Source: Poseidonia sp. (GTDB lineage: Archaea; Thermoplasmatota; Poseidoniia; Poseidoniales; Poseidoniaceae). From it: a stretch of 64,000 nucleotides of DNA. The stretch is from contig JAUREJ010000003.1 of assembly GCA_030827475.1 (NCBI GenBank), positions 6,648-70,647 of the forward strand, read 5' to 3'. Position 1 is the stretch's first letter. Every line of letters starts with the position of its first letter. The notes under the pieces were generated by a model. That model saw only the letters and a list, made by a program, of their open reading frames with translations, was not told the DNA's origin and did not search any database. The position numbers were made by a program, and so were the translations under genes. Positions 1 through 64,000 of the stretch are shown one piece after another.

Positions 1-573
1 GTTCAAGAATTGAACAACCTGCCTCCTCCCAACACCGCTTCCTCGCAAGTTAACGCCTTGATCAACATCATGCAGTTCAGCATCGTTCAGGTTGAAGCCG
101 TTGAGCCCTTCGTCCAGTTGATGCCCAAGACCGACAAGAACTTCCAGTTCAAGGTGTACAACTTTGGCAACCAAATCGACCGAATGAAGATCGGTGTGAC
201 GGAAAACACGCGTGACACGCTCGAAGAGGCTGGCTTCACCGTCAACCTCCCACAAAACGTGGTCACCATTGAGCCAAACACCGCTCCAGAGACCGCTCGA
301 ATCATGGTCCGCACGCCAAAGAACCAGGGTTGGTCCGATGCTTATCACGTTCTGGAGTTCTACGCTGAATCCGAGTTTGCCTGCCAAAACGGAGGCTGCA
401 ACCGAGAGTCCCAGATGATCACGGTCTACGTTCGTGGCGTCTACCTTCCGGGCTTCGAAATCGTCCCAGCTCTCTCGATGTTTGCTCTTGCCGGCGCTGT
501 TGCCGGACGACGATTCCTCAACACCGAGGATGAAGAGGATCTTGAGTGGCGCGAAGCCGCTCCCGGCTTGTGA
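1..573 (+). CDS. 3' fragment of a secreted/cell-surface protein (gene continues upstream of the window); C-terminus has a PGF motif followed by a hydrophobic helix and RR (LPGFEIVPALSMFALAGAVAGRRF), resembling a PGF-CTERM-type anchor
   Basis: ORF track 10..573 in a frame open from nt 1; C-terminal PGF + TM + basic residues seen in the translation. Confidence 0.55.
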   Translation, partial: VQELNNLPPPNTASSQVNALINIMQFSIVQVEAVEPFVQLMPKTDKNFQFKVYNFGNQIDRMKIGVTENTRDTLEEAGFTVNLPQNVVTIEPNTAPETARIMVRTPKNQGWSDAYHVLEFYAESEFACQNGGCNRESQMITVYVRGVYLPGFEIVPALSMFALAGAVAGRRFLNTEDEEDLEWREAAPGL

Positions 574-663
574 CGCACGGTCACCAAACCGCCCCCTCCA
601 GAATCAACGAGGGGTTGCCTTCTTAACGCCAATCGTTAAACGGGTAAGCGACGGGGAAGGACC

Positions 664-1899
664 ATGGGTGGCCTGTTGGACAAAGCGAACGCGACAAAAG
701 AAGCCGTTATCGAAGATGAACCCGCACCGGTGGTCATTGCGAAATCTGAAGCAGCGAAAGCACCCTCGGACAATCCCGGCGTTCTTGTCGGTGGAAGCGG
801 ATCGGGCTCTCCCGACACCGCGACCAAGATGAGTTTGGCGGGTTGGGTCATCATTTTGGTTGGCGCCATTCTTTCCCTCCAGGGAGGTGCTTGGGGCTTT
901 GCCGTTGTTGCGGTTGTTGTCGTCCTCGGTGTCGGTGCCATCGTTCAGGCCGAGCGCATGCGAGGCAGCATCAACCAAGTCAAGCTCGGGGCAAGCGTCG
1001 TTGTTGCGTTGCTCATTGCAACCACGCCGTACGCCGCTGTGATGTTGGTGCCAACCAACGCCTCGATGGCCATCACCGATGTGGCTCTCAACGAAGACAC
1101 CAACCAAATCACGTTCAAGATTCGAGGGACCATGTCAAGCGTGGATGTCTCCATTGAAGCGGACGGTGTTGAGGTGTTCGCTGAATCGGCTTCCGTTTCC
1201 AACGATGTCAAAAATTTCAAGGTTGATATTTCCGATATTTTCCAAGGCAATGCTCGGAATTACGAGGGCCAGGAACTGATAGATTACGTCATTAAAGCAA
1301 CCGGGTCGGACGGCTCAAACGAAGAGGTGCTCATCAATCACGACTTGCTGGTTCGCGAGGCCATGAACGGGGGAGTTCGTTTTGCCCACGTCTTGGAAAC
1401 CACAGGCGGCGGAGGGTCCGGAGGTACTTCTTCGGACACCGAAGTCAAAGGCATTTCCATTGAGATTGCGGCCGGTGTGTATTCAGACAGCGAAACCAAC
1501 CGCAACGGAGGCGGCCACAGCATCTCAAGCGATATCAACTATCCTTTCATGAGCGGGGACTACACGGTCGATGTCAAAATCAAAAAGGACGGTGATCAAG
1601 AGTGGTCCCACAGCACCATTTCGGTTGACGGCGATACGGCATCGTGGTCCAGTCCGTCAGGCGGTTCCTCCGGCGGCTCCATGCGGGGATGGTTAGCGCT
1701 TTCAGGGGACGCCCAGAGTTCCACGGGAGTCGCTTACCTTTCGAAAGACTCATTCTACAGTGGCGAAGGTTGCTATGAGTTTGAGGTGAGCATCACAAAC
1801 GAGGTGTACGCCGACGGCCCAACCCAAGTCTTCTCCAACAGTTGGAAGATAGATTGGGATGGGGAAAATGACGAAGATGCCACCTACGACACTTGCTGA
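664..1899 (+). CDS. hypothetical membrane-anchored protein (about 3 N-terminal TM helices, Gly/Ser-rich acidic extracellular domain)
   Basis: 411-aa ORF; hydrophobic segments GWVIILVGAILSL and FAVVAVVVVLGVGAIV; no recognisable catalytic motif; TTAAAC TATA-like element about 25-30 nt upstream. Confidence 0.6.
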   Translation: MGGLLDKANATKEAVIEDEPAPVVIAKSEAAKAPSDNPGVLVGGSGSGSPDTATKMSLAGWVIILVGAILSLQGGAWGFAVVAVVVVLGVGAIVQAERMRGSINQVKLGASVVVALLIATTPYAAVMLVPTNASMAITDVALNEDTNQITFKIRGTMSSVDVSIEADGVEVFAESASVSNDVKNFKVDISDIFQGNARNYEGQELIDYVIKATGSDGSNEEVLINHDLLVREAMNGGVRFAHVLETTGGGGSGGTSSDTEVKGISIEIAAGVYSDSETNRNGGGHSISSDINYPFMSGDYTVDVKIKKDGDQEWSHSTISVDGDTASWSSPSGGSSGGSMRGWLALSGDAQSSTGVAYLSKDSFYSGEGCYEFEVSITNEVYADGPTQVFSNSWKIDWDGENDEDATYDTC

Positions 1900-2014
1900 A
1901 GCCAACGAACACATGCTTTGGCGGGTTCGCCCCTAACCGGTTCAGTGTCGTTTGGCTCGCCAAGCCGTCTCGTCTTGGATGTGAAGGTCGTGGATGCTCT
2001 CTGCTTCCGAGGCT

Positions 2015-3709
2015 TCATTGGTCTTTTTCCTCGTCCTCAACCGACGGCCTTTCGTCCATCGGTTTACTGAAGTCTTCCGGAGTTTTCTTGGATTGAGCCG
2101 AGATGTAAAGGGCGAGACCACCAAAGCCAACGAGGGCGACGATGAGGATGATGAGGGGGAACTCCTCCACCTCTTCTTCGTACGACCACGTCACGGGTTC
2201 AGAGGCTGCGCCTGCATCGTCGTGAACAGCGCCTGCAATGCCGTCCAGGGCGGTGGGCAGCAAAGGCTTGCACGTCAAGGTGGCTTCACCAGAGGTGTAG
2301 ACATACCACGTGAAGGGAATTTCCTTGGATTCGCCTGCCCCCAAACTCACGACCATTTGCGTGGTGTCGGCAATGTCTTCGCCCTCGTAACACCAGACGT
2401 TCACGCCCGAGGCAGCAGCGCTGCCGGTGTTTTCAACGGTCACGGTTCCGGAGACGCTCTTGTTGGCCACACCAACCGTTGTTTCCGGAGCGACGGCCGT
2501 GACGGTGATGTAGGGCAAGTCGAGTTCGATGGTCCCGGTTGAGGTGGTGGGGGCATCGATGGTTTTGGAGAACGTTCCCCAACTGCTGGAGATGGAAAGG
2601 GTGATGGTTGCCTCTTCTTCGTGAACCACGCCGTTGCCGTCCATCCAAGCCACCATGCGCTTGTTCTCGTTGGTCTCGCCCGGGCCAACGAGCACGATGT
2701 CTCCGTTGGCGTCCGTCAAGTCGTTCCAATCGTTGGCGTTGTAGCCGATGTTGTAGATGTCGAGGCTGCCGTTGGGAATGTTGGTGCTCAATGTCCGCTG
2801 AGAGAGAATTCGGACCCAAGCGTCGGTTGTGCCCCCGGTCCCTTGGCTGTTGGTGTACGTGATGCCGGCTTCGTCGTGAAGCACGATGTCTTCGTCCGTT
2901 CGAGACCCGCTGATGATGGAATTGAGGACGCTGACCGTGGATGTGCTGGCGGCGTGAATCGGTGCGCTTCCCGTCAGGCTGGTGCCGTCAAACGAACAGA
3001 TCGCAGCACACGAAATGTTCCCGCCGAGGATGGTGGAGCTCGTGACGGTCAAGTCGCCGTGGGCGTGAAGGTCGAAACCTGATTGGAACCAGTAGAGCGG
3101 TGCCTCGGAGGCGGAGATGTCTTGCGCAGGGATTGTCATCGTATCGCCTCCGCTGTGTATGGCCTTCGCCCAGAGCACGTAGGTTGGCGTGAAATAGGCG
3201 GTTTCAACGGAAATTTCCAGGTCGGTCCCGTTGAGCGGGACATCGAATTCAACGGTATCGGATCCTGAAGCGTTGACGGTGGTCTCACCGTAGGTGAAGT
3301 TGACTTTCACGCCGTCGGCGACGACGTGGTTGAGCTTGAGTTGGACAACGCCCGATTCTGCGATGTCACCGAAATTCAAAGTTAACACGGCAGGAACAAA
3401 ACTGTTCACTTCGACCCGGAGGCCAGCGTTCAGGTTTTCGCTGAGCAAGGCACCGTTGGTCAACACCAACTGGCCCCCATCTTCAACGGTGATGGAGGAC
3501 CCCGTCGCCATGGTGATGTTTGCACTCACGGTCAATGTGTTTCCGCTTTCAACCGTGACGTGCCCGTCCATCCTCGTGTCTTCAGTCCAGGCTTCGTTCG
3601 TTTGAACGGTGGTGCTGTCACCGTTTGACGGCGGACTGGCTGATGCGGCCATCGACGACATCAGAAGCAGGGTCATCATCAACAGGGCTCGGTAAGGTAG
3701 GTCTCGCAT
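2015..3709 (-). CDS. secreted cell-surface protein with C-terminal TM anchor (signal peptide MRDLPYRALLMMTLLLMSSMAASA; C-terminal FPLIILIVALVGFGGLALYI + KK)
   Basis: 585-aa ORF 2015..3772. Internal Met chosen because it is followed by a typical signal peptide. T/S/N/G-rich beta-rich composition typical of archaeal surface proteins. Confidence 0.65.
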   Translation of the reverse strand: MRDLPYRALLMMTLLLMSSMAASASPPSNGDSTTVQTNEAWTEDTRMDGHVTVESGNTLTVSANITMATGSSITVEDGGQLVLTNGALLSENLNAGLRVEVNSFVPAVLTLNFGDIAESGVVQLKLNHVVADGVKVNFTYGETTVNASGSDTVEFDVPLNGTDLEISVETAYFTPTYVLWAKAIHSGGDTMTIPAQDISASEAPLYWFQSGFDLHAHGDLTVTSSTILGGNISCAAICSFDGTSLTGSAPIHAASTSTVSVLNSIISGSRTDEDIVLHDEAGITYTNSQGTGGTTDAWVRILSQRTLSTNIPNGSLDIYNIGYNANDWNDLTDANGDIVLVGPGETNENKRMVAWMDGNGVVHEEEATITLSISSSWGTFSKTIDAPTTSTGTIELDLPYITVTAVAPETTVGVANKSVSGTVTVENTGSAAASGVNVWCYEGEDIADTTQMVVSLGAGESKEIPFTWYVYTSGEATLTCKPLLPTALDGIAGAVHDDAGAASEPVTWSYEEEVEEFPLIILIVALVGFGGLALYISAQSKKTPEDFSKPMDERPSVEDEEKDQ

Positions 3710-3810
3710 GATGAAAAGCAGAGGTGGCGGATGAATAAGCGTTCTTCCGTCCGCGGGTGGCGAAGAGCGCATCGCGAAGGGATTATGCGTTGCCGCTTCA
3801 TCCAGCAGCC

Positions 3811-5085
3811 ATGGAAGCAGCCTCGGTTTTGGTCGTTGGGAGCGGAGGTCGAGAACACGCCCTCTGCTTGGCTTTGAACGAATCTCGACGGGTTTCCGCC
3901 CTCCACTGTGTTCCGGGGAACGCAGGTACGGCCCTTCTCGCTACGAATCACGATGTTGGAGTGACGGAAAGCGAACTGATGCCGCTCATCGCATCGCTCA
4001 GCATCGATCTGGTTGTGGTTGGGCCCGAGGCCCCGCTTTGTGCTGGGCTTGCAGACGCTTGCGCAGCGGCCAATATTCCATGTTTTGGACCCGTCGCAGC
4101 ACTCGCCCATCTGGAGGGTTCAAAGCTGCACGCCAAAGAAACGATGCAAGCAGCAGGTGTGCCCACCGCCGATTATGTGCGCTTGGATGCCTCAAGCGAC
4201 GTGGAAGCAGCGCTCGATGCCTACTCAGGCAAGCCCTGGGTGGTCAAGAGGGACGTCCTCGCTGGAGGCAAAGGCGTGGTGGTGACGTCCGACCGAGAAG
4301 AAGCAAAAGCCTTCATCCATTCTTCTGTGGCCACCGATGGGTTTGTTTTGCTCGAAGCCTTTCTCCCTGGGGAAGAAGCGAGCATGCTCGTGGTCATGGA
4401 CGGGACGGCCTTTCGCACCCTTCCAGCCAGTCAAGACCACAAACGTGCTTACGACGGGGATGAAGGCCCCAACACGGGTGGCATGGGTGCATATTGCCCC
4501 GCTCCGGTGGTGTCGCAGGCCGTCCACGCTCGCATCGTTGAGCGCATCGTTGAGCCCATGCACCGCCACCTTGCCTCCCAACCCGTGCCCTACCGAGGCG
4601 TGCTCTTCATCGGGCTGATGATCGATGATAACGACGACCCTTTCGTTGTTGAGTTCAATGTACGGTTCGGCGATCCAGAGTGTCAAGTGACGCTTCCGTT
4701 GCTCAAGACCGACGTTTTTTCGCTGCTTTACGGGGCCGCTACCGACGAGCTTCATACCGTGGAACTCAACGTGTCCGATGAAACGGCGGTGACGGTGGTT
4801 CTGGCTTCGGAAGGCTATCCCGCCTCCCCCTTCAAGGGGCGTCGGTTGGATGGCCTTGAAGCGTGCATTGCCCGTTCAAAATACGGAATTGCTTGGGTCA
4901 ATTTTGCGGGTGTTGGCCTCGCAGATGACGGCGAATACATCGCCACCGGAGGCCGGGTTCTCTCAACAACTGCACAGGGAGCGAACCTCCAATTTGCACG
5001 AGCGAATGCATACGAAATGATGGACCAAATTTCCCTTCAAGGAGGCCACTTCCGGACCGATATAGGTCACCGAGCCTTGCCGTGA
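3811..5085 (+). CDS. purD: phosphoribosylamine--glycine ligase (GAR synthetase)
   Basis: N-terminus [16 protein letters not shown]-grasp body and C-terminal GGRVL motif; the ORF track extends to 3757 but the family N-terminus starts at MEAAS. Confidence 0.9.
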
Positions 5086-5232
5086 TTTCTTTAAGAATGA
5101 AAGTCGCCTCGGAGCATCGTAAAGCGCAGACTGGGGCACAATGCCGGGTCGTGTGTTCCATTATCTTCAAAAGGGGTTCAGAAGTGGCCAACGACGCCAG
5201 CCTTGAGGCTGGACCGAAATTGAGGGATAGAA

Positions 5233-8200
5233 ATGGAAGAACATACGGAAACGACGGCAAATCAGCCCGGCGCCATCATGGGGTTGCTGCTCGCACCCTT
5301 GGCCGTGCTGCTTGCTCTTGCCACCACCCGAGTCGTGGGCATTGAATACGACTTGACATTGAACAACATGATGCCGATGCTCGTCGTCGCCATCGCCAGT
5401 ATGCTGGCTCTCGTGCCACGCATCGTTCAGGACGCTCGACCCGAATTCGCCTCTTCCACCCTTTCCCTCGGCGTGCTTGCAATCGCGTTCTTCGGTGCTG
5501 AGGTGCTCCACTCCTTCTTGGGCGTTGACGCTCTTGCTGCGCTGATGTTTGCTGTTCTTGTGGTTTTGGGGTCAAACTTTGACCGCCGTGGGCGCCACGA
5601 GTGGGTCGCCATGATGACCTTCTCTGGCGTTGGGTTTTGGCTCGCCCTCGCTGCGGCAGGGGATGCCCTCGCTGCGCTCCCCTCAACGTACACGATGGAG
5701 AGCGGCCAACTCGTCTCGACCATGAACCTTGAGCGTCAAGCCACGGCTTACGTCTTCTTTGCTTACTGGACGATGTTCACGGTCGTAGGCGTTTTGGCTG
5801 GCGTGCTCGCTCGAGGCACGGTCAACCCCGCAGGCGCTGAGGGCTGGTTTGCCTTCCTCGGCCAACACGACGGTTTCAACCGCGCCAACCTGCCGCTCGT
5901 CATCGCCCTCGTCGTTTGGGTGCTCGCCTTCGTTGGCTCCTTGTTCCACTTCAATTCGGTGGACACGATTGACCAGTTGGCCATCACCACCGAAGCAGGT
6001 TACCACGGCTACATCGGCTACTGGACGGCATTTTTGACCGGTTTAGTGGCTCTCATCGTCGCCGGCATGTGCGCCGAGCGATGGTACACCCGCGCCATGC
6101 TCGTGGGTTCCATGTGGGGACTTTACCAAGTCGCTGCTTGGTTTGAAGCCGGTATTTGGTACAACGAAGACATGGACGGCACATGGGGTGCGCTGATCTG
6201 GCTCGGTATCACGTTCTTTTTGGGCGTGGGCATTTACTCCATCGGCAACCACGAAAAGTACGGTGGATGGGCTAACCTTGGCGAGCACGAGCCCTCTCAG
6301 GCTCGCCTGTTCCTCCGGGCACACGGAGCGGGCTTGATGATCGCTCTTGCCTTCTTGGTCGGCCTTGCCATTCGAATTCAATGGTACGCCGTGCCCTCAA
6401 TGAACGCCTTCGGAACCGGAAACTGGGACATGACGGGGGGTTCGGACCCTTGGTACATGAAGCGCGTGGTTGATTACATCCTGGCAAACAACGCTCACTT
6501 GGTGTTCGATGCCGACCGATTCTATCCCATTGGCGGCATCAACCCTCGTCCCCCGCTCTTCTCATGGACCATGGCCATCGGTGCGATGTTCTTGGAGCCC
6601 TTCCTCAACACGCCTGAAGATGCTGTTTGGTGGAGCATGCTCGCTCTACCCGCTGTCTACGGTGCGCTGACCGTGTTCCCCATCGCCATCATCGCCAAAG
6701 ATCACTTTGGAAAGGGTGCAGGCGTCATCGCAGCATGGCTCATCGCCTTCATGCCCGCTCACGTCACCCACTCCACGTGGGCGCTCGCTGACCACGACTC
6801 CTTTGTGATGCTCTTCATCTCGGTCGGCTTCTTGTATTGGCTGCGTGCGGTGAAGTACGCTGGCTCGGCTCGAATTACAAAAGTCACCACGGCGCATCCA
6901 AAGTCCTTCTTCCAGGCTTACCTGGACGTGCTTGCACACCGTCAGGCAGCCGTCGCCAACGCCGTGCTCGCCGGTGTCGCCTTTGGTATCGTTTCCCTGG
7001 GTTGGAAAGGGTTCGTTGTTGGGCCATCGATTTTGTTCCTCGCCTATGCCTTGCAGGTGGCCTTGAACATGTTCCGCCGAAGAGATTCAACCACGCTGAG
7101 TGCGCTTTTCCTCACGATGCTTTTGACGACCTTCCTGATGGCACTGCCCTTCTACGGTCACCCGGAATTCGACTTGATTCTCAACCCCACCGGGCTGCAA
7201 CCCTTCCTGTTCATTTCCGGATTCACCCTGGCCATTGCCTTCGTGACCACCGGATTCCGTGACAAACCTTGGTTGCTCGTGCTGGGCACGCTGGTTGGAT
7301 TGGCCGCAGTCTTCTTCATTCTGCTGTACATCCTCAAGACATTGGAACTCTCAAACGCATGGGATGTCCTGTTCACGGGAAGCGGTTACTTCACGAAGAC
7401 CAAGATTTTCGGTACGGTTGCTGAAGCCAACGCTCCGAACCGAGCCCAACTCTTTGCTTCCTTCGGACCCATCACGTTCTTGCTTGCGCTCATCATCGGC
7501 GGCGGGCTGCTCTGGAAGGGTCTTCGATATCGCAAAGGCACGGAACTCGTGTTCGGTGTTTGGGTCTTCGCAGCCACCTTCATGGCTTGGAACGCTGCTC
7601 GGTTCATGTTCAACGCCACTCCCGTGATGGCCGTTCTCGGTGCTGCGGGTATCGTTGCACTTTGGCAGTGGGCCAACTGGAGCGGTTTGGTTCGTTCGTG
7701 GAAGAAATTCGGCATCCGAACCCCAGCTGACCGCATCACTGGCGCACGAAAGGCCGTTTGGCGGACGCCACAATTCTCGGCGATTTTCCTTGTCATGATC
7801 ATGATTTTCAGCCAACAAGCCACCTACGGCTTGGACTCTGCGATCCCCGGGACTTCGAACCAAGAGGGAGAAATCGACGAGCGAATCTACAACGTCGTCC
7901 CCGATATCCTGCGTTTTGATGCCCTAGGTTTCTCGGTGCTCGACAGCAGCAACTACGACGGTCGTTGGTACTTGGGCAGCTTTGGTTCTTCGTTCAACGA
8001 TAACGGTTGGAACGCGGCGTACGAATGGCTCGCCAACCAAGATACGGACATGAAGTATTCAGAAAAGCCGGCCTTCGTATCGTGGTGGGACTACGGTTTC
8101 CAAGCCATGAGCACCGGTGAGCACCCGTCGGTATCGGACAACTTCCAGTCCGGCATCCCGGCAACAGGGAACATGCTTTTGGCACGAAACCAAGATGACC

Positions 8201-11200
8201 TGACAGCGATGTTCATCTGGCAGCTTGCGGAAGGCGACCGTACCTACGCAACCACCGACAATTCGAACCACAAGTTCACGCCGACTTTCCAGAACACCGT
8301 GGACAAGTACCTCAACGACGCACAGATGGAGGACTTCGTGACGATGCAAACCACGTTTGACGAGACCATGATCGACTTCATTGAACTCCGTTCGTTCAGC
8401 GTCGTGAAGGCCAACCGAAACATCGTGATGGCGGAGGGACACCCCTCCACCGCCGGTGTCTTTGATGCTGACACCACGATTTACCGCATCTACAAAGACG
8501 GCGTTCCCCTCCCATGTACTGAGGAATTCTCCTCTTCCTGTTTGGGTGATGCTTGGTCGTCCATGAGCGAGGCCAACATCACGTTCACGAACAACATCCG
8601 CACACCGGACGAAACTGTCAATGGACGGACACACTCCATCTTTGGCGATTACTGGTACACGGCAGACCTCATCGATGAGTACCTTTCGGTCTCGACCAAC
8701 ATCCACCGAACGAACGCCCGATTGGCCATGATGACGCAACTCTTGACCGAAGCCTTTGATGCCCACCCAACCGCCACCATCCACGACCTCTACAACGACC
8801 TCATCGGCTTGGAGGGCCTTTACCGTGTTCAAGACTACGAAGGCAAACCCGGAGAGACCATTTCTCGTGACCACGAGATTCGGTATTTCGCCATCGATGA
8901 CCGACTCTACCCTCGCGCGGGGCGCTACACAGCTGACTCGAATTACAACCGTGGCCAACCGATGGGCATTTTCGGTGCCCCAACCATCCTTTCTGGACAA
9001 GACATCGGGACGTACATGGACGAGGTTTACGAGACCGTCCGCGGCGACTTCCAAGACGAGATGACGCGAGAAGAGGTTGACGAAGCCATGCAGAAGGATT
9101 TCCTTAACCAGCAAGCTGGGGCCGATATTGACCCGTTGCAGATTCAGGACGTCCGTGTTGATCACAACCCTGCCTTCTTCGACACGATGGTGGCTCGCAC
9201 CTACGTCGGCTACGGGGCTTCAACGCTCGGAATCAACACCGCAGCCAGCAACCCACAGCCGGCGCAACACTTCGGTCAGTCGGGTTCACCCGGCAGCGTT
9301 CTGGCAAACTCCTTGCCGCTGCCTGGAGCCATGATGAACCATTTCGTCATCTCCAACTGGTATTCGGAAGACGAAACGGTCAGCATTCAATCCACCAACA
9401 CCTTGGTGAAGATTCTGAAGTACTACCCCGGTGCAGAATTAACCGGTCAAGTGACGATGACCGATAACGGCGAGGGTCTGCCAGGCGTTCGCATCCTCAT
9501 TGAGCGCGATGCCTTCTCCGGCGAAGGCTCATCGGACAACGATGAGGACACCTATTGGATTCCCATTGGCTTTGTCGATGCGGATGACGATGGGAAGTAC
9601 AGTTTCCTCGCACCTGCTGGACGACTTCGCGTGACCGCCTTTGCCGGGGATTACGACCCAAGTGAGGCTCGTGACAACCTTCGAGACGGCTCGTATGCAG
9701 AACGATTGAGTGACATTTTGACCGACACCAACGACGACCGACAAATCAACGAAATCACGGCCATCCTCGGCCAAGTCGCCAACATGAGTTGGCTCGGAGA
9801 AGCCCAACTCAACGTGACGGCCGACCAAGCCAATCGCGTGGTGCCCATGGACCGGACCCTTGATGTCTCCATTGAGAGCAGCGGTGTGTCCGGTACCGTG
9901 ACCTGGAGCGGCGATGAAGCGTTCAACGGTGATCCGATTGCTGAAACCACGTTCATCCTCCGCAACATCTGGTCGATGACCGACAACTACACCGTCGTCA
10001 CCACCAGCGGTTCGTTTACTTCGGAGGAATCCCGTATTCTCCAAGGTACGGGCGAAGCAACGCTCACCGAGGACGGTTCATTTGACAGCGAAGGCATTGC
10101 ATTGGCCAAGAACTTCATCGGAGATTTCACGCGCGATATCGGAAACGAGCGTTCCTTCTTCGCCAACGGCACATGGAACGGAAACGGTTTGCTGGAAGCC
10201 TCATGGGTGGGCGTTGAGAACATCACTGCCTGTGAGGCCGACAACACCTCAAACGCCGTGATGCCCGCTAACGAGACGATTTGCGTTGTTGATGCAACCA
10301 CCACTCCACCAACCTACCGGTTGGAAGGAACGGTTGACGCTCAGGGGACCTTCACATCCGAGGGGACCTCCACGCTGACGCGTACCTATGGCGATGCAGA
10401 TGCAGGCCAGGGTGAAACGATTGAAGGCGCAGGTCTCTTTGAAGGGACGGGAACATTCAACGGGACCGGTCTGTTCATCGGTGTAGGAACCTTCTCTGGT
10501 CCGATGGTTGAACCCGGTTCTTTCTACAAGACCGGCTTGCTGCCCGGCACTTACAACATGATTGCACAGTTGGCCAACGGCAAGGAAGTACTCCTTCCTG
10601 ACCCCGTTGAAATCGGCGTTGTCCCCTCGTTTGATTTGCGCATGAACATGCCGGGAGCCATCTTCACCGACATCCTCTCCAACATGGTCGGCGACGGTTT
10701 GGCAAACACCACGATTGAACTGATTGACCGAGACCTTGGCGAGGACGCTGCAGTTTACATCGTAACGGATGAATTGGGTAACTTCTCCTACGGGCCCGTT
10801 GCAAAGGGCGACTACTACTACCGTGTGGACGTCGACGGAGACGGGTACTACGACCTCAACGAATCGGTCATGGTTCTCGATGACACGACCAACATCAGCC
10901 TTGCCATGGGTGTACCGGATACCGTCGATGTCACCATGACGTTGATCTCTCCCGTTGACCCGTTGACACAGGAACCGCTCTTCGATGTGTCAAACCGAAC
11001 CATTACCTTCGAAAACACTGAAGGAATTTTGCAACCGATGAACGTCACTTCGGACGAAAACGGGGAGCTCTCTATCGAGTTGCTTTACGGTGTTTGGGAT
11101 GTTCGAGATGACGCCAACCCGGACTTTGTTCTGTTTGACCAAGTTGACCTTTCACCAGGAACTGAAAACATTGTGAAGGACGTGACCTATGCTCAAGCCG

Positions 11201-14200
11201 CCTACATCAACGGTAGCCTCCGCTCCTATCCAGGGGTCACGGTCGAGGAATACGATGCATGGTTGGACGCAACGCTTGAGGAAGACAAGGTCAAGACCAC
11301 CGAACCTGCTTCAGCACTGACCGTGAACTTCGTATCAGGAACATTGGCATTCACAGCCGTGACCAACGTCTCGGGCGCCTTCTCCGTTCGCGTCCCCTCC
11401 GGATTGACCTACCACATGACGACCGAGAGCGTCATGGCGAACCGTGGGTACGGTGAATTGGTCGAAGTTGAATCCGGTGTTGATCTTGACCTCGGCCCTC
11501 TCTTCCTTGAACCTTCAACCGGTGTTTCGGGTGTCCTTTACCTCTACGACAACACCACTCGCTGGGATGCGACTCAACCGCTTTGGGAAGCGGTCGATGT
11601 GGTTGCCACCAACGAAGATGGATTGGAATGGCGAACAACTGTATCGGACACGGCGACGTTCTTCTTTGACCTTTTGGACGGGGATTGGGACTTGTCGGTT
11701 GACGACGAACGACTCAACGTCTCGGTGATCCAAGACGTCTCTGTCAACCATTCGCTCACGGAGACCCTTTCCACCATGGATTTGATCGCCAACCCAGAGG
11801 CCATTGAACTCACGTTCAACATCTACCTCGACGCCGGTGGAGATGGAATGCTTGAGAACGGAACGCTGGTCTCTCCAGATTTCCAACTGAAGCCCATTGA
11901 TGAAGACAAAGAAAGCCTGTACTTCACCGCCGATGATTACACCTCAAACGGGAATATCACCCTGGCCTTGACGCCAGGTGGGTATGACCTCGTGTTCAAT
12001 CGAACCACGGCCGAGTCCGAGAATGCATCCGACTTTGATTTGATTGGTGTCCAATTCTTCGACGCCATCGTCGTAGGACTTGATGCCATTGACGAACCCT
12101 TTGATGTTGCTCTGAAGAACACCTATCTCGTGAATGGAACGCTAACGAACAGCACCGGTGACGGAATTGCGAACGATTTCCTGCTCTACAACGAAGCTGA
12201 AGACCAATGGTTCAACATCGGTTCGGACGAGAACGGCAGCTTTGCCGCTTACGTTCCCGCAGGCGAATGGCTCGCCATCGTTGCGCCCTTCTCAAACGGG
12301 AACGAGACCGAAACCCTTCGCTCGCCAATCTCTGTGCAACACGATTCTGCACGGCTTGACCTTGCGCTGACCACTGAAGTCAGTGTTGAGGTGACCCTTC
12401 AGTTGATGGCATGGTTGACCAACGAGACCCTCGCCGACATGACGGTGACGGCTGTGAGTCAAGACGGCTACGGCAACATCACCTTTGACCGAACCGATGC
12501 AAACGGGAACGCAACCGAGATGATGATGCCGGGGACGTGGAGTCTCTACCTCAATCGGACCGTTGGCACACAATCTTGGTTCTTGGACACGAGTGACGCA
12601 CCGTTTACCACGGCTGACGCGGTCAACAACAGCCTTGTTCTTGGCCCCGTCTACGCAGAACTCGAAGTCGAAATCGGCGGGAAAGTGTACTGGGATCTTG
12701 ACAACAACAGCCTTCCAAGTTTGGGCGAAGGGATTTCTGAGTTCAACATCACGTTACAAGGCGTGAACCATTCGGATGTCAGCATTGACACGGTGACCGA
12801 CAGCGAAGGTGTTTGGCGTGCATTTGTTCCCATCAGAGACGTGTACAACGTGACGGTCGCCAAGGAAGGCTTCGAAACGGTCTACTACGCGACCGAAAAC
12901 GAATCTGGATATGCAGTGTACGACAGTCCGGACTCGCGTGACATCGAAGTCACGGCGGGTTCTGTTGATGTGTTCGGTTACGTGACCGACCAGTTGGATG
13001 CCCAACGCCTCATTGACGCTACCATCGTCCTTTACCCTGTTGCGGGCGTTGAACGTGACCCGGTCTCCTTGGACGGCACGATGAACGGTACAACCCTTGA
13101 ATGGTCGGCGAGCATTCAGCCCGGTGACTGGGTCGTTGTTGTTCGTGAAGCTGATCCCGGGCAGAACGGTGGCGGTGTAGCCATCGGCCTCTTGGAGGCC
13201 ACCGTATCCAACGGAGGTAACCTCTCCTTGGTCATGGCCCTTGGCGGTTATGTCGACCTCTCCACGGCTTGGGCAGATATTGAACAAAACGAACACCACG
13301 CCGGTGCAGACGGTGCTGGAGGAAGCATGATTCAAGATGATGTTGAACTCGAAGTGACCTTTGAGGAGATGAGCTGGATTCTATCCTTGCCATCTTCAGG
13401 CAAGTTCGAGAAACTCCTCTTCCCGGAAGGTACAATCGCCTTTGACAGTGAATTTACCACGGTCCAGCACGAGCGACAATTGGAAATGGAATACTTCGGT
13501 GGGCAGACCACTTCGGTGGCTGCGGATTCGTCCATCTCTGCAACCCTCAACTACAACCGACGGGTCAACTCCAACTTGGACGTGAACTTTGTTGAATCCT
13601 CAGTCGGAAGCTCGGCGACGGTGCTTGATGTTGAGGACGTTGAGCTCGAAGCGATTGTCTCGTCCGGCAACGCATCAATTTTCAACACCATCACGTTTGA
13701 CTACACGGTTGACTACAACGGTACAGAAATCGTCGATGTTTTCACCGTGAGCGGTGAATTGGGTCTCGCACAAGACTCCGAGGATTGGACCGTTCAAATC
13801 TGGAACAGCACCAGCTTAGCCTACGAAGACAGCGTTGAAATCGTGCTTGGAATCGGTGATAACGAAACTGAAGCCGCACTGACGACCACGGTTCGTGTCC
13901 AAGTGACCCTTCCCGATGTTGGCGATGCTTGGAGCCTTGAAAACGGGCACCGAGTCACCGTCCGCATGAAGACTGATCTGGGCGAATCAACCCAAGTCTC
14001 TGCGAAAATCTTCGTACCTCAGACCTACGCCTTCAGCATCTCCGATGCGACCGAAGAACTCGGCATGTCTGCGCTTGTTGAGCGCCGTTTCTCCTTTGAC
14101 ATCACCAACGACGGAAACGGACAAGACACGTTCACCATTGAACTCTTGGAAAGCGGTATTCTCGAAGGTTGGTCCATTACCCCAATGACCTCCACGCTGA

Positions 14201-14808
14201 CGTTGAGCAAGGGCGAGACCCGAACCCAACAGTTCACGGTGTTTGCTCCCGAATCTTTTTCCGAGGGTTCATTTGATTTGACCGTCTACGTCAACAGTCT
14301 TGACGAAACGGTCGCACAGCAGACGGTTGTTGTCAACGTGCAGGCTGCCGTGATCAAGTTGGTCGTCGACGAAGGGGCCATCGTGGTCAATTCCGACTCC
14401 AATGCGAACCAAGCCGGCAGCGTACGTGTGCCCGTGAGCAACAACGGCTTCTTGGACGCACCATCGGTTCTCGTCTATATTGAGCCTACATCGCCGGCGA
14501 GCCAACCAGAGCGCTCGGTGACCATCAACGTCCCCGCCGGGGAAACCGTTGAGGCGGTGTTCGATGACATGACCTTCACGCAGGGCAACCAGCGATTCAA
14601 CATCCGTGTTGAGGTTGCAGGTGCTGAAACAAGCAGCGTTGAATCCATCTCGTTGCCTGCCGGTGGGACCTTCTCCTTGGAGTACTACACCCAGAGTGAT
14701 ACCGAAGGCGAGTCCATTTGGACGACGCTTCTAATCATCGTTTTGCTTGTTCTCGTGGTCGTTGGCGGCGTGAAAGTCAGTCGTGGTGGCCGTAGAGGCA
14801 AGTTCTGA
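5233..14808 (+). CDS. aglB: giant (3191 aa) AglB/STT3-type oligosaccharyltransferase: multi-TM core with EL1 acidic motif (DPWYMKRVVDY, about nt 6445) and the WWDYG catalytic signature (nt 8083..8097, aa 951-955). Preceded by about 350 aa of extra TM helices and followed by about 2200 aa of acidic beta-rich extracellular sequence that ends in a C-terminal TM helix (LLIIVLLVLVVVGG + RGGRRGKF)
   Basis: Uninterrupted ORF. WWDYG is diagnostic of STT3/AglB/PglB. Many hydrophobic helices lie before it, and the DxxK motif TVDKYLN follows it. Confidence 0.8.
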   Translation: MEEHTETTANQPGAIMGLLLAPLAVLLALATTRVVGIEYDLTLNNMMPMLVVAIASMLALVPRIVQDARPEFASSTLSLGVLAIAFFGAEVLHSFLGVDALAALMFAVLVVLGSNFDRRGRHEWVAMMTFSGVGFWLALAAAGDALAALPSTYTMESGQLVSTMNLERQATAYVFFAYWTMFTVVGVLAGVLARGTVNPAGAEGWFAFLGQHDGFNRANLPLVIALVVWVLAFVGSLFHFNSVDTIDQLAITTEAGYHGYIGYWTAFLTGLVALIVAGMCAERWYTRAMLVGSMWGLYQVAAWFEAGIWYNEDMDGTWGALIWLGITFFLGVGIYSIGNHEKYGGWANLGEHEPSQARLFLRAHGAGLMIALAFLVGLAIRIQWYAVPSMNAFGTGNWDMTGGSDPWYMKRVVDYILANNAHLVFDADRFYPIGGINPRPPLFSWTMAIGAMFLEPFLNTPEDAVWWSMLALPAVYGALTVFPIAIIAKDHFGKGAGVIAAWLIAFMPAHVTHSTWALADHDSFVMLFISVGFLYWLRAVKYAGSARITKVTTAHPKSFFQAYLDVLAHRQAAVANAVLAGVAFGIVSLGWKGFVVGPSILFLAYALQVALNMFRRRDSTTLSALFLTMLLTTFLMALPFYGHPEFDLILNPTGLQPFLFISGFTLAIAFVTTGFRDKPWLLVLGTLVGLAAVFFILLYILKTLELSNAWDVLFTGSGYFTKTKIFGTVAEANAPNRAQLFASFGPITFLLALIIGGGLLWKGLRYRKGTELVFGVWVFAATFMAWNAARFMFNATPVMAVLGAAGIVALWQWANWSGLVRSWKKFGIRTPADRITGARKAVWRTPQFSAIFLVMIMIFSQQATYGLDSAIPGTSNQEGEIDERIYNVVPDILRFDALGFSVLDSSNYDGRWYLGSFGSSFNDNGWNAAYEWLANQDTDMKYSEKPAFVSWWDYGFQAMSTGEHPSVSDNFQSGIPATGNMLLARNQDDLTAMFIWQLAEGDRTYATTDNSNHKFTPTFQNTVDKYLNDAQMEDFVTMQTTFDETMIDFIELRSFSVVKANRNIVMAEGHPSTAGVFDADTTIYRIYKDGVPLPCTEEFSSSCLGDAWSSMSEANITFTNNIRTPDETVNGRTHSIFGDYWYTADLIDEYLSVSTNIHRTNARLAMMTQLLTEAFDAHPTATIHDLYNDLIGLEGLYRVQDYEGKPGETISRDHEIRYFAIDDRLYPRAGRYTADSNYNRGQPMGIFGAPTILSGQDIGTYMDEVYETVRGDFQDEMTREEVDEAMQKDFLNQQAGADIDPLQIQDVRVDHNPAFFDTMVARTYVGYGASTLGINTAASNPQPAQHFGQSGSPGSVLANSLPLPGAMMNHFVISNWYSEDETVSIQSTNTLVKILKYYPGAELTGQVTMTDNGEGLPGVRILIERDAFSGEGSSDNDEDTYWIPIGFVDADDDGKYSFLAPAGRLRVTAFAGDYDPSEARDNLRDGSYAERLSDILTDTNDDRQINEITAILGQVANMSWLGEAQLNVTADQANRVVPMDRTLDVSIESSGVSGTVTWSGDEAFNGDPIAETTFILRNIWSMTDNYTVVTTSGSFTSEESRILQGTGEATLTEDGSFDSEGIALAKNFIGDFTRDIGNERSFFANGTWNGNGLLEASWVGVENITACEADNTSNAVMPANETICVVDATTTPPTYRLEGTVDAQGTFTSEGTSTLTRTYGDADAGQGETIEGAGLFEGTGTFNGTGLFIGVGTFSGPMVEPGSFYKTGLLPGTYNMIAQLANGKEVLLPDPVEIGVVPSFDLRMNMPGAIFTDILSNMVGDGLANTTIELIDRDLGEDAAVYIVTDELGNFSYGPVAKGDYYYRVDVDGDGYYDLNESVMVLDDTTNISLAMGVPDTVDVTMTLISPVDPLTQEPLFDVSNRTITFENTEGILQPMNVTSDENGELSIELLYGVWDVRDDANPDFVLFDQVDLSPGTENIVKDVTYAQAAYINGSLRSYPGVTVEEYDAWLDATLEEDKVKTTEPASALTVNFVSGTLAFTAVTNVSGAFSVRVPSGLTYHMTTESVMANRGYGELVEVESGVDLDLGPLFLEPSTGVSGVLYLYDNTTRWDATQPLWEAVDVVATNEDGLEWRTTVSDTATFFFDLLDGDWDLSVDDERLNVSVIQDVSVNHSLTETLSTMDLIANPEAIELTFNIYLDAGGDGMLENGTLVSPDFQLKPIDEDKESLYFTADDYTSNGNITLALTPGGYDLVFNRTTAESENASDFDLIGVQFFDAIVVGLDAIDEPFDVALKNTYLVNGTLTNSTGDGIANDFLLYNEAEDQWFNIGSDENGSFAAYVPAGEWLAIVAPFSNGNETETLRSPISVQHDSARLDLALTTEVSVEVTLQLMAWLTNETLADMTVTAVSQDGYGNITFDRTDANGNATEMMMPGTWSLYLNRTVGTQSWFLDTSDAPFTTADAVNNSLVLGPVYAELEVEIGGKVYWDLDNNSLPSLGEGISEFNITLQGVNHSDVSIDTVTDSEGVWRAFVPIRDVYNVTVAKEGFETVYYATENESGYAVYDSPDSRDIEVTAGSVDVFGYVTDQLDAQRLIDATIVLYPVAGVERDPVSLDGTMNGTTLEWSASIQPGDWVVVVREADPGQNGGGVAIGLLEATVSNGGNLSLVMALGGYVDLSTAWADIEQNEHHAGADGAGGSMIQDDVELEVTFEEMSWILSLPSSGKFEKLLFPEGTIAFDSEFTTVQHERQLEMEYFGGQTTSVAADSSISATLNYNRRVNSNLDVNFVESSVGSSATVLDVEDVELEAIVSSGNASIFNTITFDYTVDYNGTEIVDVFTVSGELGLAQDSEDWTVQIWNSTSLAYEDSVEIVLGIGDNETEAALTTTVRVQVTLPDVGDAWSLENGHRVTVRMKTDLGESTQVSAKIFVPQTYAFSISDATEELGMSALVERRFSFDITNDGNGQDTFTIELLESGILEGWSITPMTSTLTLSKGETRTQQFTVFAPESFSEGSFDLTVYVNSLDETVAQQTVVVNVQAAVIKLVVDEGAIVVNSDSNANQAGSVRVPVSNNGFLDAPSVLVYIEPTSPASQPERSVTINVPAGETVEAVFDDMTFTQGNQRFNIRVEVAGAETSSVESISLPAGGTFSLEYYTQSDTEGESIWTTLLIIVLLVLVVVGGVKVSRGGRRGKF

Positions 14809-14861
14809 TTTGGCCCGTTCAAAGAACAAGCATTCTTGTGCTCGTTCAGTGGGGCTGAGGC

Positions 14862-16073
14862 ATGGAGGGTCTGCGGGACGTCGAGTACCTGCCTGAACCC
14901 AGCGACAGGAGCATTGTTTCCGCTGTCGACCCGACCGTTATCGGCTTTCAGGACGAATGGCGCTCAGAGATCATGGGCTGGGCACCCTTCCCGGTCGAAC
15001 CCGTGGTGCGGACCCGACGACGACAACGTTCCTTGGGTGGGTTGGTGGTGTTCGCTCTGCTCGTTTCTGCAAGCCTCGTGCTTTGGCAGAATCAATGGGT
15101 TGTAGTTGAACTTCCGCTCCCAAATTCCGAATGGGCCTTCGCTGATTCTGGGATTCGCTCTCTCCAAGAATCAGGGTTGACGGGCGAGGATGTTCGCGTC
15201 TGCATGGTGGACACGGGGATCGACCTGTCGCATCAGGCGTTCTTTGGAAAAGAAATCGTCTTCAAGGACTTCATTGGCGGTTCAACAACACCGGTTGACT
15301 ACGGTGCGGTCGCGCACGGCACGCTAATGGCGGGTTTGATGATCGCCACCGGCCATCAGACCGGTTCAGCACCAAACGTGACGTTTGCCATGGCGGCCGC
15401 TCTTCAAGACAACGGTGAAGGAGAAAACACCGGCTTTGACAGCGATGTGGCAGATGCCATCCGCTGGTGCCAGTTTGATTTTGAAGCGGACATCATCTCC
15501 TTGTCTTTGGGAGGGACTGAGCGGGCACAAAACGCTGATGAAGGCTCTTCTGCGGCTGCAACGCGACAAGCTACGGACGCCGGGGTCTATGTGGTCGCTG
15601 CTGCGGGCAACGACGGACTGTCAGATGACGGGGACGTCGCCTCACCTGGCAGTGTGCGTCTTGCGATTTCAGTGGGGGCGACAACACAATCCGGTTTACT
15701 TTGGGAAAACTCTTCTGCCGGGGCACGGGAAGACGCCGAAGCCAACCCCCGCGCATCGCCTCACGAAAAACCCGAAATCGTCGCACCCGGTCATCGCATC
15801 ATCAGTACAGGTGAAAGTGACCTCTGGTATTCAAGCAGCGGAACCTCTGACTCCACCGTTTTCGTTGCCGGTGCTTTGGCGCTTATCCTCGAGGCTCAAC
15901 CCAACCTCAAGCCGTCCGTATCCCAGGACGCGTCGTGCATTGAGCGGGTGAAACTCGCTTTGGCTCAATCCGCACAACCGTTGTCAAACGAAAGGCACGA
16001 TGCCCGGGGAGGGTACGGCTTCCTCGATGCGGCTGGATGGTTGGCTCAAATCGGTGCTGTTTCGGAGTGCTGA
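14862..16073 (+). CDS. subtilisin-like serine protease (peptidase S8) with N-terminal signal-anchor/Tat-like RRRQRSL + hydrophobic segment and no recognisable I9 propeptide
   Basis: Catalytic triad contexts VCMVDTGID (Asp), HGTLMAGL (His), SGTSDSTVFVAGA (Ser); alternative start at 14973 (MGWAPF). Confidence 0.85.
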   Translation: MEGLRDVEYLPEPSDRSIVSAVDPTVIGFQDEWRSEIMGWAPFPVEPVVRTRRRQRSLGGLVVFALLVSASLVLWQNQWVVVELPLPNSEWAFADSGIRSLQESGLTGEDVRVCMVDTGIDLSHQAFFGKEIVFKDFIGGSTTPVDYGAVAHGTLMAGLMIATGHQTGSAPNVTFAMAAALQDNGEGENTGFDSDVADAIRWCQFDFEADIISLSLGGTERAQNADEGSSAAATRQATDAGVYVVAAAGNDGLSDDGDVASPGSVRLAISVGATTQSGLLWENSSAGAREDAEANPRASPHEKPEIVAPGHRIISTGESDLWYSSSGTSDSTVFVAGALALILEAQPNLKPSVSQDASCIERVKLALAQSAQPLSNERHDARGGYGFLDAAGWLAQIGAVSEC

Positions 16074-16107
16074 GGGCTCTTTTCACCCCAAAATCGGCCA
16101 CCGAAGG

Positions 16108-16122
16108 GTTCCGTTTTTGTTC
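16108..16122 (+). terminator. oligo-T tract (CCGTTTTTGTTCACC) about 35 nt downstream of the S8 protease stop; candidate archaeal terminator
   Basis: T5 run after the stop. Confidence 0.35.
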
Positions 16123-16230
16123 ACCGTTCTCCGCTTTAGAGTCATTTTACGGAAGTATATTCCCTGAAAAGGGTAAATGAAATGATATTCTTACGTCATT
16201 ATGATACGGTAAGAGCGGCGATTGAGGCGC

Positions 16231-16243
16231 AGTATTATATTCG
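16231..16243 (+). promoter_or_regulatory. TATA-box-like element (AGTATTATATTCG) in an AT-rich island (16120..16260) about 35-45 nt upstream of the giant beta-helix protein start
   Basis: Strong local AT bias in an otherwise 58% GC sequence. Confidence 0.4.
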
Positions 16244-16275
16244 TGGCGTTCATGGAGGGATTAGGTGCATCTGTC

Positions 16276-19200
16276 ATGTCACGCCGAAAGCAAGCAAAAT
16301 CTCTGTCGCTCGTCCTTCTCTACATGGTCTCCATCATGGTGGGGATGGTCAGCCTTCCAACGGTGATGGCCAACAACGAAACAACCCAAGGCACCGTCAC
16401 CGGTGTCGAAACATGGTCTGGAACCATGAACCTTCAAGGAGATGTTGAGGTCGCTGAAGGTGCGAAACTCATCATCAATGCCGGGACCACCGTGAACATT
16501 CCCTTCGGGAAGTTCATTGACGTCAAAGGTGCCATTTGTGTTGGTGATTCCGCCTGCGGCGCCAGTGCAGGTTCAGCATCCTCCAAGGCACGCTTCATGT
16601 GGTCTCTCCCCACCGATTACACCAAGATTGGTCGTTGTTATGTCAACGGATCGAGCACCTTCACCAACGGGGACGCAGCCTGTGGGTCCGGTTTGGTGAT
16701 TCGTGACACGATTGACCAGTCCATCACTTCCATCAACTTCGCTCACTTTGAGAACGCTTACGGCTACCCCATCTACGTGCAAACGCTCCAGGCCGTTCAG
16801 TACGGTGCATTGGTGTTTGATGGCTCAAGCACCACGGCACGTGGACTCTCGTTTACCGACATCAACACCTCAAACGTTATTGCGATTGATTTCGCATCCC
16901 CAACCATCTCCGAGTCCACGTTTGAACTCGGCGTTGACGGTCGAGGGTACGATGCCGCTGCTGTCCGCGCCTACGGCGCAGGTGCCGGTATTCTCGCCAC
17001 GTTTGAAGTCAAGGATTCCAGTTTTACAGGCAACGATGCTGACTGTGGCCAGCAGGGCGGAGGTCGTGCCGTCCTCTTCATCGAAGATTCGTACATTGAC
17101 ATGGACAACCTCGACATCTCACAAAACTCCTATGGCGTTTTGATGAAGTCAAGCTCCGGCTCGCTCACAAATTCTGTGATTGATGTCAAGTGCAACGCAA
17201 TCGACACGAACTCGTTGAAGACAACGGGTACGATCGACCACACCCTCACCATCACCAACAACGTCATCACCACGGCCGAAGGTGCTGGTTTGACGGCCTA
17301 CGACGGTGCCAAAGTGTACGCTGAGCGGAACACCATCTCGGGGGCTTCGGAAGGTTCTGGTGTCGGTATTCGTTCCTCGGTCGTGGAACTCCACAACAAC
17401 ATCATCGGCCCCGTTGGTGGCTGGAACGGCTTGTGGATTTACGGGACCTCTGATGTGGTCGCCGAAAACAACACCATTCAGGACACGGGTAAAGAGCCCG
17501 TCCTCATCGGTGAGTACCACTATCAGGATTCAGGCTGGCAGGTGCCTGCACCAAGTGCTGCCCGTCTCTACCTCGCGAACAACGTGATCTCAAACAACTC
17601 CGGGACGTGCAACTCTCAGATGTACGGCGGTGACTTCCCTTGCCCTGCCGTGCACGTGTTCCGTTCATCAGCCAGCATTCTTGACAACACCATCTCCGGA
17701 AACAACGGTGACATCATCCGTGCCAAGGGTTCGCTTGTGAACGTCCAGCGCAACACCGCTGACAGCCAAGGTGGATTTGCGGGCAACATCAGCCTTCACG
17801 ATGACAATTACGGAAACAAGTACGGTTCTGTTGCTTATTTCTCTGGCAACACCTGGACCGGCGTTTCCCAAGTGTACAACATCACTGAATCCCGCGTGAC
17901 CGTTCAGTCTGAACAAATTCCATCGCCGGGCTTCAACGAATCTTACCCTGTCAACATTCGTTGGCTCGGTGCCGAGTGCCCATATGTTCAGGACGAGTGC
18001 TTGAAACTGCCCGACACCGTTGCTCTCCCCCCCGCACAGATGCCTTTGGCTCTCGAACTCGTAGAAAACGCAACGGTGTTCTCTTTCGCTGACCTGCAAA
18101 ACTTTGATTCATCGATGATCCATGTTCAAAACCAAAACACTGCTTGGGGCTCCCAAGTCCGGGAAGGTGAACTTGTCCAGTACCAGGTTAAAGCCAAGAA
18201 CTCCAACGTTGCAGGTGCAACGGTCGTCATCAAGGACGCAACGGGTCTGCCACTTTACGAATTGACAACCGACGCTCTCGGTTACACACAAGAGGTGTCT
18301 CTCCCCTCCGACTTCCTTCTGGACCGAAACTGGAATCACATCGTGGGTGATAAGAACGCTGCAATCCCCGGAACGAACGACGGAACGGGACAACCCATCG
18401 TCGTTGACGAGGATTCTTGCGCCGACGGCATTGACAACGACGGCGATACTTACGTTGACGATTTTGACGTTTCCTCCGGTGCAGGTGACACCTCAAACTG
18501 CGAGAGCGGCAACCGTGAGATGCCGTTTTACACGGTTGAAGCCTTCAAGTTTGGAAGCGGTACCAAAGAACTCTCCTACGTGTTGAGCGGTCCGGTGAAC
18601 GACGTCATCAACCTTGACAACCTCCGTCCTGGGGTGACGGTGAATCAGCAAGACGGCACGTCGTTTGCGACGACCGTTCGTCTGACAGGCCAAGCCTGGG
18701 ACGGTGCGAAATGGCCATACGCCAACGACAACACCGCCGTTCAATCGCAATTTGGAAAGATTCAGCGCGTTGAGATTCAGCCGCCGGGTTCAACCGACTG
18801 GTACACTGCCTCCGATACTTCCGGCTCGGGCGGCGAAATCACGATGGCAAACCACCCGTTCAAGGACTGGGTTTTCGACTGGGACATGTCTGCTCACCCT
18901 GAGGGCGAGGGCGACGTGACGTTCCGCATCCGGTCCTTCGATGGCTTGGATTATTCACCGGTCGAGGTCCGTCAGTACAAGCTCAACTTGGTCGCTCCCA
19001 CGATTTTGGTGGATGTTCCGACCACGGGAAGCACCTTCAACAACGGCAAAGTGCTTTTCCAAGGTACGGCATCTGACCCTTACCAGGGCACCTACGGCAG
19101 CGACGTGAAACAAATCTGGTTCCATATTTCCGGCGAGGGTGGATTCGAGCAGCAATTCTTCCAGGCTGGGTCGACGAGTTGGTCCTATGAATGGGACGTT

Positions 19201-20697
19201 GGCGACCTCCCAAGCGGCGACTACACCGTTACCATCTGGGCTGCTGACAGCGACTTATGTATTGACAACAACACCGGTTGCCAAGTTGAAGTTCGGACCA
19301 TCACCATCAACAACGAAAACCTCCGGCCGAATCTTCAATTATCTTGGATTGGTGCAGCAGACCAGTCCTCAGGCGGTATTGATGGCGACACCGTTCGTGC
19401 ATCAACTGAAACGAAGATTGTCGGCGTGGCCCGTGACGTTGGTGGCTTTGTGACTCGTGTTGAAATCGAAATCACCGACCTCGCCAACGGACTGGTGCTT
19501 AACGATGGGCCACTTCCGGTCACTTCGTTCAACGCTGACGGTTCATGGGTTGCCAACTGGGACACCTCTGACCTCGTTCACGACCGTGTGTATTCCGTGA
19601 CGGTTCGGGCTTACGACGGCGATGATTACTCGGACGACATCGTTTGGAGAATGACCATCAACAACCCACTTGATGCAGAAAATATTGATCCCGTGTTCAA
19701 CGAAACCGGCTGGGTGGGTACATGGACCATTTTCTGCGATGAAAATTCCAACTCCTTCGACCGCTGCGGTGGCGGTGTGACGTTTGACCTCGGTAATTTC
19801 TTTTCGGACCCCGATGGAACAGGGACCCCAGCCAACGACCTGGAATTCTACATCTACGATGACCCAGCAACCATTGAAGACGACATGTACTTCGATTTCA
19901 TCCGAATTTCCGCTGATGGATTGCTCACTTACGATCCGGTTTCCATGATGAGTGTCACCAGCAACATCCCCGATTGGTCCTTGAACGCCGTGGTGATCTA
20001 TGCTCAAGACGATCAAGAATCAAAGGCATATTCACTCAAAGTGAACTTCCTCGTCCGCGGGGTCTCCTTCAGCGTTGAGCGCGCCGACTCCGGCGCCATC
20101 ACCGTGAACGACCCCGCTACGTTCCGAGGGACAGGACTTCCCGGAAGCACGGTGAACCTTCGCTTCGCAGATGGAAACTCCCTCCTAAACAGCACGAAGG
20201 TTCTCTCCGACGGAACGTGGAGCATGGACCTCTCAGCCAGCCAACTCGGTATTGAAGGTAAGTCGGCGGTTGTCTTTGAAATGGACGATCAATACTTCAG
20301 GTTCTCCGGTCAATCCCAAACCGAAAAAGGCGAATTCAGTATTTCGGTTGCGGGGGCCGATGATGGCGGTTCGGGTGTCCTCGGTATCGTTCTTATCGTT
20401 CTCGCAGTTTTGGTGCTTCTCGGTGCAGCTGCGTTCTTCTTCATCGAATTTGAGGAAGTGGTTGACGAAGCCGAGTTGACCGGCGATGACGCCCAAGAAG
20501 CGGAGGACCCTTATGCTTGGGCCAAAGCCAAGCAAACGCCAAGTCTGCCTGAACAGGCCCATGCGCCTATGGAAACTGCTCAAGCCGTTGCAGAAATCGC
20601 TGCACCCGCCGCTGCCTCCCAACATCCAGGGTGGCTGTGGGACGAAGCCACGAACCAGTGGGTCCCTGACCCGAACTACCAGCAACCGCAACAGTGA
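16276..20697 (+). CDS. giant secreted cell-surface protein with right-handed parallel beta-helix (NosD/pectin-lyase-like) repeats, Asp-rich Ca-binding-like segment (DGIDNDGDTYVDDFD), C-terminal TM helix and short Pro/Trp-containing cytoplasmic tail
   Basis: ORF track 16222..20697; signal peptide MSRRKQAKSLSLVLLYMVSIMVGMVSLPTVMA starts at 16276; repeated motifs NNVITTAEGAGL, RNTISGASEGSGVGI, HNNIIG; C-terminal GIVLIVLAVLVLLGAAAFFFIEF. Confidence 0.8.
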   Translation: MSRRKQAKSLSLVLLYMVSIMVGMVSLPTVMANNETTQGTVTGVETWSGTMNLQGDVEVAEGAKLIINAGTTVNIPFGKFIDVKGAICVGDSACGASAGSASSKARFMWSLPTDYTKIGRCYVNGSSTFTNGDAACGSGLVIRDTIDQSITSINFAHFENAYGYPIYVQTLQAVQYGALVFDGSSTTARGLSFTDINTSNVIAIDFASPTISESTFELGVDGRGYDAAAVRAYGAGAGILATFEVKDSSFTGNDADCGQQGGGRAVLFIEDSYIDMDNLDISQNSYGVLMKSSSGSLTNSVIDVKCNAIDTNSLKTTGTIDHTLTITNNVITTAEGAGLTAYDGAKVYAERNTISGASEGSGVGIRSSVVELHNNIIGPVGGWNGLWIYGTSDVVAENNTIQDTGKEPVLIGEYHYQDSGWQVPAPSAARLYLANNVISNNSGTCNSQMYGGDFPCPAVHVFRSSASILDNTISGNNGDIIRAKGSLVNVQRNTADSQGGFAGNISLHDDNYGNKYGSVAYFSGNTWTGVSQVYNITESRVTVQSEQIPSPGFNESYPVNIRWLGAECPYVQDECLKLPDTVALPPAQMPLALELVENATVFSFADLQNFDSSMIHVQNQNTAWGSQVREGELVQYQVKAKNSNVAGATVVIKDATGLPLYELTTDALGYTQEVSLPSDFLLDRNWNHIVGDKNAAIPGTNDGTGQPIVVDEDSCADGIDNDGDTYVDDFDVSSGAGDTSNCESGNREMPFYTVEAFKFGSGTKELSYVLSGPVNDVINLDNLRPGVTVNQQDGTSFATTVRLTGQAWDGAKWPYANDNTAVQSQFGKIQRVEIQPPGSTDWYTASDTSGSGGEITMANHPFKDWVFDWDMSAHPEGEGDVTFRIRSFDGLDYSPVEVRQYKLNLVAPTILVDVPTTGSTFNNGKVLFQGTASDPYQGTYGSDVKQIWFHISGEGGFEQQFFQAGSTSWSYEWDVGDLPSGDYTVTIWAADSDLCIDNNTGCQVEVRTITINNENLRPNLQLSWIGAADQSSGGIDGDTVRASTETKIVGVARDVGGFVTRVEIEITDLANGLVLNDGPLPVTSFNADGSWVANWDTSDLVHDRVYSVTVRAYDGDDYSDDIVWRMTINNPLDAENIDPVFNETGWVGTWTIFCDENSNSFDRCGGGVTFDLGNFFSDPDGTGTPANDLEFYIYDDPATIEDDMYFDFIRISADGLLTYDPVSMMSVTSNIPDWSLNAVVIYAQDDQESKAYSLKVNFLVRGVSFSVERADSGAITVNDPATFRGTGLPGSTVNLRFADGNSLLNSTKVLSDGTWSMDLSASQLGIEGKSAVVFEMDDQYFRFSGQSQTEKGEFSISVAGADDGGSGVLGIVLIVLAVLVLLGAAAFFFIEFEEVVDEAELTGDDAQEAEDPYAWAKAKQTPSLPEQAHAPMETAQAVAEIAAPAAASQHPGWLWDEATNQWVPDPNYQQPQQ

Positions 20698-20722
20698 CGG
20701 GCTAACGAGCGAGGGAATTTTG

Positions 20723-23248
20723 ATGGCTGTTCTGGGGAAGCCGGGGGTGCAAGAGAGGATCCTTTTGCACTTGTTGGACTACTCTGATTTCAAAGACAGC
20801 ATTGAAGTGCCGTTCGCACTCTCTCAAATGGGTATTGCGAACGCCGTGGCCATCGCTCGTTCAAACGTGCCCCGAGCAATTGCTGGCTTGAAGGACCAGG
20901 GGATATTGGTTGAACGCCAAGCTCATGTCAAAGGCGTTTCTCGAAAACGGAAGGCCTACTTTTTGACCGATAGCGGCGTTTCCCTCGCAGCGGAGACATG
21001 GCAGCGTCTTTCGGACGTTCCCGTACGATGCATCATCGATGCTCAGTCACCCAGAGATACAACGCTCGGTGGCATTAAGTCTGTGCTTCCTTTTCCGATG
21101 CGACCCGTGGATGTCATCCGGTACATGGACGATAACCACACCTTGGACCTACGAAGCTTAAGCGCCGAATTGGTCGAGCGGGATTTGTCAAAACACGTGG
21201 AAAAACAACTGGTCACCTCCCTCGCCGACCTTCCGCGTCTGCGTCATTTCTACGGGAGGGAAACCGAACTTGACAACATGGTGAACCTTCTCGAAGCACG
21301 GGCAACGACATTGCTCGTACCGGGGATCGCTGGAATCGGGAAAACGACGGTGGCCTCCAAGTTGATCGAGCGGTTCCTTCATCGACGAAATTTGCTCTAT
21401 CACCGGTGTCAAGATTGGGAAGGATCCCGGTCTTTTTTCGAATCCGTGGCGGACTGGCTCTCGAGCATGGGAAACTCAGATTTTTCGACATATCTTGCTG
21501 CGACACCTGTTCCTCAGCCCGGTGACGCTGCGCGACTTCTCGTCGAGGCCCTTCAAGGCTCACCCGCCCTCATCGTCATCGATGATTTTCACAAGGTAGC
21601 CGACCTCGTTCTTCACCAAACCTTCCAGGCCATGTCGTTGAATTTGCTCGGAAGTGAGGAAAAGATTGGTTTGGTGATGTTTTCAAGGTCGTTCAAACCC
21701 GTTGTTCCGACAAAGGACGCTGAAGGGCGGATTGCAAGCTTGGTGTTGCCGCTTGACGGTCTTGATTCCGCTTCGGGTCGTAAACTTCTCAGCAGTTTTA
21801 AGCAACTCGAAGAAGAACAATGGCTTCACATTCACGGCTTGTCCCGAGGGCACCCACTGGTCTTGGAACTCATCAACCGTGGAGCTTCGGCCGGAGCGTT
21901 CCACGAGACGTTGGAAAATTATGTCACGGTCGAGATTTTCTCAAAATTGAGTGCCGAACAGAAGCGTGTCCTCTCCGCCCTGGCCATTTTCCGAGAGCCG
22001 GTGTTTCTTGATGCCCTGGCTCAACAACAGTTGGATACCGATGTTCTCGACAGTCTTGTCGAGTCGGGTTTGGCTCGCCAAGCCGACGCGGATACATACG
22101 ACGTTCACGATTTGATTCGTGAATTCCTGCTACGAAGCATGACGCCCGCCCTCAAATCGGAATTTCACAGTAAATGTGCTGATTGGTACGGTAAGCAGCC
22201 CGAGAGTCACGAAATTCTCGTGGAGTTGATCTATCATCTCATTCAATCCGGGCAACACGACGAAGCTTCAAAATCCATCGTCACCGAAGGTCGTCATCTC
22301 GTCACGCAAGGCCACATGGAATTGCTTGGCCTGATTGAACAAGTCGATACGGCTGACATCGACTCCACAACGCAACTCTCTCTGGCTCAACTGCAGGGTG
22401 AAATTTTAGCCTTGTTGGGACGTCACGATGAAGCAGAAGTGTTGCTCCAAACCGCTTTGGAGCGAGCAGAGAAGAACGCCGATGTTCTCGTTCAAGCCGA
22501 GTTGCTCTCATCTCTGGCGGATGTGAGCCGGAAACAAGGGAACAGCGACCTCTCACTCCAGCGCCACAAAAAAGCGCTCAAGCACTACATCGCTCTCGGG
22601 GATGCTCGTTGGGCTGCTCGAACCTACAACAACATCGGCTACCTCCTGCGCCGGAAAAACGAACAAGCAAAGGCGCTTGAAGCCTATGGTGAGGTGGAAT
22701 CCATTCTTTCATCCTCCAACGATGACGGTTTGATCAGCAGCCAGATCACGCTGGCCAGAGCCCTCATCGACCTGGGTGAAGTCGACCGTGCCCGTCACCA
22801 CGCCATGGCGTCTCACGAACGCACCTCTGAACTCGAAGACACGTCGTTGCACGCACGGGCTCAAGCTGTTCTTGGGAGGTACTATTCGCGGGTGGAGCAA
22901 TCTGAACTTGCCCTGTTCCACTACAACGAGGCACTTGTTGCAATGAACGAAGCAGGTGATGTCCAATCGCTGGTTGAGATCACGATGTTGCTGGGCGAGG
23001 TGCTCCACGATGCTGGGCGAGGCGATGAAGCCATTGAGCATTATCGGGAGGCCCTCGTGTTGGCCGAAGCTAACGACCTACGCATGCAAATAGGGGAATT
23101 GTTGACCCGTCTCGGTGGACTTTCTCCCGAACGTCACGAACGAATGGAATATTTGCAACGTGCCCTCAAAGTGTTCCGTGAATTGGGCGCTCAATCCCGC
23201 ATGCGTGAAGTCCAATCGCTGGTCCACCGAGCCGTAATGGGACGCTAA
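20723..23248 (+). CDS. STAND-type signal-transduction NTPase: N-terminal winged HTH, P-loop NB-ARC/AAA-like domain (Walker A GIAGIGKTT, Walker B LIVIDDFH), C-terminal TPR array
   Basis: Motifs read directly in the translation. The ORF track start at 20486 would overlap the upstream giant gene by 212 nt, so the Met at 20723 preceding the wHTH was chosen. Confidence 0.75.
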   Translation: MAVLGKPGVQERILLHLLDYSDFKDSIEVPFALSQMGIANAVAIARSNVPRAIAGLKDQGILVERQAHVKGVSRKRKAYFLTDSGVSLAAETWQRLSDVPVRCIIDAQSPRDTTLGGIKSVLPFPMRPVDVIRYMDDNHTLDLRSLSAELVERDLSKHVEKQLVTSLADLPRLRHFYGRETELDNMVNLLEARATTLLVPGIAGIGKTTVASKLIERFLHRRNLLYHRCQDWEGSRSFFESVADWLSSMGNSDFSTYLAATPVPQPGDAARLLVEALQGSPALIVIDDFHKVADLVLHQTFQAMSLNLLGSEEKIGLVMFSRSFKPVVPTKDAEGRIASLVLPLDGLDSASGRKLLSSFKQLEEEQWLHIHGLSRGHPLVLELINRGASAGAFHETLENYVTVEIFSKLSAEQKRVLSALAIFREPVFLDALAQQQLDTDVLDSLVESGLARQADADTYDVHDLIREFLLRSMTPALKSEFHSKCADWYGKQPESHEILVELIYHLIQSGQHDEASKSIVTEGRHLVTQGHMELLGLIEQVDTADIDSTTQLSLAQLQGEILALLGRHDEAEVLLQTALERAEKNADVLVQAELLSSLADVSRKQGNSDLSLQRHKKALKHYIALGDARWAARTYNNIGYLLRRKNEQAKALEAYGEVESILSSSNDDGLISSQITLARALIDLGEVDRARHHAMASHERTSELEDTSLHARAQAVLGRYYSRVEQSELALFHYNEALVAMNEAGDVQSLVEITMLLGEVLHDAGRGDEAIEHYREALVLAEANDLRMQIGELLTRLGGLSPERHERMEYLQRALKVFRELGAQSRMREVQSLVHRAVMGR

Positions 23249-23255
23249 TTCAGCT

Positions 23256-23735
23256 TCATTGAACCGCTGCAGGCCGGTCGAGCGAGAGGAACGTGACGCC
23301 GTCTTCGTGAACCACCCAAAGCCGTTCCACGCCAGAGAGAGGAATGCGCCCCTCATGGACACCAGCGCCTGTTCCTGACAACGCTGTCGAGGTGTCAAGC
23401 GGTCCACCTTCATCGATGAGCAGAAGAGAAGTGTTCGTGAGTTCAAGCCAAAACAAGGATTCGTCCGCTTCCGTTGGCCGCCAACTGACCGCCTCGGCGT
23501 AGGATATGTTCCCGCCAAGCCGGCTTGACTCATCTGCGCGCTCAACAGCGGCGGCGATGTCTTCCATGTTGGCTTGGATTGCCTCTTCGTTCCATCGCAA
23601 TCGGGTGTTGGTTTCAATGTCCCACGCCCAAACGCTGAACATGGACATCAAAAGGACCCCAAGAAGGAAGGTGAAAATGTAGCCCAACTCCGTGGCCGCA
23701 GCCCGGGTGTCGGCTCGAATGCTCGTGGACCTCAT
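23256..23735 (-). CDS. small archaeal type IV pilin-like protein (class III signal peptide-like N-terminus TRAAATELGYIFTFLLGVLLMSMF)
   Basis: N-terminal basic residue, small residue, then a 20+ aa hydrophobic stretch; start overlaps the stop of the upstream gene (23732..23735). Confidence 0.6.
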   Translation of the reverse strand: MRSTSIRADTRAAATELGYIFTFLLGVLLMSMFSVWAWDIETNTRLRWNEEAIQANMEDIAAAVERADESSRLGGNISYAEAVSWRPTEADESLFWLELTNTSLLLIDEGGPLDTSTALSGTGAGVHEGRIPLSGVERLWVVHEDGVTFLSLDRPAAVQ

Positions 23736-25966
23736 GCCATCACCTCTCGGGTGGTGACATCGAGCGAGGCCAGTTGGAGGGTGAATTCGATGACCTCACC
23801 GTTGGTGTGCCAGACCGCTTCTGCGGTTCCGTAACTCGGGTCCGGGACCCAACCCACATAATCCGTCAGAAGGTCCAACCGGCCGGGGTACACCGTCCAA
23901 TCCTCGCTTGCTTCGAGCCCGATGCCCGCACTGTCAGCGATGGCCGTTCCGTAGGGTTCCGACCAACCCCGCCTGACTTCGTAAGCGGGCGTTGAGGCCA
24001 GTGACATTCGGTGGACGAGTTCAATGTCAAGTTCCAGTTTTCCCCCTCCACTCTCGCTGTTGGCGGTTGGATGAAGCGAGGGAACCGTTGCGGCGAAGCG
24101 AGGTCCCGGTCCACCTCGGTCTGAGGGCGGCACGATGACGTAAGGGTTGAATTCCGGGTGATTGGTCACGACGGCTCCTCCGCTGAACGCCACTTCCATG
24201 CCGGCGATCGAGGATTGGAACTGGTATGCGAGTCGGGAGAGGTGGAACGACCAAACCGTTCCGATGGAGGCGTGCGTTGAGATGCCGTCGTTTCCAATCA
24301 CATCAATGGCGACGCTTGCGGGGTGACGTCCATCAATCCATGCGCGATGGAGGTCAACTTGGCTTCTTCCACCCATGCGTTCCCAAGGGAGGTCGGTGGT
24401 GATCCAACCGCTGGCTTGAGTGGAAACCGCCGTGCATCGATCTGCGCCGTCATGCGGGAGGTGATGCAACCCGTGAGCGCCTGCTGTGCGAAGGAGGCGA
24501 ACTGGATGGCCGTCAGTCACGGACAGAGCGGTTGTTCCGAGGGGAGCGGTGATGCTTTGCCGATTGTTTGCATCAAGGAACACGCCCGAATCGTTTGCAG
24601 CTCCCGTCAGGTTCCATGTTGAGGTGTAGCCTGCGAGTCGGTAGTGAAGGGTCTCAGCCGTGGTGTTGTCTTCGTTGGTGTACCTGAACACGCCTCCAGA
24701 ACGACCACCCGTGTCGTCGGCAGGAATCATTGCTGTGCCGACAGCATCGTTTGAACTGTTCAATGTGTTTGAAGCGGCCCATGCGAGGAAGACATCCCCG
24801 TCGGCGTCGAGCACAAGCGCACCTTCGTCGAGGGCCGGGGGCCACGCTACGTCTTCAACACCGCCGGCTGCGACAGAAATGCCGCCACCTCGCCACGTTA
24901 CGGTCACCACAGCATCGCCCGGATTGGTTAGGCGTAGTGTCCCGTTCATGAGAGGTGGGAGGAATTCATGGCCGAGGTACATGCCGGTCGTTGAAGGCCA
25001 AGCCGTCAGACCGAGGTCGTTTCCAGTGTTGGATTTCAGCAGGAGGCGTGAAGGCGAACTCGTCGTGATGTGAGCGACGGTGTCGGCCTCAACGGTGAGT
25101 TGGTGGGTGAACGCAACTGCGGTTCGTGCCAAGCCGCTGGGCAGGGCGTAGTGGATGCTGGTTTCCTCGCCGACCGTAATGTGAATTTGGTTGGCCTTTT
25201 GGCTGAGGAGGTGGATGGCGGTGGTGCCTTCCTTCAGCGGGATGGACCAAGCGTGACCTTTCTTGTCGGATGGTTCAGGAGCGTTTGGCAGGACGTAGGT
25301 CGCCCCGCTGCCCCCTGTTTCACCAAACACCGTAAGAGCATGACTCGATGTTAACACGGCTTCGCCGATGCTGGAAAGGTCAAACGATGCAGCATCATCG
25401 ACCCGCAGAGCGACGTTTTCCGCTTCTTCGCCGTCAACGTTCAACGTGACATCAATCGGGCCGAGCGGCATGGCGAGACCCGGTGTGACGGTGAAGAAGA
25501 CCCTGTCGAGGAAATCCTCGAGCGTGTAATAGTACGGTCGGTCCGGTCCAAGACGCAAATCGGTAACACAAACCGCCTCAACAAAACTCTCCGGGTGGCG
25601 AATCTCCAGTTCATCGTCAAAATCCAGTGCACCTCGTGCCCGCAGGGTCATGTCTTCCTGCCATGTTGCTGAATACCACATTCCGCCCCGCATGCTGTCC
25701 CAAACAAGATTTCCATCAACAGGAATCAAGGTCGCATGGGTGGAATCTCCGGGCATCCCTCGTTCGCTGAGGCTTGAGGTTTGGTGAGCGAGGAGCGTCA
25801 TCTGAGAGGACATGTCGTGGCGTTCAACCGAACCCTCCATCTCCTCGATGACGGGCATCATTGAGACCATCATGAGGCCGATGATGGAGAGGACACCGCC
25901 GAAGAGGAGCACCGTTGCAACGGCGGCAGAGACCGCTTCGTCTTCCCGGCGAAGTTGCCCCCTCAA
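23732..25966 (-). CDS. large (744 aa) archaeal pilin_N-domain protein (N-terminus EAVSAAVATVLLFGGVLSIIGLMMV resembles the conserved pilin_N/DUF1628 segment AVSPVIGVILMVAITV)
   Basis: N-terminal motif; translationally coupled on both sides (4-nt overlaps). Confidence 0.65.
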   Translation of the reverse strand: MRGQLRREDEAVSAAVATVLLFGGVLSIIGLMMVSMMPVIEEMEGSVERHDMSSQMTLLAHQTSSLSERGMPGDSTHATLIPVDGNLVWDSMRGGMWYSATWQEDMTLRARGALDFDDELEIRHPESFVEAVCVTDLRLGPDRPYYYTLEDFLDRVFFTVTPGLAMPLGPIDVTLNVDGEEAENVALRVDDAASFDLSSIGEAVLTSSHALTVFGETGGSGATYVLPNAPEPSDKKGHAWSIPLKEGTTAIHLLSQKANQIHITVGEETSIHYALPSGLARTAVAFTHQLTVEADTVAHITTSSPSRLLLKSNTGNDLGLTAWPSTTGMYLGHEFLPPLMNGTLRLTNPGDAVVTVTWRGGGISVAAGGVEDVAWPPALDEGALVLDADGDVFLAWAASNTLNSSNDAVGTAMIPADDTGGRSGGVFRYTNEDNTTAETLHYRLAGYTSTWNLTGAANDSGVFLDANNRQSITAPLGTTALSVTDGHPVRLLRTAGAHGLHHLPHDGADRCTAVSTQASGWITTDLPWERMGGRSQVDLHRAWIDGRHPASVAIDVIGNDGISTHASIGTVWSFHLSRLAYQFQSSIAGMEVAFSGGAVVTNHPEFNPYVIVPPSDRGGPGPRFAATVPSLHPTANSESGGGKLELDIELVHRMSLASTPAYEVRRGWSEPYGTAIADSAGIGLEASEDWTVYPGRLDLLTDYVGWVPDPSYGTAEAVWHTNGEVIEFTLQLASLDVTTREVMA

Positions 25967-27048
25967 CGACTCACCTCGATGCGTTGAAGATCGACTTCAA
26001 AATACAGCGGCAAGTTTTGAGCTGAGACGCTGAAGCCATCAGCGCCGCTTGCTCTTCCGTACGGGGAGAATCCAATGTAGGTGTCGAGCGTTCCAGCAGC
26101 GCGTTGCACGTTGTACTCGGAGAGCCAGTTGTCATGGTACTGGGGTGTGACCACATCGTGAAGGGCGTTTGTCACCGTGAATTGAACGTTGTAGGCGCGG
26201 CCGCTGAACAATGTTATGGGGCCTTGAGAGACGAATTCCAAGCCGATGTTGGAACCTGTTCCGATGCTTCCGTTGGTGATCACATCGGTCAGCAGCATGG
26301 ACAATCGCAACTCATCGTTGGCCATGCGATCAAACTCCACCAGGGGCATGGCGCTGACATCCCATGGTCCGTTTGGAAAACGCTCTGCTCGGGCGTTGTT
26401 CATCAGGACGATCTGATGTTCACCCTGCCCGAGCGAGGTGTGAATCTCCAATCCAGAAAGCGTCCACGAGACTTGTCGGTAGAGGGGTTCGTCATCCGCT
26501 CCAAAGACGGTGATGATCATCCAGTGGTTGGCGCTGGCGTTGTGCGAGACCATCACTTCCCGGTGGCTGGCCTCCACTTCGCTCGTGAGCGAAACGCCGG
26601 GCGATTGAACGGTGATGCTTCGAGCGGTTTCATTGGCGGCGAGGACACCAATCGTGGTGTCGTTCACATGACGCAACGAGATTCTTTCCGACGAAGTGAG
26701 GTCGGCCCCAATGGTCCAATGTTCGACGTTCTGCACCGGTCGGATCGAAGTGGATTGGATGGCCAGCGTGTTTCGGAAGCCCGTGCCTTCCGGTGCGTTC
26801 CCGGCCACCTCAATGCGGTCCTCAATTCGGTCAGCGAGCCCGGTGGCCGAATTCCAATTCGTGTTATCCTCAAAATCGGACAGGTACGGATTCAGGAAAA
26901 TCCAGACCCCGCCCATGATGGTGATGACCATGGCCAGCAACATCACGACACCCAGAACTTCGCTCACCGCCCGTTCTTCACCCCACAGGTGGCGGGAAGC
27001 GGACTGCGTCGATGGCCGGTTCACGCTTTGGACACGATGAGGTATCAT
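25963..27048 (-). CDS. archaeal type IV pilin-like protein (361 aa) with canonical class III signal (ER-A|VSEVLGVVMLLAMVITIMGGVWIF)
   Basis: [KR][GA] followed by VS-x-V-h-G-V-h-h-L, matching the pilin_N consensus (RGVSPVIGVILLVAITV). Confidence 0.75.
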   Translation of the reverse strand: MIPHRVQSVNRPSTQSASRHLWGEERAVSEVLGVVMLLAMVITIMGGVWIFLNPYLSDFEDNTNWNSATGLADRIEDRIEVAGNAPEGTGFRNTLAIQSTSIRPVQNVEHWTIGADLTSSERISLRHVNDTTIGVLAANETARSITVQSPGVSLTSEVEASHREVMVSHNASANHWMIITVFGADDEPLYRQVSWTLSGLEIHTSLGQGEHQIVLMNNARAERFPNGPWDVSAMPLVEFDRMANDELRLSMLLTDVITNGSIGTGSNIGLEFVSQGPITLFSGRAYNVQFTVTNALHDVVTPQYHDNWLSEYNVQRAAGTLDTYIGFSPYGRASGADGFSVSAQNLPLYFEVDLQRIEVSR

Positions 27049-27056
27049 TTAGCCAT

Positions 27057-27890
27057 TCACCCCAAATCCTGCGATGCGACTTCGTTGTGCAGGGGTGATT
27101 TGGTTTCGGTTTCGGATGGCTGCCCGATGTAATGGGAAAAATCAGGGCCGTCCTGTTCGGAGATTTTCAGGTCGCCCGTGAAGACTTCTGCGATGTGATA
27201 GAGCACGGTCGATTCGGCGATGTGAGGCCGATTGTTTTTCTGGCTTAGGTGCGTCAGGACAATGGTTCGTGTGGCTTCCGTACAAACCTCGGCCAGGAAC
27301 TGGCCGGTTTGGTCGTTTGACAAGTGGCCTCCGCGTCCGGAGATGCGATCCTTCAAGCTGTACGGGTACGGGCCTCCAAGCAATTTCTTCTCGTCGTAGT
27401 TGGCCTCAATGGAAATGTGTTCGCAACCCCGCACGTGCGTGACCAGTTCGTCGGTCCACGAGCCGAGGTCGGTGATGATGGCGGCTCGTTCTCCGTTGTG
27501 GCTTGCGACAAAGGCCACATTGTCCGAACCGGCGTGGGGGACGGGAACGGGCAGCACGGAGAGGTCGTCACCGACACGTATCAAATCAAGCGCAGCGAAG
27601 TGGGTGGTCAACGAGGGGAGCAGGTCGAGTTCAAGCGCCGTACGCTCGTTGGCCAGGATCTGGGTGTTCCATCGCGTTTGCATGATGCGAGCACCACCTC
27701 CGTGGTCGCCGTGATGATGGGAGATGAAGACGCAATCGATGTCCTCCGGGCTGAGGTCAAGGCGGGCGAGCCGCTTCTCCAGTTGTGCGCCGCTGAAACC
27801 CTGATCGATCAGCACCCGAACCTTTGGCGTCTCCAGCAGCGTCGAGTTGCCCCGGCTTCCGGTTCCAAGGTGGGTGATGGTCATCGTCAT
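27057..27890 (-). CDS. MBL-fold metallo-hydrolase (YycJ-like: HLGTGSRGNS, HHHGDHGG, GHLSN motifs)
   Basis: HxHxDH zinc-binding motif and GHLSN. Start at MTMTITHLG (27890) rather than the track's 28079; this leaves an 8-nt gap before the pilin operon. Confidence 0.8.
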   Translation of the reverse strand: MTMTITHLGTGSRGNSTLLETPKVRVLIDQGFSGAQLEKRLARLDLSPEDIDCVFISHHHGDHGGGARIMQTRWNTQILANERTALELDLLPSLTTHFAALDLIRVGDDLSVLPVPVPHAGSDNVAFVASHNGERAAIITDLGSWTDELVTHVRGCEHISIEANYDEKKLLGGPYPYSLKDRISGRGGHLSNDQTGQFLAEVCTEATRTIVLTHLSQKNNRPHIAESTVLYHIAEVFTGDLKISEQDGPDFSHYIGQPSETETKSPLHNEVASQDLG

Positions 27891-28077
27891 GCGAACAACT
27901 CGGAGCGGTCGCGGAGGATTCTTGAACACACCGACAGAACCTGACGGTATCGGATGTTTTGGCGGACTTTCGCACGACGTCAAGGTGTGCGTGTATGAAC
28001 AATGTTCCATCACCCTCATAAGCAATCTGAGCAAGGTATTCTTTGAGCGAAGCGTATGCTTTGCAGCAGGCGAGAAC

Positions 28078-31000
28078 ATGAGGCGCAGTCAAACCACGCT
28101 CCTAACCACCCTCGCAGTCGTTGCGAGTTTACTCTTCATGTCGCAATTTCCTTCAATTTCGAACGTTGCCAACGTTCACCCCGATGACACGACGCAAACG
28201 CCACCTCCCAACACGGATTCGGATGGTGATTTGATTCCTGATGTTCACGAAACGCTCTTTGAAGGTTGGATGAATTGGACTGCACCTGATGGTCGTCCAG
28301 TTGCGATGAAAGGCTTGGACAAGGACGATGCTGTTGATGCTGACACCGACCGGGACCTTGACGGTCTCAACGCCACCGAGGAATTCTGTTGGCCCTATCC
28401 CGCCAACTGCACCGCTCCTGGCTTCCCTCGTGGACTCACCGGCGAACTTGATGAAAACAACGACCGAGTCTACCTTGACCCTCGCATGGCTGACACGGAC
28501 GGCGACGGGATGCCCGATGGGTTTGAGGCGTACATGTGTCAGCGAATGGGCGGATTTGACATCGTGAATTTGAGGTTCATCTGCCCTTCATTCGACCCGT
28601 TGAACGGTAGTGATGTGACCCTGGATTCGGACAACGACGGCTTTGATGTGAACAGGGACGGTGTCATGAGCGAAGCCGAACGTTACACTGCACCCGAAGA
28701 GTATGCACACGGCATGCCGTCAAACTACACCACTGAGCTCGACGGCTTGTGGTGCTTTGCAACCCTTCCCAACGGGGCCCTTCTGAAAAATTGGCCTTAC
28801 ATTTCCTCGGGGGCGAACGCCACGTTCCACAACCTCTTGCCCGCCTGCACCAATCGCGATGTTCCGCATGTTGGTGAAGATTTGTGGCTCGGAACCGACC
28901 CGCTGCTCGATGACTCCGACCGCTACCTCTGGGACGGATTTTCAATCCGGTCGCTTTACCCTTCGTTCGGTGACGGCATTCCCGACGGTTGGGAAGTTCA
29001 CTTCGGCCTCGACCCGCTGAACCGTTCCAACGCCCTTTCAGACCCCGATCGAGACGGCTGGGACGCCAATCGAGACGGTGGTGTTTCCGAGGACCTTTCC
29101 CGCACCTTCACGGCGCTCAAACTCGGTGAAGCCCTCTCGACGCTTGAAGAATACACGGTGCACTACGACAACGGAAACACGGTCTATCCGGGATTGAAAA
29201 CGACTTACGTTGGCGATGAAGAGCCGTTTTCCACCTTCCCGCTGATCTACGATGCAGAAGCCGATGCGCTCTCCGTCTTGCACCATGATGTCCGAGCCCT
29301 CGACGAGCACGATGATACGGTTTATGTCATGACGCGATACGGTATCAGCACGGTCAACGAAGTCGACTCCACCCAATCCCATCAATGGCTGCCGCAGGGC
29401 GTTGAGTTGACCGACGGTTTCCTCGCCCGCTCGAACAACCTGCCCTTCGCTTTGGTGATGGGCACCACCGCCGGTTTTGCCGTCGCCCCTTTGCTGGCAG
29501 ATGGAAGCCTCGGTGCCTTAGCGTCGTGGGATTGGTCACTGACGGGGCATCTGAACGCCATCGCCCCGCTTTCAGGGGATGGCGCCTCGTTGTTCGTCCT
29601 CGGTTTGGCCGATGGTGGTGAGGGCGCGTTGATTGAACTTGGCAACGCTGCCGTGATTTCTGAGACCCATGAACTCGGCATTGGCTTGGTATCAACACTT
29701 GCCGAAGCAAACGCTTCCGTCACCGATATTGAACACGGTTTAGCAGGAGGTGCAACCCTTTCGCTCTTCGTCGGAACGGACCGCGGTCTCCTGGTTGTTG
29801 AAACCGCCTCTGCTCGTGACGAGGCGGTCGGCGAGTGGCGCTTCTTCTACACGCAAGACGATGTGGATCTTCCCCCGAACGTTGACGAAGTTCGAAACCT
29901 CCCTCCCGGTTCGACCGGCAATCCTGCCGAAGTCCGGACCATGATTCTCGACGGCCCAACGTCAAGCAATGCGCAAGTGTTGTGGTTTGGCACCCCTGCC
30001 GGATTGCACAAACTCAACCTCAATGACGATTCCATCGACCACAGCGGCTTGCTCCTCCACCCCGGTGTGGACGGAGCGATGGCGCGGGAAACCAACAGCA
30101 TCCGAAGCATCCATCCTACGGGTGATGAAATCTTGGTGGGTTCGGATTGGGGGCTTTGGGCAGTGGCCGGCGATTACGCCTCGGTCTACGGCCTCCAAGA
30201 CCAAACCCGACTTCCGGGTGAAATCGTCGCCATCACGACATCCGTTGGGGAAGGGAACGTGACCGTCTACGGTGCGGCCTCACCCGGCCAATACGCCAAC
30301 CTCCTTCTCATGGATCCTGGAGCCAACGATTCGGATGCCGACGGCATGCCCGATGGTTGGGAGGTCGTCCACGGATTGGACCCCACCGACCCTTGGGATG
30401 CACTCTACGACAACGACGGAGACGGTCTTGATCTTGACCAATCCGGAGATATGAACCTCGAGCGACTTTGGACGAATCTCGACGAATTCCGATACACGAA
30501 ACTGACTCCCGAAGGCTACAATTCAACCGACCCTCGTGTTGGTGATACCGACGGGGATGGTTTGGGGGACGGAGCCGAATATTTCGGTTTCTTCTTTGAA
30601 CAATCCACCCTCTGGTGCCACTACACCGTTCAGTTGGTCCATGTCTGCGATGATGCGGCAGGTCAAGCCGCCAACGCAACTTACCTCGCTGTAGCGAACG
30701 TCGACAGCCCCACCGACCCTACCAGCGAAGATTCCGACGGTGACGGCATGCCCGACGGCTGGGAAATCCAACACCGACGCTGGGTTGGGACCACCTTCTC
30801 GGGCGGAAACAACTGGAGCCTTGATCCCCTACGAGCCGAAGATGCAAACTGGGATGCTGATGGTGACGGTCTGCCGAACCTCTGCGAATACCAGTGGTCT
30901 GTCGTGCGTCTTATGGGCCTTAACGGCGACCTTTTGGCGGATTACGGTGAATCACCCGAAGCCGTTGCCTCGTGGGCGGTGGCCGACCCGAACCTTATCG

Positions 31001-33828
31001 ATTCAGACGGAGATACCCTTCCCGACGGTTGGGAATCCAAAGGCCTCTGTTCGTGGGACCCTTCTCGTGTAGGCGTGAATCCCCTCAACGGCTCGGATGC
31101 CTTTGAAAATCCTGATGGGGACGGTTACGACATCAATCACGACGGCGTCTTGAGTCAGGATGAAGCCTTTGTGAACTATCTTGAATATCACGTTCGAACC
31201 GACCTTTTCAGTGGCAACATGACGCTCTCCGGGGAGCCTCTGCCCGCAGGCTTTAGCACTCAACTCTTCGACCGCATCGGAGAACTGGGTCAACCCGACG
31301 CCACCTTTGCAGAACGGGCATCGGGTGCCGTGACGTCCGGTCAATCCACCTTCAGCGTCGGAGCAGCCGACCCGTTGAGCTCGGACACCGACCGGGACGG
31401 CATGCCCGACGGCTGGGAAATATGGCACGCACGATGGAACCTGCTCGACGATGCATGGACGCTGAACCCCTTGGACTCCACGGACCGTTGGGACGACGCT
31501 GATAGCGACGGCATGACGAACTGGGAGGAGTACAACGCCATCTCGCCTCTCCTGAGTCAGACGGATGCAAACCGCTCATCCCCGCAATGGTTTGTGACCA
31601 CAATCGGTACAGCCTTTGCGCTTCAACAATGGCCCGGTATTCCAACGGAGGCCTCGTTCGGAGATTTCCTCACGCAAGACCAGATCAACCTCACAGGTTG
31701 GACATCCGACCCCAACAATGTTGACACCGACGGCGATGGTATGCTCGATGGCGTGGAATTGCTCTTCACCTCGTGGAACGTCTCAGCTGCGACATGGACG
31801 CTCAATCCGCTCGTTGCAGGAGACGGTAATTTTGACGGCGACGAAGACGGTCTTATCGACCGGCAAGAATTTGCCCTTGCCACCGAACAACCCGACAACG
31901 GTGTTGAACATCCAAGCGATGCGCCGTTGATGCATGTGGACGGGGATTTCCAACAACCCACGGAAAAAGCCCAGCGCGTGTTCAACATCCTCATCTCAAA
32001 GGAGACGAGAGGCAAGCGTTTGCTGAACGACTTCAACGCCTGGCAGCAGGGTGAACCCCCCAACGCCTTCATTGAGGTTGTTTTGGGAATGACCGACCCC
32101 ACCATCCCCGACACCGACGGTGACGGGATGTACGATGGATTTGAGTATTGGTTCACGTCGTGGGATTTGGACCAAAACCGTTGGTCCATCAACCCGCTCA
32201 TCGACGGTGACGTGAACTTGGATTCGGATCAAGACAGTTTTGATTGCAACGGGGACGGTGAAATCGATGGCAACGAATCCTTCTCGAATCTCAGGGAATG
32301 GGAATCCCGAACATGGGGGAAATTCCTCAACCGGAACACGGTTCCCGTTTCCATGGGCATCATCGATTTCGGCGAAGATGCGATGCTCGCCTATCAGGAA
32401 GAAATGGGATACTCTCTGATTCAAGCCCAATCAGCGCTTTACCAAGACTTTGTTGAGAAAGGTCAAGACTCCGCCGACAGAATGGCGAAGATCAACTCAT
32501 TGGAGAGCGAGAATTTCAACCGAAGTCTTCGGGGCGTTGCTGACCCAACACATCCTGATTCAGACAGTGACGGCATCCCGGATGGTTGGGAATACTGCTA
32601 CGCTATTTTCGGGATGGATGATGCCACAACTCAAAATCACTGGGCAGCCAATCCTCTCAACCCGTGGGACGTGAATTACGACGGTGACCATGACGGATGG
32701 TACGACCGAACCGCGTTTGACATTCCTGCTGTCCAAGGCACGTGGGACGAACGAACCTTTACGCCCTCCGGTGTCATGATTCAAAACGGAATTGGCGACT
32801 TGCCGTTCACGAACGCCATGGAATACGACAACCAAACACGCCCAGATCTCAACGACAGCGACGAGGACAGCCGGACCTTCATCACGGTTGTCGAGAACGG
32901 GGCGGTCGTCTCTCATGAACGGGACTACAATTACTCCGATGGTCGTGAGGTGTTCAAGTACGGCTCAAATCCAAGCGACAACGATACCGACGGTGATATG
33001 CTTCCCGATTGGTACGAATACAAGCTCGGATGGAACGAAAGCAACGACAATTTCAGTTCTTACCTCCAAATTCAGGTCGTTTGGATCGATGTCGCAACCG
33101 GTGGGCCTTGTAGCACATCGACCACATCGTGTTTGCCCCTCTCGCAAGACGGTTCAGGCGGTACCCTGAGTCGCCCTGAGATCGAGATGGCTTGGTTCAC
33201 ATTGAACCCTGCGGATCCAAACGATGCCAACGCCGACCCCGACCAAGATGGAAATTGGGATTGCTCAGGTGCTGGTTGTACGTACGAACCTTACACCAAT
33301 TTCCAGGAGTTCTACGCCATAACGCTCAATGTCTACGCTTCACCGAATGCTGTGAGGTTGAGCGGGTTGACCTACGATGGGTCACCGGTCACCGAAGGCT
33401 GGCAGTTCCGTGCTGCACTCCTCGGCCTCGGCCAGTCGAACGAGTTGGTATTGAACTACTTGAAACTGGACAAATACGCCGGTCCAGACCGTCAATACGG
33501 CTACATTGTGGACGACAAAGATACTGATTTCTTATCGGTTGATCCGAGCGACGACGTGGTGATGATGGCCGGAAACCGGACCGACCAGTGGGAGATTTAC
33601 TACGCAGGATCGCCCAACACTGCTCCTGTACGGAGCGTGGGGGAGCACGAATTCGGTTGGTATTTGCTCGATTTCGACGACGACCATTTGGCCGAAGGTT
33701 CAAACCCGATGAATTGGGATACGGACGGAGATTGGATGAACGATTGGTTCGAGGTTCGGGACGATGAAGAGGACGGTGTCCGAGGAGATTCCTCTCCCAT
33801 CCGATACGACTCCAGACAAACCAGTTAA
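28078..33828 (+). CDS. giant (1917 aa) secreted acidic protein built from many thrombospondin type-3-like Ca-binding repeats (D-x-D-x-DG-x-x-D-G-W-E) plus beta-propeller-like middle region; no C-terminal TM anchor
   Basis: Signal peptide MRRSQTTLLTTLAVVASLLFMSQF; at least 10 copies of DTDGDGMPDGWE-like motifs (e.g. nt 28495, 30336, 30733, 31387, 31726, 32110, 32563, 32986). Confidence 0.85.
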   Translation: MRRSQTTLLTTLAVVASLLFMSQFPSISNVANVHPDDTTQTPPPNTDSDGDLIPDVHETLFEGWMNWTAPDGRPVAMKGLDKDDAVDADTDRDLDGLNATEEFCWPYPANCTAPGFPRGLTGELDENNDRVYLDPRMADTDGDGMPDGFEAYMCQRMGGFDIVNLRFICPSFDPLNGSDVTLDSDNDGFDVNRDGVMSEAERYTAPEEYAHGMPSNYTTELDGLWCFATLPNGALLKNWPYISSGANATFHNLLPACTNRDVPHVGEDLWLGTDPLLDDSDRYLWDGFSIRSLYPSFGDGIPDGWEVHFGLDPLNRSNALSDPDRDGWDANRDGGVSEDLSRTFTALKLGEALSTLEEYTVHYDNGNTVYPGLKTTYVGDEEPFSTFPLIYDAEADALSVLHHDVRALDEHDDTVYVMTRYGISTVNEVDSTQSHQWLPQGVELTDGFLARSNNLPFALVMGTTAGFAVAPLLADGSLGALASWDWSLTGHLNAIAPLSGDGASLFVLGLADGGEGALIELGNAAVISETHELGIGLVSTLAEANASVTDIEHGLAGGATLSLFVGTDRGLLVVETASARDEAVGEWRFFYTQDDVDLPPNVDEVRNLPPGSTGNPAEVRTMILDGPTSSNAQVLWFGTPAGLHKLNLNDDSIDHSGLLLHPGVDGAMARETNSIRSIHPTGDEILVGSDWGLWAVAGDYASVYGLQDQTRLPGEIVAITTSVGEGNVTVYGAASPGQYANLLLMDPGANDSDADGMPDGWEVVHGLDPTDPWDALYDNDGDGLDLDQSGDMNLERLWTNLDEFRYTKLTPEGYNSTDPRVGDTDGDGLGDGAEYFGFFFEQSTLWCHYTVQLVHVCDDAAGQAANATYLAVANVDSPTDPTSEDSDGDGMPDGWEIQHRRWVGTTFSGGNNWSLDPLRAEDANWDADGDGLPNLCEYQWSVVRLMGLNGDLLADYGESPEAVASWAVADPNLIDSDGDTLPDGWESKGLCSWDPSRVGVNPLNGSDAFENPDGDGYDINHDGVLSQDEAFVNYLEYHVRTDLFSGNMTLSGEPLPAGFSTQLFDRIGELGQPDATFAERASGAVTSGQSTFSVGAADPLSSDTDRDGMPDGWEIWHARWNLLDDAWTLNPLDSTDRWDDADSDGMTNWEEYNAISPLLSQTDANRSSPQWFVTTIGTAFALQQWPGIPTEASFGDFLTQDQINLTGWTSDPNNVDTDGDGMLDGVELLFTSWNVSAATWTLNPLVAGDGNFDGDEDGLIDRQEFALATEQPDNGVEHPSDAPLMHVDGDFQQPTEKAQRVFNILISKETRGKRLLNDFNAWQQGEPPNAFIEVVLGMTDPTIPDTDGDGMYDGFEYWFTSWDLDQNRWSINPLIDGDVNLDSDQDSFDCNGDGEIDGNESFSNLREWESRTWGKFLNRNTVPVSMGIIDFGEDAMLAYQEEMGYSLIQAQSALYQDFVEKGQDSADRMAKINSLESENFNRSLRGVADPTHPDSDSDGIPDGWEYCYAIFGMDDATTQNHWAANPLNPWDVNYDGDHDGWYDRTAFDIPAVQGTWDERTFTPSGVMIQNGIGDLPFTNAMEYDNQTRPDLNDSDEDSRTFITVVENGAVVSHERDYNYSDGREVFKYGSNPSDNDTDGDMLPDWYEYKLGWNESNDNFSSYLQIQVVWIDVATGGPCSTSTTSCLPLSQDGSGGTLSRPEIEMAWFTLNPADPNDANADPDQDGNWDCSGAGCTYEPYTNFQEFYAITLNVYASPNAVRLSGLTYDGSPVTEGWQFRAALLGLGQSNELVLNYLKLDKYAGPDRQYGYIVDDKDTDFLSVDPSDDVVMMAGNRTDQWEIYYAGSPNTAPVRSVGEHEFGWYLLDFDDDHLAEGSNPMNWDTDGDWMNDWFEVRDDEEDGVRGDSSPIRYDSRQTS
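30742..30767 (+). repeat. 26-nt exact intragenic DNA repeat gacggcatgcccgacggctgggaaat encoding the DGMPDGWE Ca-binding motif (second copy at 31396..31421); part of a family of degenerate TSP3-repeat coding units
   Basis: Identical strings read at both positions. Confidence 0.8.
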
Positions 33829-33890
33829 CGCCCGCAATCATCTGACCTTGAACCGCATGGTTCAAATCGTAGGTCGGCTGTCTTTAGATT

Positions 33891-36800
33891 ATGCAGGGCG
33901 GCGAACAGCATACACTCGGTACTCGCAGCATTTTCTTGTTGCTGGTCAGCCTCATGTTCCTCACGCCGCTTGGCCCCTTTGCCAACATGATGGTGACCGA
34001 GGCTGATGCGGCTGCGGGCACGCGTCACGTCTACGTGTTCAAAGACGGGTCAACCGAACACATCGCTCTCTACCAAGGAGCCAATCCCGACCTTGGAGCC
34101 ATGGTTGAACTTCCACGAGGTGCTTTGGTGACCGACGTCACCATGACCCTTTCCGGCGCTTCCGCCACGGGATGGTCGCAAGTCGTCGCCGATGACCGCG
34201 TCCACTGGGTTCGTGGCGCTGCGTCCGGGACGGATGATCGCAGCGGAGATTTGACCCTTGCACTCTCCAACGTCACTCGCAACTTCCTCCCGCACGGAAA
34301 CGACGCTTACATCCATCCCAATTCCGATGCGTGGTTGGACAACGGTTCCTATGCCCTCCGCCAACCGCACACTTCCAACGCAACGGAAACCCTCTTCTCC
34401 CAGCAACTGACGAAGACCTCTTCATCGTTTATGGCCCAAAGCCAAGGTGCTATTCTCAAGCATCACGATTGGTTGTTCCTTTCCACGTGGTCGTCTTCGA
34501 ATTTCCACAACGTGGTGGAGCGTCTTTACCCAAACAACGCGACCCGCGAATCGGTCATCACGCTTGAGCAGGCTTCGTGCACCTTGCCTCAGAAACACTC
34601 GTCGTCGTACTACGCCTATTACGGGTTCCGTGATTGGACCGTGACCGATGATGAACGTTTGTTTGGTATTCTCTCCGGATACCGCTACTCCTACGGTTCC
34701 ACGGCTCCTGTCAACTATCATCGCGTGATGGAAATGGACATCTCTCGTGACGACACGTGGACCTGCATTGATTCCTACGACATCTCACCGTCGGTCGGTG
34801 AATACACCGGGATTGCTTACGACCGGGACACCGGTAAGGTTTGGGTGGCGCACAACGCCATGAACCGGCTCTACGCTTACGATTTCGCTGGAGATGGAAC
34901 GTCTACTTACACCCGCAGTCAAGAATTCTACACCTACACCTCGTCCTCCAGTTCAACCTGGGAATGCGGTGGCAGCACGTCGAACAACCAGAAGCAAATG
35001 CTAAGGGGCTTGGAAGTCAACGGCTCGACCTTCTACATGCGATGCCAGAAAGACTACTACTACGACGACCGGGACCAACTTGAGGCCTGGTCGGTTTCGG
35101 GTTCTTCCTCTGCCCTCATTCCCGAGTCAACCGTCCGCCAGATTTCCCGACTTGGGTACGGCTTGCAATTTGACGGCGAGCGCTTTGTCACCGTCGACTG
35201 CGGTTATTCAACGTGGTCCGGTGCCACCCTGTACTACCGCGAGTTTGGAACGGGATGGCTCTACGAAACAACACCGTCGCCGGGAACGACCACGTGGTAC
35301 GGTGACGTGATCAAAACAGGCGACCCCGTTTTGGCTGCGAACGTTCAGACCTACTGGTCAGCAGCTTCCATCGGTGACCGCGTCGACTACTGGGTCTCTG
35401 CTGACAACGGAACACACTGGGAAGAAGTGGAATCCAACTCGACCATTCACTTTGACTACCCCGGTACTGAATTGGTGTGGAAGGCCCAACTCATCGGCTC
35501 CACTGCGGTGTCGTGGTGGGTTGACATGGATTATGCAACGGCCTATTCTTCACAAGGTGATTGGACCTCCCCATACTTCAACACCGGTACCAAGGTCGGA
35601 AAAGTCCGTCCGCAGTGGACCGCAGATGTTCCTGCTGGAGCCACGCTCACGGTCCAAGTCTCAAACGACAACGGAACCACTTGGTTGGACGCTACAAACA
35701 ACGCAGAAACGAGTTTCTCGACCGAAGCAGCCGGGAACACGCTCCGCTATGCCGTGGTGATGGGAACCAACGATGCCACCAAGACGCCCAAACTTGACCG
35801 CTTTGTTCTGGAGTATGAGGAAGGATACCCAGACCGCCCCATGCTTGATGTTGGCGGTGACGGGACGTACGATTGGGAATCCGATATTTTCCTCAACGAG
35901 TCTTCTGTGGTGGCTTCCGATGACTCGCCGGTCGGTGAAATTGTGAAGAGGGCCCCAACCCTTGTGGATGCCTTCAACGACCACATTCCCGAAAACGGGG
36001 ACGGCATGGTGACCATTCCAATTGGCGTGAAGGCAGCAAGTGCTGGCCGTGTGAAAATTTCCAACATCGACATCACCTATGCCATGCAGACACGCGCCGT
36101 GGACGCCTCCTTTGAGGGCGGCCTTGCCGCTCCGGACGGTGTGTTCAGGAACTTCATCACCCGGGTGGCTCCGGGCGACGATGTTGACCGAGTCACGAAG
36201 GCGGTGGTCGCCATCGACCACACCTACGGCGAAAACCCTTCGTTCACCTGGGAGCGAGGCGATGTTTGCTCGGTCAATTCGGACGGTGGTGGCATTGTCA
36301 TCTTTGACGCCACCAACTGCACATCAACGGTCAGTGCCAACGACGTGGTCTCCATTTGGATGCCGACAAAGGTGAACTGGAGCTGGAACGACGAATCGAG
36401 TACGGAAGCCATCATCTCGGTTGAGGACGATTTAGGCCCCTCCGTGAGCCAGTGGATGACCTCGGACATGAAACTGGTGGTTGAGAACGACATCCAACTG
36501 GACGGCCTGCGTGTCTGGGAAGAAACCGGCCGGCAACTCTACCCGATGGATTGGGTCCGTGGAGGTTTCAATCTCAGCTTCACCGGCTCCATCCACTTCC
36601 AAGACTCACAACTCATGCCTCCAGCGGGAAGTTTCTCCCTGCGCGTCATCGGCCAAAACGTGACCTATGATGGCGACCCGATGGGCGAACCCATGGTGCT
36701 CTATGAAGAGGTGAACCCGGCTTTTGGGGCCTACAACATGACCTTCACTTCACCCATTGAATCCGCTCCGGGAGGGATGATTTTCTACGTTCAAGCCGTG

Positions 36801-39338
36801 AACCTTGAAAACGGCTCAACCTTCACCAACCCCACCTACAACAGCATTCGATTGATTCTCGACGGCAATTCTCCACTCGTGCTCAGCGCTACCCCGCTCG
36901 ATGGTACTGAACGCCATGCTGGTGCTCCCGGGGTCGGTCAAGCTGTTTCCATTGTGGTCCAAGATTCGGTTGACCCGCCGCGCCAACTGAACCTTCACTA
37001 CTGGGTTGGATGCAAGGCAAGCGATGCCATCGGTTGCACGGATTACAACTTTGATGGGCTCCCCAACGAAGACGAGTACGAATTGGTCACCCTCTCCTCG
37101 CCGGAAACACGTACCGGTGGCCTCAACATCTTCGAAGGTTTGATCGACGATTCCATGCTTCTGCATCGCCAGCGAGTTTCGTTTTACGTCTCTGGCGAAG
37201 ACGAGCAAGACAACCAGATTGCGATGGGCAAAGGACCCGTTTGTCCAGTCTCGACCATCACCTGCGGCTCACGGCCGGGTGAAGTGGTTCCCGATTGGGA
37301 TGCAGATTTGGTCACCTACCACATTCGTCAAGAATTTGAACCCGAGGTCGACCTTGGCAACACCTCAATCCTTGGGCATGACGACTACGAACCCCTCCAT
37401 CCAGGCATCCCTTACACGGCGCAAATCAAGTTGAGCGACACGAATGGATGGCAGGACATTCAGTATGTTCAAGTCGCCCTTGGAGGCGATTTCGACGACG
37501 ACGAATCCTCGTTGTTCATCTCCCTTGCCGAAGGGCAAGACGGTCATCCCAAAGCGGTGATGACCCCGGGCTCGAGCAACATCGCAGTCTCCAACCTGTA
37601 TTCCACGGTTGCACTGGAGGAAGGTGACGACTCCGTAGTGGTCATTCAAGCACGCTTCCAGTTGACATGGATGTTCCCCGAATCCTTCGATACAAACGGT
37701 GTCAGTCACTTCCTCCCCCGTGTCAAAGTGACCGATATGCCTTGCAACGAGAACGAGGTAACACCTTGTTTCGAGATCATGGAAGGGATGGGCGACGATT
37801 GGTGGAGCCTAGACAACGATTTCCGCTTTGATACGGAAGCAGGACACATTCGGGCAATTGAACTTCGGAACAGCGAGAATCACTACAACGAAGAAAATTC
37901 GGAAACCATCATCGGAGCAGGTCAAGCCCTCCGTGTTTCAGGGCGGGTCTTGTTTTCAGAAGACGAAACTCCAGCCCCTCCCGGTTCCTTTGATGTCGTG
38001 TTTGGAGATTTCGAAAACAACTGGAGGACCTCGACACGGGATGACGGTGAGTTCAGTCTCGATTTGCTTGTTCCTTCTGTCCGTTCAGGCCGCTTGGACC
38101 TCCGCTTGAGCATGGATGATCTGCCCGGTTTGGCCCTTGATGAGAGCGAATTTTCGCCTCGGGTCCGCCTCGCTGTTGACAGTTCACGGCCAACCATTGA
38201 CAGCATCTCTCTCGGTGGAGTGCCCGTTGGTTCCCCGATCTCAATCGGGGCTGCTGACAACCTCGAGGTGATTCTTGTCACCAATGACGAAAACGGGTTT
38301 GACTTCGATGAATCCGCTGTCCTTCACTATCGCGTGAGGGCCGGTGAAGCAGAGATTTCTCGGGGAAGCGTTCTGCTTCCCGACATCACCAGTTTCGGCC
38401 AGGAGTACTTCTGGAGCGGCAGGTTGGATTTGACGGATTCAGGCGCAACGACGCTGCTGCCGTCCTACGCCGTTGATGTTTGGGTTTCGGGCTCGGACAA
38501 AGCCGGAAACCCCTTCGACACCCTCGACAATTCGATGATGGAACCGTTTGCCTCATGGCCGCTTGCACTGCTCGGTCCTCGCATTGATTTGCAGCACGAA
38601 GCGTCCAATCTTCAGTGGGACATTCCGTCTCCTTACGAAGGCGAAACTGCAACGTTGGTCGTTGAAACCGAGAACCTTGGCGGAAACGGCTTGGTTGAGT
38701 ACGCCCTTCAAAAATTGGTTGAGGGTGGATTCTGGTCCACCGTTCAAACCGTCAGCGTTGAAGCGACAGCTGGAGCGACCGTGACGGCTGCCCTGCCGGT
38801 GACTCCCGAGGAAAGGGCTGGGTCAACCATCGAGTACCGAGTGTTGGTCTTGGTAGACGGGGTTGAGATGGATCGTGCTATCGTCGCCTCGTTGTTCATC
38901 AAAGAAGAAACGGTTCGTGACGGAGAAGCGCTCACGCAACAGCTCTCCAGCGATGTCTTCAGCGTGACGTTGTTCGTCATCGCTTTGGCTTCCGTTTCTT
39001 TCGGAATGTACGCCCTCGTGCTTCGTCGTCGTTTGCTCGCTCCTGAAACGGAGGAAGAAATGGCGGATCAAACGGATGTGGTGGCCGAAGAGATGGCTGC
39101 AGGGAAGACAGTTCCAACGATACAGGCTCCGCCTGCTCCGCCGGCTCCGGCAGGGCAGGTGCCGCCACCGCCTCCGGGTGCGAAGGTCCCACCAGCTCCT
39201 CAACAAGCACCGGCAGCACCCGGCCCTGACCGAAGTTCCCCCCCTCCCGTACCCCCAACAGGGCTTCCTGAGGGATGGACCCAAGAACAGTGGGACTCTT
39301 ACGGTTGGAAGTACATTGATGCCCTCGCCAAGAAGTGA
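33891..39338 (+). CDS. giant (1815 aa) cell-surface protein: signal peptide, long beta-rich extracellular domain, C-terminal TM helix (VFSVTLFVIALASVSFGMYALVL+RRR) and proline-rich cytoplasmic tail (PPAPPAPAGQVPPPPPGAKVPPAP ... PEGWTQEQWDSYGW)
   Basis: Uninterrupted ORF; topology read from hydrophobic segments. Confidence 0.8.
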   Translation: MQGGEQHTLGTRSIFLLLVSLMFLTPLGPFANMMVTEADAAAGTRHVYVFKDGSTEHIALYQGANPDLGAMVELPRGALVTDVTMTLSGASATGWSQVVADDRVHWVRGAASGTDDRSGDLTLALSNVTRNFLPHGNDAYIHPNSDAWLDNGSYALRQPHTSNATETLFSQQLTKTSSSFMAQSQGAILKHHDWLFLSTWSSSNFHNVVERLYPNNATRESVITLEQASCTLPQKHSSSYYAYYGFRDWTVTDDERLFGILSGYRYSYGSTAPVNYHRVMEMDISRDDTWTCIDSYDISPSVGEYTGIAYDRDTGKVWVAHNAMNRLYAYDFAGDGTSTYTRSQEFYTYTSSSSSTWECGGSTSNNQKQMLRGLEVNGSTFYMRCQKDYYYDDRDQLEAWSVSGSSSALIPESTVRQISRLGYGLQFDGERFVTVDCGYSTWSGATLYYREFGTGWLYETTPSPGTTTWYGDVIKTGDPVLAANVQTYWSAASIGDRVDYWVSADNGTHWEEVESNSTIHFDYPGTELVWKAQLIGSTAVSWWVDMDYATAYSSQGDWTSPYFNTGTKVGKVRPQWTADVPAGATLTVQVSNDNGTTWLDATNNAETSFSTEAAGNTLRYAVVMGTNDATKTPKLDRFVLEYEEGYPDRPMLDVGGDGTYDWESDIFLNESSVVASDDSPVGEIVKRAPTLVDAFNDHIPENGDGMVTIPIGVKAASAGRVKISNIDITYAMQTRAVDASFEGGLAAPDGVFRNFITRVAPGDDVDRVTKAVVAIDHTYGENPSFTWERGDVCSVNSDGGGIVIFDATNCTSTVSANDVVSIWMPTKVNWSWNDESSTEAIISVEDDLGPSVSQWMTSDMKLVVENDIQLDGLRVWEETGRQLYPMDWVRGGFNLSFTGSIHFQDSQLMPPAGSFSLRVIGQNVTYDGDPMGEPMVLYEEVNPAFGAYNMTFTSPIESAPGGMIFYVQAVNLENGSTFTNPTYNSIRLILDGNSPLVLSATPLDGTERHAGAPGVGQAVSIVVQDSVDPPRQLNLHYWVGCKASDAIGCTDYNFDGLPNEDEYELVTLSSPETRTGGLNIFEGLIDDSMLLHRQRVSFYVSGEDEQDNQIAMGKGPVCPVSTITCGSRPGEVVPDWDADLVTYHIRQEFEPEVDLGNTSILGHDDYEPLHPGIPYTAQIKLSDTNGWQDIQYVQVALGGDFDDDESSLFISLAEGQDGHPKAVMTPGSSNIAVSNLYSTVALEEGDDSVVVIQARFQLTWMFPESFDTNGVSHFLPRVKVTDMPCNENEVTPCFEIMEGMGDDWWSLDNDFRFDTEAGHIRAIELRNSENHYNEENSETIIGAGQALRVSGRVLFSEDETPAPPGSFDVVFGDFENNWRTSTRDDGEFSLDLLVPSVRSGRLDLRLSMDDLPGLALDESEFSPRVRLAVDSSRPTIDSISLGGVPVGSPISIGAADNLEVILVTNDENGFDFDESAVLHYRVRAGEAEISRGSVLLPDITSFGQEYFWSGRLDLTDSGATTLLPSYAVDVWVSGSDKAGNPFDTLDNSMMEPFASWPLALLGPRIDLQHEASNLQWDIPSPYEGETATLVVETENLGGNGLVEYALQKLVEGGFWSTVQTVSVEATAGATVTAALPVTPEERAGSTIEYRVLVLVDGVEMDRAIVASLFIKEETVRDGEALTQQLSSDVFSVTLFVIALASVSFGMYALVLRRRLLAPETEEEMADQTDVVAEEMAAGKTVPTIQAPPAPPAPAGQVPPPPPGAKVPPAPQQAPAAPGPDRSSPPPVPPTGLPEGWTQEQWDSYGWKYIDALAKK

Positions 39339-39345
39339 GGATTGA

Positions 39346-39792
39346 TTGAACGTGGCTGACACCCCCGTTGACGGCATGGTTACGCTTCAAGAGCGTACCG
39401 TGAACTTGGTGAATCAGCTCAACATGCCTCTGGTTGAAGTGTCGCTGGTTCTTGCTCGTCATATCAATCGGCTCATGCAAACCTTGACCGAACATCTCGA
39501 TGCTACCGGCCAGTCCGTGAGCGACCGTGTCTCGCACCCATGGCCTGTGGAGGTTGAGGCGGCAGATTCTTCGTCAAATTTCCCGCTCGACAAGGTAATG
39601 GATATTGTCGACCAACAGCGAATGGACATTCTGGACACGCTGATTCGTGTCACTTTGGTTGAAATCAATGCCTCGGTCATTGACGCCTTGCTCGCGCTTC
39701 GGGCTTGGGAACATCTTGCTCGTACGCAGTTGGCGCTTGCGACCGGACCGGGACAATTGTTTTCTCCGTTGGAGATTCCAGAGGACTGGTGA
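39346..39792 (+). CDS. small acidic helical cytoplasmic protein, hypothetical; starts 8 nt after the giant gene's stop
   Basis: 148-aa ORF, no TM, compact genomic position suggests co-transcription. Confidence 0.5.
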   Translation: MNVADTPVDGMVTLQERTVNLVNQLNMPLVEVSLVLARHINRLMQTLTEHLDATGQSVSDRVSHPWPVEVEAADSSSNFPLDKVMDIVDQQRMDILDTLIRVTLVEINASVIDALLALRAWEHLARTQLALATGPGQLFSPLEIPEDW

Positions 39793-39829
39793 GCAAGGGC
39801 TTCAAAAACGAGGGCGGGGAGGTGGTGTC

Positions 39830-40618
39830 ATGACCCATGCTCGTCAAACAGCCCTGGTCCTCGTTACGCTGCTGCTGTTGGTGCCGTCCTCGGGGTGCTT
39901 GGGCGAAGATGGTTTGCGGGTTTTTCCCGAGAAGAAAGGTGTTCCAGGTGGGCTCACCTTGGCGTGTTTGCGGGATGGCTCCTTCACGTCGATGGTGATT
40001 GAGATCGATCATGCCCCCGGTTATCGACCGTACACCAGTTCAACGGACCTCTTGGTGGAGAGGTTGGAGCAAGTTTGTGAAAAACCCGGAGGTATTCGCA
40101 TTCAATACAACGAAGTCTCGTTTGTCGAACAGGCCTCATGGAGCGCCCAAGATGTTCGGGATGAAGGTTGGGAGAACAAAGACGTCTCTCCCATGGACGG
40201 GAACACGCTTCGATGGCAGATTCTTTTCCCAGAGGGGACTTACGAAGACGAGAGCGTTCTCGGCGTTGCCGTGGATGCATCGACCATGGCGCTTTTCAGC
40301 GATGCGATTGAGGAAGCCGACGGCTTGTTTGGACGCCCCTCTGTTGAAGACGTTGAAAACAGCGTCATCGTCCATGAGGCAGGGCACCTGCTCGGGCTGG
40401 TCAACCTCGTCTACACCTCTCCCGTGGACCATGAAGACCCGGATCATCCCGGTCATTCAAACAACGACGAATCCGTCATGTATTGGGCCATTGAATCCAC
40501 GGGACTGAGGAACTTCATCACGGGCGATCTACCCACGACGTTCGATGACGATGATTTGGCGGACCTTGCAGGATTGGCGAGCGGCGACATCCCTGTACGT
40601 GATCAACTCTGGCCTTGA
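39830..40618 (+). CDS. secreted zinc metalloprotease-like lipoprotein (signal + lipobox-like LVPSSGC; HEAGHLLGL zinc motif)
   Basis: HExxH with Gly at +3 after the second His; GGAGGTG Shine-Dalgarno-like sequence 5 nt upstream of the ATG at 39830. Confidence 0.65.
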   Translation: MTHARQTALVLVTLLLLVPSSGCLGEDGLRVFPEKKGVPGGLTLACLRDGSFTSMVIEIDHAPGYRPYTSSTDLLVERLEQVCEKPGGIRIQYNEVSFVEQASWSAQDVRDEGWENKDVSPMDGNTLRWQILFPEGTYEDESVLGVAVDASTMALFSDAIEEADGLFGRPSVEDVENSVIVHEAGHLLGLVNLVYTSPVDHEDPDHPGHSNNDESVMYWAIESTGLRNFITGDLPTTFDDDDLADLAGLASGDIPVRDQLWP

Positions 40619-40938
40619 CCCATTCCCGCAACGGCGTCTCGCCAGGCATCAAAGATGGACCAGAGATAAAGCAAAACCCAGAGAACGATGGTGAGGGCCA
40701 ACGGAATTTGCAACAAACTCCAATCGGTTGCACGTTGATGTTGTCGGTTGAAATGTTGGCCGAGGAACAAGAAGGGTACCGCAGCCAAAACGGCGGCGAT
40801 AAGCGGCCGAAGGGCGCCCCACATGCCCACGCCAAAGGTGATTTCACGCCAAATTTCCCGAAGGATTCTGGTGCCAAGAAACCCCCGTTCATTTGCGTTG
40901 GAATCAGGGCTAAGTTGGACCACCAATTCCTCTTCCAT
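40603..40938 (-). CDS. possible small 2-TM membrane protein
   Basis: 111-aa ORF with two hydrophobic helices in an otherwise uncovered 320-nt gap; competing ORFs on other frames look non-protein-like. Confidence 0.35.
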   Translation of the reverse strand: MEEELVVQLSPDSNANERGFLGTRILREIWREITFGVGMWGALRPLIAAVLAAVPFLFLGQHFNRQHQRATDWSLLQIPLALTIVLWVLLYLWSIFDAWRDAVAGMGQGQS

Positions 40939-41024
40939 GGCCCGTGGTCGTCGTGCTCATTTGTGAACTTGGCGCAAGGAAGCGGGGGGATTGGATGAAA
41001 AACCCCTGCCTTGATGGCCTTTCA

Positions 41025-42101
41025 ATGCCGGTCAAAACCGTTCTTGTCACGGGTTTTGAACCGTTTGGTGGTCATGCTGAGAACGTCAGTGCGGAAGTCG
41101 CAAGACGTTTGGGCGTCCTCACGGAAGTGGTGCACCCGTGGACGGGAGAACAGGTTCCAATATCGGTGACGACCGATATCTTGAGCGTTGACCGTACGGG
41201 TGCATGCAAAACAGCTGCGCGATTAAGAAACGGTGAGATGTACGATGCCGTCTTGCATCTCGGCCTTTGTGAACGATGCGAACATCCGCAAATCGAACGC
41301 CTCGCCAGGGACCGATTGGACATGCGCATTCCGGACAACATCGGGCGGCAGGTACGTGCTGGTAAGCTGGATGGTGGCGGAGATCGAGGCATATGGGTTG
41401 ACCCCTCCCTTTGGCCACGAAAAGCCTTCAACGTCCCCTATCACCTGTCAACCGACGCAGGGGCATACTTGTGCAACGAGACGTTTTTTGAATCGCTCAA
41501 AGCTCTCGGTGAATCTACGCAAAGGCCGTTGCCACCACCCTGTGTGTTTGTTCATCTCCCCGATGTTCACCGTTCACCGGTTGAAGCAAGCACGGAGTTT
41601 TCACAACAGGTGTTGACCTTCCTGCTCCATCCAACGCCAAATGTTCCCGTCCATGTTGTTGCTGGCTACCTTTCGGATGGATTGGGAAAGCACCTCGTTG
41701 CGAAACGAAGCGCGGGTGAATTGGACGCAGGAGAATGGGAATTTCCCGGAGGGAAACTTGAGGAGGGTGAATCTTGGACGGAGGCCATTGAGCGTGAACT
41801 CCGTGAAGAATTGGGTCTTGAAGTCACGGGTCGCCAACTTCTCGCCACGGTGGTGCGAGACGCTGGCAAGACCACGTATGCGGTGCATCTTGTGCGTTGC
41901 GATTGGTCCGGTGAAGTGGACCGTCTTGCCCTCGACGTCCACGATGCAGTCTCATGGGTGGACCTCACGGACAAAGGCCGCCGGTGGGCGGGGCGGGACG
42001 CTGAACTCCATTCACTGCTCTGCGACTTGACTCATAACCAGGTCGATGCGTCTCCGTCCTCGGTCATAGCCCGTTCATCGTTGATGGAGCGAGGGACTTG
42101 A
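41025..42101 (+). CDS. pcp: fusion protein: pyrrolidone-carboxylate peptidase (peptidase C15; VLVTGFEPFGG, active-site Cys context AGAYLCNE) + C-terminal NUDIX hydrolase (GGKLEEGESWTEAIERELREELGLEV)
   Basis: Both signature motifs present in one ORF; alternative starts at 40944/40995. Confidence 0.75.
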   Translation: MPVKTVLVTGFEPFGGHAENVSAEVARRLGVLTEVVHPWTGEQVPISVTTDILSVDRTGACKTAARLRNGEMYDAVLHLGLCERCEHPQIERLARDRLDMRIPDNIGRQVRAGKLDGGGDRGIWVDPSLWPRKAFNVPYHLSTDAGAYLCNETFFESLKALGESTQRPLPPPCVFVHLPDVHRSPVEASTEFSQQVLTFLLHPTPNVPVHVVAGYLSDGLGKHLVAKRSAGELDAGEWEFPGGKLEEGESWTEAIERELREELGLEVTGRQLLATVVRDAGKTTYAVHLVRCDWSGEVDRLALDVHDAVSWVDLTDKGRRWAGRDAELHSLLCDLTHNQVDASPSSVIARSSLMERGT

Positions 42102-42547
42102 CTTCGCCCGGGGTGCCAAGTTGCCGCTTGGAGCCATTCATCCAACCCGTTGCCCTCAATGGTGACGGTGAACACACCGCCAAGCGGGGCCTCGCCAGGT
42201 ATCGGGAACGCAATTTTTCCGGCGAGCGCCGCAAGTCGGGCGATGCTAAACTCGGTTTTGTCCCCTTGCATTCCTCTTGCCATGGTGTCCAAGGCCGTGT
42301 CGAGGATGCGCTGCTCGTGGAGCAACTGGAGGAAGGTTTTGAGCGAGACGTTCTCGAAAGACCAATCGAGGTTTGAGGCCTTACCAAAAACCGGTTCGGG
42401 GGTTTCTTGCGGTATTCCTGCATCGGGGAACACATTGAGGAGCGCGTTTCCCACTTGAACCGGAGAGTCAGCTCCCCGAAGTTGCGTTGAAACCAAGACG
42501 GAAAACCCCTCACCAACGCCACTTAGACGGAGTCGCTGGTCAACCAT
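42032..42547 (-). CDS. conserved-looking hypothetical protein (171 aa), convergent with a 70-nt 3' overlap on the Pcp-NUDIX gene
   Basis: Protein-like composition, while the alternative frames are low-complexity. Confidence 0.45.
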   Translation of the reverse strand: MVDQRLRLSGVGEGFSVLVSTQLRGADSPVQVGNALLNVFPDAGIPQETPEPVFGKASNLDWSFENVSLKTFLQLLHEQRILDTALDTMARGMQGDKTEFSIARLAALAGKIAFPIPGEAPLGGVFTVTIEGNGLDEWLQAATWHPGRSQVPRSINDERAMTEDGDASTWL

Positions 42548-42612
42548 GAGCCCGGGAGAGGACCGTAGGCCAAGAAGGTAGGGGTCAAGAGAAATTCGAG
42601 CGAAGGGGTGAA

Positions 42613-43674
42613 GTGAGCAGTGCCTACCCCAAGGGCATGAATGACGGACAGGGCCCTTCGGTGGCGACCGTCATTCCCGTTTACAACGAGGCGGAGCACA
42701 TTGAGTCCTGTCTCCACGGACTTGTCCATCAATCACTTTCTCCAACGGAACACATGATTCTCGTTCTCGACGGTGGTTCAACCGACGATACCGTGGCCAA
42801 GGTTGAAGCGTTGATGGACCGCTTTTCTGGGCCCGAATTTCCAACACTTCAACTGATGAAAAACCCCGAAAGAACCGTCCCACACGCACGAAACCTTGCC
42901 CTCGAGCATCTTCCCAAATCGGTGAAGTTCCTCGTTGAAATGATCGGCCACGCAGAGGTTCAATCCGACCATCTTGCAAAACGGTTGGACAGTTGGGACC
43001 GCTGCGCATCAATGACAACGCTTCCGCTCGGTGGGGTTGGTGTTCGGGTGGTGGCCTCCGAGAGGGAGGATGGCCCGGTTTCCAGGTGGATTGAGTCGGT
43101 GCTTGCTTCCAAGTTTGGTCAGAGCGGCGGTCAATTTAGCCCGTTCTCTCAAACGGAGCCAACCGATGTTCCGGCCTTCGTAATGCACGAACGCTCTGCA
43201 CTCGAGGCCGTGAGCGGATGGGACGCTTCCTTTGTCACAAGCCAGGACAGCGAACTTTCCATGCGGCTCCTGAAATCAGGCTACGCCCTCTACCGAACGC
43301 CAGAGCCCACCATCGCCATGCACAAGCGGGCCACGCTCGGACAATGGTGGCGCATGGGTCACCGGTACGGTTTTTGGCGAACCAAGGTGCTGATGCGTCA
43401 TCCACGTCGTGCCAAATGGCAGGAGTTCCTTCCTTGGTTTGGCCTCCTCGCAACGTTGGGATTGTTCCTCAACGGTGTTGAGTTTTGGTGGGCGCTGCCT
43501 TCCGCCTATGGAGGGTTGCTCATGGTTCTTGCCTCCCGCAACGCATTTGCACACCGTTCCTTTTCGAGCCTGTTCGGCGTTCCGCTCTGTTTCGTCATGC
43601 TGCACACGAGTTTTTCCATCGGTTTGCTGGACGGCCTGTTCCGCAAAGGGCGCCTGCCCCGTGACCGTGGTTGA
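42613..43674 (+). CDS. family-2 glycosyltransferase with C-terminal TM helices (dolichyl-phosphate sugar transferase-like, AglD/AglJ/DPM1-type)
   Basis: VIPVYNEAEHI ... ILVLDGGSTDDT N-terminal GT2 signature; hydrophobic C-terminal segments. Confidence 0.75.
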   Translation: MSSAYPKGMNDGQGPSVATVIPVYNEAEHIESCLHGLVHQSLSPTEHMILVLDGGSTDDTVAKVEALMDRFSGPEFPTLQLMKNPERTVPHARNLALEHLPKSVKFLVEMIGHAEVQSDHLAKRLDSWDRCASMTTLPLGGVGVRVVASEREDGPVSRWIESVLASKFGQSGGQFSPFSQTEPTDVPAFVMHERSALEAVSGWDASFVTSQDSELSMRLLKSGYALYRTPEPTIAMHKRATLGQWWRMGHRYGFWRTKVLMRHPRRAKWQEFLPWFGLLATLGLFLNGVEFWWALPSAYGGLLMVLASRNAFAHRSFSSLFGVPLCFVMLHTSFSIGLLDGLFRKGRLPRDRG

Positions 43675-43710
43675 GAACAACCACCCAATAGATACATCAG
43701 CGAAGGGGCA

Positions 43711-44664
43711 ATGAACGAGGCGAACATCATGGGTGAAACACGACGCATGACCTCTCGCGGTTTGAGCGTTCTGCCCTTGCTGCTGATGGGCGTCACCCAC
43801 CTCTCACTCCCCCCGCTGAAATCGATGTTTGACCTTGAGCCCCGTTTGATGTACGGCTATTACGGTCTTGCCCTCCTTCTTGGTGTTGTGCTTTTGCGAC
43901 GCTCAGGCGTTGTCAAAGACCACGAATACAACCGAGCAAAAGCCATGAAAAAAATCCGTCATGTCTACGAGGCTGAAGCCAGAGGGGTATGGGAGACCAA
44001 CGCCTCACTCAATGGCAATATGGACCCGAAAACACAGGGCAACCTGTCGAAGACCGTTGGCGAATTCTCCGCTGAGGGTGGTGAACTTGAACTTCCTGAC
44101 GATGAGCAGGTTGAGGTGAGAATGTTGTCGGAGGCGGCACATGTTGTCAAAGCAAACGCCCGAGTTTCCGGAGAAATCTCGCTTGACGATGACACCAGGG
44201 CAGCAACGGTTGGGGCAACCCGGAACGTTGGCCCCATGGACCGTTTTTTGGATGCCTTGTTCGGCCTTTTCGGTCGTGATAGCCGTGCTGAGCGCGAAGC
44301 GCAAAGGCGCCGTCGCCTTGAACAAGCGGCCTCATACGCCCCGGTGGTCGCGCAACGACCGGTCGCCCCTTTGCGGTTCAACAAAACCGATGACGCTAGT
44401 GAGGTGAACATGGTCTCGATGAGCGATGAAGGAGGTGTTGAGACCGTGATCTCTTCCACGGGTATGGAAAAAGAGGTCCCGCTTCTTGGTATATCGGAGG
44501 TTCAACCCAACCCAATGCAAGAATCTCTGGAGAGCATGGCCATGATGGGCCAAGTCCCATCGTCTTCCAACACCTTCTCGACAGCAGGTCCTCAATGCCG
44601 GGGATGTGGCTCGCCGGTCTCATCGACCGAACGGTTTTGCCCGCATTGCGGGTTGGACCTTTGA
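43711..44664 (+). CDS. membrane protein with N-terminal TM helices and C-terminal zinc-ribbon (CRGCGSPVSSTERFCPHCG)
   Basis: TM helices and C-x2-C-x11-C-x2-C at the extreme C-terminus. Confidence 0.55.
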   Translation: MNEANIMGETRRMTSRGLSVLPLLLMGVTHLSLPPLKSMFDLEPRLMYGYYGLALLLGVVLLRRSGVVKDHEYNRAKAMKKIRHVYEAEARGVWETNASLNGNMDPKTQGNLSKTVGEFSAEGGELELPDDEQVEVRMLSEAAHVVKANARVSGEISLDDDTRAATVGATRNVGPMDRFLDALFGLFGRDSRAEREAQRRRRLEQAASYAPVVAQRPVAPLRFNKTDDASEVNMVSMSDEGGVETVISSTGMEKEVPLLGISEVQPNPMQESLESMAMMGQVPSSSNTFSTAGPQCRGCGSPVSSTERFCPHCGLDL

Positions 44665-44720
44665 GGGAAAGCGTGAAGTTGAAAGCGGGCCCCTCATCGT
44701 AGCAAATGGAGACGAAGGTG

Positions 44721-45845
44721 ATGGCTGACAAACGGGACTATTACGAGGTCTTGGGCGTTGAGAAATCCGCTTCGCAAGCCGAACTCAAGAATGCCTTTCG
44801 TCGGCTCGCCCGGTTGTACCACCCGGACCGAAGCACCGAAGAGAACGCCGAAGACCGGTTCAAGGAAATTCAAGAAGCCTATGCGGTGCTTTCCGACGAT
44901 GAAAAACGCAGTCAGTACGACCGGTTTGGTCACAGCGGGCCCCAAGGAAATCCCTTCGGCGGATTTGGCGGTGGGTTCAACATCAACCTTGACGAAATTC
45001 TTGGAGGGGATTTTTTCTCCTCCTTCTTCGGTGGAAGCTCCGGTCGTCGCCCTCGGAGCCGCCGTGGTGCAGACATCTTGCTTCGTCATTCGATCAACCT
45101 CGAAGACGTGCTTAACGGAACTCAGCAGGAGGTTGTCCTTGACCTCCCAGAGCCTTGCACATCATGCGATGGAACGGGAGCAGAAGGCGGAGACCTGGTG
45201 ACGTGCTCAGCATGTTCTGGCCAAGGCCAGGTGCGTGTCCGCCAACAGGTCGGCCCATTCATTCAGGAATCCGTTCAGGCCTGCAACCCGTGCTCCGGTC
45301 GAGGTCGCGTGTCGGACCGCGCCTGCGAAGATTGCAACGGACGGGGCCAAGAACTCACGCCGAACACGCTTCGGTTTCAAGTCCCAGAGGGTGCAGAATC
45401 CGGTACACGATTGCGCATGCGAGGAAAGGGCGAACCTGCACCCCAGGGTTCGGGTGAACCCGGTGATTTGTTCATCGAGTTGGAAGTCGACCCCCATCCT
45501 TGGTTTGAGAGGAACGGTTCAGACCTCATCATGTCGCTTCCTCTTGGCTATGCTGACCTTCTTCTGGGTACGACGGTGACCTTGGACCATCTCGACGGAA
45601 AACCGCTTACAATCAAAATCCCTGCCCATTCCAATTCAGGCGAGACCGTTGAACTTCGAAAACGAGGATTGCCTCGTCAGCGCGGGACCGGACGTGGTGA
45701 TGTGGTCGTCCTGCTCAAATTGTACATGCCGAAAAAGGTCAGCAAGGCAGCGAGAAAGACGTTGGAATCGGTCCGAAGTGACCTGAGCCCGGACGACATC
45801 ACGAAGAGCATTCTCGACGATGCTTCTGAGCGTCGTCGCTCATGA
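44721..45845 (+). CDS. dnaJ: molecular chaperone DnaJ (J-domain HPD, four CxxCxGxG zinc-finger repeats)
   Basis: DYYEVLGV...YHPDR; CTSCDGTG, CSACSGQG, CNPCSGRG, CEDCNGRG. Confidence 0.9.
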   Translation: MADKRDYYEVLGVEKSASQAELKNAFRRLARLYHPDRSTEENAEDRFKEIQEAYAVLSDDEKRSQYDRFGHSGPQGNPFGGFGGGFNINLDEILGGDFFSSFFGGSSGRRPRSRRGADILLRHSINLEDVLNGTQQEVVLDLPEPCTSCDGTGAEGGDLVTCSACSGQGQVRVRQQVGPFIQESVQACNPCSGRGRVSDRACEDCNGRGQELTPNTLRFQVPEGAESGTRLRMRGKGEPAPQGSGEPGDLFIELEVDPHPWFERNGSDLIMSLPLGYADLLLGTTVTLDHLDGKPLTIKIPAHSNSGETVELRKRGLPRQRGTGRGDVVVLLKLYMPKKVSKAARKTLESVRSDLSPDDITKSILDDASERRRS

Positions 45846-48062
45846 GGTCTGACCGGTCCGTCGGACGCTTTCGGGCATTCGTGCAGCGAAGGGTTCCCCG
45901 CCGACTCGCCCGTTGAGTTCAACGTCGACGTGCTGTCCAGGTCCTTCAAGTTCAACGACCACATAAGCCCGGTGACCCTCGTGAAGTTGGTCCAAGAAAA
46001 GTTCCTCGCCTTGGTGCAAGAAGCGAGGCTCGACGTGGACGACCTCAAAGGCTCGACCTTCAGGGGCGTCAAAGCGCAGGGCAGCGAGTTCCCAAGCATC
46101 GGAGAGGATGTGAACGCCGACGACCAAGACCCAATTTCCTTCGGTTTTCGCAAGCCGAGTGTCAACCTGCCACACGGCCAAGGCGACGGATTCGGTGCGG
46201 TGTTCGAGCCGTTCCTCTCCCCAGGCATCCATGCCTTCCTGCCAGTCGAGTTGCGCGACCGCTTCCAGCACGTTTGAGAGGTCCGTTCGCGCTTCTTTCA
46301 CGCTCGTCTCACCGCTGTCAAGGCGTGCGGTGTACCATGCCAAGCGCTGTTTCTGTTCAGCAAGAACACGGGCAAACCGCTGGCTTCGCCGGAGTGTCAC
46401 GGTCAAATAGACAACGGGGAGGAGGAACAGAAAACCGAGGAACCAGCGAGCCACACCGCCCCAGAACACCGCATCGTCGCTTGGAGGAAACCACGGTTCT
46501 TCGCCCTCGTCGATCAGAGAGTATGCTGCCTGCACCGTGTAGGTGCGGGACTCGACATCTTCTCCCCAGAGATGGGGTGTGGCCTCGGAGGCGTTTTGGA
46601 AACGAAACTGGACAAAATGTGTACCTCGACCAACTTGCAGTCCGATGCTCAATGTATCGCCGACGGGTCGTGTAATGTCCGTGAGGAGAACTTCGCCGGT
46701 CTTTTGGTCAATGTCCCAGAGTTGGGCTTCCAACCCTTCCACATCTCCATCAAGGGTAAACTGGACAAAATGTATGGAGTCCAGCCAACCGTCCACCTCA
46801 AGCCGGTATGTGTCTGCAGTATCGTGAACGGCGAGGGTGAATTCACCGTTGGTGGTGCTGGTTAAGTTGAGGAGGGGCCAACTGGTGTTGTTCACTTCAA
46901 GGCTCGAGGGGCGATAAGCTGGGGCTTCCAAGCCATCCTTGTCAGCGAAGGACACGCGAAGCAGTTCGATGGAAAAGACGGAGGAGTTGAGGACATTGAG
47001 CCGACCAACGGTGGTCTCCGGGTAGGGGTGGACCGTCAAGGATTCTCCAGGACCTAAGACGGAGGGTGTGCCCTTGACCCAAGAATCGCTCATGAGCTGA
47101 TCGATTTGGACCGTCGCTCCGGAGAGTCGTGTATGGAGATGGAGCGCCTCAACATCGGGCCACGAAAAGAGCACTTCCCGGGTGTGGTGTCCGAGAACTT
47201 CCGCACCGTAGCGAAGGTCGGTATCGACAAGACTGAGTGTATCTGCAGCCGGATGAAGCATCACGTGTGCCGCCCACAACGCTCCAAGTTCCGGTGAGGA
47301 AAGGCGGGCGATGAAGCGGCCGTCCTCTTCCGCCGTCCACCATGCCGCATTGGGCGGTTGCCCGGCGAGTTCGCTGAAACCCGCATCGGCGGTGTGGATG
47401 GCGGCGTGGCTCTGCTCGGCGGTGTTGGATTGGTGGTACATCCGGACGCTGATCGCTCGGGTGGTGGCCAACCACTGCCACTCCACCGAGTCACCGGCCT
47501 GTACATCGATCACGATGTATTCGTCGTTGGTCGAATCGAGGTGGCCCGAGAGGCGGAAATCCAGATCCTGTGTGGACCCGATGCGAGATGCGAGGGTGCC
47601 TGTCTTGGCGTCCAGACAGGTTTCGACAGGATCACAGACGCCGATGGAAGCCGTGGTGGCGATTTCTCCCGGGGCTGGGCGAACGGTCGGATGCGCTTCG
47701 TCGATCGGCGCGACCACCATCATAGAGAGCGTATCTTCGGTGGAGCTGGTGACGGTGATGGTGACCTCGGTTGTGTCCGAAGCGGCGATGTTGAACGTGT
47801 TGAGTGCCCCTTCTTGGGTGGTGATGGCGTTACCTGTCACATCGACCGTACAAGCATCGCAATCCCAAGCCAGGAGGGCAAGTTCTCCAGCGTTCAAGGG
47901 AATGCGGCGTTCGTGAGGTGCCTCCGGGGAGATGTTCACCACGGTGATGCGACCGGGATCTTCAGTCGATGATTGAGCCAACGCATTGGTCATTGGATGA
48001 AAGCAAAAGGAAAGGAACAACAGGAGCAATGAGGTTCGCGCAACACCTGAAGTCCACCCCAT
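45840..48062 (-). CDS. single-pass surface protein: signal peptide, about 500-aa extracellular domain, TM helix (FLGFLFLLPVVYLTVTL+RRSQR), about 190-aa cytoplasmic domain
   Basis: Topology from hydrophobic segments. Confidence 0.6.
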   Translation of the reverse strand: MGWTSGVARTSLLLLFLSFCFHPMTNALAQSSTEDPGRITVVNISPEAPHERRIPLNAGELALLAWDCDACTVDVTGNAITTQEGALNTFNIAASDTTEVTITVTSSTEDTLSMMVVAPIDEAHPTVRPAPGEIATTASIGVCDPVETCLDAKTGTLASRIGSTQDLDFRLSGHLDSTNDEYIVIDVQAGDSVEWQWLATTRAISVRMYHQSNTAEQSHAAIHTADAGFSELAGQPPNAAWWTAEEDGRFIARLSSPELGALWAAHVMLHPAADTLSLVDTDLRYGAEVLGHHTREVLFSWPDVEALHLHTRLSGATVQIDQLMSDSWVKGTPSVLGPGESLTVHPYPETTVGRLNVLNSSVFSIELLRVSFADKDGLEAPAYRPSSLEVNNTSWPLLNLTSTTNGEFTLAVHDTADTYRLEVDGWLDSIHFVQFTLDGDVEGLEAQLWDIDQKTGEVLLTDITRPVGDTLSIGLQVGRGTHFVQFRFQNASEATPHLWGEDVESRTYTVQAAYSLIDEGEEPWFPPSDDAVFWGGVARWFLGFLFLLPVVYLTVTLRRSQRFARVLAEQKQRLAWYTARLDSGETSVKEARTDLSNVLEAVAQLDWQEGMDAWGEERLEHRTESVALAVWQVDTRLAKTEGNWVLVVGVHILSDAWELAALRFDAPEGRAFEVVHVEPRFLHQGEELFLDQLHEGHRAYVVVELEGPGQHVDVELNGRVGGEPFAARMPESVRRTGQTS

Positions 48063-48146
48063 GCCTTTGCGTGGGGGAGGAGTCTTTCAAATCCACCCCC
48101 TTCAAGGGTTCAAACCTTTCAAGAAGCGAAGGTCTCAGCACGGTTC

Positions 48147-49919
48147 ATGGCGGATGTCTTGGGGCGCACGGTTTTGTCCCGACACCGCTACGCTCGAGTT
48201 TGGGGTTTGGGTGACCGGAAACAACCAAGTTCTCAAACGCCGGGTGTCGTGCTTCTTGAGGGCGACCCGTCGTTGCCGTTGAATTACGCTCCGTTTGAAT
48301 CCACCACCACCGCAACGCTTCCAGCGACCCTCGACCTCCATGCACGGGGCCCGTTTTCGCCTCCTCATTTCACAGAGATTCAGCCCCATTACAGCGTTTC
48401 GATCGGTCACGTCTTGCCCCCCTCCCTTGAAGATGCAAACGCAGGTGAACCTCAGGGCACCAGCGAACTCTTGCCTGTCTCCTGGCAGCGTATGCACCAC
48501 GACGCATCGCTCATTGACGCCACCCTCTCCCCCGAAATTGTGGTCTTGACCGATGCGATCCAACTCGCCAGTCAGCCGGGGAAACTCCCTTCTGCGATCA
48601 TCGCCCTCAAACACCGGTTCCCAGGAGCGCTGCTGTGGGCTCCTGGTCTTGGCGGTCCGGACAACCTTGCTGCTCTTGTTCACATGGGTGTCGATTTGGT
48701 TGACCTTGCCCGTTGTCACCAAGCGGTGGCTCTCGGCATGGTCCTCACCCAAAACGGGCCTCGTCCACCGCTCGCTCACGAAGACACGAACCTTGAGACT
48801 CAAGCCTACCACATGATGAAGGCCATCGATGAAGTTCGCTCTTCCGTCATCAACGGGAGCATCCAAACGCTGGCGGTCCGCTCGTCGTTGTCCAGCCCAC
48901 GCTTGGTTGAGCACCTTCGCAAACACCAGGCACAAAGCTCAGTCCAACCCGGCTTGCTTTCCTCACATGTTGACGCATCGGACGTTCTGGAGTGTTTCTC
49001 GCCCCACATGCTCGACGACCCGGTGGTCATCGACTGGGAACGTTTCATCACAGAGGCGTACACGCCGCCAAATCCGGTTCGTGAGGTGATGATTTTTCTG
49101 CCATGTTCGGCAAGGAAGCCGTATCGCCTCTCCAAATCCCATACCCAGTTTTTGCGAGCCATCCAATCCACGGGTTGTCACGAGGTGATGATGACCTCAC
49201 CGCTTGGTCTCGTCCCTCGCGACTTGGAAGATGTTTGGCCCGCAGCAAATTACGATGTTCCGGTGACCGGGGACTGGTCCAAGGATGAACTTGACAGGGT
49301 ACGACGCATGCTGTCTGCCCTGGTCAAGAAAGGCGGTTACAAACGCATCATCAACCACACAGGGATGGAATTGGATTTCTTGGACATTGACGTGGTTGAC
49401 ACCCGGAACGGTGACGGAGCCACGCATCACGATGCGCTGCAACGTCTCACCTCCGCTGTCAAGGACGCGGTCCAGATGTTTGAACTTCGCAACCAAAAAA
49501 ACAGTTACCGCTTGCTTGAACACTTCAAAAGTATCGCTCGGAAAACCACGGGGACGGATGCATGGCTTGAGGGGGTGAAGGTCAAAGGCAAACTCCCACG
49601 GTGGAAACTTGAGAAAGACGGGGTTCAACTCGCCGTTTGGTCGATTGACCGCAACGGGTTCTCGTTCTCGCGCGCATCCATCGATGTTCTCCATGAACAC
49701 GGTGCGCTCAAAGAAGTGCATCTTCACTCGGACGTGAAATGGAAGGGGGACGTTTTTTTCCAACATGTTTCATCTTTTGACGCTGAAATCCGCTCGGGTG
49801 ATGATGTTCGAGTGCTGCAAAACGGTGAATGCATTGGCCTTGCAAGGTCACTCGCACCGGGTTGGGAATGGTCGGGGACGCCGGGGATGCTGGCCAAGGC
49901 CCATCAACGGAAGAAATAA
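48147..49919 (+). CDS. arcS: archaeosine synthase ArcS (TGT-like N-domain, PC-x3-KPY-x2-S-x2-H motif LPCSARKPYRLSKSH, C-terminal PUA)
   Basis: Signature motif and domain order read directly. Confidence 0.8.
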   Translation: MADVLGRTVLSRHRYARVWGLGDRKQPSSQTPGVVLLEGDPSLPLNYAPFESTTTATLPATLDLHARGPFSPPHFTEIQPHYSVSIGHVLPPSLEDANAGEPQGTSELLPVSWQRMHHDASLIDATLSPEIVVLTDAIQLASQPGKLPSAIIALKHRFPGALLWAPGLGGPDNLAALVHMGVDLVDLARCHQAVALGMVLTQNGPRPPLAHEDTNLETQAYHMMKAIDEVRSSVINGSIQTLAVRSSLSSPRLVEHLRKHQAQSSVQPGLLSSHVDASDVLECFSPHMLDDPVVIDWERFITEAYTPPNPVREVMIFLPCSARKPYRLSKSHTQFLRAIQSTGCHEVMMTSPLGLVPRDLEDVWPAANYDVPVTGDWSKDELDRVRRMLSALVKKGGYKRIINHTGMELDFLDIDVVDTRNGDGATHHDALQRLTSAVKDAVQMFELRNQKNSYRLLEHFKSIARKTTGTDAWLEGVKVKGKLPRWKLEKDGVQLAVWSIDRNGFSFSRASIDVLHEHGALKEVHLHSDVKWKGDVFFQHVSSFDAEIRSGDDVRVLQNGECIGLARSLAPGWEWSGTPGMLAKAHQRKK

Positions 49920-49998
49920 TCCTCCTGAAAGCAACGCCGCTCGTTTGCGGAGTGATTAAGAAGGGGAGATAAGTCGGAAGCCCGCTTGGTGATGTGAA

Positions 49999-50457
49999 AT
50001 GGCACGTATGTACAAGTCCCGACGAGGCCAAAGCGGCTCCTCCCGACCCCACGTTTCCGAGGCACCTTCATGGTCAAACACCGACAAGGATGCCGTTCAG
50101 TCCCTCATTCTTGAAATGGGGAAATCCGGAATGTCCTCCGCAGAGATCGGGACGGTGCTGCGAGACAAGCACGCTGTCCCCGATGTTCGCCTTGTGCTCG
50201 GCAAGCGAATCGGCCAGGTCTTGGCTGAGAACGAAATGGGAGGTTCCTACCCAGAGGACATGATGAACCTGATGCGTCAAGCCGTCGGCATCATCAACCA
50301 TCTCGGTTCGGGCAACCACAAGGACATTCACAACAAGCGAGCGCTTGAAATCACCGAATCCAAGATTCGGAAACTCGCCAACTACTACAAGGGCGAAGGG
50401 CGCCTCCCGGGCGAATGGCGCTACAAGCGGGACGAACTCCGCTTGATGGTCGAGTGA
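49999..50457 (+). CDS. rps15: 30S ribosomal protein uS15 (archaeal S15)
   Basis: MARMYKSRRGQSGS ... NKRALEITESKIRKLANYY. Confidence 0.9.
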   Translation: MARMYKSRRGQSGSSRPHVSEAPSWSNTDKDAVQSLILEMGKSGMSSAEIGTVLRDKHAVPDVRLVLGKRIGQVLAENEMGGSYPEDMMNLMRQAVGIINHLGSGNHKDIHNKRALEITESKIRKLANYYKGEGRLPGEWRYKRDELRLMVE

Positions 50458-50503
50458 CTTCGGCGCTACGCGAAGGACACGTTGATGAGGGGCGACACGC
50501 CCC

Positions 50504-51442
50504 GTGGATTTGTTCAACATGAGAGATTTGTTCTCGGCACCGTTCATTCAACCCGTCTCGGGATTGCTTCATCGGTACCTCGAACGGCTTCAAGCGGCTG
50601 ATGCTCTCCAACTGAGCGCTCCGGCGACCTTGGAGGGTGTGCTTGCACTCGGGCAACTCGAGGGGGCCCTCCTGGATTGTGGCGTCAAGTACAGCCGCCG
50701 ATTCACTGCACCTCGTGAACATGTCCCACGAGATGACTGGGGCCTCCCAGAACCCCCTCAGCAAGGTCTCGGGGTCTTTCTCAATGTCGAAGACGACACG
50801 TGGTCGGCCAGCGATCTTCCCGAGGGGGCTTTGGTAAACATCGTTCCCGTTCAAACCAAGATGGTCTTCGCCTCCAAAAACAAGCCGCACACAGGGGCGC
50901 TTGACCCGGTTCTTCAGGCTGCTGCTTTGGCTGCAGCTCTCGCTCCAAACGGACGACGAGTGCGTTCTTTGCGCCCATTTATCTCGCTTGGTTTGTGGAT
51001 GCGAGGTGCCCTTGACACGAGTTACGACCCCATTCATTCAGCCACGGTCGCTCATCTCCAGGATGAAGGCAGCATACGAACCGTTCCTCTTCCTGAAGTG
51101 GGTGAACCGGTTGTGGACATGATGCCCGGGATGGCTTCCCGCCAACTCAAACGCTTGAGCAAAGCATGGGACGGGATGGACGTCGACCAGCGCACATTGG
51201 CCCTGAGCGAGTTGGTTCTGCCTTGCTTGACCCATCCGAGACTGTCCACACCTCGTCTTGAGGAATTGGTGTGGCACCGGATGGTTCTCAAGGGGCACCC
51301 GCAAGATGTGGTGAGTCAGGCCTATGAGGTGCAAAAATCATGGCCGAAAGAACTCGATGAGGCCCGGCTCTTCGCCTCAAAAACACTCGATTCATGGCTG
51401 CGAACGGGCATGCTGATGTCCTCTGACCAAGCGACGGGTTGA
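50504..51442 (+). CDS. hypothetical cytoplasmic protein (312 aa)
   Basis: ORF only. Confidence 0.45.
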   Translation: MDLFNMRDLFSAPFIQPVSGLLHRYLERLQAADALQLSAPATLEGVLALGQLEGALLDCGVKYSRRFTAPREHVPRDDWGLPEPPQQGLGVFLNVEDDTWSASDLPEGALVNIVPVQTKMVFASKNKPHTGALDPVLQAAALAAALAPNGRRVRSLRPFISLGLWMRGALDTSYDPIHSATVAHLQDEGSIRTVPLPEVGEPVVDMMPGMASRQLKRLSKAWDGMDVDQRTLALSELVLPCLTHPRLSTPRLEELVWHRMVLKGHPQDVVSQAYEVQKSWPKELDEARLFASKTLDSWLRTGMLMSSDQATG

Positions 51443-51449
51443 AGCCACC

Positions 51450-51818
51450 TTGGGCCTTGGGTCAGTCATGGCGATTGAACGGTTGTTGACCGGAAGCATC
51501 CAAAACCAAATCCAAGAGTTGATGTCGACCGAGGATTTGGTCATCGAGGCGTTCCGTGACTTGGTGAAGGATGAACTCAAAGCCCATATCAGGGCAAAGG
51601 TGGACGATGACCCTGACCTGAAGGCCGAAATCAAAGAGGCCGTTGCTTACTATTTCCACTCAAAGGCGCGTAGCATTTACGCAGAGCTGAAAGCCACGAG
51701 AGCTGCAACCCGACTCGGCCTGCGCTTGCTTCCTGATGAACTGCAAGGCGAAGTTGGCGAGGCCTTGGTCACCTTGTTCGAAAAGGAACTCGGAGCCCTC
51801 CTCGAAAAAGCACTTTGA
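51450..51818 (+). CDS. small acidic coiled-coil-like hypothetical protein
   Basis: ORF only. Confidence 0.4.
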   Translation: MGLGSVMAIERLLTGSIQNQIQELMSTEDLVIEAFRDLVKDELKAHIRAKVDDDPDLKAEIKEAVAYYFHSKARSIYAELKATRAATRLGLRLLPDELQGEVGEALVTLFEKELGALLEKAL

Positions 51819-51883
51819 GGCACATCAACTCACCGTGAGGCGTTCATGTTATGTGCCGGTCGTCCGTGGAATGGGCGAGAGCC

Positions 51884-53905
51884 ATGCGTGGTGCCGTCCT
51901 TCTCAGTTCGCTGTTTGTCTTGACAGCGTTGCTGCCGTTGGTGCAAACGGTCGAAGCGGCTGAAACGGAAGACATCCGTGTTTGTTGCGATGCATCCGAA
52001 GTCGAACTCTATCTCTTGGGCAACGATGCCAACAAAAAACTCACGCCGTTCGCCTCAGAACTTGCAGAAGAGGCCCAAACGGTGTCCCTTGAAACCTCGA
52101 TTTCATCTCAAGAAAGTCTCGGCCGATGGGTTCTTCCAGACACGTGGGGCGGGCTCATCCCCACGGCAACTTGGCAGTTCCAGATGAACTACGAGATCAC
52201 AAACGCCGCTGGAGTCCAAATCAACGCAACGGCCACCGTCAATATCGGGTCAAAGAGCTTTAGCGCCCAAACCGACCCAGGCGCATCTTTCCTGCCACAA
52301 GGGACGGGGGTTCTGAGTTTTGACATTGAAGTGGATGAATTGACCACCTCGGGCTCTTCCAACATCGAATTGGAACTCACGGCACAGGCCGTCGTTTTCA
52401 GCGTCCCAGGGGCCGATGCAAAGTTGGAATTTTTGTGGGGTGGTGAAGACGACGCCTCTTCCATTGAGGCAACGATTCCGCTGATGGACATCATGATGCC
52501 CGAGCCAGAAATCGAGGGCTCGGACGTCTACTTGGCGGTCCTTCTTGACTCACCTTGGGGCCTCTCTACCCTTGCCCTTGCCGAATCCATTGACCTCCGT
52601 GTGAACGGGAAAACGGTCAGCGGTGACCCCATTGAGACCGGTTCAAACGACGCCGTGCGCGTGACGTGGACATGGATGGATGCCGCTGGTGGTGAAGAAA
52701 CGATCAACGTTGAAGTTGAGTTGCTTTTCCAACAAGGCAAACCTTCGCTGAAAGGGTCGACTTCCTTTGATATCGAGACGTTTGATTCCGGTGGTGGTAC
52801 GGGCACCTACTATCCGCCCGATGAACCTCTCCGAACCGACGGCAGCGGGAGCGAATTGGACGTGGAGATGAACATCGCTTTGAGCAACGATGGGAACGGT
52901 TTACTCCTTGAACGTATCACCAGTTTGACGATCGATGATGAGTTGGCTTTCTGGATGCGGTGGGGAATGGACCACATCGGTGATGACAACCCTGCCCTCT
53001 CTTCCATGCTTCGTGCGTTTTCAGCCGGCCCGGTAACTGACGATGACCGTGTAAGCCGGTTCATTGAGGACGTTGAACTCGCTGAGTTTGAACGGCAGAT
53101 GATTTCCTTGGGGCCGATGTACCTCAACGCTGGATTGGGCCTTGAGACCGAAGAATTGCTCGGTGATTTCCGAGAGTTCAACGAAGTCAGAATCGAGGTT
53201 GACCTCAACGGAGAAAACGCCGTCATCAATCACCCCGTTACCTTGCGATTCTCCACGACACAACTCATCACGGACGGGGTGCGTTTTGACCTCCTTCGAA
53301 ATTTCGTGGTGGTGCAACCCGCACCGCTTTGGAGTGGAATCGACATTGAAGTTACGGCAACCTCCAATTCCATGACGGCGCTGAGCAGCAGCATTCTACG
53401 CGAATCCGATGCGTTCGAATTCTCGGTGGTTCGTTTTCCTTGGGGCGACCGAATATCGTTGAGCGGAGATGGCATTGAACAGGGTGAAAAATTCACGTTG
53501 GCCACCCTACCGACCTCTTCCATCGCTTTTGCACCGCTTTCCCTGACGGCGCTGACGATTGCAGCTCTCTTCGCCTCCTTCGTCATTGGGTTGCGCTTGA
53601 CGCGTCAGCGGCGACGGACCTACCTCTATCTCGAACTCGTCCTCGTTCCCGTGGCACTGATGGTGACCATCTTCGGGTATCCTCCACTGTTCATCGGCAT
53701 TGCCTTGGGCGTCGTTTCCTTCGTGTGGTGGGTCACGGCCATTGCCAGTCCTCGGATGATTGGCGGCCGTCCTCCTCGCTCTCAGCAGGTGCATCCGACG
53801 GTGCCGTGTCCGGCCTGCCATACCGTAAATGCGGTTACCACAACGGAACGACCCCATCGCTTTGCCTGCAAAGGATGTCAGCGGACCATCAAATTGGTTG
53901 CTTGA
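51884..53905 (+). CDS. secreted protein with signal peptide (MRGAVLLSSLFVLTALLPLVQTVEAAE), large extracellular domain, 2-3 C-terminal TM helices and cytoplasmic zinc-ribbon (CPACH...CKGCQ)
   Basis: Topology and Cys motif. Confidence 0.6.
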   Translation: MRGAVLLSSLFVLTALLPLVQTVEAAETEDIRVCCDASEVELYLLGNDANKKLTPFASELAEEAQTVSLETSISSQESLGRWVLPDTWGGLIPTATWQFQMNYEITNAAGVQINATATVNIGSKSFSAQTDPGASFLPQGTGVLSFDIEVDELTTSGSSNIELELTAQAVVFSVPGADAKLEFLWGGEDDASSIEATIPLMDIMMPEPEIEGSDVYLAVLLDSPWGLSTLALAESIDLRVNGKTVSGDPIETGSNDAVRVTWTWMDAAGGEETINVEVELLFQQGKPSLKGSTSFDIETFDSGGGTGTYYPPDEPLRTDGSGSELDVEMNIALSNDGNGLLLERITSLTIDDELAFWMRWGMDHIGDDNPALSSMLRAFSAGPVTDDDRVSRFIEDVELAEFERQMISLGPMYLNAGLGLETEELLGDFREFNEVRIEVDLNGENAVINHPVTLRFSTTQLITDGVRFDLLRNFVVVQPAPLWSGIDIEVTATSNSMTALSSSILRESDAFEFSVVRFPWGDRISLSGDGIEQGEKFTLATLPTSSIAFAPLSLTALTIAALFASFVIGLRLTRQRRRTYLYLELVLVPVALMVTIFGYPPLFIGIALGVVSFVWWVTAIASPRMIGGRPPRSQQVHPTVPCPACHTVNAVTTTERPHRFACKGCQRTIKLVA

Positions 53906-54316
53906 TCACAATCTCAAATCTTTGAGGTTCTTCACGAGTTGAACCGCTTCTTGATAGTCGCCCGGCGAAAAATAGCCGATGAATTCGTCGTTATCGTCCA
54001 CCGCTACTACCGCTTGTGGGCTACGTGCCTGCACATCCGCAAGAACGGCTTTCAGGTCGTCATCCAAACGGACGGTCATCAAATCCATCTCCATGTGTTC
54101 GTGGCATCGATCAGCGGTAGCATCAACGCCATCGGCCAAGGCTTTGACCAGTTGCCGTTGTCCAAGAACCCCTTGGACCCGGTTTTCATCGTTCAAGACC
54201 ACCAAGATCCCGCCAGGGACGGTCAGCAACCGCTTCGCAGCTTCCTGAACCGTATCGTCGCTACCGATGGTCATGTGTTCGTCGTCAAGCGTGAGGTCCC
54301 GCACGGTTTTGCCCAT
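53906..54316 (-). CDS. CBS-domain pair protein
   Basis: Two CBS-like repeats; start at MGKTVRDL. Confidence 0.7.
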   Translation of the reverse strand: MGKTVRDLTLDDEHMTIGSDDTVQEAAKRLLTVPGGILVVLNDENRVQGVLGQRQLVKALADGVDATADRCHEHMEMDLMTVRLDDDLKAVLADVQARSPQAVVAVDDNDEFIGYFSPGDYQEAVQLVKNLKDLRL

Positions 54317-54353
54317 GCCACGCGACAGGCGTTGGGCTCTTTGTAGGTTGGGC

Positions 54354-56081
54354 TCAGGGTTCGTCCGTTGTTTCATGGCACACCATCAGGCTACCGTCGT
54401 CCATGACACGGGCGTAGCCGATTCGTTCCAACTGAACGATGGTTCCTGCTTCGTGCGTGTGGTGCTCAAGTTGACCGCTGATTCGTTGAATCTGGTTATT
54501 CTTCGTTTCCAAGAGAATTCCTTCGCTGGCGTGAGAAGCAGGCAACCAGTGGATCACCGGATGCGAATGGTGGCGCTCGATGGACGTGATGCGGGCTTCA
54601 TTGTCGTGGAGTTCCACATCGGCGAATTCCTTCAAACGGACATCCATTTTTTCTATGTCATCGGCCTCAAGCCAAACTGCATTTTCGCTAAATTTCCAAG
54701 TTCGCCATCCCATCGTTTGGTGGTTGGGGTGAACCGGGACCTTGACCTCGGTTGGATGTTCACCTTCAAGTTTGAAGGCCACGGCATTCCTTACGAAAGA
54801 AAGACGTGGTGCGTCGTCGTCAACCGCTTTCGTGTTGTGTGCGTAAAGGGTCGCCAACGGTACGGAAATGTCTTTTTGTGTGATGCCGAGTTCAAGCCAA
54901 AATTGTTCGAGAGCCTTGGCTTGGATGCCTCGGTCCTTGAGCGCCGAAAGCGTGGGAAGCCTTGGGTCGTTCCACCCATCGTAACGACCTGCTTCAATGT
55001 CCTTGCGCATCTGTGAGGTGGAAAAACCACCCCATTCGTGGACCTTGACTCTTCCCCAATACAAGGTTTCGGGGTATTTCCACCCGAAGTGTTCGTAAAG
55101 CAAGGTTTGCTTTCGGGTGGAGTCCATCAAATCCTTCCCTCGCACGATGTGCGTGACGCCCTGGAGATGGTCCTCCACTGCACTTTGGAAGTCCAAGAGG
55201 GGCCAAACGTCGTAGGTCGACCCAACTTCTGGTCGAGGATGAGGGTGGGCCTTCGTGTCTTGTATCCTCAATGCAGGCCAATCCCTTAACGCCGGATTCT
55301 TCAGATCCATTTCGGTTTTCACCCGAACAACTGCATCTCCGGGCTTGTATGCGCCTTTCAGCATGCCTTTCCACAGGGTCAGGTTGTCCGAAGGGCTCTG
55401 ATCTCGGCACGGGCAATTCGTCTTCGCTTGTCGGTGTTCTCTGAACGCGTCAGCCGAGCAACGGCAAACGTAGCCGAATCCATTCTCCAACATTTGCTCA
55501 GCGTGTTTGTAATAGTGCTCCAATCGGTCGGATGCGATGACCACCCGGTCCGGTGCCCGCCCTGTCAACCAAGTCGCCTCTTCCACGATTTGTTCGTAAG
55601 CCTCCAACATGGGCGGCTTGACTTTCGTGTCCGTATCGTCAAAGCGGAGAATGAAGACACCATCGTACATTTCCCGGTAGGTGTTGTTGATGACAAGACC
55701 ACGAGCATGGCCGAAGGACAACGGACCGTTCGGATTGGGTGCAAAACGCAGAACAACCTCACCTTGGGTCGCGTTGGTGAGTTCTGTTAGGCCTTCTTTT
55801 CGTGGCTTCGTTGACCGCTTTTCCAGCAGATGAGGTGCTTCGTTTTCGAGAATGGAACGAAGGTGATCCAATCCTCTTGTTTCTGCGAGTTGGTTGGCCT
55901 CCGAAACCCGTTGAGCGACCAACCCGTTGACGGCCTTTCCGTGGGGCCGAAGATCGCTTCGTGTTGCCATGATGCGTCCAATCACGGAACCCACGGCCGC
56001 CTTTCCTTCATACTCCAGAGCGTTTTGGATGGCCAAGTGGCGGATGACGGCCTCCGTTGCTTCATCGGGTTTCCAATCCAT
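54354..56081 (-). CDS. gltX: glutamyl-tRNA synthetase, archaeal/eukaryotic type
   Basis: LRFAPNPNGPLSFGHARG (HIGH-type) and conserved archaeal GluRS N-terminus. Confidence 0.88.
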   Translation of the reverse strand: MDWKPDEATEAVIRHLAIQNALEYEGKAAVGSVIGRIMATRSDLRPHGKAVNGLVAQRVSEANQLAETRGLDHLRSILENEAPHLLEKRSTKPRKEGLTELTNATQGEVVLRFAPNPNGPLSFGHARGLVINNTYREMYDGVFILRFDDTDTKVKPPMLEAYEQIVEEATWLTGRAPDRVVIASDRLEHYYKHAEQMLENGFGYVCRCSADAFREHRQAKTNCPCRDQSPSDNLTLWKGMLKGAYKPGDAVVRVKTEMDLKNPALRDWPALRIQDTKAHPHPRPEVGSTYDVWPLLDFQSAVEDHLQGVTHIVRGKDLMDSTRKQTLLYEHFGWKYPETLYWGRVKVHEWGGFSTSQMRKDIEAGRYDGWNDPRLPTLSALKDRGIQAKALEQFWLELGITQKDISVPLATLYAHNTKAVDDDAPRLSFVRNAVAFKLEGEHPTEVKVPVHPNHQTMGWRTWKFSENAVWLEADDIEKMDVRLKEFADVELHDNEARITSIERHHSHPVIHWLPASHASEGILLETKNNQIQRISGQLEHHTHEAGTIVQLERIGYARVMDDGSLMVCHETTDEP

Positions 56082-56110
56082 GCCGTTCACTCCTGCGTGG
56101 TGCCGCCCCT

Positions 56111-56860
56111 TCAAGTAATGCGTGGGCGGGTGTCATCAAACAACGTTCGCTGGTGGGTCTGAGGTTTCCCCCGTACGGGAACATGACCTGCTCGGTTCGT
56201 TTCCCAAAACCGCTTGACTGTCGCCCACCCCCAGCGGAGATCAACATCAAGACCGGTTTGAGGGCAGAGGTCGGGAAGCGCGCGTTGCGTTGTGGGGTCG
56301 CTTGGATACCCCGAGCCGATTGCGAAACCAAGCCGTTCTTCGATGGCATTGACGGCACGTTCTCTCGCTTCTTTTGCGAGGATGCTGGCCATGCTTACGA
56401 CGACATGCCGTTCGTCGGCTTTGTGCTCTGCTCGTACCGTTGAGTTCGTCCAGGGCCAATCCGGTAAACCGTCCACAATGCGTCGAGCGAAGCGTTCGCT
56501 GTTCACATCGCACGCATCCGCCATGACAGAAAGGTCTGAGCGTTGCGGCAGCAAAAGCAGTGCTTCTTGAAATCCTTGTACTTCGAGAAGATTGAGACTT
56601 ATTTCTCGCATGGCGAGGTCGATTCGCTCAGCAGAAAGGGTGATGACTCCACCAAACCATCCGCGCTCCTCGCTTTCTTTGGTGAACCAGTCTTCAAGTT
56701 CCCGCCTTTTTTTGGGCGAGAGGTCTTTGGAATCGCGAACTCCTTGTTCTTTTAATAAGGCAAGATCGCCCTCTGGGATTGCACATACACCTACCATGAG
56801 AGGTCCGAGAACCGGGCCTCTACCGGCCTCGTCCACGCCTACATGCCAGTTCATGCTCAA
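56111..56860 (-). CDS. rnhB: ribonuclease HII
   Basis: HVGVDEAGRGPVLGPLMVGV. Confidence 0.88.
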   Translation of the reverse strand: MSMNWHVGVDEAGRGPVLGPLMVGVCAIPEGDLALLKEQGVRDSKDLSPKKRRELEDWFTKESEERGWFGGVITLSAERIDLAMREISLNLLEVQGFQEALLLLPQRSDLSVMADACDVNSERFARRIVDGLPDWPWTNSTVRAEHKADERHVVVSMASILAKEARERAVNAIEERLGFAIGSGYPSDPTTQRALPDLCPQTGLDVDLRWGWATVKRFWETNRAGHVPVRGKPQTHQRTLFDDTRPRIT

Positions 56861-59277
56861 AACTCCAAATCATCCTCGGGTTTTTGATTGGTGAGGATGT
56901 TCTGCGCCTCAAGCGATTGAACCTCGGACATCACTGAGGCAGTTGCTGCTCCATCCCCAAGGGGAGGTGCAGGGAGGAGACCTTGATGTTGAAGCGATGA
57001 CAGGAGATCATCTGCCTTGGCCTTCCCAAAGTCTTCTGTCCGTTTGTCCAACACCAAGGTTGCGGCACTGACAAGTGCATTATCAACCGGGGACTGAGGT
57101 TGGCTCGGTTGCCCGTGAGCGTGACGGAACATGGCTTCGTAGGTCTCTTTGGGGACGGCTTGCAAGGGCTCGCGAGGCGTTTCAAGAACTTCTTCAGGTG
57201 TTGGCTCTTTTTGGTAACGGGTCATCCAATCGTCTTCTGCACTTGTTTCTTGGTAGGGCAGTACGTTTTGCTGCTCCAATCGACGATCACGGTCGATGAC
57301 CGCTTTGTAAATCACAAGGCTCGCAAAGACGATTGCAAGCAGCACACCCGACCATGCTTTGACATAGAGTACTGCCGTGCTCGCTATACCGCCCCAATCA
57401 ATTCCTCCGTCCTCTTCATCCGCCGGTTGCCAAGCTTGTCCAAGATAGTCGCCCGTTGAGGTGTGGACAAACGGTAATTCAGGAGCGTAGCGTGACCGAA
57501 TGGTGGTGGTGATGGTGACCGTGCCGTTGTTGACTTGGTCCTGCGGGAGTTGAATCCAAGCTCGAATGGTGAAGTTGGAATTGAGGGGGATGTCGTTGAT
57601 TTCAAAGGACCGCGGAAATTCAACATCGTCTTCATAAACGGCGTTTTCAGGAGGTATGAACCCCATATCAACCACATGGCTTGATTGCAGTTGGACGATG
57701 AGCCCATCGATGGCGTTTCCATCGTTTCTCGCTTCCATGGCGATGGTGAGCCGGCCCCTGGCGTTGACTTGCTCAGCAATGTTTCTGAAGGTCCACTTGA
57801 TTTCGGGTCCAACGACCAAAGGAATGCTGACCGTATCAAGGACGGTTCCGGCATCGCCCAGAACTTCAATGGAGGCAACGCCGGTCATGAACGCAACGCT
57901 CCCCTCATCTGCGGTCACGTTGAGAGGGGCGAAGGTTTTGGTTTGGCCTTCTTGAACGAGCATCGCCTCGGGAGGGAGGGTGACCTCAAACCCGTCCGTT
58001 ACTTCACCGAGGCGCAGGACATAGGTGTTGTACGAATTGCCCGTGTTGAGGACGCTGATGGTCGCTGAACACGCTTGTTCGGGAAGAATGTTATTGCACC
58101 CGTCTTCGGTGTAGGTTGCCAAAGCAGATGTTGTCCGGTTGATGGTGGCCGTCATCGGTGCCGTTCGCAACAAGGAACTCGCACCGCTTGCAAAAACTTG
58201 GAGTTGAATGTGCATGCTGCCTGCGAATTCATTGGGTGCTTGAAAACCGATCTCAACGGTTCGGCTCTCGTTGGGTTGGAGAGTGATGTCTTCTAAACCT
58301 CCAAAAAGCGCAACAACCCAACCCTCCTGCGTGAATCGGTCGGATGGCGTTGATCCAGCGAGGATCTCACCGTTTTCATCCAAGGGTTGGAGGGTGATGT
58401 TCAGCGTGTTGGGTGTGTTCCCAACGTTGCGGACGACCGCATACAGGCGCCCGTCCTGATTAGGTGCAACTTCCAAAAACGGATCGTAAGTGTCAATCGT
58501 GGCGTTTTTCTTTTCATTCATCATCAAATCGACCGACCATTGAACTGCGGCTCTGTCGAGGGACGAAGTGGCCGTGAGGGTGAACCGCGGACCGGTTTCA
58601 AAGAGAGGCATGCCGTTTTGGATGGCGGGGACATCAACCCAAAAGTAGGCGTAGACGAGTTGGTTTGGCTGAACAACGAGGTGTGCCTGGCCTCCAACGA
58701 CGTTTTGCATCTGCCAACCCCAGTCCCATCCCGAGTTGGTGGAGAGAGAGAACGAAACGTTGTCAGCCAGGGTTCCGTTATTTGTGAGGTTCATCGCAAT
58801 GGAGGTTCGTACCTTCTCATCGACCGTGAATTGACTCACGCCTTGGGAGCCAAAGTTGAGATTGGACCAGGGTGCAACGATGACATTCATGGTGATGGTT
58901 TTCGATTCCGCCCCTTCGAGGTCACTTGAAACGCTAAACGAGACCGTGTGGTTTTGGAATGCTGCGGATCCATTGGCTTTGATGGAAAACACCAGTTGTC
59001 TCAAGTGGTTCGGGACGACGATTTCGGAAAGGGGTAAGCCGATGACCGTGAGCGGTTCGGGCACGCTCAATACCTCTATCGTCAGGGCTTGGTTGACGTC
59101 TGCCTTGTTTTGAACCGTGATGTACGTCGAGACGGTCTCGTTTTGATGCACAATGACCTCAGTTGGGGCTATTGCGCCGATGACGTCTTCATCACGTCCC
59201 TCAGGATGGCTTTCCGCACCAAACACAGGGTTCAAGGTGGGGAGCACCAAAAGGACCAACACAGCCACCCAGCGCAT
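56857..59277 (-). CDS. cell-surface protein (signal peptide MRWVAVLVLLVLPTLNPVFGAES, about 640-aa extracellular beta-rich domain, TM helix, about 150-aa acidic cytoplasmic tail); stop overlaps rnhB start
   Basis: Topology from sequence. Confidence 0.7.
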   Translation of the reverse strand: MRWVAVLVLLVLPTLNPVFGAESHPEGRDEDVIGAIAPTEVIVHQNETVSTYITVQNKADVNQALTIEVLSVPEPLTVIGLPLSEIVVPNHLRQLVFSIKANGSAAFQNHTVSFSVSSDLEGAESKTITMNVIVAPWSNLNFGSQGVSQFTVDEKVRTSIAMNLTNNGTLADNVSFSLSTNSGWDWGWQMQNVVGGQAHLVVQPNQLVYAYFWVDVPAIQNGMPLFETGPRFTLTATSSLDRAAVQWSVDLMMNEKKNATIDTYDPFLEVAPNQDGRLYAVVRNVGNTPNTLNITLQPLDENGEILAGSTPSDRFTQEGWVVALFGGLEDITLQPNESRTVEIGFQAPNEFAGSMHIQLQVFASGASSLLRTAPMTATINRTTSALATYTEDGCNNILPEQACSATISVLNTGNSYNTYVLRLGEVTDGFEVTLPPEAMLVQEGQTKTFAPLNVTADEGSVAFMTGVASIEVLGDAGTVLDTVSIPLVVGPEIKWTFRNIAEQVNARGRLTIAMEARNDGNAIDGLIVQLQSSHVVDMGFIPPENAVYEDDVEFPRSFEINDIPLNSNFTIRAWIQLPQDQVNNGTVTITTTIRSRYAPELPFVHTSTGDYLGQAWQPADEEDGGIDWGGIASTAVLYVKAWSGVLLAIVFASLVIYKAVIDRDRRLEQQNVLPYQETSAEDDWMTRYQKEPTPEEVLETPREPLQAVPKETYEAMFRHAHGQPSQPQSPVDNALVSAATLVLDKRTEDFGKAKADDLLSSLQHQGLLPAPPLGDGAATASVMSEVQSLEAQNILTNQKPEDDLEF

Positions 59278-59374
59278 GAACTCGGCTTAGGCAGGACCCC
59301 TATGAAACACACCCCTTCATGCTGGATTAAGCCGTAGCGTAGGTTTCTTGAATCAAGTCGAACACGCACAGTTC

Positions 59375-59800
59375 ATGCCTCCGTTTTGGCCGTTCAAGAA
59401 AAAGGATACCGTTGCTGAAGTGGATGAGGCGCCTCCTGCACCCATGGTCTACAAGCGAGGCGAAGACCCGCATGCCCGACCACTGGTGACCTCGGATACC
59501 GAGGCGTACAAAGATGCCCTCGCTCTCTTCGGCGACGGCTCTCAAACCGTTGAAGCGGCGACGGACCAGTCGGTCCACTACGACGGCGTAACGGCTTCGG
59601 ATGAACCGGTGTCATCTTTGGAGGATGAACCGGCAAGCGTTATGAGTCCATCGGCCGATGGGGGTGATGTCCCCTCTGATGAGACCGTGACTTGGGTTCA
59701 TCACACCGATGGCTATCATTACAAACGACATGCTGACGGTTCGTTTGAGCCAACACCGTACACGTTGGGGGAAAACGGTTCGTATCAGCCGTATTCCTGA
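59375..59800 (+). CDS. acidic low-complexity hypothetical protein
   Basis: ORF only. Confidence 0.35.
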   Translation: MPPFWPFKKKDTVAEVDEAPPAPMVYKRGEDPHARPLVTSDTEAYKDALALFGDGSQTVEAATDQSVHYDGVTASDEPVSSLEDEPASVMSPSADGGDVPSDETVTWVHHTDGYHYKRHADGSFEPTPYTLGENGSYQPYS

Positions 59801-60468
59801 TCAAACAAGGTTGGTATCGGCTCAATCAGTCCGGGATGGTTCGCAGTCACTCTGTTCACTTCCGTGGAAACGGGGTGACGGGCGATGGTTGAGGTCGGCG
59901 TCTCATCGGGTTGTTCACCTTCGGTGAGCCACAAACCGAGATGTTCGTTTGTGAGCAACACCGGCATCCGGTCATGAACCGGGGCACAATCTGCATTGGA
60001 ACCACGGGTCAACATGGCAAAGGATTCAAGCGCATTCCCCTCCGAAATCCACGTGTCCCATATCGCCGCAAAGAGGCACGGATTCTTGTCCACTCGGCGG
60101 TGGTAAAAAGGAACCTTTCCACGGGGTGTCGTCATCCACTCGTACCATCCATCAGCGACCACCACCCCCCGCCGTCGTTCAAAGGCCGAACGGAACATTG
60201 GCTTTTCATGAACGGACTCGAGCCGGGCGTTGATGGGCTCGCGATGACTGGGTTTCGCCCATGATGCTCGAAATCCCCACTGCATCATTCGAAAGTGCCG
60301 CGGCACTTGGCTCTCGCCGTGGACACCGTGCTGGGTCATGACGGGAACCATGGTTGTGGGGGTAATGTTCCACGATGGCGTGAACGGCGTCAAATCGGAA
60401 AGGGGTTCAGACCCAAACTGCGCTGCGATGTCTTCGAGCGGCGTCGCAAGTGCGAATCGGCCGCACAT
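59785..60468 (-). CDS. SOS-response-associated peptidase (SRAP/YedK/HMCES family; abasic-site processing), N-terminal MCGRF with catalytic Cys2
   Basis: MCGRFA start and conserved body. Confidence 0.8.
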   Translation of the reverse strand: MCGRFALATPLEDIAAQFGSEPLSDLTPFTPSWNITPTTMVPVMTQHGVHGESQVPRHFRMMQWGFRASWAKPSHREPINARLESVHEKPMFRSAFERRRGVVVADGWYEWMTTPRGKVPFYHRRVDKNPCLFAAIWDTWISEGNALESFAMLTRGSNADCAPVHDRMPVLLTNEHLGLWLTEGEQPDETPTSTIARHPVSTEVNRVTANHPGLIEPIPTLFDQEYG

Positions 60469-60477
60469 GCTTCTTCC

Positions 60478-62226
60478 TCAAACGGGGTCATCGACCAAAC
60501 TGGCGAGCGTTGTGACGTCAAACTCTGCTCCGTTCAAGGGGACACGGAGGTCGTAGAGGACGGCGACGGCAGGGTCAAGTTCTCCAAAGCATCCCACCCA
60601 GGTTCCGTTGACCAGAACCTTGGCCGACCGGCCTGCGAGCCACGGCCCCTCTCCGTCAGGCAAGGCTTCCACCGACCAATCGGTCACGCCCATGTCGGTA
60701 CAGAGGGCTTGGATTCGTCCCCGAACCGCTGCAAAACCTCCAGCCCGCTCAGCGGTCAAGAACGCAAGTCGCTCGGTGTTCGCGTGGTTCCGCACCACCG
60801 TTCCCAATTCGTACACCGATTGAGGCAGGTCATGATGTCGATTCGCACCCAGCAGTCGAAGCAAACCCGGAAGGAGATGTTGCCTCAAGACGGTGTGCTC
60901 CACCGTGATGGGGTTGGTGATTTTTGTCACGGCATGTTGTGGCTCCCATCGCATATTGGTGAACTGGTCCCGTTCGTTGGAGAGGGTGAGGGATTGAATT
61001 TGCATCATGCCAAGGCCTTGCATCGCATCCCTCAATCGTCGGCGAAGGTGGTGGTCCGGCCGTGCTGTTGCCGTAAATTGGGCTTTGGGGTGGTCTACAC
61101 CCAAGTCCTCGTAGCCGTGGCCGATGGCCAACTCTTCGACGAGGTCCACGGGATGCAGAAGATCAAATCGCCATCGTGGCATCGTAAAGACGAGTTCGGA
61201 ACTACCAGCCCTGGCGACCGCCATCTTTCTGCTCCGTTCTGGGGCGCTTTCACCAACGGCTTGGCGACCCTCAAACCGACCGCCCATGCGATTGATGGCA
61301 TGGTGCAAATCCTCGTCGCTGAAGCTTCTTCCAAGCAGACTGGTGACCAACTCTTCGGGGACGATGTGGCGTTGGCCTTCGCCTACGGGGAGGGTACGCT
61401 TTTCGCCGGAACACGTCGTGATGTCAACGGTTTGAACCCTCCCTCCACGCTCCATCAGTTGGAGGCAAATGAGCATCAAAGAGGATTCACAAGCTCGTTC
61501 GTCCCATCCGGTAACATCGATGAAGAAATCCCGGGTGTTGTGCGTTACGGTTGTATGGTCGCCGTTGATGATGGGCGGGAAGGAGAGGACATCATCGTTG
61601 TCGTCCAAGATCAGAGGATAAGCGTCGTTCCCTTCCAAAAGATGTGCGTATTCCGTTCCTTTGGGGTGGAGTTCCAAAATCTGTTGAATCGTCATCGGCT
61701 CGTCACAGGCGAGTGGAACAAATGCTGCGGTTTCAGGAACGGTGACGACACGGAAGGGAGGGCGCAGTTTGGCCAAATCATGGACGCCGATGGAGACACG
61801 CCGCCGCCCCCGCCCGATGGCGAAGTGCAGTTTCTCTTGATGGTCCATCAAGCCCTTGATGAAGAGGTCAAGTTCAGCGGCATCGCCGGGCAAATCAACG
61901 TCACGGACGACGGCGCAATGGACCACCGGGCGGACAGAAGTAAGGCTCGGGTCCACGGAAACGGTGATTCCGCTTGGTGAGGTCTCCATATCGGGTTGTG
62001 CCGCTGCATTGTGCAGAAAGGGGGCCATGGCAAACGCCAAGGTCTCGCCGCTCAACAAGTCGGGGCGGTCGGGGAAAATTTCGATGTCAAGGGTTTCCTC
62101 GTTGCATGTGTCGATATCCGTTCCCAACAGCGGCAATTCCTCGTGTGTTTGACTCACATCATGGACGAGACCTCGCTTTTCCATCAACGAGGTGAGGAGT
62201 GACTGGGGGATGGAGATGGTGGGCAT
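60478..62226 (-). CDS. pheT: phenylalanyl-tRNA synthetase beta subunit, archaeal type
   Basis: MPTISIP start, B3/B4 and B5 regions, length about 580 aa. Confidence 0.85.
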   Translation of the reverse strand: MPTISIPQSLLTSLMEKRGLVHDVSQTHEELPLLGTDIDTCNEETLDIEIFPDRPDLLSGETLAFAMAPFLHNAAAQPDMETSPSGITVSVDPSLTSVRPVVHCAVVRDVDLPGDAAELDLFIKGLMDHQEKLHFAIGRGRRRVSIGVHDLAKLRPPFRVVTVPETAAFVPLACDEPMTIQQILELHPKGTEYAHLLEGNDAYPLILDDNDDVLSFPPIINGDHTTVTHNTRDFFIDVTGWDERACESSLMLICLQLMERGGRVQTVDITTCSGEKRTLPVGEGQRHIVPEELVTSLLGRSFSDEDLHHAINRMGGRFEGRQAVGESAPERSRKMAVARAGSSELVFTMPRWRFDLLHPVDLVEELAIGHGYEDLGVDHPKAQFTATARPDHHLRRRLRDAMQGLGMMQIQSLTLSNERDQFTNMRWEPQHAVTKITNPITVEHTVLRQHLLPGLLRLLGANRHHDLPQSVYELGTVVRNHANTERLAFLTAERAGGFAAVRGRIQALCTDMGVTDWSVEALPDGEGPWLAGRSAKVLVNGTWVGCFGELDPAVAVLYDLRVPLNGAEFDVTTLASLVDDPV

Positions 62227-62234
62227 GTCTTCAC

Positions 62235-63827
62235 CTACCGTGCGAACCAATGGGGGAGAGGGCGACCGTAACCTGCAAGGCGTAGGCCACTGACGGCGGC
62301 TGTTTCCTGATCCAAAGCTCTGAGGTGCTTTCGGTCCAGTAGGTCAACGCTGCTCAAACCGATGCGGCGAAGGTGGTGCGCAAGGTCATCTTGGGTTCCC
62401 TGAAGCCAGTAAGCGATGTCTTCGCCGTCCGCCGTAGGAGCAACGCACGCAACGAGGTCAACTCCCGAGGCCATCAAAACAGCCAGGTCGTGACCCGATG
62501 CAGCAAAACCCAGAAGGAACCCCGCTTGCGTCATCGTACCTTGGAGATGTTCTTTTTTGGAGCGCCCCATCATGGGAAGGGCGGCTGCTTCAGAAAGTCC
62601 AGACCCGTCTTCGATTCGAGCCATGGCAACATCGACACCGTGGTAGGCGGCCCTTGCGTGCAAGGCTTGGATGCGGCTGATGCCTTGGATGAGGACCACC
62701 GGAACGTTGGTTGATGCGACGGAGCGTAAAGCGACAAGCAAACCGTCGAGTTGCTCGGCGTTCATGGGGGGAAGTTCGTCGAGGTCAACGGCGAAGCCTC
62801 CAGCGTCTGGAAGCCAAGAAGCCACGTCGAGGAGGTTGGATTGACCAATCAACATCACATCAACGGCGCGTGGCTCGGCTTCAACAAGCGCAGGATGACG
62901 ATTGAGAATCGAGGTCACATCTGCAGGGGTGTTCCCGTCCGGCGACATGGTGCTGCCGCTGACCAAATTCGCCAGGAGGGGTACCGGAAGGGCCAACGAT
63001 TTCACCTCATCGCGGGTTCCGATCAAGGCGACGGTGTCGACGGTCTGGTAGGTTCTCAACGGAGGATTTTCTTCGTTGATGAGGCCGATTTGAGAGAGGT
63101 CGCCTGAGGAGACCACGAACCCGCCGTGCTCAAGATGGAGTTTTTCTTGGGCCATTAAACAGACCGCATCGGAGGGAACGTGCAAGGATTCATCGTCAAG
63201 TTTGGCGTTGATTTCTTTGACCTCATCCGCTTCAAGGGGGCGAAGCAGCACACCGGGTGCTGGAGGTGGGCAGCGACCGTTGACAACGATGCGCCCTCCG
63301 CTCATGCCTGCTCCAGGGTCAGGCCCTACATCGCCGTGGACCACGATGAGCCCTCCCTCCATGCCACCACCAATTCGAGCTCCGCTTGCACCTCGGATGA
63401 CCAAGGTGCCGCCTCGCATGGCTGCGCCGGCGTCGTCACCGGTTCCATCGAGGACCGTGATGCTGCCGTCGGCCATGGCGTAACCGGTGAAATGGCCCGC
63501 CATTTGTTCACAGACCACGGTTGTGCCGAGGTTCGCTGCACCGAGGAACGACCCGGCATCGCCTTGAATCGTGAACGAACCACCCTGTCCGAAGGCAGCG
63601 ACCCACGACCCGAGAACGCCAAGTGCCCGGACCCGAGCGCCTTCAGGGAGTGCGGGGCACAACCCCAATTCTCCGTTCTTTGGGACAGGGTCCCCCGCAT
63701 TGGTCCAACCGATGCGGAGAATGGCGTTTTGTTCGGCGGCAGCCTTCAGGCGGGGACCGAGTTTCTCGTTGATGTTCAACGACCTTGTGACCACCTCGTG
63801 GATATCCGCCATGACCTCTGGTTTCAA
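62235..63827 (-). CDS. glutamate-synthase-related protein with GXGXG beta-helix domain (GltB domain 3 / FwdC-like) plus GltB-like C-terminal region
   Basis: Repeats GGTLVIRGASGARIGGGMEGGLIVVHGDVG, GAGMSGGRIVVNG. Confidence 0.6.
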   Translation of the reverse strand: MKPEVMADIHEVVTRSLNINEKLGPRLKAAAEQNAILRIGWTNAGDPVPKNGELGLCPALPEGARVRALGVLGSWVAAFGQGGSFTIQGDAGSFLGAANLGTTVVCEQMAGHFTGYAMADGSITVLDGTGDDAGAAMRGGTLVIRGASGARIGGGMEGGLIVVHGDVGPDPGAGMSGGRIVVNGRCPPPAPGVLLRPLEADEVKEINAKLDDESLHVPSDAVCLMAQEKLHLEHGGFVVSSGDLSQIGLINEENPPLRTYQTVDTVALIGTRDEVKSLALPVPLLANLVSGSTMSPDGNTPADVTSILNRHPALVEAEPRAVDVMLIGQSNLLDVASWLPDAGGFAVDLDELPPMNAEQLDGLLVALRSVASTNVPVVLIQGISRIQALHARAAYHGVDVAMARIEDGSGLSEAAALPMMGRSKKEHLQGTMTQAGFLLGFAASGHDLAVLMASGVDLVACVAPTADGEDIAYWLQGTQDDLAHHLRRIGLSSVDLLDRKHLRALDQETAAVSGLRLAGYGRPLPHWFAR

Positions 63828-63912
63828 CCATCACCCAAATAGCCTGCTATCCATCACTTCCCAACGGTCCGTGTTTTCTCCCAACTGCCGTCTTTGGAAA
63901 GGCGAAGAAGCC

Positions 63913-63921
63913 TTTATTGAC
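63913..63921 (+). promoter_or_regulatory. TATA-like CTTTATTGA about 20-27 nt upstream of the gap ATG (leaderless-type archaeal promoter)
   Basis: Position and sequence. Confidence 0.4.
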
Positions 63922-63939
63922 GGGCTCAATGAGCAGAGC

Positions 63940-64000
63940 ATGGAGAAGGTCATGACCGTTAAAGTCGCCATCAACGGATACGGGACAATTGGAAAGCGAG
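63940..64000 (+). CDS. gap: 5' end of type II (archaeal) glyceraldehyde-3-phosphate dehydrogenase
   Basis: MEKVMTVKVAINGYGTIGKR. Confidence 0.75.
   Translation, partial: MEKVMTVKVAINGYGTIGKR

Follow-up and report, generated by a model that had tools for sequence, protein, structure and literature searches.

The closest known relative of the protein described here is AglB-L of Archaeoglobus fulgidus (3WAJ, 3WAK, 5GMY, and 7E9S), a single-subunit oligosaccharyltransferase (OST) that was its best match in sequence and in fold. The two proteins share a 13-helix GT-C membrane core, an EL1 Asp (GGxDPWY), an EL2 DxD/DxH motif, a TIXE-type motif, and a WWDYG motif in an external globular domain. However, the crystallized A. 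fulgidus chain has 875 residues, whereas the Poseidonia protein (here, giant AglB) has 3191 aa and adds about 10 N-terminal helices, an insertion of about 200 aa after the WWDYG motif, a 1760-aa sequon-rich beta-sandwich tail, and a second C-terminal membrane anchor. Giant AglBs of other Thermoplasmatota (2081 aa in Aciduliprofundum MAR08-339 and about 2150 aa in Methanomassiliicoccales MAGs) resembled the Poseidonia protein in their cores (29 to 37% identity), in their CarboxypepD_reg-like and mostly sequon-rich tails, and in their C-terminal TM with a basic end. Unlike the Poseidonia protein, they had no N-terminal extension, were about 1000 residues shorter, were followed directly by a gene for a 250-aa CARDB membrane protein, and had no S8 protease neighbor. 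Automatic annotation labels them "STT3 domain-containing" or "carboxypeptidase regulatory-like domain-containing" proteins, and our literature search found no paper on the giant-AglB architecture.

The window analyzed was a 64-kb stretch of DNA from Poseidonia sp. (Marine Group II, order Poseidoniales), and the block studied was positions 1 to 40000; the best homologue match (97%) came from a Poseidonia sp. MAG. An earlier note on this DNA placed four ORFs of more than 1400 aa (3191, 1473, 1917, and 1815 aa) around an OST. All four ORFs were real and the sizes were nearly exact (1917 was recounted as 1916), but the 3191-aa giant (5233-14808, + strand) does not flank the OST; judged by its sequence, it is itself the STT3/AglB OST. 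Pfam STT3 matched aa 392-654, and A. fulgidus AglB (3waj) matched aa 363-808 in phmmer and profile searches, as well as the WWDYG motif. When the AF2 model was searched with Foldseek, the top matches were 3wak, 7e9s, 5gmy, and eukaryotic STT3; the model was only of moderate quality (pLDDT 63.8) and was poor at the catalytic loops and at aa 837-982.

The transmembrane catalytic core, which was recognized with Pfam STT3, phmmer, and Foldseek (aa 356-870; 6298..7842, +), was complete and of the 13-helix STT3 type. The catalytic motifs were D405 (GGSDPWY), D520-H-D522, T728-V-A-E731, and WWDYG at 951-955, and D405, D520, D522, T728, E731, and WWDYG were invariant in 28 homologues; the position of the DK/MI motif in giant AglB could not be fixed reliably. 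The WWDYG motif was located in an enlarged external globular domain (aa 871-1400; 7843..9432, +) with a weak AglB_core-like match, a poorly conserved insertion at about 1000-1200, and a very conserved stretch at aa 1201-1400 (column identity, 76 to 84%). In front of the core, the KD profile and AF2 indicated an extension of about 10 membrane helices (aa 1-355; 5233..6297, +), which AF2 placed at 16-338 with a pLDDT of 70 to 85. This extension had no Pfam match and no hhalign similarity to the STT3 core, and it was confined to Marine Group II; the core begins at aa 10-150 in other Thermoplasmatota. The protein is polytopic and has no signal peptide. The claim that all of the giants carry one failed for giant AglB and held for the 1473- and 1916-aa proteins.

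Could the 3191-aa ORF be an assembly or annotation artifact that joins AglB to a surface-protein gene, or could the enzyme be catalytically dead? We regard both as extremely improbable. Three of the 62 complete ORFs in species genomes were shorter (1447, 2002, and 2693 codons, all in MAGs), as an artifact would predict, but tail sequence was still present downstream in each case, which is the pattern that frameshift errors would give, and the other 59 independent assemblies kept one uninterrupted frame of at least 3100 codons. More than 230 clusters of 1900 to 3230 aa shared the architecture, including the 2081-aa protein in the complete genome of an isolate, Aciduliprofundum sp. MAR08-339, and the invariance of the catalytic motif residues argues against a dead enzyme. 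Full-length homologues of 3150 to 3230 aa numbered more than 120. An AglB of about 3.15 kaa was also found in Thalassarchaeaceae, and the length was nearly fixed at 3150-3230 aa across the two families; AglBs of 2000 to 2800 aa with the same tail and anchor occurred in Aciduliprofundum, Methanomassiliicoccales, and many Thermoplasmata MAGs.

The tail of giant AglB (aa 1401-3160; 9433..14712, +) is a chain of tandem external beta-sandwich domains of about 1760 aa, which was recognized with Pfam CarboxypepD_reg and an iterated HMM search. At least six prealbumin/CarboxypepD_reg-like domains could be recognized by sequence, a weak Pfam NOMO1-like match lay within the tail, and its C-terminal end was CARDB-like. 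The tail contained 43 N-X-S/T sequons versus 17.2 expected (z = 7.0, a 2.5-fold excess), and 8 of them were conserved in 22/22 homologues, whereas the catalytic part was sequon-poor (3 versus 7.3 expected). The protein ends with a membrane anchor (aa 3161-3191; 14713..14808 with the stop codon, +; TM 3162-3180) and the basic tail KVSRGGRRGKF. A C-terminal TM was present in 234/236 giant AglB relatives and PGF-CTERM-like signal ends in 12/236. Because of this anchor, the polypeptide is tethered to the membrane at both ends. Like other AglBs, giant AglB would use lipid-linked glycans to glycosylate sequons on the outer face of the membrane, and its own tail may be one of its main substrates.

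Upstream of giant AglB, the window starts within a surface protein gene whose 3' end occupies 1..573 (+), and the earlier report of a 5'-truncated gene was correct. Its product belongs to the "choice-of-anchor T" family (NCBIfam NF041740, 155 bits; cutoff, 70) and ends with a PGF/Heimdall-CTERM-like segment, LPGFEIVPALSMFALAGAVAGRR, plus an acidic tail; the Heimdall-CTERM score was 17.2 bits, which is under the cutoff of 24. Next is a gene for a 411-aa acidic membrane protein (664..1899, +) that matched no family and has hydrophobic helices in aa 54-129; the gene was kept upstream in related loci wherever the contig extended far enough. The gene at 2015..3772 (-) encodes a type I membrane protein of 585 aa, in which a CARDB domain occupies aa 431-500 (Pfam CARDB, E = 4e-9) and a C-terminal TM (540-558) is followed by a short acidic tail. 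Its true start, with a signal peptide, is likely at M22, given that orthologues have 548 to 565 aa. This is one of two ORFs of 585 to 806 aa that had been assigned to the 40 kb; the other, of 806 aa, lies at 56857-59277, outside the block. Between the CARDB gene and AglB is purD (phosphoribosylamine-glycine ligase; 3757..5085, +; Pfam GARS_A, GARS_N, and GARS_C), an interspersed housekeeping gene and not an envelope component, which was also found near AglB in other Thermoplasmatota.

The gene directly downstream of AglB encodes a membrane-anchored subtilase (S8; 14862..16073, +; Pfam Peptidase_S8, 119 bits) whose N-terminal segment is cytoplasmic; a TM spans 57-75, and the catalytic domain (108-386) carries the triad D117/H152/S329. 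It was rightly described as propeptide-less; it has an N-terminal membrane anchor instead. The next gene encodes the 1473-aa beta-helix giant (16276..20697, +; Pfam Beta_helix, E = 1e-16, and Big_7), a type I membrane protein that combines a right-handed beta-helix with Ig-like (Big_7) domains and has both a signal peptide and a TM; its cytoplasmic tail ends with the conserved motif QHPGWLWDxExNxWVPDPNY. The mechanical ORF starts at TTG 16222 (1491 aa), and a start at ATG 16276 gives a classical signal peptide; sequons were not enriched (z = -0.8). It is followed by an 841-aa MalT-like STAND regulator (20723..23248, +) with Pfam HTH, AAA_16 NTPase, and TPR repeats, as the earlier note had proposed; the NCBIfam MalT-like match was under the cutoff, and orthologues of 840 to 841 aa occupied the identical position in relatives. 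The pilin operon proposed for this region corresponds to three pilin-like genes (159, 744, and 361 aa; 23256..27048, -), which have N-termini resembling archaeal class III (pilin-type) signal peptides, overlap by 4 nt, and were kept in related loci. Their DUF7289 and Pilin_N matches were both under the cutoff, and DUF7266 was matched in one orthologue. An interspersed metallo-beta-lactamase-fold hydrolase gene (27057..27890, -; Pfam Lactamase_B_2) with a conserved position separates them from the last two giants.

The first of these is a secreted acidic protein of 1916 aa (28078..33828, +; the mechanical ORF starts at 27847 and has 1993 aa) with a signal peptide and at least 11 thrombospondin type-3 (TSP3)-like calcium-binding repeats; its central region is beta-rich, and it lacks a membrane anchor. 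It contained 11 strict DxDxDGxxDxxE motifs, and its Pfam TSP3_bac score of 23.9 bits was just under the cutoff of 25. The gene carries diverged DNA repeats, sequons were enriched (27 versus 14.9 expected; z = 3.5), and relatives have genes of 1762 to 1895 aa at this position. The second is an all-beta type I membrane protein of 1815 aa (33891..39338, +; AF2 pLDDT 72) with propeller-like and Ig/FN3-like domains, a TM at 1692-1710, and a Pro-rich cytoplasmic tail with the conserved end motif PPTGLPEGWTxEQWxxYGWxY. It had no Pfam match, Foldseek gave generic matches only, and sequon enrichment was weak (z = 1.3). At least 120 full-length homologues were found, and the organism-named ones among the matches listed were Poseidoniales or had a broader label.

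The domain content of these proteins bears on an alternative to a structural coat, namely, that the giants, including the AglB tail, serve as adhesins or as arms that bind particles, algal polysaccharides, or other cells, with the tail displaying binding domains from a membrane platform. Adhesins and carbohydrate-binding proteins often contain prealbumin/CarboxypepD_reg, CARDB, beta-helix, and TSP3 domains, and the thrombospondin genes of Poseidoniales have been interpreted as adhesion factors (PMC6461757). However, the AglB tail and the 1815-aa protein were conserved over their whole length (column identity, 40 to 77%), which, together with the near-fixed length of AglB, is more in keeping with a structural role than with an adhesin that evolves rapidly, and the double membrane tether of the tail is a further point against the adhesin idea. 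We consider this idea unlikely.

Proteins that are extracellular or membrane-anchored account for about 34 of the 40 kb, and four genes of more than 1400 aa lie within 34 kb. As had been claimed, the surface proteins were acidic (pI 4.05 to 4.4, versus 5 to 6.5 for housekeeping proteins in the same window), and C-terminal TM anchors (in the 3191-, 1473-, 1815-, and 585-aa proteins and the 5'-truncated protein) or calcium-binding motifs (in the 1916-aa protein) were present. The label "envelope locus" is fair because the region is dense in such proteins and contains the N-glycosylation enzyme. In contrast, the proposal of a possibly acquired island dedicated to interaction with hosts or symbionts, in the manner of the DPANN/Nanohaloarchaeota giants or halomucin, is very improbable, despite the size, acidity, and extracellular nature of the proteins. 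The source is an uncultured ocean archaeon of Marine Group II and is planktonic. Homologue searches (the best 120 matches of each, all from marine metagenomes or MAGs) listed no DPANN, Nanohaloarchaeota, halomucin, or halophile relatives, and the organism-named matches listed were all Poseidoniales or had a broader label (Euryarchaeota or Thermoplasmatota). All homologues were uncharacterized, and ordinary haloarchaeal S-layer paralogues of known function, which had also been considered, were not what we found. GC content was even (0.53 to 0.59), and the region contained no tRNA genes. Near-identical DNA repeats were absent from positions 1 to 40000, which makes the collapsed repeats that were to be checked for unlikely.

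Gene order also speaks against an island. The order CARDB, purD, giant AglB, S8, and beta-helix giant was identical in all 53 to 65 testable species genomes. Specifically, a minus-strand CARDB gene lay upstream of AglB in 53/53 genomes, purD was upstream in 64/64, S8 was directly downstream in 65/65 Poseidoniales genomes, and the beta-helix giant was present in 60/60; overall, the order was kept in at least 80 related species. The STAND, pilin-like, TSP3, and 1815-aa genes were collinear in 6/6 or 3/3 metagenome contigs examined, a collinearity that covers three to six contigs only.

The whole 64-kb window was collinear in relatives, including purD and the hydrolase gene within the block and the DnaJ, GluRS, RNase HII, and PheRS beta genes further along, so conserved order alone does not prove that the giants act together. 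It is possible, although we think it less probable than not, that they are independent surface proteins that are neighbors through inherited synteny only, with no functional unit beyond AglB. The equal collinearity of the housekeeping genes is consistent with this, as is the finding that neither S8 nor the beta-helix giant adjoined AglB outside Marine Group II. On the other hand, four such large genes lie in 34 kb, and same-strand spacers are short (53 nt for AglB-S8, 28 nt for beta-helix-STAND, and 62 nt for TSP3-1815). The AglB-CARDB link also persists across the phylum; a small CARDB type I membrane protein was encoded directly downstream of AglB in 36/45 testable loci outside Marine Group II, and its similarity to the Poseidonia CARDB protein was weak (E = 1.4e-5). 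In addition, in a Methanomassiliicoccales locus, the gene for a beta-helix giant, truncated by the end of the locus but still exceeding 2000 aa, lies 3.7 kb from AglB.

We favor, with some confidence, the view that this segment belongs to the Marine Group II core chromosome, is conserved and inherited vertically, and encodes much of the envelope machinery and material. The glycosylated AglB tail would form part of a protective, interactive glycoprotein coat, and the S8, beta-helix/Ig, TSP3, propeller/Ig, CARDB, and three pilin-like proteins may also belong to the coat and would probably be AglB substrates. Processing of coat components may fall to the S8 protease, and their regulation to the MalT-like STAND protein. 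The OST transcript was reported to be enriched in an active MGIIb population (PMC9723583). Read as a core envelope-biogenesis neighborhood whose glycosylating enzyme has a glycoprotein tail of its own, the region gives a first specific clue to the assembly of the outer coat in these abundant archaea.

The S-layer glycoprotein csg of Haloferax volcanii is an acidic chain of Ig-like beta-sandwich domains that bears numerous N-glycosylation sites and is anchored to the membrane at its C terminus. With its acidic beta-sandwich chain, sequons, and anchor, the AglB tail is similar in design to csg and other euryarchaeal S-layer glycoproteins, but instead of being exported separately by Sec, it is fused to the enzyme predicted to glycosylate it. 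PGF-CTERM was absent from the window, and no sequence homology was found. In eukaryotes, the OST accessory subunits (ribophorins and OST48/Wbp1) and NOMO of the ER translocon are type I membrane proteins that act alongside STT3 or the translocon and have luminal domains of a beta-sandwich (prealbumin-like) fold, whereas here the domains are fused to STT3 or, for CARDB, encoded adjacent to it; the similarity is one of fold family only, and common descent is unsupported. Halomucin of Haloquadratum and the Nanohaloarchaeota/DPANN giants are also very large, acidic, and extracellular, but they differ in domains, organism, and ecology, and the Poseidonia genes are core and syntenic. Finally, Rinke et al. 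(2019) found that TSP3 repeat proteins are widespread in Poseidoniales and, by KO annotation, treated them as adhesion markers (PMC6461757). Given the same DxDxDGxxDxxE repeats, the 1916-aa protein is probably one of these "thrombospondin genes," to which our analysis adds its size, its fixed position next to the 1815-aa protein, and its sequon enrichment.

The earlier note had giant surface proteins flanking an oligosaccharyltransferase (OST). This was wrong, because Pfam matches, motifs, alignments, and a structural model all identified the largest giant, the 3,191-aa protein encoded at 5233-14808(+), as AglB itself. A Pfam STT3 domain was located at aa 392-654, and aa 363-808 aligned with AglB-L of Archaeoglobus fulgidus (AfAglB; structure 3waj) in a phmmer search (E = 6e-7) and with a 28-sequence profile (E = 6e-9). 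An AlphaFold model of aa 1-1200 was of moderate confidence (pLDDT 63.8); its 16 best Foldseek matches in the PDB were all AglB or STT3 proteins, with a probability of 1.00 for AfAglB and eukaryotic STT3. The modeled segment ended short of a conserved block at aa 1201-1400, and aa 837-982 were poorly modeled because of this cut.

The catalytic motifs of AglB, including TIXE, have been defined previously (PMC8342417). The external loop 1 motif GGSDPWY (D405) aligned with GGNDPWY of AfAglB (D47) and was invariant in 28 homologues. The external loop 2 motif A-D520-H-D522 aligned with N-D-H-H of AfAglB, and the TIXE motif of external loop 5, T728-V-A-E731, aligned with TIAE; D520, H521, and D522 in the former and T728, A730, and E731 in the latter were invariant in the same 28 homologues. 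This was also true of WWDYG (aa 951-955), which aligned with the AglB C-terminal domains 3vgp and 3vu0. The DK/MI motif region fell outside all alignments obtained; a candidate chosen by eye, IDDRLYPRAGRY (about aa 1222-1233), lies within the block of highest conservation. Homology, motifs, and fold together predict that the 3,191-aa protein is an AglB/STT3 oligosaccharyltransferase.

Three additions surrounded the catalytic core. The first, an N-terminal extension (aa 1-355), had about 10 membrane helices, all predicted with confidence; Pfam gave no match for it, and hhalign found it dissimilar to the STT3 core, so it was not a detectable duplication of the core. The second was an enlarged external domain, in which a weakly conserved insertion at about aa 1000-1200 preceded the very conserved block at aa 1201-1400. 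The third was a tail (aa 1401-3160) of prealbumin/CarboxypepD_reg-like and CARDB-like beta-sandwich domains, after which came a membrane helix at aa 3162-3180 and then a basic end. Because the C-terminal domain of STT3 proteins lies on the outer side of the membrane, the tail must lie outside the cell, with both of its ends tethered.

The tail contained 43 sequons versus 17.2 expected by shuffling (z 7.0), and the catalytic 1,400 aa contained 3 versus 7.3 expected (z -1.8). Among the other giants of the window, the thrombospondin type 3 (TSP3) protein had 27 sequons (14.9 expected, z 3.5), the 1,815-aa protein had 16 (12.0 expected, z 1.3), and the beta-helix protein had 12 (14.7 expected, z -0.8). 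Eight of the tail sequons were kept in 22 of 22 aligned homologues and the majority were kept in more than half, and the number of tail sequons in homologues ranged from 33 to 58. As a matter of sequon potential, occupancy aside, the AglB tail looks like a glycoprotein substrate.

To place the locus, we examined its relatives. The best 120 homologues each of AglB and the 1,815-aa protein came from marine metagenomes or MAGs, and those with names were assigned to Poseidonia, Poseidoniaceae, Poseidoniales, or broader groups (Euryarchaeota, Thermoplasmatota). The closest genome match was a Poseidonia sp. MAG (97%). The source organism belongs to the Marine Group II archaea and is not a halophile. 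A cluster at 47% identity (3,148 aa) included a member of the Thalassarchaeaceae, so an AglB of about 3,150 aa is found in both Marine Group II families. One contig with the purD-giant AglB-S8 block (L013, NZEQ01000036.1; 83% identity) was deposited as "Verrucomicrobiales bacterium isolate ARS100," a label that is likely a binning error.

Gene order was surveyed in 80 GTDB species genomes, and the counts given here refer to testable genomes only. Of 62 complete AglB ORFs, 59 spanned at least 3,100 codons, which contradicted the idea that the 3,191-aa ORF is an artefact; the three shorter ORFs retained the tail sequence downstream, which is the pattern expected of frameshift errors. Upstream of AglB were purD (442 aa, 3757-5085(+)) in 64/64 genomes and, on the opposite strand, the CARDB gene (585 aa, 2015-3772(-)) in 53/53 genomes. 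An S8 protease gene (403 aa, 14862-16073(+)) was directly downstream of AglB in 65/65 genomes, and the beta-helix gene (1,473 aa, 16276-20697(+)) was next in 60/60 genomes.

The order of the remaining genes was followed in metagenome contigs (protein identity 51-60%) and in one contig from a MAG (89%). In five of the contigs (L001-L005), the beta-helix gene was followed by the STAND gene (841 aa, 20723-23248(+)) and the start of the pilin-like operon, which consists of three overlapping genes (159, 744, and 361 aa; 23256-27048(-)). In two others (L006 and L008), the order was the pilin-like genes, the metallo-beta-lactamase-fold hydrolase (277 aa, 27057-27890(-)), the TSP3 giant (1,916 aa, 28078-33828(+)), the 1,815-aa giant (33891-39338(+)), and the genes for a pyroglutamyl peptidase/NUDIX protein, a family-2 glycosyltransferase (GT2), a zinc-ribbon protein, DnaJ, a 740-aa protein, and a DUF5591 protein. 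L007 had the same layout, but its TSP3 giant was called as two genes and the stretch from GT2 to DnaJ was called differently.

The ORF layout that had been proposed for the giants agreed closely with the ORFs called in the window, except that an 806-aa protein counted within the first 40 kb was located at 56857-59277. The view of these 40 kb as an island devoted to host interaction did not survive. The surface proteins were indeed acidic (pI 4.05-4.4 versus 5-6.5 for housekeeping proteins of the same window). However, the order around AglB was the same in every testable species genome (53-65 of 53-65, depending on the gene), and the downstream half was collinear in the contigs examined. GC content was even along the window (0.53-0.59), no tRNA genes were present in it, and no integrase or transposase was found among its Pfam matches. 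The invariant gene order indicated a core, vertically inherited part of the chromosome and no island, and the invariance together with the absence of a composition or mobility signature contradicted the host-interaction reading. The concern that repeats had collapsed during assembly was dismissed based on the repeat search and the intactness of the ORFs across species genomes: no long or near-identical DNA repeats were found at 1-40000, only diverged TSP3 motif repeats (60-77% identity), which makes collapse unlikely.

Housekeeping genes in the block were equally collinear in relatives, so conserved order alone is no proof that the giants cooperate. This finding fits a rival explanation in which the giants are neighbors through synteny alone, without functional coupling.

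Additional genes encoding putative surface or membrane proteins were found along the window. At its left end were a gene cut by the window start (1-573(+)) and a gene for a 411-aa membrane protein (664-1899(+)). The truncated product scored 155 bits with the "choice-of-anchor T" family of NCBIfam; it had a PGF/Heimdall-CTERM-like sorting segment, which was not terminal and was followed by an extra acidic tail of 20 aa. On the right, proteins of 740, 684, and 806 aa with signal peptides or TM segments were encoded at 45840-48062, 51851-53905, and 56857-59277, so the surface-protein-rich character of the locus extends beyond 40 kb. The products of 43711-44664(+) and 51851-53905(+) were membrane proteins with C-terminal zinc-ribbon motifs past their TM segments. 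A single ORF at 40944-42101(+) encoded a fusion of pyroglutamyl peptidase (C15) and NUDIX hydrolase domains, and this fusion occupied the same position in L006-L008. The membrane-associated GT2 at 42613-43674(+), whose position was conserved in L006 and L008, had no equivalog assignment; it may feed AglB through the lipid-linked glycan pathway.

The S8 protease matched its Pfam family with 119 bits (cutoff 21.8) and had an intact triad (DTG117, HGT152, and GTS329). It carried an N-terminal TM signal anchor at 57-75, and the propeptide domain was absent. The STAND protein matched AAA_16 (36.8 bits, cutoff 32.6), TPR_12 (83.6 bits), and, weakly, HTH_Crp_2, and these matches predict the HTH, P-loop NTPase (AAA_16), and TPR architecture of STAND regulators. 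In NCBIfam, the S8 (mycosin-like) and STAND (MalT-like) matches were far below equivalog cutoffs, and no equivalog was found for the CARDB, pilin-like, beta-helix, or 411-aa proteins. The pilin-like genes were also under Pfam cutoffs (Pilin_N, 19.3 bits versus 25.2; DUF7289, 24.8 and 21.6 bits versus 27); by eye, the N-termini of their products (…ERAVSEVLGVVMLLAMVI…) had the appearance of class III signal peptides. No gene for an assembly ATPase or PilC was present in the window.

Among the giants, the 1,473-aa protein combined a signal peptide and a membrane anchor with a right-handed beta-helix and Ig-like domains. The 1,916-aa protein is predicted to be a secreted, calcium-binding TSP3-repeat protein: it contained 11 strict and 19 relaxed matches to DxDxDGxxDxxE, its gene contained 9 diverged DNA repeat copies, and its Pfam TSP3_bac score (23.9 bits) was slightly under the cutoff of 25. 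The thrombospondin genes reported to be widespread in Poseidoniales (PMC6461757) probably include the gene for this protein. The 1,815-aa protein was conserved along its full length, and its model (pLDDT 72) was all-beta, with propeller-like and Ig/FN3-like domains. It had no family match, its PDB sequence search was empty, and its Foldseek matches were all generic (propeller and Ig/FN3) and low in TM-score; thus, we assigned it no function. The 1,473-aa and 1,815-aa proteins, which were otherwise unrelated, both ended in a strongly conserved, Trp-rich motif (PxGW…W…) of WW/DUF2510-like look after a Pro/acidic cytoplasmic linker (QHPGWLWDxExNxWVPDPNY, 20560-20697, and PPTGLPEGWTxEQWxxYGWxY, 39200-39338, respectively). 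This likeness suggests a common cytoplasmic docking partner.

When the AglB core was searched against 1.8 billion cluster representatives, a second large group was found, with 29-37% identity, lengths of 2,000-2,800 aa, and a core starting near the N-terminus. By name, its members included Aciduliprofundum sp. MAR08-339 (2,081 aa, complete genome), Methanomassiliicoccus, Methanomassiliicoccales MAGs, and many Thermoplasmata/Thermoplasmatota MAGs, and metagenome contigs with such AglBs came from many different samples. A membrane helix ended 234 of 236 of these giant relatives; in the approximately 100 tails examined, a basic end followed the helix, and most were sequon-rich. Giant AglBs in public databases had been named automatically, for example as "STT3 domain-containing protein."

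In Aciduliprofundum and Methanomassiliicoccales, the gene directly after AglB, on the same strand, encoded a CARDB-domain protein of about 250 aa that began with a signal peptide and had a TM segment at its C-terminus (for example, at L169:16243-17016 and L170:16483-17253). The same was true of 36 of 45 testable metagenome loci (among L089-L164). In contrast, the Marine Group II CARDB protein is larger and is encoded upstream on the other strand. In a profile comparison, the likeness of the 585-aa protein to the small one was indistinguishable from that shared by CARDB domains in general. The small CARDB protein is a candidate for a non-catalytic OST partner. The S8 protease was rejected as an ancient partner, as AglB had no S8 gene at a distance of 10 kb or less in lineages other than Marine Group II. 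One Methanomassiliicoccales locus had a beta-helix giant of more than 2,000 aa, 3.7 kb downstream of AglB, in a gene cut by the locus end. The purD gene was often about 2 kb from AglB outside Marine Group II; it was within a few kilobases in Marine Group II and in many other Thermoplasmatota, as in loci L098, L099, L105, L106, L112, L113, L118, L133, L135, L149, and L170. The purD-AglB linkage is long-lived, and no functional reason for it is obvious. Given their wide occurrence, the AglB tail and the AglB-CARDB association are old features of Thermoplasmatota. By comparison with the other lineages, the elaborations made in Marine Group II are the extension at the N-terminus, the greater length of the tail, and the neighboring S8 and beta-helix genes.

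The best-supported reading is that the locus is a core envelope-biogenesis neighborhood in which the central enzyme would double as a surface module that is large, tethered to the membrane, and probably heavily glycosylated. AglB would glycosylate its own tail, and the glycosylated tail would have a structural role in the coat; the S8 protease might process coat proteins, and the STAND protein might regulate components of the locus. A rival possibility is that the giants and the AglB tail serve as adhesins instead of coat. Taking the envelope-biogenesis reading further, the OST of Thermoplasmatota, a phylum that includes the most abundant planktonic archaea of the ocean, could be an enzyme-substrate fusion, and its glycosylated tail a principal component from which the coat, as an S-layer-like layer or glycocalyx, is built. 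The adjacent CARDB type I membrane protein would be a non-catalytic partner, so that archaeal OSTs would not always be single-subunit. Marine Group II would have expanded the module further with an extra membrane domain and a longer tail, and would have added to it a dedicated membrane protease and further giant proteins of the coat. We consider this extended proposal speculative and rather unlikely to hold as a whole.

Marine Group II archaea are among the most abundant microbes of surface seawater and have no cultured member. To our knowledge, nothing is known about their cell envelope, and a search of the searchable literature on it returned nothing on the giant-AglB architecture. The locus supplies concrete envelope candidates, and the giant AglB is a testable entry to this envelope. 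The products are possible surface antigens, virus receptors, or particle-attachment factors that can be searched for in existing metaproteomes and metatranscriptomes. Because cultured relatives (Aciduliprofundum and Methanomassiliicoccus) carry the form of about 2,000 aa, the role of the tail and self-glycosylation are directly testable.

AglB is regarded as a compact single-subunit enzyme. The solved chain of AfAglB has 875 residues, whereas the phylum-level group in Thermoplasmatota has AglBs of 2,000-3,200 residues with mostly sequon-rich tails, anchored at both ends, and usually a small conserved membrane partner. Our literature search found no description of AglBs of this size, of a doubly anchored sequon-rich tail, or of the CARDB neighbor, although the main AglB surveys were outside the searched set and an earlier mention is possible. 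Many euryarchaeal S-layer proteins carry a PGF-CTERM/archaeosortase signal. The window AglB has no PGF, and the idea of such a signal in giant AglBs was set aside since it fit only 12 of 236 relatives. In this minority (P0425, P0281, P0289, and nine other giant AglB relatives), the C-terminus resembled the archaeosortase signal of S-layer glycoproteins, with PGFE, a hydrophobic helix, and basic residues, at scores below NCBIfam cutoffs. Archaeal S-layer glycoproteins are heavily N-glycosylated, and the excess of positionally conserved sequons gives the AglB tail the potential for such glycosylation. In build, the tail has the same extracellular chain of beta-sandwich domains and the same C-terminal membrane anchor as those glycoproteins.

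Follow-up and report, generated by a model that had tools for sequence, protein, structure and literature searches.

Introduction

Among the enzymes dedicated to N-glycosylation in archaea, only AglB is shared with eukaryotes and bacteria. To our knowledge, characterised AglBs are roughly 600-1,050 aa long. AglB-L of Archaeoglobus fulgidus (PDB 3WAJ, 3WAK, 5GMY and 7E9S) and the other AglB, PglB and STT3 proteins, all with the GT-C fold and grouped in family GT66, are built on a core of 13 transmembrane (TM) helices followed by an external C-terminal domain. The protein analysed here, encoded by an archaeon of the genus Poseidonia (marine group IIa), has the same two parts, and AglB-L is its best match in both sequence and fold. 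The solved AglB-L chain, however, has 875 residues against 3191, and identity between the two is only 16-18%. Furthermore, the known AglB, PglB and STT3 proteins are without three elements of the Poseidonia protein: a 10-TM N-terminal domain, a stalk of ~1,760 aa and a C-terminal membrane anchor. A search of the literature on archaeal AglB, STT3 and oligosaccharyltransferase (OST) in Thermoplasmatota and marine group II (MGII) returned no description of such a giant AglB.

Results

A giant uninterrupted reading frame

The window, a 64,000-nt stretch of a Poseidonia sp. contig, contains a gene composed of the following parts:

5233..14808 (+), giant aglB open reading frame
5233..6291 (+), N-terminal extension, aa 1-353, with ten TM helices and a short external beta-hairpin (aa 153-162)
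6292..7842 (+), STT3/AglB core of glycosyltransferase-C type with 13 TM helices, aa 354-870
7843..9432 (+), extracellular AglB C-terminal domain, aa 871-1400, sequon-poor
9433..14712 (+), acidic, sequon-rich stalk, aa 1401-3160
14713..14805 (+), TM anchor at the C-terminus (aa 3162-3180) and basic cytoplasmic tail whose last residue is an invariant Phe

A first-pass annotation of this DNA had described a single unbroken frame, and the sequence bears this out: translation runs from an ATG to the stop through 3191 aa without any internal stop codon. Homologues align at 48-99% identity over 100% of the length. An open frame of 3166-3245 codons was found in 56 of 58 complete loci, which come from different Poseidoniales species and independent MAGs, and in each of the 80 related loci the tblastn segments of the protein adjoin without a change of frame. 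These comparisons leave no frameshift or stop near nt 6290 or nt 8500, the two places where one had been suspected. The start codon is supported by the conservation of M1 and the MEE N-terminus in homologues.

The STT3/AglB core and its catalytic motifs

Comparisons by Pfam, NCBIfam, phmmer, Foldseek and profile alignment place an STT3 core between aa 354 and aa 870. Pfam STT3 (PF02516) matches aa 392-654 with 46.0 bits for a cut-off of 24.5, the test that the first-pass annotation had proposed. The chain of 3WAJ is matched with an E-value of 2.9e-8 in phmmer. The best NCBIfam model, TIGR04154 (archaeo_STT3), aligns with aa 369-1035, although its score of 169.5 bits falls far short of the curated cut-off of 450. 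Hydropathy peaks of the core extend from aa 364 to 860, and the profile alignment between the two classes of giant AglB defined below begins at aa 354. The AF2 model of aa 1-1200, made with 30 homologues, was poor (pLDDT 60, pTM 0.41, and pLDDT below 40 around aa 859-983) and its sole use was to check that STT3 matches dominate: the best 12 Foldseek matches to it are all STT3/AglB proteins, with E-values from 5e-7 to 4e-3.

The catalytic motifs of the giant AglB align with those of 3WAJ and are invariant across 30-58 sequences:

6445..6447 (+), D405, catalytic acidic residue of external loop EL1 in GGSDPWY; counterpart of D47 in A. fulgidus AglB-L (GGNDPWY) by alignment; invariant
6790..6798 (+), D520-H521-D522 (LADHDS), second divalent-cation motif; aligns with A. 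fulgidus D161-H162-H163 (FNDHH); invariant
7414..7425 (+), T728-V-A-E731, TIXE motif (external loop 5); counterpart of TIAE in A. fulgidus by alignment; T728 and E731 invariant
8083..8097 (+), W951-W-D-Y-G955, catalytic and sequon-binding motif; invariant in homologues

Both signatures on which the original assignment was based, WWDYG and the acidic EL1 motif, were thus recovered. The former, at aa 951-955, is the sole such motif in the six frames of the window, and all 240 Poseidoniales proteins carry GGxDPWY. Visual inspection did not reveal the Ser/Thr-pocket motif, DxxKxxx(M/I) or MxxIxxx(I/V/W) (the DK/MI motif), at aa 985-1070, a region in which the AF2 model is too poor to help. The AglB C-terminal domain, searched for as AglB_core (PF22627), does produce a match at aa 947-986, but a weak one. 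Apart from those of the Ser/Thr pocket, the residues that bind metal, lipid-linked donor and sequon in the solved AglB, PglB and STT3 proteins appear to be all present and invariant. By these sequence criteria the protein is a member of the STT3/AglB/PglB oligosaccharyltransferase family (PF02516, CAZy GT66), and it would be expected to be a working enzyme. The core is also the best conserved part of the polypeptide, with values of 0.78-0.86 against 0.50-0.64 for the stalk.

A ten-helix N-terminal extension

The additional N-terminal helices, put at about 350 aa when the frame was first read, appear as 9-10 hydropathy peaks between aa 13 and 337 and as 10 helices by AF2 prediction. Invariant positions in the extension include E123, R194, E282, W284, W323, F328 and G344, and conserved Glu and Arg residues are predicted to lie within the membrane. 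No fold could be assigned to the domain; in particular, a search for the UbiA/isoprenoid-synthase alpha-helical fold, by fold match and Asp-rich DxxxD motifs, did not identify it as such. An origin of the extension by duplication of the STT3 TM domain within the protein was rejected on the basis of an hhalign probability of 0.2.

An acidic, sequon-rich stalk

The claim of ~2200 aa of acidic extracellular sequence agrees with the composition of aa 881-3150, whose net charge is about -256. The first part of this region, the AglB C-terminal domain (aa 871-1400), has a conservation of 0.81-0.86 per 100-aa block and contains, at aa 1200-1400, a stretch of very high conservation (RDHEIRYFAIDxRLYP...GIFGAPTILSG), whose YFAID motif is found also in fragments from outside the Poseidoniales (class B, below). 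The stalk that follows comprises a conserved region with Cys residues (aa ~1400-1760), tandem repeats of ~90-100 aa with beta-sandwich-type Pfam matches (aa ~1760-2580, from self-hhalign) and a choice-of-anchor-T-like stretch (aa ~2916-3027, NCBIfam choice_anch_T). Conservation is poor over its distal ~1,400 aa, which have a repeat-like character. No domain count was obtained from a single-domain hhalign probe or from regular expressions, self-alignment alone being informative. The Pfam matches are to CarboxypepD_reg (three) and to a NOMO1-like domain (PF22902), the latter at aa 1823-1872 with a score below the gathering threshold (18.8 versus 27 bits); searching six sub-segments of the protein at E<=1 yielded weak extra matches only. 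PF22902 and PF22904 are precomputed in many homologues, and CARDB matches occur in homologues as well. The Pfam and repeat signals suggest that the stalk is of beta-sandwich nature.

NOMO (nodal modulator) is a type-I membrane protein of the ER with a rod of Ig-like domains (PMC8327139). It resembles the stalk in its string of prealbumin/Ig-like domains, its single TM helix at one end and its location on that side of a glycosylating membrane which faces away from the cytoplasm. It differs in not being fused to STT3, and the subthreshold match implies no orthology.

The stalk contains 43 N-X-S/T sequons where 17.3 are expected (z=7), while the catalytic ectodomain has 1 for 4.8 expected. The same partition is seen in the medians, in sequons per 100 aa, of the Poseidoniales proteins (2.29 in the stalk versus 0.50 in the catalytic ectodomain) and of their relatives elsewhere in the phylum (2.26 versus 0.67). 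This enrichment, which speaks of potential and not of occupancy, suggests that the stalk may be N-glycosylated. Acidity, abundance of sequons, beta-sandwich-type matches and a C-terminal anchor (TM or PGF-CTERM) are likewise traits of the archaeal S-layer and surface glycoproteins. Those proteins, however, are separate, Sec-secreted substrates of AglB, whereas the module described here is covalently part of the enzyme.

Topology and the C-terminal anchor

A C-terminal anchor had been proposed as well, and a TM segment does occupy aa 3162-3180, followed by the tail KVSRGGRRGKF. The same TM and a final Phe are each present in 237 of 240 Poseidoniales proteins. The protein is predicted to span the membrane 24 times: ten helices in the N-terminal domain, thirteen in the STT3 core and one in the C-terminal anchor. 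The predicted topology of the core is supported by the even number (10) of helices preceding it and by the positive-inside count (8 K/R on inside loops versus 0 outside), and the basic character of the C-tail agrees with the topology of the whole. In this model the N-terminus and the C-tail both face the cytoplasm and all residues from aa ~871 to 3160 lie outside; the ectodomain would therefore form a closed loop, held to the membrane at either end.

No PGF-CTERM motif is present at the C-terminus of the window protein (...ESIWTTLLIIVLLVLVVVGGVKVSRGGRRGKF) or in any of the 240 Poseidoniales proteins. In contrast to the best NCBIfam model, TIGR04154, which describes an oligosaccharyl transferase associated with the archaeosortase A system, the window protein ends in a plain TM anchor and basic tail. 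A PGF-CTERM-like end, as in archaeosortase-A substrates, was found in 23 of 201 relatives lacking the N-terminal extension.

Distribution

The form with the N-terminal extension (class A) is represented by 240 protein clusters of 3109-3338 aa, drawn from NCBI, ENA, JGI, Logan and TARA. This architecture is present in every Poseidoniales genome sampled (124 species genomes), and the N-terminal extension is specific to this class. A second form without the extension (class B; 2,010-3,027 aa, n=201) is found in MAGs of Methanomassiliicoccales, Thermoplasmata and Thermoplasmatota (e.g. MFA5772382.1 and MEM3237739.1). The profiles of the two classes are collinear over 2,171 columns (E 2e-204). Class B shares with the window protein homology from the STT3 core through the end of the stalk, a C-terminal TM with basic tail and an equal enrichment in sequons; it differs in having neither the 10-TM domain nor the invariant C-terminal Phe. 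Since the two profiles are collinear over this length, the stalk extension would be ancestral to Thermoplasmatota, and the 10-TM domain may have been gained in the Poseidoniales lineage.

These findings place the polypeptide far above the size of characterised AglBs, as first proposed. The accompanying suggestion of a new architecture holds insofar as the architecture is real and no paper on it was found; it is not a one-off, being present in all Poseidoniales sampled and, as class B, widespread beyond them. Database entries bear names such as 'STT3 domain-containing protein', 'glycosyltransferase family 39 protein' and 'dolichyl-phosphooligosaccharide-protein glycotransferase'. Transcription of an MGII aglB in situ has been documented (PMC9723583, main text and supplementary file 6).

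Conserved neighbours

Two genes on the same strand follow the giant aglB:

14862..16073 (+), membrane-anchored S8 subtilase, 403 aa (Pfam Peptidase_S8, N-terminal TM); conserved neighbour
16222..20697 (+), beta-helix and Ig-domain surface protein, 1491 aa, with a C-terminal TM; conserved neighbour

The subtilase gene begins 53 nt downstream and is found at this position wherever related loci extend past the 3' end of the giant gene, and also in a distant clade (42% identity). The gene for the surface protein is syntenic in the related loci and in the distant clade too.

Discussion

We propose that the gene probably encodes a working AglB with a built-in N-glycosylated stalk, similar to an S-layer glycoprotein and anchored at both ends. 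The Poseidonia enzyme would move a lipid-linked glycan to the Asn of N-X-S/T sequons on the outside of the membrane. An acidic stalk or arch could be formed by the C-terminal ~1,760 residues and would itself receive many N-glycans, either in cis or from neighbouring copies, much as an S-layer or surface glycoprotein does. Such a stalk might build part of the glycosylated envelope around the catalytic site, or else space and position the enzyme beneath that envelope. That the protein is built into the cell envelope, as already put forward in the first-pass annotation, is plausible; a structural role there is conjecture.

The syntenic subtilase brings to mind a different fate, in which the giant chain serves as a precursor and a protease, such as this one, cuts it into an AglB of normal size and a separate, C-terminally anchored surface glycoprotein. 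The fusion would then only couple synthesis and stoichiometry. The short distance between the genes, the persistence of the pair in the distant clade and a P/Q/G/S-rich stretch at the AglB/stalk boundary (aa ~1340-1385) are in keeping with such processing. On the other hand, this candidate linker is strongly conserved, unlike a variable spacer, the fusion is intact phylum-wide in both classes, no cleavage site or processed form of a giant AglB is known, and conserved synteny is not proof of a substrate relationship. On balance, we consider processing unlikely.

We rank somewhat lower, as doubtful, the idea that the extension is an analogue of accessory subunits, capturing nascent secreted chains or binding glycans and thereby raising the efficiency of glycosylation, as the lumenal subunits of eukaryotic OST, a lectin or a chaperone would. 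Eukaryotic OST does add lumenal subunits to STT3, and aa 1200-1760 of the giant AglB are conserved like the enzyme core (0.66-0.86), with near-invariant Cys pairs. Against this, no match in sequence or fold to an OST accessory subunit or a lectin was obtained with Pfam or NCBIfam, and the low conservation and repeat-like character of the distal part are more in line with a spacer or stalk than with a site of binding.

A bolder extension of the proposed stalk-bearing enzyme, and a longer shot than either of the foregoing alternatives, is that the enzyme forms a single polypeptide with its main substrate. In this view the stalk would serve as the principal envelope glycoprotein (glycocalyx or S-layer-like) of MGII archaea and of many Thermoplasmatota, glycosylated in cis as it emerges, and the Poseidoniales-specific 10-TM domain would deal with the polyprenyl-phosphate carrier, flipping or recycling lipid-linked glycan. 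If this were true, enzyme, stalk and 10-TM domain would together make a single-chain 'glycosylation and envelope-building machine'.

The decoy option raised at first, an inactive or purely structural protein merely keeping an STT3-derived membrane anchor, has in its favour only the unusual size and the subthreshold TIGR04154 score, and it is very improbable because none of the sequences examined departs from D405, D520/H521/D522, T728/E731 or WWDYG, and because the core is the most conserved region of the protein. Finally, nothing but the prior improbability of a 9.6-kb gene speaks for an assembly or sequencing artefact fusing a normal AglB with its neighbours through a missed stop or frameshift, a reading we reject as already refuted by the frame kept open in independent MAGs of different species, the full-length clusters from five data sources and the collinear homology across the proposed junctions.

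As a probable working enzyme carrying its own stalk, the giant AglB alters the picture of the forms that an OST can take. An order of very abundant planktonic archaea encodes AglB as a 3.2-kaa, predicted 24-TM protein, and much of Thermoplasmatota makes it as a 2-3-kaa protein whose sequon-rich stalk is anchored at both ends. The finding draws attention to a conserved 10-TM domain attached to an enzyme that acts on lipid-linked glycans and suggests candidate envelope components for uncultured lineages. The giant AglB may also offer a natural system for the physical coupling of glycosylation to the construction of the cell envelope.

Identity and integrity of the giant AglB gene

The gene under study is open from its ATG to its stop codon:

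5233-14808, + strand, giant AglB ORF, 3191 aa, zero internal stops

WWDYG occurs once across all frames of the 64-kb window, at aa 951-955 (nt 8083-8097). The protein matches the Pfam STT3 family, PF02516, at aa 392-654 (46.0 bits, above the gathering score of 24.5) and the NCBIfam model TIGR04154 ('archaeo_STT3') at aa 369-1035 (169.5 bits, under the 450-bit subfamily cut-off). Among solved structures, Archaeoglobus fulgidus AglB-L (3WAJ) is the closest in sequence (E 2.9e-8). In the alignment of the two proteins, D405 (GGSDPWY) corresponds to D47, D520-H521-D522 to D161-H162-H163, T728-V-A-E731 to TIAE (the TIXE motif) and WWDYG to WWDYG. Foldseek, queried with an AF2 model of aa 1-1200 that had low confidence, listed STT3/AglB chains in all of places 1-12. 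Thus, the first-pass annotation, which had reported WWDYG and the EL1 acidic motif in one uninterrupted frame, was correct in every particular as an observation, and we are highly confident that the giant AglB is a genuine STT3-family protein encoded by a single gene.

A word-indexed search of clusters drawn from NCBI, ENA, JGI, Logan and TARA recovered more than 120 clusters of 3109-3227 aa with 48-99% identity and 100% coverage, two truncated entries excepted. Scanning one genome per species revealed a relative in 124 genomes, from which 80 related loci were kept for comparison; nearly all carry the label Poseidonia, Poseidoniaceae, Poseidoniales or a corresponding MGII name. The highest identity to the window's gene is 97%, which assigns the window to a Poseidonia (marine group IIa) genome. 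The tblastn pieces (N-extension, core and two stalk halves) were contiguous and in frame in every related locus, and 56 of the 58 loci holding the whole gene had an open frame of 3166-3245 codons. These results exclude the frameshifts or stops suspected near nt 6290 and nt 8500. Conservation of M1 and the MEE N-terminus among homologues supports the start codon. One contig with a giant aglB of 85% identity in full Poseidoniales synteny (L006, NZEQ01000036.1) was deposited as 'Verrucomicrobiales bacterium isolate ARS100' and is probably mis-binned.

Membrane topology and the N-terminal domain

By hydropathy, 9-10 additional hydrophobic segments lie within aa 13-337, and the STT3 TM block spans aa 364-860. 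Nothing between aa 860 and aa 3160 is convincing as a TM segment; a strong one occurs at the C-terminus (aa 3162-3180), with KVSRGGRRGKF after it. The AF2 model of aa 1-350 (pLDDT 75.9, pTM 0.77) contains ten helices and a small hairpin. In the external part, aa 881-1400 carry a net charge of about -41 and aa 1401-3150 one of about -215. The extra N-terminal helices, acidic extracellular sequence and C-terminal anchor of the initial description were all borne out. Since the helix count of the extension is even, the canonical STT3 topology (N-terminus inside, C-terminal domain outside) would be kept. Moreover, all eight loop Lys/Arg residues of the N-terminal domain lie on the predicted cytoplasmic side, with 0 outside. 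The resulting prediction is a 24-TM protein whose aa ~871-3160 lie outside the cell, held to the membrane at either end.

The N-terminal domain gave zero Pfam matches even at E<=1 and nothing in Foldseek (best E 0.19), and Asp-rich motifs are absent from it. Its origin as a duplicated STT3 TM block was ruled out. Identity in this domain between two Poseidoniales clades is 16-25%; that E123, R168, R194, E282, W284, E305, W323, F328 and G344 are nonetheless invariant or nearly so suggests a functional site as opposed to inert helices.

Two classes of giant AglB

An exhaustive phmmer search of 1.84 billion cluster representatives, with aa 1-1200 as the query, yielded 767 matches of two architectures, class A being Poseidoniales proteins with the 10-TM extension and class B homologues without it.

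Giant AglB proteins collected
Class A: 240 proteins; 3109-3338 aa; N-terminal extension present; WWDYG at aa ~900-1000; C-terminal TM in 237/240; PGF-CTERM-like end in 0/240
Class B: 201 proteins; 2010-3027 aa; N-terminal extension absent; WWDYG at aa ~565-840; C-terminal TM in 181/201; PGF-CTERM-like end in 23/201

A second large clade within class A, just 38-45% identical to the query, is labelled 'Candidatus Poseidoniales archaeon' (UniRef name 'dolichyl-phosphooligosaccharide-protein glycotransferase, uncultured marine group II/III euryarchaeote'). NCBI lists class B proteins under Methanomassiliicoccales, Thermoplasmata or Thermoplasmatota archaeon; their PGF-CTERM-like ending consists of PGF(E/D), a hydrophobic helix and RRRR. 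In a profile-profile comparison the two classes are collinear (2,171 columns, E 2e-204), aa 354-3066 of class A matching aa 16-2390 of class B. Judged by this collinearity, the stalk (aa 1401-3160) is an ancient part of Thermoplasmatota AglB, and the Poseidoniales form is, on the same sequence grounds, that ancestral protein with a 10-TM domain added at its N-terminus.

In some class B proteins (P0188, P0220, P0222 and P0237), 13-18 hydrophobic segments come before WWDYG, which lies at aa ~785-820; this is a hint of intermediate stages, or of separate gains of N-terminal TM helices, beyond Poseidoniales. Of the 240 class A proteins, 237 end in Phe after a basic tail (PF 118, RF 69, KF 50; window nt 14713-14805); class B proteins end mostly in R or K.

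The catalytic residues did not vary in either of two alignments, one of 30 sequences and one of 58. The STT3 core and adjoining ectodomain are the best conserved parts (mean column conservation 0.78-0.86 versus 0.50-0.64 in the distal stalk), and GGxDPWY is present in 240/240 class A proteins. These findings argue against the protein being a decoy, an option raised in the first-pass annotation. Two points qualify this: no DK or MI motif was recognised, and the AF2 model is unreliable around aa 859-983. In a field metatranscriptome, an MGII aglB is reported among the genes enriched when genus O1 was active (log2 fold change 2.05; gene length not stated there; PMC9723583).

The external stalk

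Pfam matches in the external part comprise three CarboxypepD_reg domains and weak NOMO1-like and AglB_core matches; a choice-of-anchor-T-like stretch lies at aa 2916-3027, and profile self-comparison showed tandem repeats of ~90-100 aa from aa ~1760 to ~2580. Within aa 1401-3150 there are 43 N-X-S/T sequons, where shuffles predict 17.3 (z=7; 0/2000 as high); aa 881-1400 hold 1, with 4.8 expected. This contrast between stalk and catalytic ectodomain was present in 29/29 homologues examined, with median sequons per 100 aa of 2.29 versus 0.50 in class A and 2.26 versus 0.67 in class B. An acidic, repeat-rich, sequon-rich and C-terminally anchored sequence is the signature of archaeal S-layer/surface glycoproteins, and in some class B lineages the anchor is a PGF-CTERM signal, as in surface glycoproteins. 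The stalk, we infer from these features, is a surface module bearing N-glycans. NOMO, an ER membrane protein, forms a rod of Ig-like domains and sets ER sheet spacing (PMC8327139); its likeness to the stalk is by analogy only, with weak NOMO-like Pfam matches here and in many homologues.

Genomic neighbourhood

Wherever the 80 loci reach far enough, they share one gene order: CARDB protein (-), PurD, giant AglB, membrane-anchored S8 subtilase, ~1,450-aa beta-helix surface protein. In a distant clade (42% identity) this order is kept including the STAND ATPase-TPR, metallo-beta-lactamase-fold (-) and ~1,900-aa proteins. The adjoining subtilase gene motivates the main rival reading, in which the giant AglB is a precursor that is then cleaved; we consider this improbable. 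Other features of the neighbourhood are as follows:

14862-23248 and 27057-33828, conserved block 3' of aglB (19621-29513 in related locus L081); its ~1,450-aa protein has beta-helix/Big_7 and a C-terminal TM, and its last protein is ~1,900-2,000 aa in both Poseidoniales clades
20486-20697, overlap of about 210 nt between the listed start of a 920-aa STAND/TPR ORF and the end of a 1491-aa ORF; the true start is probably further downstream
23732-27048, - strand, adjacent ORFs of 744 and 361 aa with weak N-terminal DUF7289 matches under gathering score
27847-33828, + strand, giant ORF, 1993 aa, essentially without Pfam match, sequon-enriched (28 versus 15.1 expected, z=3.7)
33891-39338, + strand, giant ORF, 1815 aa, essentially without Pfam match
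40944-42101, + strand, 385-aa ORF, an unusual fusion of pyroglutamyl peptidase (Peptidase_C15) and NUDIX domains
42613-43674, + strand, GT2-family glycosyltransferase, 353 aa, about 28 kb downstream of aglB; possibly a dolichyl-phosphate sugar synthase of the same pathway

Interpretation

Neither full-text literature searches nor a 2024 review on N-glycosylation in archaea gave a description of this architecture. In that respect the earlier proposal of a new architecture stands; the decoy option is not supported. The architecture is no singleton (two classes were collected), and the sequences were already public. What holds of that interpretation is an STT3/AglB within one giant anchored polypeptide. 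We favour, with reasonable confidence, the reading that this AglB is active, that its glycosylated surface stalk is ancestral and anchored at both ends, and that the 10-TM domain at its N-terminus is specific to the lineage. Such a protein would both carry out glycosylation and supply the envelope with a glycosylated arch. The enzyme family itself is familiar; the architecture is phylum-wide and apparently undescribed.

Follow-up and report, generated by a model that had tools for sequence, protein, structure and literature searches.

We analysed a 64-kb stretch of Poseidonia DNA (hereafter the window), in which a gene for a STAND NTPase is the last cistron of a co-directional cluster that also encodes a giant STT3 protein, an S8 protease and a beta-helix surface protein. 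From the other side, a conserved operon on the minus strand runs towards it. The genes are the following:

5233..14808, plus strand: giant protein of 3191 aa with an STT3 (oligosaccharyltransferase) domain, first in the cluster
14862..16073, plus strand: S8 subtilase anchored in the membrane, conserved in the cluster
16276..20697, plus strand: beta-helix surface protein of ~1470 aa, directly upstream of the STAND gene
20698..20722, plus strand: 25 nt separating the beta-helix stop from the STAND start, with the Shine-Dalgarno-like GAGGG
20723..23248, plus strand: STAND gene of the PH0952 clade, winged helix-NOD-arm-TPR, 841 aa, assigned by sequence search, fold and model
23256..27869, minus strand: convergent conserved operon for an MBL-fold hydrolase and three pilin-like proteins
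27057-27869, minus strand: the MBL-fold hydrolase of that operon

The first-pass annotation had described the STAND gene as wedged between a giant surface gene and the pilin operon. It is instead the 3' member of the co-directional cluster and begins 25 nt after the beta-helix gene ends. The pilin-like genes run towards it, the two ends lying 8 nt apart with no intrinsic terminator found between them. The pilin-like proteins (361, 744 and 159 aa) carry class-III-type signal peptides. The beta-helix protein has a signal peptide, beta-helix and Big_7 domains, a C-terminal transmembrane helix and a cytoplasmic tail of ~100 aa, and its gene likely starts at ATG 16276, judging from the aligned loci; the TTG at 16222, proposed by a mechanical ORF call, was rejected, as in two of the loci (L004 and L006) the element there does not share the frame of the main ORF. 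A spacer of 15-60 nt with a Shine-Dalgarno-like motif separates the beta-helix and STAND genes in all orthologous loci examined, and the two therefore appear to form an operon. The 25 nt found here are too short for a promoter, and the arrangement indicates that both genes are probably co-transcribed.

The STAND ORF opens with ATG 20723, closes with the stop codon at 23246-23248 and encodes 841 aa. An in-frame extension from 20486 was discarded, because it overlaps the 3' end of the beta-helix gene and because the orthologues are all ~841 aa long, and we thus take ATG 20723 as the start. The parts of the protein are, on the plus strand throughout:

20747..21010, plus strand: winged helix of MarR/PadR/Crp type, the presumed DNA-binding effector, residues 9-96 (model and N-terminal profile)
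21020..21163, plus strand: small a/b module, residues 100-147 (AlphaFold model)
21245..22138, plus strand: NOD (NBD-HD-WHD), residues 175-472 (Pfam, PH0952 alignment, conservation, model)
21323-21349, plus strand: Walker A, GIAGIGKT
21566-21589, plus strand: Walker B, hhhhDD
22145..22342, plus strand: helical arm of 65 aa, residues 475-540 (model, PH0952 analogy)
22364..23239, plus strand: TPR sensor of 16 helices (~8 repeats), residues 548-839 (Pfam, model, fold)

Pfam, an N-terminal profile and an MSA-based AlphaFold model (pLDDT 85.5, against 43 for the single-sequence version) bear out the order winged helix, STAND ATPase, TPR that had been read from the letters alone. The Walker A (GIAGIGKTT, residues 201-209) and Walker B (LIVIDDFH, 282-289, which includes the VIDDFH first noticed) are where they had been seen, and the ATPase motifs are intact, with a sensor arginine (R322), a GxP motif (GHPL, 376-379) and an HD motif (462-463). 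In Pfam, AAA_16 matches residues 176-304 with 37.4 bits, over the cut-off, and TPR_12 (E 6e-24) together with many further TPR models spans 560-835. The stretch of some 350 aa first attributed to TPRs does contain them, but the canonical region is of ~290 aa and follows the 65-aa arm. As for the NB-ARC label, PF00931 does not match our protein at E<=0.01, but it matches 32 of 45 relatives at E<=0.001 (best 1.1e-11). No ORC/Cdc6, clamp-loader-type or other housekeeping AAA+ family appears in the Pfam and NCBIfam output, and no nuclease, protease, TIR, SIR2 or other effector domain was found by Pfam, NCBIfam or PADLOC, so that neither of the two outcomes that had been named as fatal to a transcription switch was obtained.

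At the N-terminus, the Pfam match to HTH_Crp_2 (residues 12-66) is weak (E 1.6e-4) and under the cut-off, and this score, taken alone, counts against a transcription switch. The profile built from 22 N-termini of the family matches MarR/SlyA/MepR structures (E 4e-5), HTH_Crp_2 is found in 20 of the 22 members, PadR in 14 and MarR_2 in 11, and in the model residues 9-96 fold as H-H-H-beta-beta. At the level of the family, profiles and predicted fold together confirm the winged helix. The a/b module that follows gave no family match, and the linker behind it (148-161) is disordered.

PH0952 of Pyrococcus horikoshii is the only STAND protein matched in a sequence search of the PDB at E<=0.01 (E 3.3e-25; residues 170-473 against 9-292 of PH0952). 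Foldseek also ranks it at the top (6mfv_A, E 3e-17, 684 columns, 18% identity), followed by Avs3 (E 9e-10), with MalT, CED-4 and Apaf-1 lower. By sequence search and by predicted fold, the protein thus most likely belongs to the PH0952 clade, and its architecture is one already known. The feature is far beyond chance, with a match to PH0952 at E 3e-25 and orthologues in at least 416 species genomes.

These genomes are of Poseidoniales, with synteny fixed. In Poseidonia and other Poseidoniaceae the orthologues are 69-100% identical and of equal length, and synteny is kept at the more distant loci, where identity falls to 64% and 49%. The wider family comprises 533 clusters (50% identity) at E<1e-30, with those of Thermoplasmatota nearest; together with the clade's reported occurrence in Thermococcales and other archaeal phyla, this does not bear out the initial impression that such proteins are rare in archaea. 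Eight residues (G201, G204, G206, K207, D287, R322, G376 and P378) are invariant in 45 relatives of 23-83% identity, and D288, H462 and D463 are nearly so (>=90%). The best-conserved part of the protein is the winged helix, including the region of the recognition helix: residues 6-60 are 78% identical in the orthologue whose overall identity is 49%. A giant surface gene as a neighbour throughout the family was considered and dropped, as it was present in 5 of 6 loci of a first sample, but in only ~6-7 of 19 distinct contexts once more loci were included; the family as a whole does not share it.

Upstream of the beta-helix gene we found two elements:

16183..16212, plus strand: two TGATAY boxes, a candidate operator, TGATATTCTTA at 16183 and TGATAC at 16202
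16224..16243, plus strand: invariant core GAGGCGCAGTATTATATTCG with the TATA-like TATTATAT

The boxes are direct repeats, 19 nt apart from start to start. There are two copies in Poseidonia and four in other Poseidoniaceae (spacing 19-23-19), and the array is kept at the loci of the 64% and 49% identical orthologues. The search covered the 64-kb window and the orthologous loci. TGATAY-N13-TGATAY occurs once in the window, against 0.01 expected, and over 1.75 Mb of loci neighbouring hexamers are spaced by 19 nt 80 times and by 23 nt 25 times, any other spacing being seen at most 10 times. Nearly all such arrays lie on the plus strand and precede the STAND start by ~4.53 kb. The invariant core lies 16 nt past the second box (14 nt if counted to the flanking TG, 16222), at a fixed distance from the array and ~33 nt before ATG 16276. 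This core is likely the BRE/TATA of the beta-helix-STAND operon, and we infer that the array would be the operator of the same operon, which would then be autoregulated. Dimers of MarR/PadR-type winged helices as a rule recognise palindromes, a habit that counts against an operator of direct repeats for the STAND protein.

Two further candidates from the flanks were rejected. A 12-nt match, TGAGGCGCAGT, occurs at 16223 and at 28079 and might have been a common regulatory motif, but the copy at 28079 encodes MRRS, for which the orthologues use other codons, while that at 16223 is non-coding and invariant. A hairpin upstream of a divergent gene for a 1993-aa surface protein (GCGAAGC-GTAT-GCTTTGC) looked compensatory by eye, but RNAalifold gave no more than one double change and a covariation term of -0.27, which does not support it. 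Rfam had no match in the window or the promoter region. Among the distant relatives of the STAND gene, one (L090) has three 21-nt tandem repeats upstream, in two (L093 and L094) such repeats are short, and in the others examined they are absent; the evidence for tandem direct repeats upstream of distant relatives is thus anecdotal. The L090 repeats offer a precedent for the candidate operator; the lack of a consistent repeat architecture upstream of the other distant relatives counts against it.

We consider it probable that the STAND protein is a signal-sensing transcription factor of the PH0952 clade, with the TGATAY array as its predicted operator. The early suggestion of a ligand-sensing switch in the manner of MalT and AfsR is supported, with PH0952 the nearest structure by both sequence and fold. 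For DNA binding, oligomerisation, the operator function of the array, the direction of regulation and the ligand, we infer as follows. The winged helix would be the effector and the NOD an ADP/ATP switch, joined by the arm to the TPRs as sensor. At rest, by analogy with PH0952, MalT and APAF1, we would expect a monomer with ADP bound, which the TPRs and arm keep closed by contacting the NOD. A ligand on the TPRs or arm would open the NOD, ATP would replace ADP, and a head-to-tail multimer would form. The multimer would present several N-terminal winged helices in register, which could bind an array of sites cooperatively. Such an oligomer on the 2-4 TGATAY direct repeats, upstream of the TATA-like core, would control the beta-helix surface protein and the STAND protein itself. 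The tie between the boxes and the protein is circumstantial, and the boxes may belong to another factor or to an unusual core promoter.

Control of the adjacent surface-protein or pilus genes had been proposed from position. For the beta-helix gene the link is strong, given the operon-like spacing and the repeat array upstream; for the pilin-like operon it comes down to conserved adjacency. The switch might nonetheless act mainly on the pilin-like operon, on the divergent 1993-aa gene or on both, through a 29-nt block in the intergenic region 27870-28077, which we regard as unlikely, if still plausible. The genes for the 159-, 744- and 361-aa pilin-like proteins and the MBL hydrolase adjoin the STAND gene at all orthologous loci, including that of the 49% identical orthologue, and one distant STAND relative lies directly behind a Pilin_N gene. 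The block itself (TGTMYGAACAWYGYTCCATCAYCCTCATAAG, 27994-28022) is strongly conserved, and its palindromic core, GAACA-N-TGTTC, would suit a dimeric winged helix. However, the arms of the palindrome decay outside the genus Poseidonia, whereas the winged helix stays nearly invariant, and the block may be merely the core promoter of the 1993-aa gene, since it stands at a TATA-like distance from the start of that gene. The intergenic region has no TGATAY hexamer, no motif common to the control region of the STAND locus and the pilin-like operon was found, and the convergent arrangement of the two operons leaves them no common promoter.

The tail of the beta-helix protein invites another explanation, in which the STAND protein is a cytoplasmic signalling hub or scaffold, its TPRs are predicted to dock onto the tail, and the winged helix serves protein-protein contacts. 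Behind the transmembrane helix, two short motifs are kept down to the 49% orthologue in a tail that is otherwise variable:

20503..20535, plus strand: conserved tail motif 1, EDPYAWAKAKQ
20623..20679, plus strand: conserved C-terminal tail motif 2, HPGWLWDxxxNQWVPDPNY

Short peptides are common ligands of TPR domains, which speaks for a hub, as does the conserved operon linkage of the two genes. The winged helix is, however, the most conserved part of the protein and matches the DNA-binding MarR/PadR/Crp families, and distant STAND relatives lack such neighbours, so that a role confined to scaffolding seems to us quite improbable. The degenerate Avs-type defence sensor that had been offered as an alternative, widened here to any STAND anti-phage sensor with its effector lost, fared worst, and we give it hardly any credence. 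It can draw on the second rank of Avs3 in Foldseek, on a borderline and partial nSTAND6 match in Pfam (27.8 bits against a cut-off of 27.7, over 73 of 148 model positions) and on PADLOC matches in the P-loop region (PDC-S73 and PDC-S27), which are weak and partial. Yet PADLOC matched no Avs model, only weak TPR, PDC-S73 and PDC-S27 ones, and an Avs-like role is very unlikely because there is neither an effector domain nor a match to a defence model. The N-terminal domain is a conserved winged helix, and defence genes are patchy and island-borne, whereas this gene has constant length and strict, housekeeping-type synteny (loci of 49-100% identity) across its many genomes.

Returning to the transcription switch, one might go further and propose a two-protein module across the membrane. 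Outside the cell, a particle or polymer would be perceived by the beta-helix/Ig part; the two tail motifs would be the ligand or tether of the TPRs and, on being released or engaged, would flip the STAND switch; and the oligomer on the 2-4 TGATAY boxes would autoregulate the operon. That motif 2 in particular is the ligand of the TPR sensor is speculative, and the module as a whole we judge decidedly unlikely. If true, the PH0952 clade would gain its first ligand, operator and regulon, and marine Group II archaea would have signalling from envelope to gene of a new kind. These archaea (Poseidoniales) are uncultured, and to our knowledge their gene regulation is almost wholly undescribed. Here a STAND regulator conserved throughout the order would be tied to a protease, to giant surface proteins and to a fusion with a glycosylation enzyme; genes of this kind are believed to serve in attachment to particles and in the use of polymers. 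For the PH0952 clade there is a crystal structure, but we know of no target or ligand; its members are predicted transcription factors, and the TGATAY array and the tail motifs supply two concrete hypotheses, one for a DNA site and one for a peptide. The protein type is already known from other archaea; in Poseidoniales it has a conserved place as last gene of a surface-protein operon, with a candidate control site upstream.

Among known STAND systems, the closest is PH0952 itself (PDB 6MFV; Lisa et al., NAR 2019), a predicted transcription factor with an ArsR-like N-terminal effector, called a putative regulator by its own paper; its clade was placed between the APAF1/NB-ARC and MalT clades and occurs in Thermococcales and further archaeal phyla (PMC6468293). 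The two archaeal proteins have in common the domain order (ArsR/MarR-like winged helix, NBD-HD-WHD NOD, arm, TPR sensor), the P-loop, the GxP motif, the ADP-clamping type of WHD and the prediction as transcription factors. They differ in host (Thermococcales for PH0952, Thermoplasmatota, order Poseidoniales, here) and in the number of TPRs (6 and ~8). From the arithmetic of residue offsets, the N-terminal region of our protein is ~60 aa longer, and its a/b module (100-147) apparently has no PH0952 counterpart, which is an estimate only. A conserved operon and a candidate operator are defined here and unreported for PH0952.

MalT of Escherichia coli likewise joins a STAND NOD, an arm and a TPR-like sensor to a DNA-binding domain, and from it one would expect ligand-induced ADP/ATP exchange, oligomerisation and cooperative binding at several repeated promoter sites. 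MalT oligomers do bind cooperatively to multiple promoter sites (PMC10427625), to which the TGATAY repeat array is a parallel. In MalT, which is bacterial, the DNA-binding domain is a C-terminal HTH of the LuxR/GerE type, whereas in our protein it is the N-terminal winged helix; the C-terminus consists of TPRs, with no GerE match in Pfam or NCBIfam. The ligand maltotriose and the inhibitors MalK, MalY and Aes are without counterpart here, and the NCBIfam MalT model (NF003420) matches partially (198-622) with 40.6 bits against a cut-off of 537. AfsR and the large SARP regulators of Streptomyces share the order of N-terminal DNA-binding domain, STAND NTPase and C-terminal TPRs, and bind direct repeats (PMC11301090 for AfsR), which adjoin the core promoter. 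AfsR differs in its OmpR-type winged helix with a BTA domain (neither Trans_reg_C nor BTAD was found in our protein by Pfam or NCBIfam) and in acting on the bacterial transcription machinery; its NCBIfam model (NF053617) matches the TPR region only, with 39.5 bits against a cut-off of 1430. APAF1, CED-4, the plant NB-ARC proteins and Avs share the NOD fold and the GxP and HD (MHD-like) motifs. The protein described here is set apart from them in having no CARD, TIR or nuclease effector, in a sensor made of TPRs and not of WD40 or LRR repeats, and in being conserved in the manner of a regulator rather than an immune gene.

The STAND gene (window 20723-23248, +; 841 aa) lies in an open frame that extends over 20486-23248 in the six-frame ORF list, its in-frame stretch 20486-20722 overlapping the 3' end of the preceding 1491-aa gene. 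As the orthologues are all about 841 aa long, we place the start at ATG 20723, which yields exactly the coordinates of the first-pass annotation; the motifs reported there are present too, GIAGIGKTT at residues 201-209 and LIVIDDFH at residues 282-289. Comparison with solved structures was decisive for the identity of the protein. The only STAND protein among the sequence matches was PH0952 of Pyrococcus horikoshii (PDB 6MFV; E 3.3e-25), to whose switch NTPase (NBD-HD-WHD, or NOD) residues 170-473 align, and 6mfv_A was also the top fold match (Foldseek against the PDB, E 3e-17), followed by Avs3, MalT, CED-4 and Apaf-1. The AlphaFold model, built on a 45-sequence alignment (pLDDT 85.5, pTM 0.60; pLDDT only 43 from the single sequence), shows the following order of modules:

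Residues 9-96, winged helix (wHTH)
Residues 100-147, small a/b module
Residues 148-161, disordered linker
Residues 175-472, NOD (NBD-HD-WHD)
Residues 475-540, helical arm
Residues 548-839, 16 TPR helices

Among Pfam models, AAA_16 was matched above the cut-off (residues 176-304, 37.4 bits) and TPR models densely cover residues 560-835 (TPR_12 at E 6e-24), with weak matches to TPR_MalT and to a Crp-type HTH (residues 12-66, E 1.6e-4, below the cut-off). The NCBIfam models for MalT (40.6 bits vs 537) and AfsR (39.5 bits vs 1430) gave partial matches far below threshold. The label NB-ARC chosen at first pass was close, since 32 of 45 family members match that Pfam model, but the protein itself does not; TPR_MalT is matched by 41 of the 45, and such counts fit a clade placed between APAF1 and MalT. 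Searched as a profile, 22 N-termini matched MarR, SlyA, MepR, PadR and Crp structures from E 4e-5, and member by member the domain matched HTH_Crp_2 (20/22), PadR (14/22) and MarR_2 (11/22). We are highly confident that the protein is a PH0952-type STAND regulator; it joins a known kind, the PH0952 clade, of which the structure is already solved.

Across 45 relatives (23-83% identity), P-loop residues G201, G204, G206 and K207, Walker B D287, the sensor-like R322, and G376 and P378 of the GxP motif are invariant, and D288 and the HD pair of the WHD (H462, D463) are nearly so (at least 90%); from this the NTPase appears to be functional. Conservation is highest in the wHTH, with residues 7-85 almost invariant among nine orthologues and residues 6-60 78% identical in an orthologue of only 49% overall identity.

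Conservation of the gene extends widely across marine Group II archaea. The best 120 database relatives are 70-100% identical and nearly all exactly 841 aa long, those with names being Poseidonia, Poseidoniaceae or Poseidoniales. One library searched was clustered at 50% identity, and there the full-length orthologues from Poseidoniaceae with at least 69% identity form a single cluster; the next full-length relatives, at 24-31% identity (E 1e-93 to 1e-55), align from residue 9 onward and thus have the wHTH in common with it. This library held 533 clusters at E<1e-30, the named ones Thermoplasmata or Thermoplasmatota, and when one genome per GTDB species was scanned, at least 416 genomes encoded a relative. 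Identity is 69-95% for the best 80 of the 416, which bear the labels Poseidonia, Poseidoniaceae, Poseidoniales or broader archaeal names, the sole exception being a record titled Verrucomicrobiales (locus L016). These counts contradict the earlier view that the architecture is rare in archaea. Scanning metagenomes with distant relatives as seeds added orthologues at 64% (807 aa) and 49% identity. One Thermoplasmatota contig (L095) carries two paralogous STAND-TPR genes 1.5 kb apart (8001-10712 and 12199-14823), so more than one family member per genome is possible outside Poseidoniales.

Gene order around the STAND gene was the same throughout the orthologous loci examined, which span 49-100% identity:

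5233-14808, +, giant protein of about 3200 aa (3191 aa in the window) with an STT3 oligosaccharyltransferase domain
14862-16073, +, membrane-anchored S8 subtilase
16276-20697, +, beta-helix/Big_7 protein, about 1470 aa
23256-27869, -, convergent genes for an MBL-fold hydrolase, then three pilin-like proteins (361, 744 and 159 aa)
Divergent from the MBL/pilin-like operon, surface protein of about 1950 aa (1993 aa in the window)

Within its co-directional cluster the STAND gene therefore comes last, at the 3' end. It starts 25 nt after the beta-helix stop codon in the window and 15-60 nt after it in all other loci, always preceded by a GAGG-type Shine-Dalgarno-like motif, and within the genus Poseidonia this spacer is too short for a promoter; the simplest reading is that the two genes are co-transcribed.

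Several features of the surroundings deserve mention. The 3191-aa protein, the first cluster gene in all orthologous loci, is unusually large for an oligosaccharyltransferase fusion, with its STT3 (AglB-type) membrane domain at residues 392-654, a huge extracellular region with CarboxypepD_reg-like repeats and a C-terminal TM anchor. The three pilin-like proteins carry class-III-type signal peptides, and their operon is headed by the MBL-fold gene (27057-27869, -), 8 nt from the 361-aa gene; precomputed matches of the MBL orthologues are Pfam Anti-Pycsar_Apyc1 (PF23023) and Lactamase_B. A general link of the family to giant surface genes, seen in 5 of the first 6 distant relatives, fell to about one third with more loci and is no general trait of the family. 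In another subfamily a small gene (172-207 aa) directly precedes the STAND gene, about 80 nt upstream in L099 (2228-2851) and abutting or overlapping its start in L100 (7468-7986) and L105 (7342-7962), which suggests a different two-gene operon.

The first-pass annotation had singled out two intergenic regions as places for conserved palindromes. The region that separates the S8 and beta-helix genes has none; a conserved plan of TGATAY boxes and a core is found instead. The 20-nt core GAGGCGCAGTATTATATTCG (16224-16243) is invariant across most loci while its flanks vary freely; it is non-coding, lying in a different frame from the main ORF in two loci (L004, L006), and its 'start codon' is TAG in some species. 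It contains the TATA-like TATTATAT, about 36 nt before ATG 16276, the likely true beta-helix start, which AGGTG precedes. One TGATAY box lies at 16202, 16 nt upstream of the core (14 nt if measured to the TG that flanks it at 16222), and another 19 nt further upstream at 16183 (extended consensus TGATAYWNTWA). Other Poseidoniaceae have four boxes, whose starts are spaced 19-23-19; alternate boxes are thus 42 nt, about four helical turns, apart. The 64-kb window has a single TGATAY-N13-TGATAY (0.01 expected), and likewise one copy of the 11-mer. The hexamer itself occurs 24 times on both strands of the window, against about 60 under uniform base use, and in no other intergenic region of the cluster, a scarcity that makes the pair stand out further. 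In the loci fetched (1.75 Mb in all), the distance from one hexamer to the next is 19 nt in 80 cases and 23 nt in 25, any other spacing up to 60 nt occurring at most 10 times; nearly all arrays are on the coding strand, about 4.53 kb before the STAND start. Orthologues at 64% identity retain TGATAC-N13-TGACAC/CGATAC, a spacer of about 14 nt and the core CACAGCGTTATAT, and the 49% orthologue a TGATAC/CGATAT pair at 19-nt spacing. Rfam gave no family match in this intergenic region, and no tRNA or other family at gathering score in the whole window. Upstream of distant relatives, tandem repeats were clear in L090 alone (26% identity, 945 aa): three 21-nt direct repeats (7845-7908, consensus GGGGGTTAAGGGGAATGCAAA), about 93 nt before the start, in a region shared divergently with a 2733-aa alpha-2-macroglobulin/CARDB gene.

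Between the MBL and 1993-aa genes the expected palindrome does exist within Poseidonia, as GAACA-N-TGTTC in the conserved block TGTMYGAACAWYGYTCCATCAYCCTCATAAG (27994-28022), followed about 23 nt later by a second conserved block, GCGAAGCGTATGCTTTG, both non-coding and within 27994-28063 (+); an apparent hairpin in the latter has no support from covariation. To judge from their conserved adjacency, the STAND protein may regulate the pilin-like operon or the 1993-aa gene; the genes are convergent and have no motif in common with the beta-helix promoter. The other role envisaged at first pass, an Avs-type defence sensor, is contradicted on several counts: the protein lacks an effector and has no Avs match in PADLOC, its wHTH is conserved, and the gene is widely conserved in fixed synteny.

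A regulatory role at its own operon would be consistent with several of these features. Two to four direct repeats at about two-turn spacing, upstream of a TATA-like element, would be the site expected for such a protein; the operon that the array precedes has the regulator gene as its last gene, and the pattern of wHTH conservation agrees with this. From the array and this conservation we propose that the beta-helix-STAND operon is autoregulated, positively or negatively, by way of the TGATAY boxes. That the boxes belong to the STAND protein is a circumstantial and tentative assignment, a real possibility rather than the probable outcome.

At its C-terminal end the beta-helix protein has a TM helix and then about 100 aa of cytoplasmic tail, which mostly vary freely; two motifs of this tail, EDPYAWAKAKQ and the C-terminal HPGWLWDxxxNQWVPDPNY, are kept in all orthologues including the 49% one, and neither recurs in the window. 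Short peptides are typical ligands of TPR domains, and the two genes probably share an operon; one might thus speculate that the tail is a ligand or tether of the TPR sensor. The 1815-aa surface protein (33891-39338) likewise has a terminal TM helix followed by a cytoplasmic tail rich in proline, whose W-rich end LPEGWTQEQWDSYGWKYI (39264-39338, +) loosely resembles the GWxWD...QW of the beta-helix tail.

For the mechanism we draw on established work on PH0952, MalT and APAF1. STAND proteins rest as ADP-bound closed monomers, autoinhibited by contacts of the sensor or arm with the NOD, until a ligand opens the NOD, ATP replaces ADP and head-to-tail multimers present the effectors (PMC6468293, PMC10427625). 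By analogy, the Poseidonia protein would pass through the same steps, and the wHTHs of the multimer would engage the TGATAY boxes upstream of the operon as a candidate operator. The architecture will not surprise a specialist; what is new is the order-wide conservation in Poseidoniales and the operon linkage to a surface-protein cluster, together with a well-defined candidate operator and a candidate peptide ligand, and the locus makes the function of the PH0952 clade experimentally approachable. The MalT oligomer binds cooperatively to several promoter sites (PMC10427625), which the array of 2-4 direct repeats predicted as the site here would parallel, and the DNA-binding domains of AfsR sit side by side on direct repeats (PMC11301090), as would be predicted for those of the Poseidonia protein on the TGATAY repeats.

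Follow-up and report, generated by a model that had tools for sequence, protein, structure and literature searches.

A conserved trio of pilin-like genes behind an MBL-fold hydrolase gene in Poseidoniales: candidate minor pilins encoded apart from assembly machinery

Marine Group II (MGII) archaea, the dominant archaea of the surface ocean, have no cultured representatives and are believed to be partly particle- and algae-attached. Proposed attachment factors have so far been limited to the archaellum, thrombospondin-like proteins and flotillin (PMC6461757; PMC6336850). Within a 64-kb stretch of DNA from Poseidonia sp. (MGIIa), referred to here as the window, four genes on the minus strand (positions 23256–27890) encode an MBL-fold hydrolase and proteins of 361, 744 and 159 aa (p361, p744 and p159). 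The first-pass annotation described the three proteins as pilin-like and suggested that those of 361 and 744 aa may be tip adhesins or a novel filament. The locus raises the question of whether these proteins are pilins, what they might build and whether the hydrolase belongs with them.

Organisation and conservation of the locus

Open reading frames were called, all on the minus strand, at 23256..23735 (p159), 23732..25966 (p744, TTG start), 25963..27048 (p361) and 27057..28079. As homolog matches to the last of these begin at MTMTITH, the true span of the MBL gene, the first of the operon, is 27057..27890 (277 aa). The order MBL-361-744-159 was found again in approximately 110 loci of MGIIa and MGIIb, consisting of 80 genome loci, 26 metagenome loci and 3 further contigs. 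The ORF calls and the homologous loci thus bear out four minus-strand genes of the sizes and order first annotated. On the sequences searched, the operon is limited to Poseidoniales.

The operon lies in a surface-protein island with a gene order conserved between MGIIa and MGIIb. Members of this island include a 3191-aa protein containing STT3/AglB, a subtilase, a 1491-aa beta-helix protein with a C-terminal anchor, a TSP3-repeat protein and a 1815-aa protein. It should be noted that synteny within Poseidoniales extends over the whole 35-kb neighbourhood. A reading of the region as a defence system (STAND NTPase plus MBL) was dropped, as both genes are core, syntenic and 50–57% conserved order-wide, unlike variable defence islands.

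The three pilin-like genes overlap, with TTGA shared by p361 and p744 (25963–25966) and ATGA by p744 and p159 (23732–23735). The spacing of the p361–p744 junction was −4 in 78 of 88 loci and −1 in the other 10, so that the overlap is kept in 88/88; of 83 loci scored for the p744–p159 junction, 66 have −4 and 11 have −1, the overlap being kept in 77/83. An SD-like GAGGTGA lies 4 nt upstream of each downstream start on the minus strand: at 25971..25977 for the p744 TTG, within the end of p361 (conserved ..EVSR codons), and at 23740..23746 for the p159 ATG, within the end of p744. These conserved start/stop overlaps and SD-like sites imply fixed-ratio co-expression of the pilin-like genes.

For the MBL–p361 junction the picture is different. 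In the window, 8 nt separate the MBL stop from the ATG at 27048, and an SD-like GGGGTGA read from the sequence (27057..27063, minus strand), 8 nt upstream of this ATG, overlaps the MBL stop codon. In loci L001–L069 the sole usable p361 start is codon 9 (GTG at 27024 in the window); the first ATG is absent in several loci, and codon 7 is a stop in two. Loci L070–L080 retain a start that gives a 12-aa leader. The p361 start in the window is therefore either ATG 27048 (27-aa leader) or GTG 27024 (19-aa leader), giving a gap of 8 or 32 nt. In other loci the gap is −4 to 66 nt, with 344 nt in one locus. The three pilin-like genes are thus strictly coupled in translation, as first annotated, whereas the MBL gene and p361 are not clearly so.

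A conserved motif, CGGTGTGTTCAAGAATCCTCCGCGA (27909..27933, minus strand), was located 20–45 nt upstream of the MBL ATG. Its columns are at least 90% conserved in an alignment of 15 Poseidoniaceae loci, and it is a candidate for the operon promoter. A second sequence, CTTATGAGGnTGATGGAAC, which is strongly conserved in the divergent intergenic region, was first taken for an operator of the MBL operon. This was rejected and the sequence was assigned to the plus-strand giant genes, as it occurs at the same distance and in the same orientation upstream of another plus-strand giant gene.

Pilin-like N-termini and beta-sandwich bodies

Each protein of the trio has one N-terminal hydrophobic helix, preceded by a short charged leader with Ala/Gly as its last residue. 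A crude six-frame screen of the 64 kb for class-III-like N-termini returned these three genes as its sole N-terminal matches. Cleavage is predicted between RA and VSEVLGVVMLLAMVITIMGGVWIF in p361, between EA and VSAAVATVLLFGGVLSIIGLMM in p744 (11-aa leader) and between RA and AATELGYIFTFLLGVLLMSMFSVW in p159 (12-aa leader). The residue at −1 is Ala or Gly in 36/36 distinct sequences of p361, 65/67 of p744 (the other two having Ser) and 54/54 of p159, and that at −4 is Asp, Glu or Asn in all three families (36–67 distinct sequences per family). All three proteins therefore carry the charged leader, the Gly/Ala at −1 and the hydrophobic stretch of approximately 20 aa of a class III signal; the helix, of approximately 24 aa, is the single N-terminal segment with KD>1.6 in each. 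Mature positions +1 to +24 are nearly invariant over MGIIa and MGIIb and the remaining protein is 30–43% identical, which is the pattern of a pilin alpha1 helix and not of an ordinary signal anchor. From one family to another the helix differs (hhalign E 3e-4 to 0.02). No enrichment of N-glycosylation sequons was seen in the trio.

Pfam scores of all the window pilin-like proteins fell under the gathering thresholds. For p361 these were 19.3 bits against Pilin_N (PF07790, cutoff 25.2) and 24.8 bits against positions 1–54 of DUF7289 (PF23960, threshold 27), with 14.2 against TIGR02537 (cutoff 20). Across the p361 family at E≤0.01, Pilin_N was found in 30 of 33 members (best 1e-4) and DUF7289 in 31 of 33, and the nearest PDB sequences in a profile search were haloarchaeal pilins, with weak, N-terminal similarity. 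These matches back the pilin-type N-terminus and class III signal first annotated for p361. One p361 homolog carries the JGI label 'FlaG/FlaF family flagellin', and a tblastn search of p361 against PLSDB plasmids, seeking annotated haloarchaeal relatives, gave no relevant match.

The pilin_N domain first assigned to p744 did not hold, with no Pilin_N match in Pfam and only the first 70 or so positions of DUF7289 matched (positions 2–71, 21.6 bits, under the 27-bit threshold). As for p159, it has a single N-terminal hydrophobic segment and no significant Pfam match, including none to Pilin_N. Positions +1 to +14 of p159 are nearly invariant among 54 distinct sequences, and in profile alignments its N-terminus is in register with those of p361 and p744 only. 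It should also be noted that none of the three matched Arch_flagellin (PF01917, E≤0.1), FlaF or FlaG in Pfam.

The likeness to DUF7289, DUF7266 (PF23928) and Pilin_N (formerly DUF1628) covers the N-terminal 27–71 residues, whereas the globular parts are unrelated. Of the 238 positions of DUF7289 only the first quarter is matched by p361 and p744, which argues against membership; some homologs carry a precomputed PF23960 match, and the matches inspected, those of the window p361 and p744, were N-terminal only.

AF2 models, built on MSAs with a depth of only 28 and 33 sequences, place a long N-terminal alpha-helix before beta-sandwich domains in both p361 (helix 22–83, then two Ig-like beta-sandwich domains) and p744 (helices 9–68, then beta domains at 85–583, of which several beta-sandwich/jelly-roll domains span about residues 100–575), with low to moderate confidence for the helices. 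Conserved residues 298–340 of p361 and the highly conserved C-terminal region of approximately 170 aa in p744 (577–744) were left unmodelled. No specific PDB match was obtained with the AF2 models, nor did the p744 and p361 profiles find anything in PDB past the weak pilin N-terminal matches. Two cysteines are invariant across the p744 family, which fits an extracytoplasmic location. This family comprises only approximately 13 full-length clusters among 1.84 billion proteins, and all clusters bearing a taxon label are Poseidoniales.

The MBL-fold hydrolase

The first gene product scored 59.6 bits against Lactamase_B_2 (PF12706, cutoff 27) and 49.6 bits against Lactamase_B in Pfam. Its HxHxDH motif is intact (HHHGDH), and the metal ligands H58/H60/D62/H63 and the downstream H119, D141, H189 and H214 are the same in all 12 MGIIa/MGIIb sequences compared, which places it in the Lactamase_B_2 family. 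The best NCBIfam and PDB matches were generic and confined to the N-terminal half (B3 lactamases, RNase Z/TTHA0252 and Apyc1; E 1e-5 to 6e-8), with no YycJ-specific model or structure among them. The MBL fold is thus upheld, the YycJ type first annotated is putative, and the protein is at most predicted to be a catalytically intact di-metal phosphodiesterase- or nuclease-like enzyme. It has no hydrophobic segment (no KD>1.6 window) and so is predicted to be cytoplasmic.

It is quite possible, at a little under an even chance, that this enzyme is functionally unrelated to the trio and is a housekeeping RNA/DNA or small-molecule phosphodiesterase which shares a promoter or neighbourhood with it. 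The predicted location and generic matches of the enzyme agree with this, as do its variable spacing from p361 and its evolution, which is much slower than that of the trio (50–57% identity between MGIIa and MGIIb versus 30–43%). Since the entire region is syntenic regardless, adjacency alone is weak evidence for a shared function. However, the MBL gene is on the same strand as, and directly beside, the trio in every locus examined of MGIIa and MGIIb, the SD-like site of p361 overlaps its stop codon and a gap of 8 nt or less leaves no obvious space for an independent promoter. An MBL partner for archaeal pilins is not mentioned in a census of archaeal T4P loci (Makarova 2016, PMC4858521) or in the texts searched, in agreement with the initial statement that such a partner is undescribed. 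No description of the trio genes came up in literature searches on DUF7289 or in those combining Poseidoniales or MGII with pilin or type IV pili.

Candidate roles of the trio

Among the real-looking window ORFs of at least 150 aa that were scanned, Pfam found no T2SE, T2SF or Peptidase_A24, in line with the earlier remark that PilB/PilC and prepilin peptidase are absent from the window. In the 64-kb window and within 10 kb on either side of the approximately 110 loci there was no ATPase, TadC/FlaJ, peptidase or small PilA-like gene, and hence no local genomic association with a VirB11/FlaI-type ATPase and TadC/FlaJ platform. The trio also lies outside the fla operon, with no fla genes in the window or related loci. 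FlaAGHIJ are found in all MGIIa and FlaHIJ are reported missing from most MGIIb subclades (PMC6336850); several MGIIb lineages carry the operon. A DUF1628/Pilin_N gene has one of the strongest in situ TSSs in MG-II euryarchaea (PMC5069720), which suggests that a candidate major pilin exists. The presence of FlaAGHIJ in MGIIa suggests that a T4P-type ATPase and platform could be supplied by the archaellum genes, alongside which a prepilin peptidase is expected.

The most likely reading, with about an even chance, is that the trio is a set of minor pilins or tip adhesins specific to this lineage, with its assembly machinery encoded in trans. Each protein would enter the membrane via its N-terminal helix and be trimmed by a prepilin-type peptidase after the conserved Ala/Gly at −1. 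Made in a fixed ratio, the three would join through their conserved helices, each distinct from the others, to give a heteromeric set of minor pilins, with p159 and p361 as proximal subunits and mature p744 (733 residues, a string of beta-sandwiches) as the distal, exposed, adhesin-like subunit. The predicted role of this complex is to prime, cap or decorate a filament. The major subunit of that filament and its ATPase/platform, from a PilA-type system or archaellum FlaI/FlaJ, would be encoded elsewhere, and the MBL enzyme would be co-expressed with the trio.

One precedent is arCOG02911, a family of euryarchaeal Ig-like minor pilins which span 250–550 aa and are prone to duplication, with pilin sets often encoded apart from ATPase/TadC (PMC4858521). 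The trio resembles these in its class III-like N-terminus, all-beta Ig-like body, large variable size and lack of nearby machinery genes. Their range contradicts the initial premise that archaeal pilins are usually 120–200 aa, making 361 aa ordinary and leaving only 744 aa beyond the described range. Unlike arCOG02911 pilins, the trio has no detectable sequence similarity past the N-terminal helix and is a fixed, Poseidoniales-only set of overlapping genes led by an MBL hydrolase. The Epd pili of Methanococcus maripaludis need three minor pilins (EpdA/EpdB/EpdC) and a separately encoded major pilin (PMC4858521), and the trio likewise consists of three distinct minor pilin-like proteins. This is a likeness in subunit number; the Epd genes, however, sit within a T4P locus that has its own peptidase, EppA, and the sizes differ. 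Bacterial T2SS and T4P tip complexes (GspI-GspJ-GspK; PilV/W/X-PilY1), encoded in compact operons, are heteromeric caps built from pilin-like subunits of small, medium and large size; the cap primes assembly and bears the adhesive or large domain. The comparison is one of analogy only, as the trio is archaeal and its complex hypothetical; its leader and helix are of archaeal type and the bacterial signature (G, cleavage, F..E5) is absent.

A less probable reading, which we consider unlikely but worth weighing, is that the trio forms a membrane-anchored cell-envelope complex and not a pilus, its helices serving as (possibly uncleaved) anchors like those of FlaF/FlaG and the complex tethering or organising the giant surface glycoproteins of the island. 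The lack of assembly machinery near the operon, its place in an island of conserved order and its presence in MGIIb lineages, most of them reportedly without the archaellum operon, are consistent with this. So are the mutually distinct helices, which count against one filament as pilins of one filament often share their helix, and the conserved unmodelled regions of p744 and p361, which could bind partners. However, Poseidoniales genomes seem broadly syntenic, so that island membership is perhaps incidental, and the invariant Ala/Gly at −1, acidic −4 and basic leader resemble a prepilin peptidase site that a plain anchor would not need. The family-wide Pilin_N matches of p361 also argue against it. 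FlaF/FlaG do resemble the trio in having a beta-sandwich behind a pilin/archaellin-like N-terminal hydrophobic segment, but the trio gave no match to the Arch_flagellin, FlaF or FlaG models, lies outside the archaellum operon and its proteins are much larger.

It is rather improbable that the locus encodes an unrecognised surface organelle in the most abundant archaea of the plankton, namely a short heterotrimeric pilin-like stalk bearing the 733-residue multi-beta-sandwich adhesin, independent of the archaellum and functionally coupled to a dedicated cytoplasmic MBL phosphodiesterase or nuclease. Assembly independent of the archaellum would fit the operon's presence in MGIIb lineages reportedly without Fla genes, and the enzyme might, for example, help to take up or process captured nucleic acid, or regulate binding to particles and phytoplankton through cyclic nucleotides. 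Very improbable is a self-contained novel filament with p361 and/or p744 as major subunits, for although the extremely conserved alpha1-like helices, the lack of a small pilin at the locus and the unusual subunit sizes would allow it, three equimolar coupled subunits of very unequal size suit a capped complex over a homopolymer. Sequence change in the family is also rapid beyond the helix, large Ig-like pilins are minor by precedent (PMC4858521) and MG-II euryarchaea have another DUF1628 pilin gene that is highly expressed (PMC5069720).

An order-wide, tightly coupled pilin-like trio with one very large multi-domain subunit represents a concrete new candidate attachment factor for MGII, and a role open to testing can now be proposed for three protein families that lack annotation. 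In its conserved MBL partner, archaeal pilin operons would gain a new accessory. Should lineages without type IV machinery turn out to carry the trio as well, this would show that pilin-like helices have been reused for a non-filament purpose.

Operon architecture and conservation

ORF calling in the window placed four tightly packed ORFs on the minus strand at 23256–27890, the first of which encodes an MBL-fold hydrolase of 277 aa (MBL, 27057..27890), followed by the pilin-like proteins p361 (361 aa, 25963..27048), p744 (744 aa, TTG start, 23732..25966) and p159 (159 aa, 23256..23735), together referred to as the trio. The MBL ORF extends to 28079, yet every homolog match begins at MTMTITH, and the start was set on this basis. 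Neighbouring genes overlap by 4 nt at p361/p744 (TTGA) and at p744/p159 (ATGA), GAGGTGA preceding the start codon by 4 nt in both cases, while 8 nt lie between the MBL stop, which GGGGTGA overlaps, and the ATG at 27048. The ORFs, overlaps and 8-nt gap confirm the four closely spaced genes, three of them pilin-like, reported in the first-pass annotation. The start of p361 is ambiguous: codon 9 (GTG at 27024, giving a 19-aa leader) is the sole start codon constant across related loci L001–L069, in several of which the first ATG is absent and in two of which a stop occurs at codon 7; in L070–L080 the start kept instead gives a 12-aa leader. The MBL–p361 spacing in the window is therefore 8 or 32 nt; elsewhere it ranges from −4 to 66 nt, with 344 nt in one locus.

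The related loci are labelled Poseidonia sp. and Candidatus Poseidoniaceae (Marine Group II a, MGIIa). All 80 genome loci share the order big1815, TSP-repeat giant, MBL, p361, p744, p159, STAND (convergent), beta-helix giant and subtilase. One low-GC contig from Poseidoniaceae has the core intact, with a single giant gene upstream compared with two in the window. It should also be noted that three contigs with the archaeal locus (L015, L070 and L080) are filed in GenBank as Verrucomicrobiales, Salipiger bermudensis and Rhodobiaceae MAGs, labels which are probably binning errors. The p744 family is very small: its profile, run against 1.84 billion representative proteins, gave 133 matches, about 13 of them full-length 50%-identity clusters. 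Wherever a cluster is labelled with a taxon, it is Poseidoniales or unclassified Euryarchaeota; Candidatus Thalassarchaeaceae (MGIIb) is among these labels. Gene order is retained in metagenome loci for which an MGIIb member served as seed, where identities to the window proteins are 30–34% (p361), 31–39% (p744), 37–43% (p159), 49–57% (MBL) and 45–58%, mostly 51–57% (STAND). Synteny extends over the entire neighbourhood throughout the order, so being adjacent is in itself no proof of a functional link. The p361-to-p744 junction is −4 in 78 of 88 loci and −1 in 10, and that of p744 to p159 is −4 in 66, −1 in 11 and otherwise a few nt; these conserved overlaps among the pilin-like genes argue for obligate, fixed-ratio co-expression.

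The hydrolase matches Pfam Lactamase_B_2 (59.6 bits) and is probably active, since its HHHGDH motif and downstream His/Asp ligands are invariant across MGIIa and MGIIb. It is slower evolving than the trio and has no hydrophobic or membrane segment. Its earlier designation as YycJ-type could not be established: NCBIfam and PDB searches gave generic matches only (to B3 lactamases, RNase Z/TTHA0252 and Apyc1), all in the N-terminal half. Lactamase-fold partners are unmentioned in the archaeal T4P census (PMC4858521), and the chances of a functional tie between MBL and the trio appear finely balanced.

Pilin-like N-termini and predicted folds

When all six frames were screened for a charged residue followed by G/A and then by an uncharged, hydrophobic run of 24 aa, p361, p744 and p159 gave the only N-terminal matches in the 64 kb, and in each of them the N-terminal segment is the single hydrophobic one. 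Cleavage is predicted at RA↓VSEVLG, EA↓VSAAVA and RA↓AATELG, respectively. In alignments of 36 (p361), 67 (p744) and 54 (p159) distinct N-termini, residue −1 is always A/G, bar two Ser in p744, residue −4 is D/E/N and the leaders are basic. Between MGIIa and MGIIb hardly any change occurs at positions +1 to +24, the rest of each protein being 30–43% identical. In type IV pilin-like proteins, the alpha1 helix is at once peptidase substrate and assembly interface, and the conservation seen here would be the pattern expected of such a helix, not of an ordinary signal anchor.

Database support for the window's own three proteins is real but weak, and firmer across the families. Window p361 matched DUF7289 at 24.8 bits (cutoff 27), Pilin_N at 19.3 (cutoff 25.2) and TIGR02537 at 14.2 (cutoff 20), and p159 had no significant family match in Pfam or NCBIfam. 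For p744, previously described as a pilin_N-domain protein, no Pilin_N match was found, only DUF7289 (21.6 bits, model positions 2–71). Among p361 homologs, 31 of 33 matched DUF7289 and 30 of 33 Pilin_N at E ≤ 0.01; DUF7289 was also matched by 26/28 p744 homologs and DUF7266, weakly, by 3/14 of p159. The best PDB sequence matches of the p361 profile were haloarchaeal pilin N-termini (8gi2, 8fj5, 9myg; E 0.1–0.6). In profile-profile comparison, the alignment of the three families with one another was in register and went no further than the first ~45 residues.

AlphaFold2 models were built from shallow MSAs. That of p361 (pLDDT 71.9) has a helix at 22–83 followed by two Ig-like sandwiches, and that of p744 (pLDDT 65.5) has low-confidence N-terminal helices (9–68) and a confident all-beta region (100–575) of several sandwich/jelly-roll domains. 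Residues 577–744 of p744 (window 23732..24236) were unmodelled although they show the highest sequence conservation in the protein. These residues and the likewise unmodelled 298–340 of p361 are the best-conserved segments (pLDDT 23–39), and may represent partner-dependent interfaces or novel folds. The two cysteines of p744 are both invariant, compatible with an extracellular disulfide. As modelled, the fold class fits pilin-like surface proteins, and the globular parts are new families.

A probable surface-protein island around the operon

The block at ~5.2–39.3 kb keeps its order across Poseidoniales at 30–57% protein identity and looks like a cell-surface island. It begins with a 3191-aa ORF (5233..14808, plus strand) bearing the N-terminal domain of an STT3/AglB oligosaccharyltransferase (46 bits against a cutoff of 24.5) together with a CarboxypepD_reg domain, an unusually large AglB-like protein whose 3247-aa ortholog in related locus L109 has identical precomputed matches. 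A subtilase (14862..16073) and a 1491-aa beta-helix/Big protein carrying a membrane anchor at its C-terminus (16222..20697) follow. The next gene (20486..23248, plus strand, probable start near 20720) encodes a 920-aa wHTH, STAND/AAA_16 NTPase and TPR protein (MalT/AfsR-like); it is convergent with the operon (stop codons 7 nt apart), keeps its position from MGIIa to MGIIb, and is a candidate for regulating the surface genes around it. The MBL-pilin operon lies between this gene and that of a TSP3-repeat 1993-aa protein (27847..33828, plus strand), beyond which is an 1815-aa protein (33891..39338).

A conserved motif, GTTCCATnAnCnTCAnAAG (plus-strand reading), occurs at 5155..5173 and 28004..28022, 58–78 nt upstream of the STT3 giant and TSP3-repeat genes at equal distance and orientation (two matches against 0.05 expected by chance). 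Within the 27992..28022 copy, which hardly varies among 15 Poseidoniaceae loci, lies an inverted repeat, GAAC-N3-GTTC. The motif may act as promoter or operator for a regulon of surface-protein genes. Elsewhere in the window, a single plus-strand ORF (40944..42101) fuses Peptidase_C15 (pyroglutamyl peptidase) with a NUDIX hydrolase, a fusion also present in L109.

Assembly machinery and possible role of the trio

Pfam detected no T2SE, T2SF or Peptidase_A24 in any plausible window ORF, bearing out the absence of pilus-assembly genes noted previously. Nor were these listed in the precomputed Pfam annotations of three related loci, and by tblastn the ±10 kb of related loci was nearly all accounted for by the window's own proteins. 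Large archaeal minor pilins, whose size the first-pass annotation took as unusual, and pilin sets with no ATPase alongside are both already known: arCOG02911, the signature minor pilin of euryarchaeal T4P systems, is 250–550 aa with an Ig-like fold, archaeal pilin sets are often encoded apart from ATPase/TadC modules and may be shared between them, and M. maripaludis needs three minor pilins (PMC4858521). The transcription start site of a DUF1628/Pilin_N gene ranks with the strongest found in situ for MG-II euryarchaea (Hou 2016, PMC5069720), and the archaellum operon occurs in all MGIIa and only some MGIIb (Rinke 2018; Tully 2019); therefore a candidate major pilin exists and MGIIa at least possess FlaI/FlaJ, an ATPase and platform of T4P type, alongside which a prepilin peptidase is expected.

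On the likeliest reading, given about even odds, the trio is a lineage-specific minor-pilin or tip-adhesin set. The main rival, to which a clearly smaller probability is given, is a membrane-anchored envelope complex using pilin-like helices without filament formation; it is favoured by the absence of assembly machinery nearby, by the location within a conserved giant-surface-protein island that includes the STT3/AglB-containing protein, and by the fact that the operon also occurs in MGIIb lineages possibly without Fla genes. A homopolymeric novel filament of these large subunits is unlikely. The observation from which this work began was correct, its interpretation being supported in part only. 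As a minor-pilin or tip-adhesin set, the trio would rely on trans-encoded machinery for its processing and assembly, and p744 would be its exposed multi-domain subunit. Literature searches found no description of the MBL-trio operon. What is new is three unannotated families confined to one order, with a 744-aa pilin-like subunit, strictly conserved overlaps and MBL as constant first gene.
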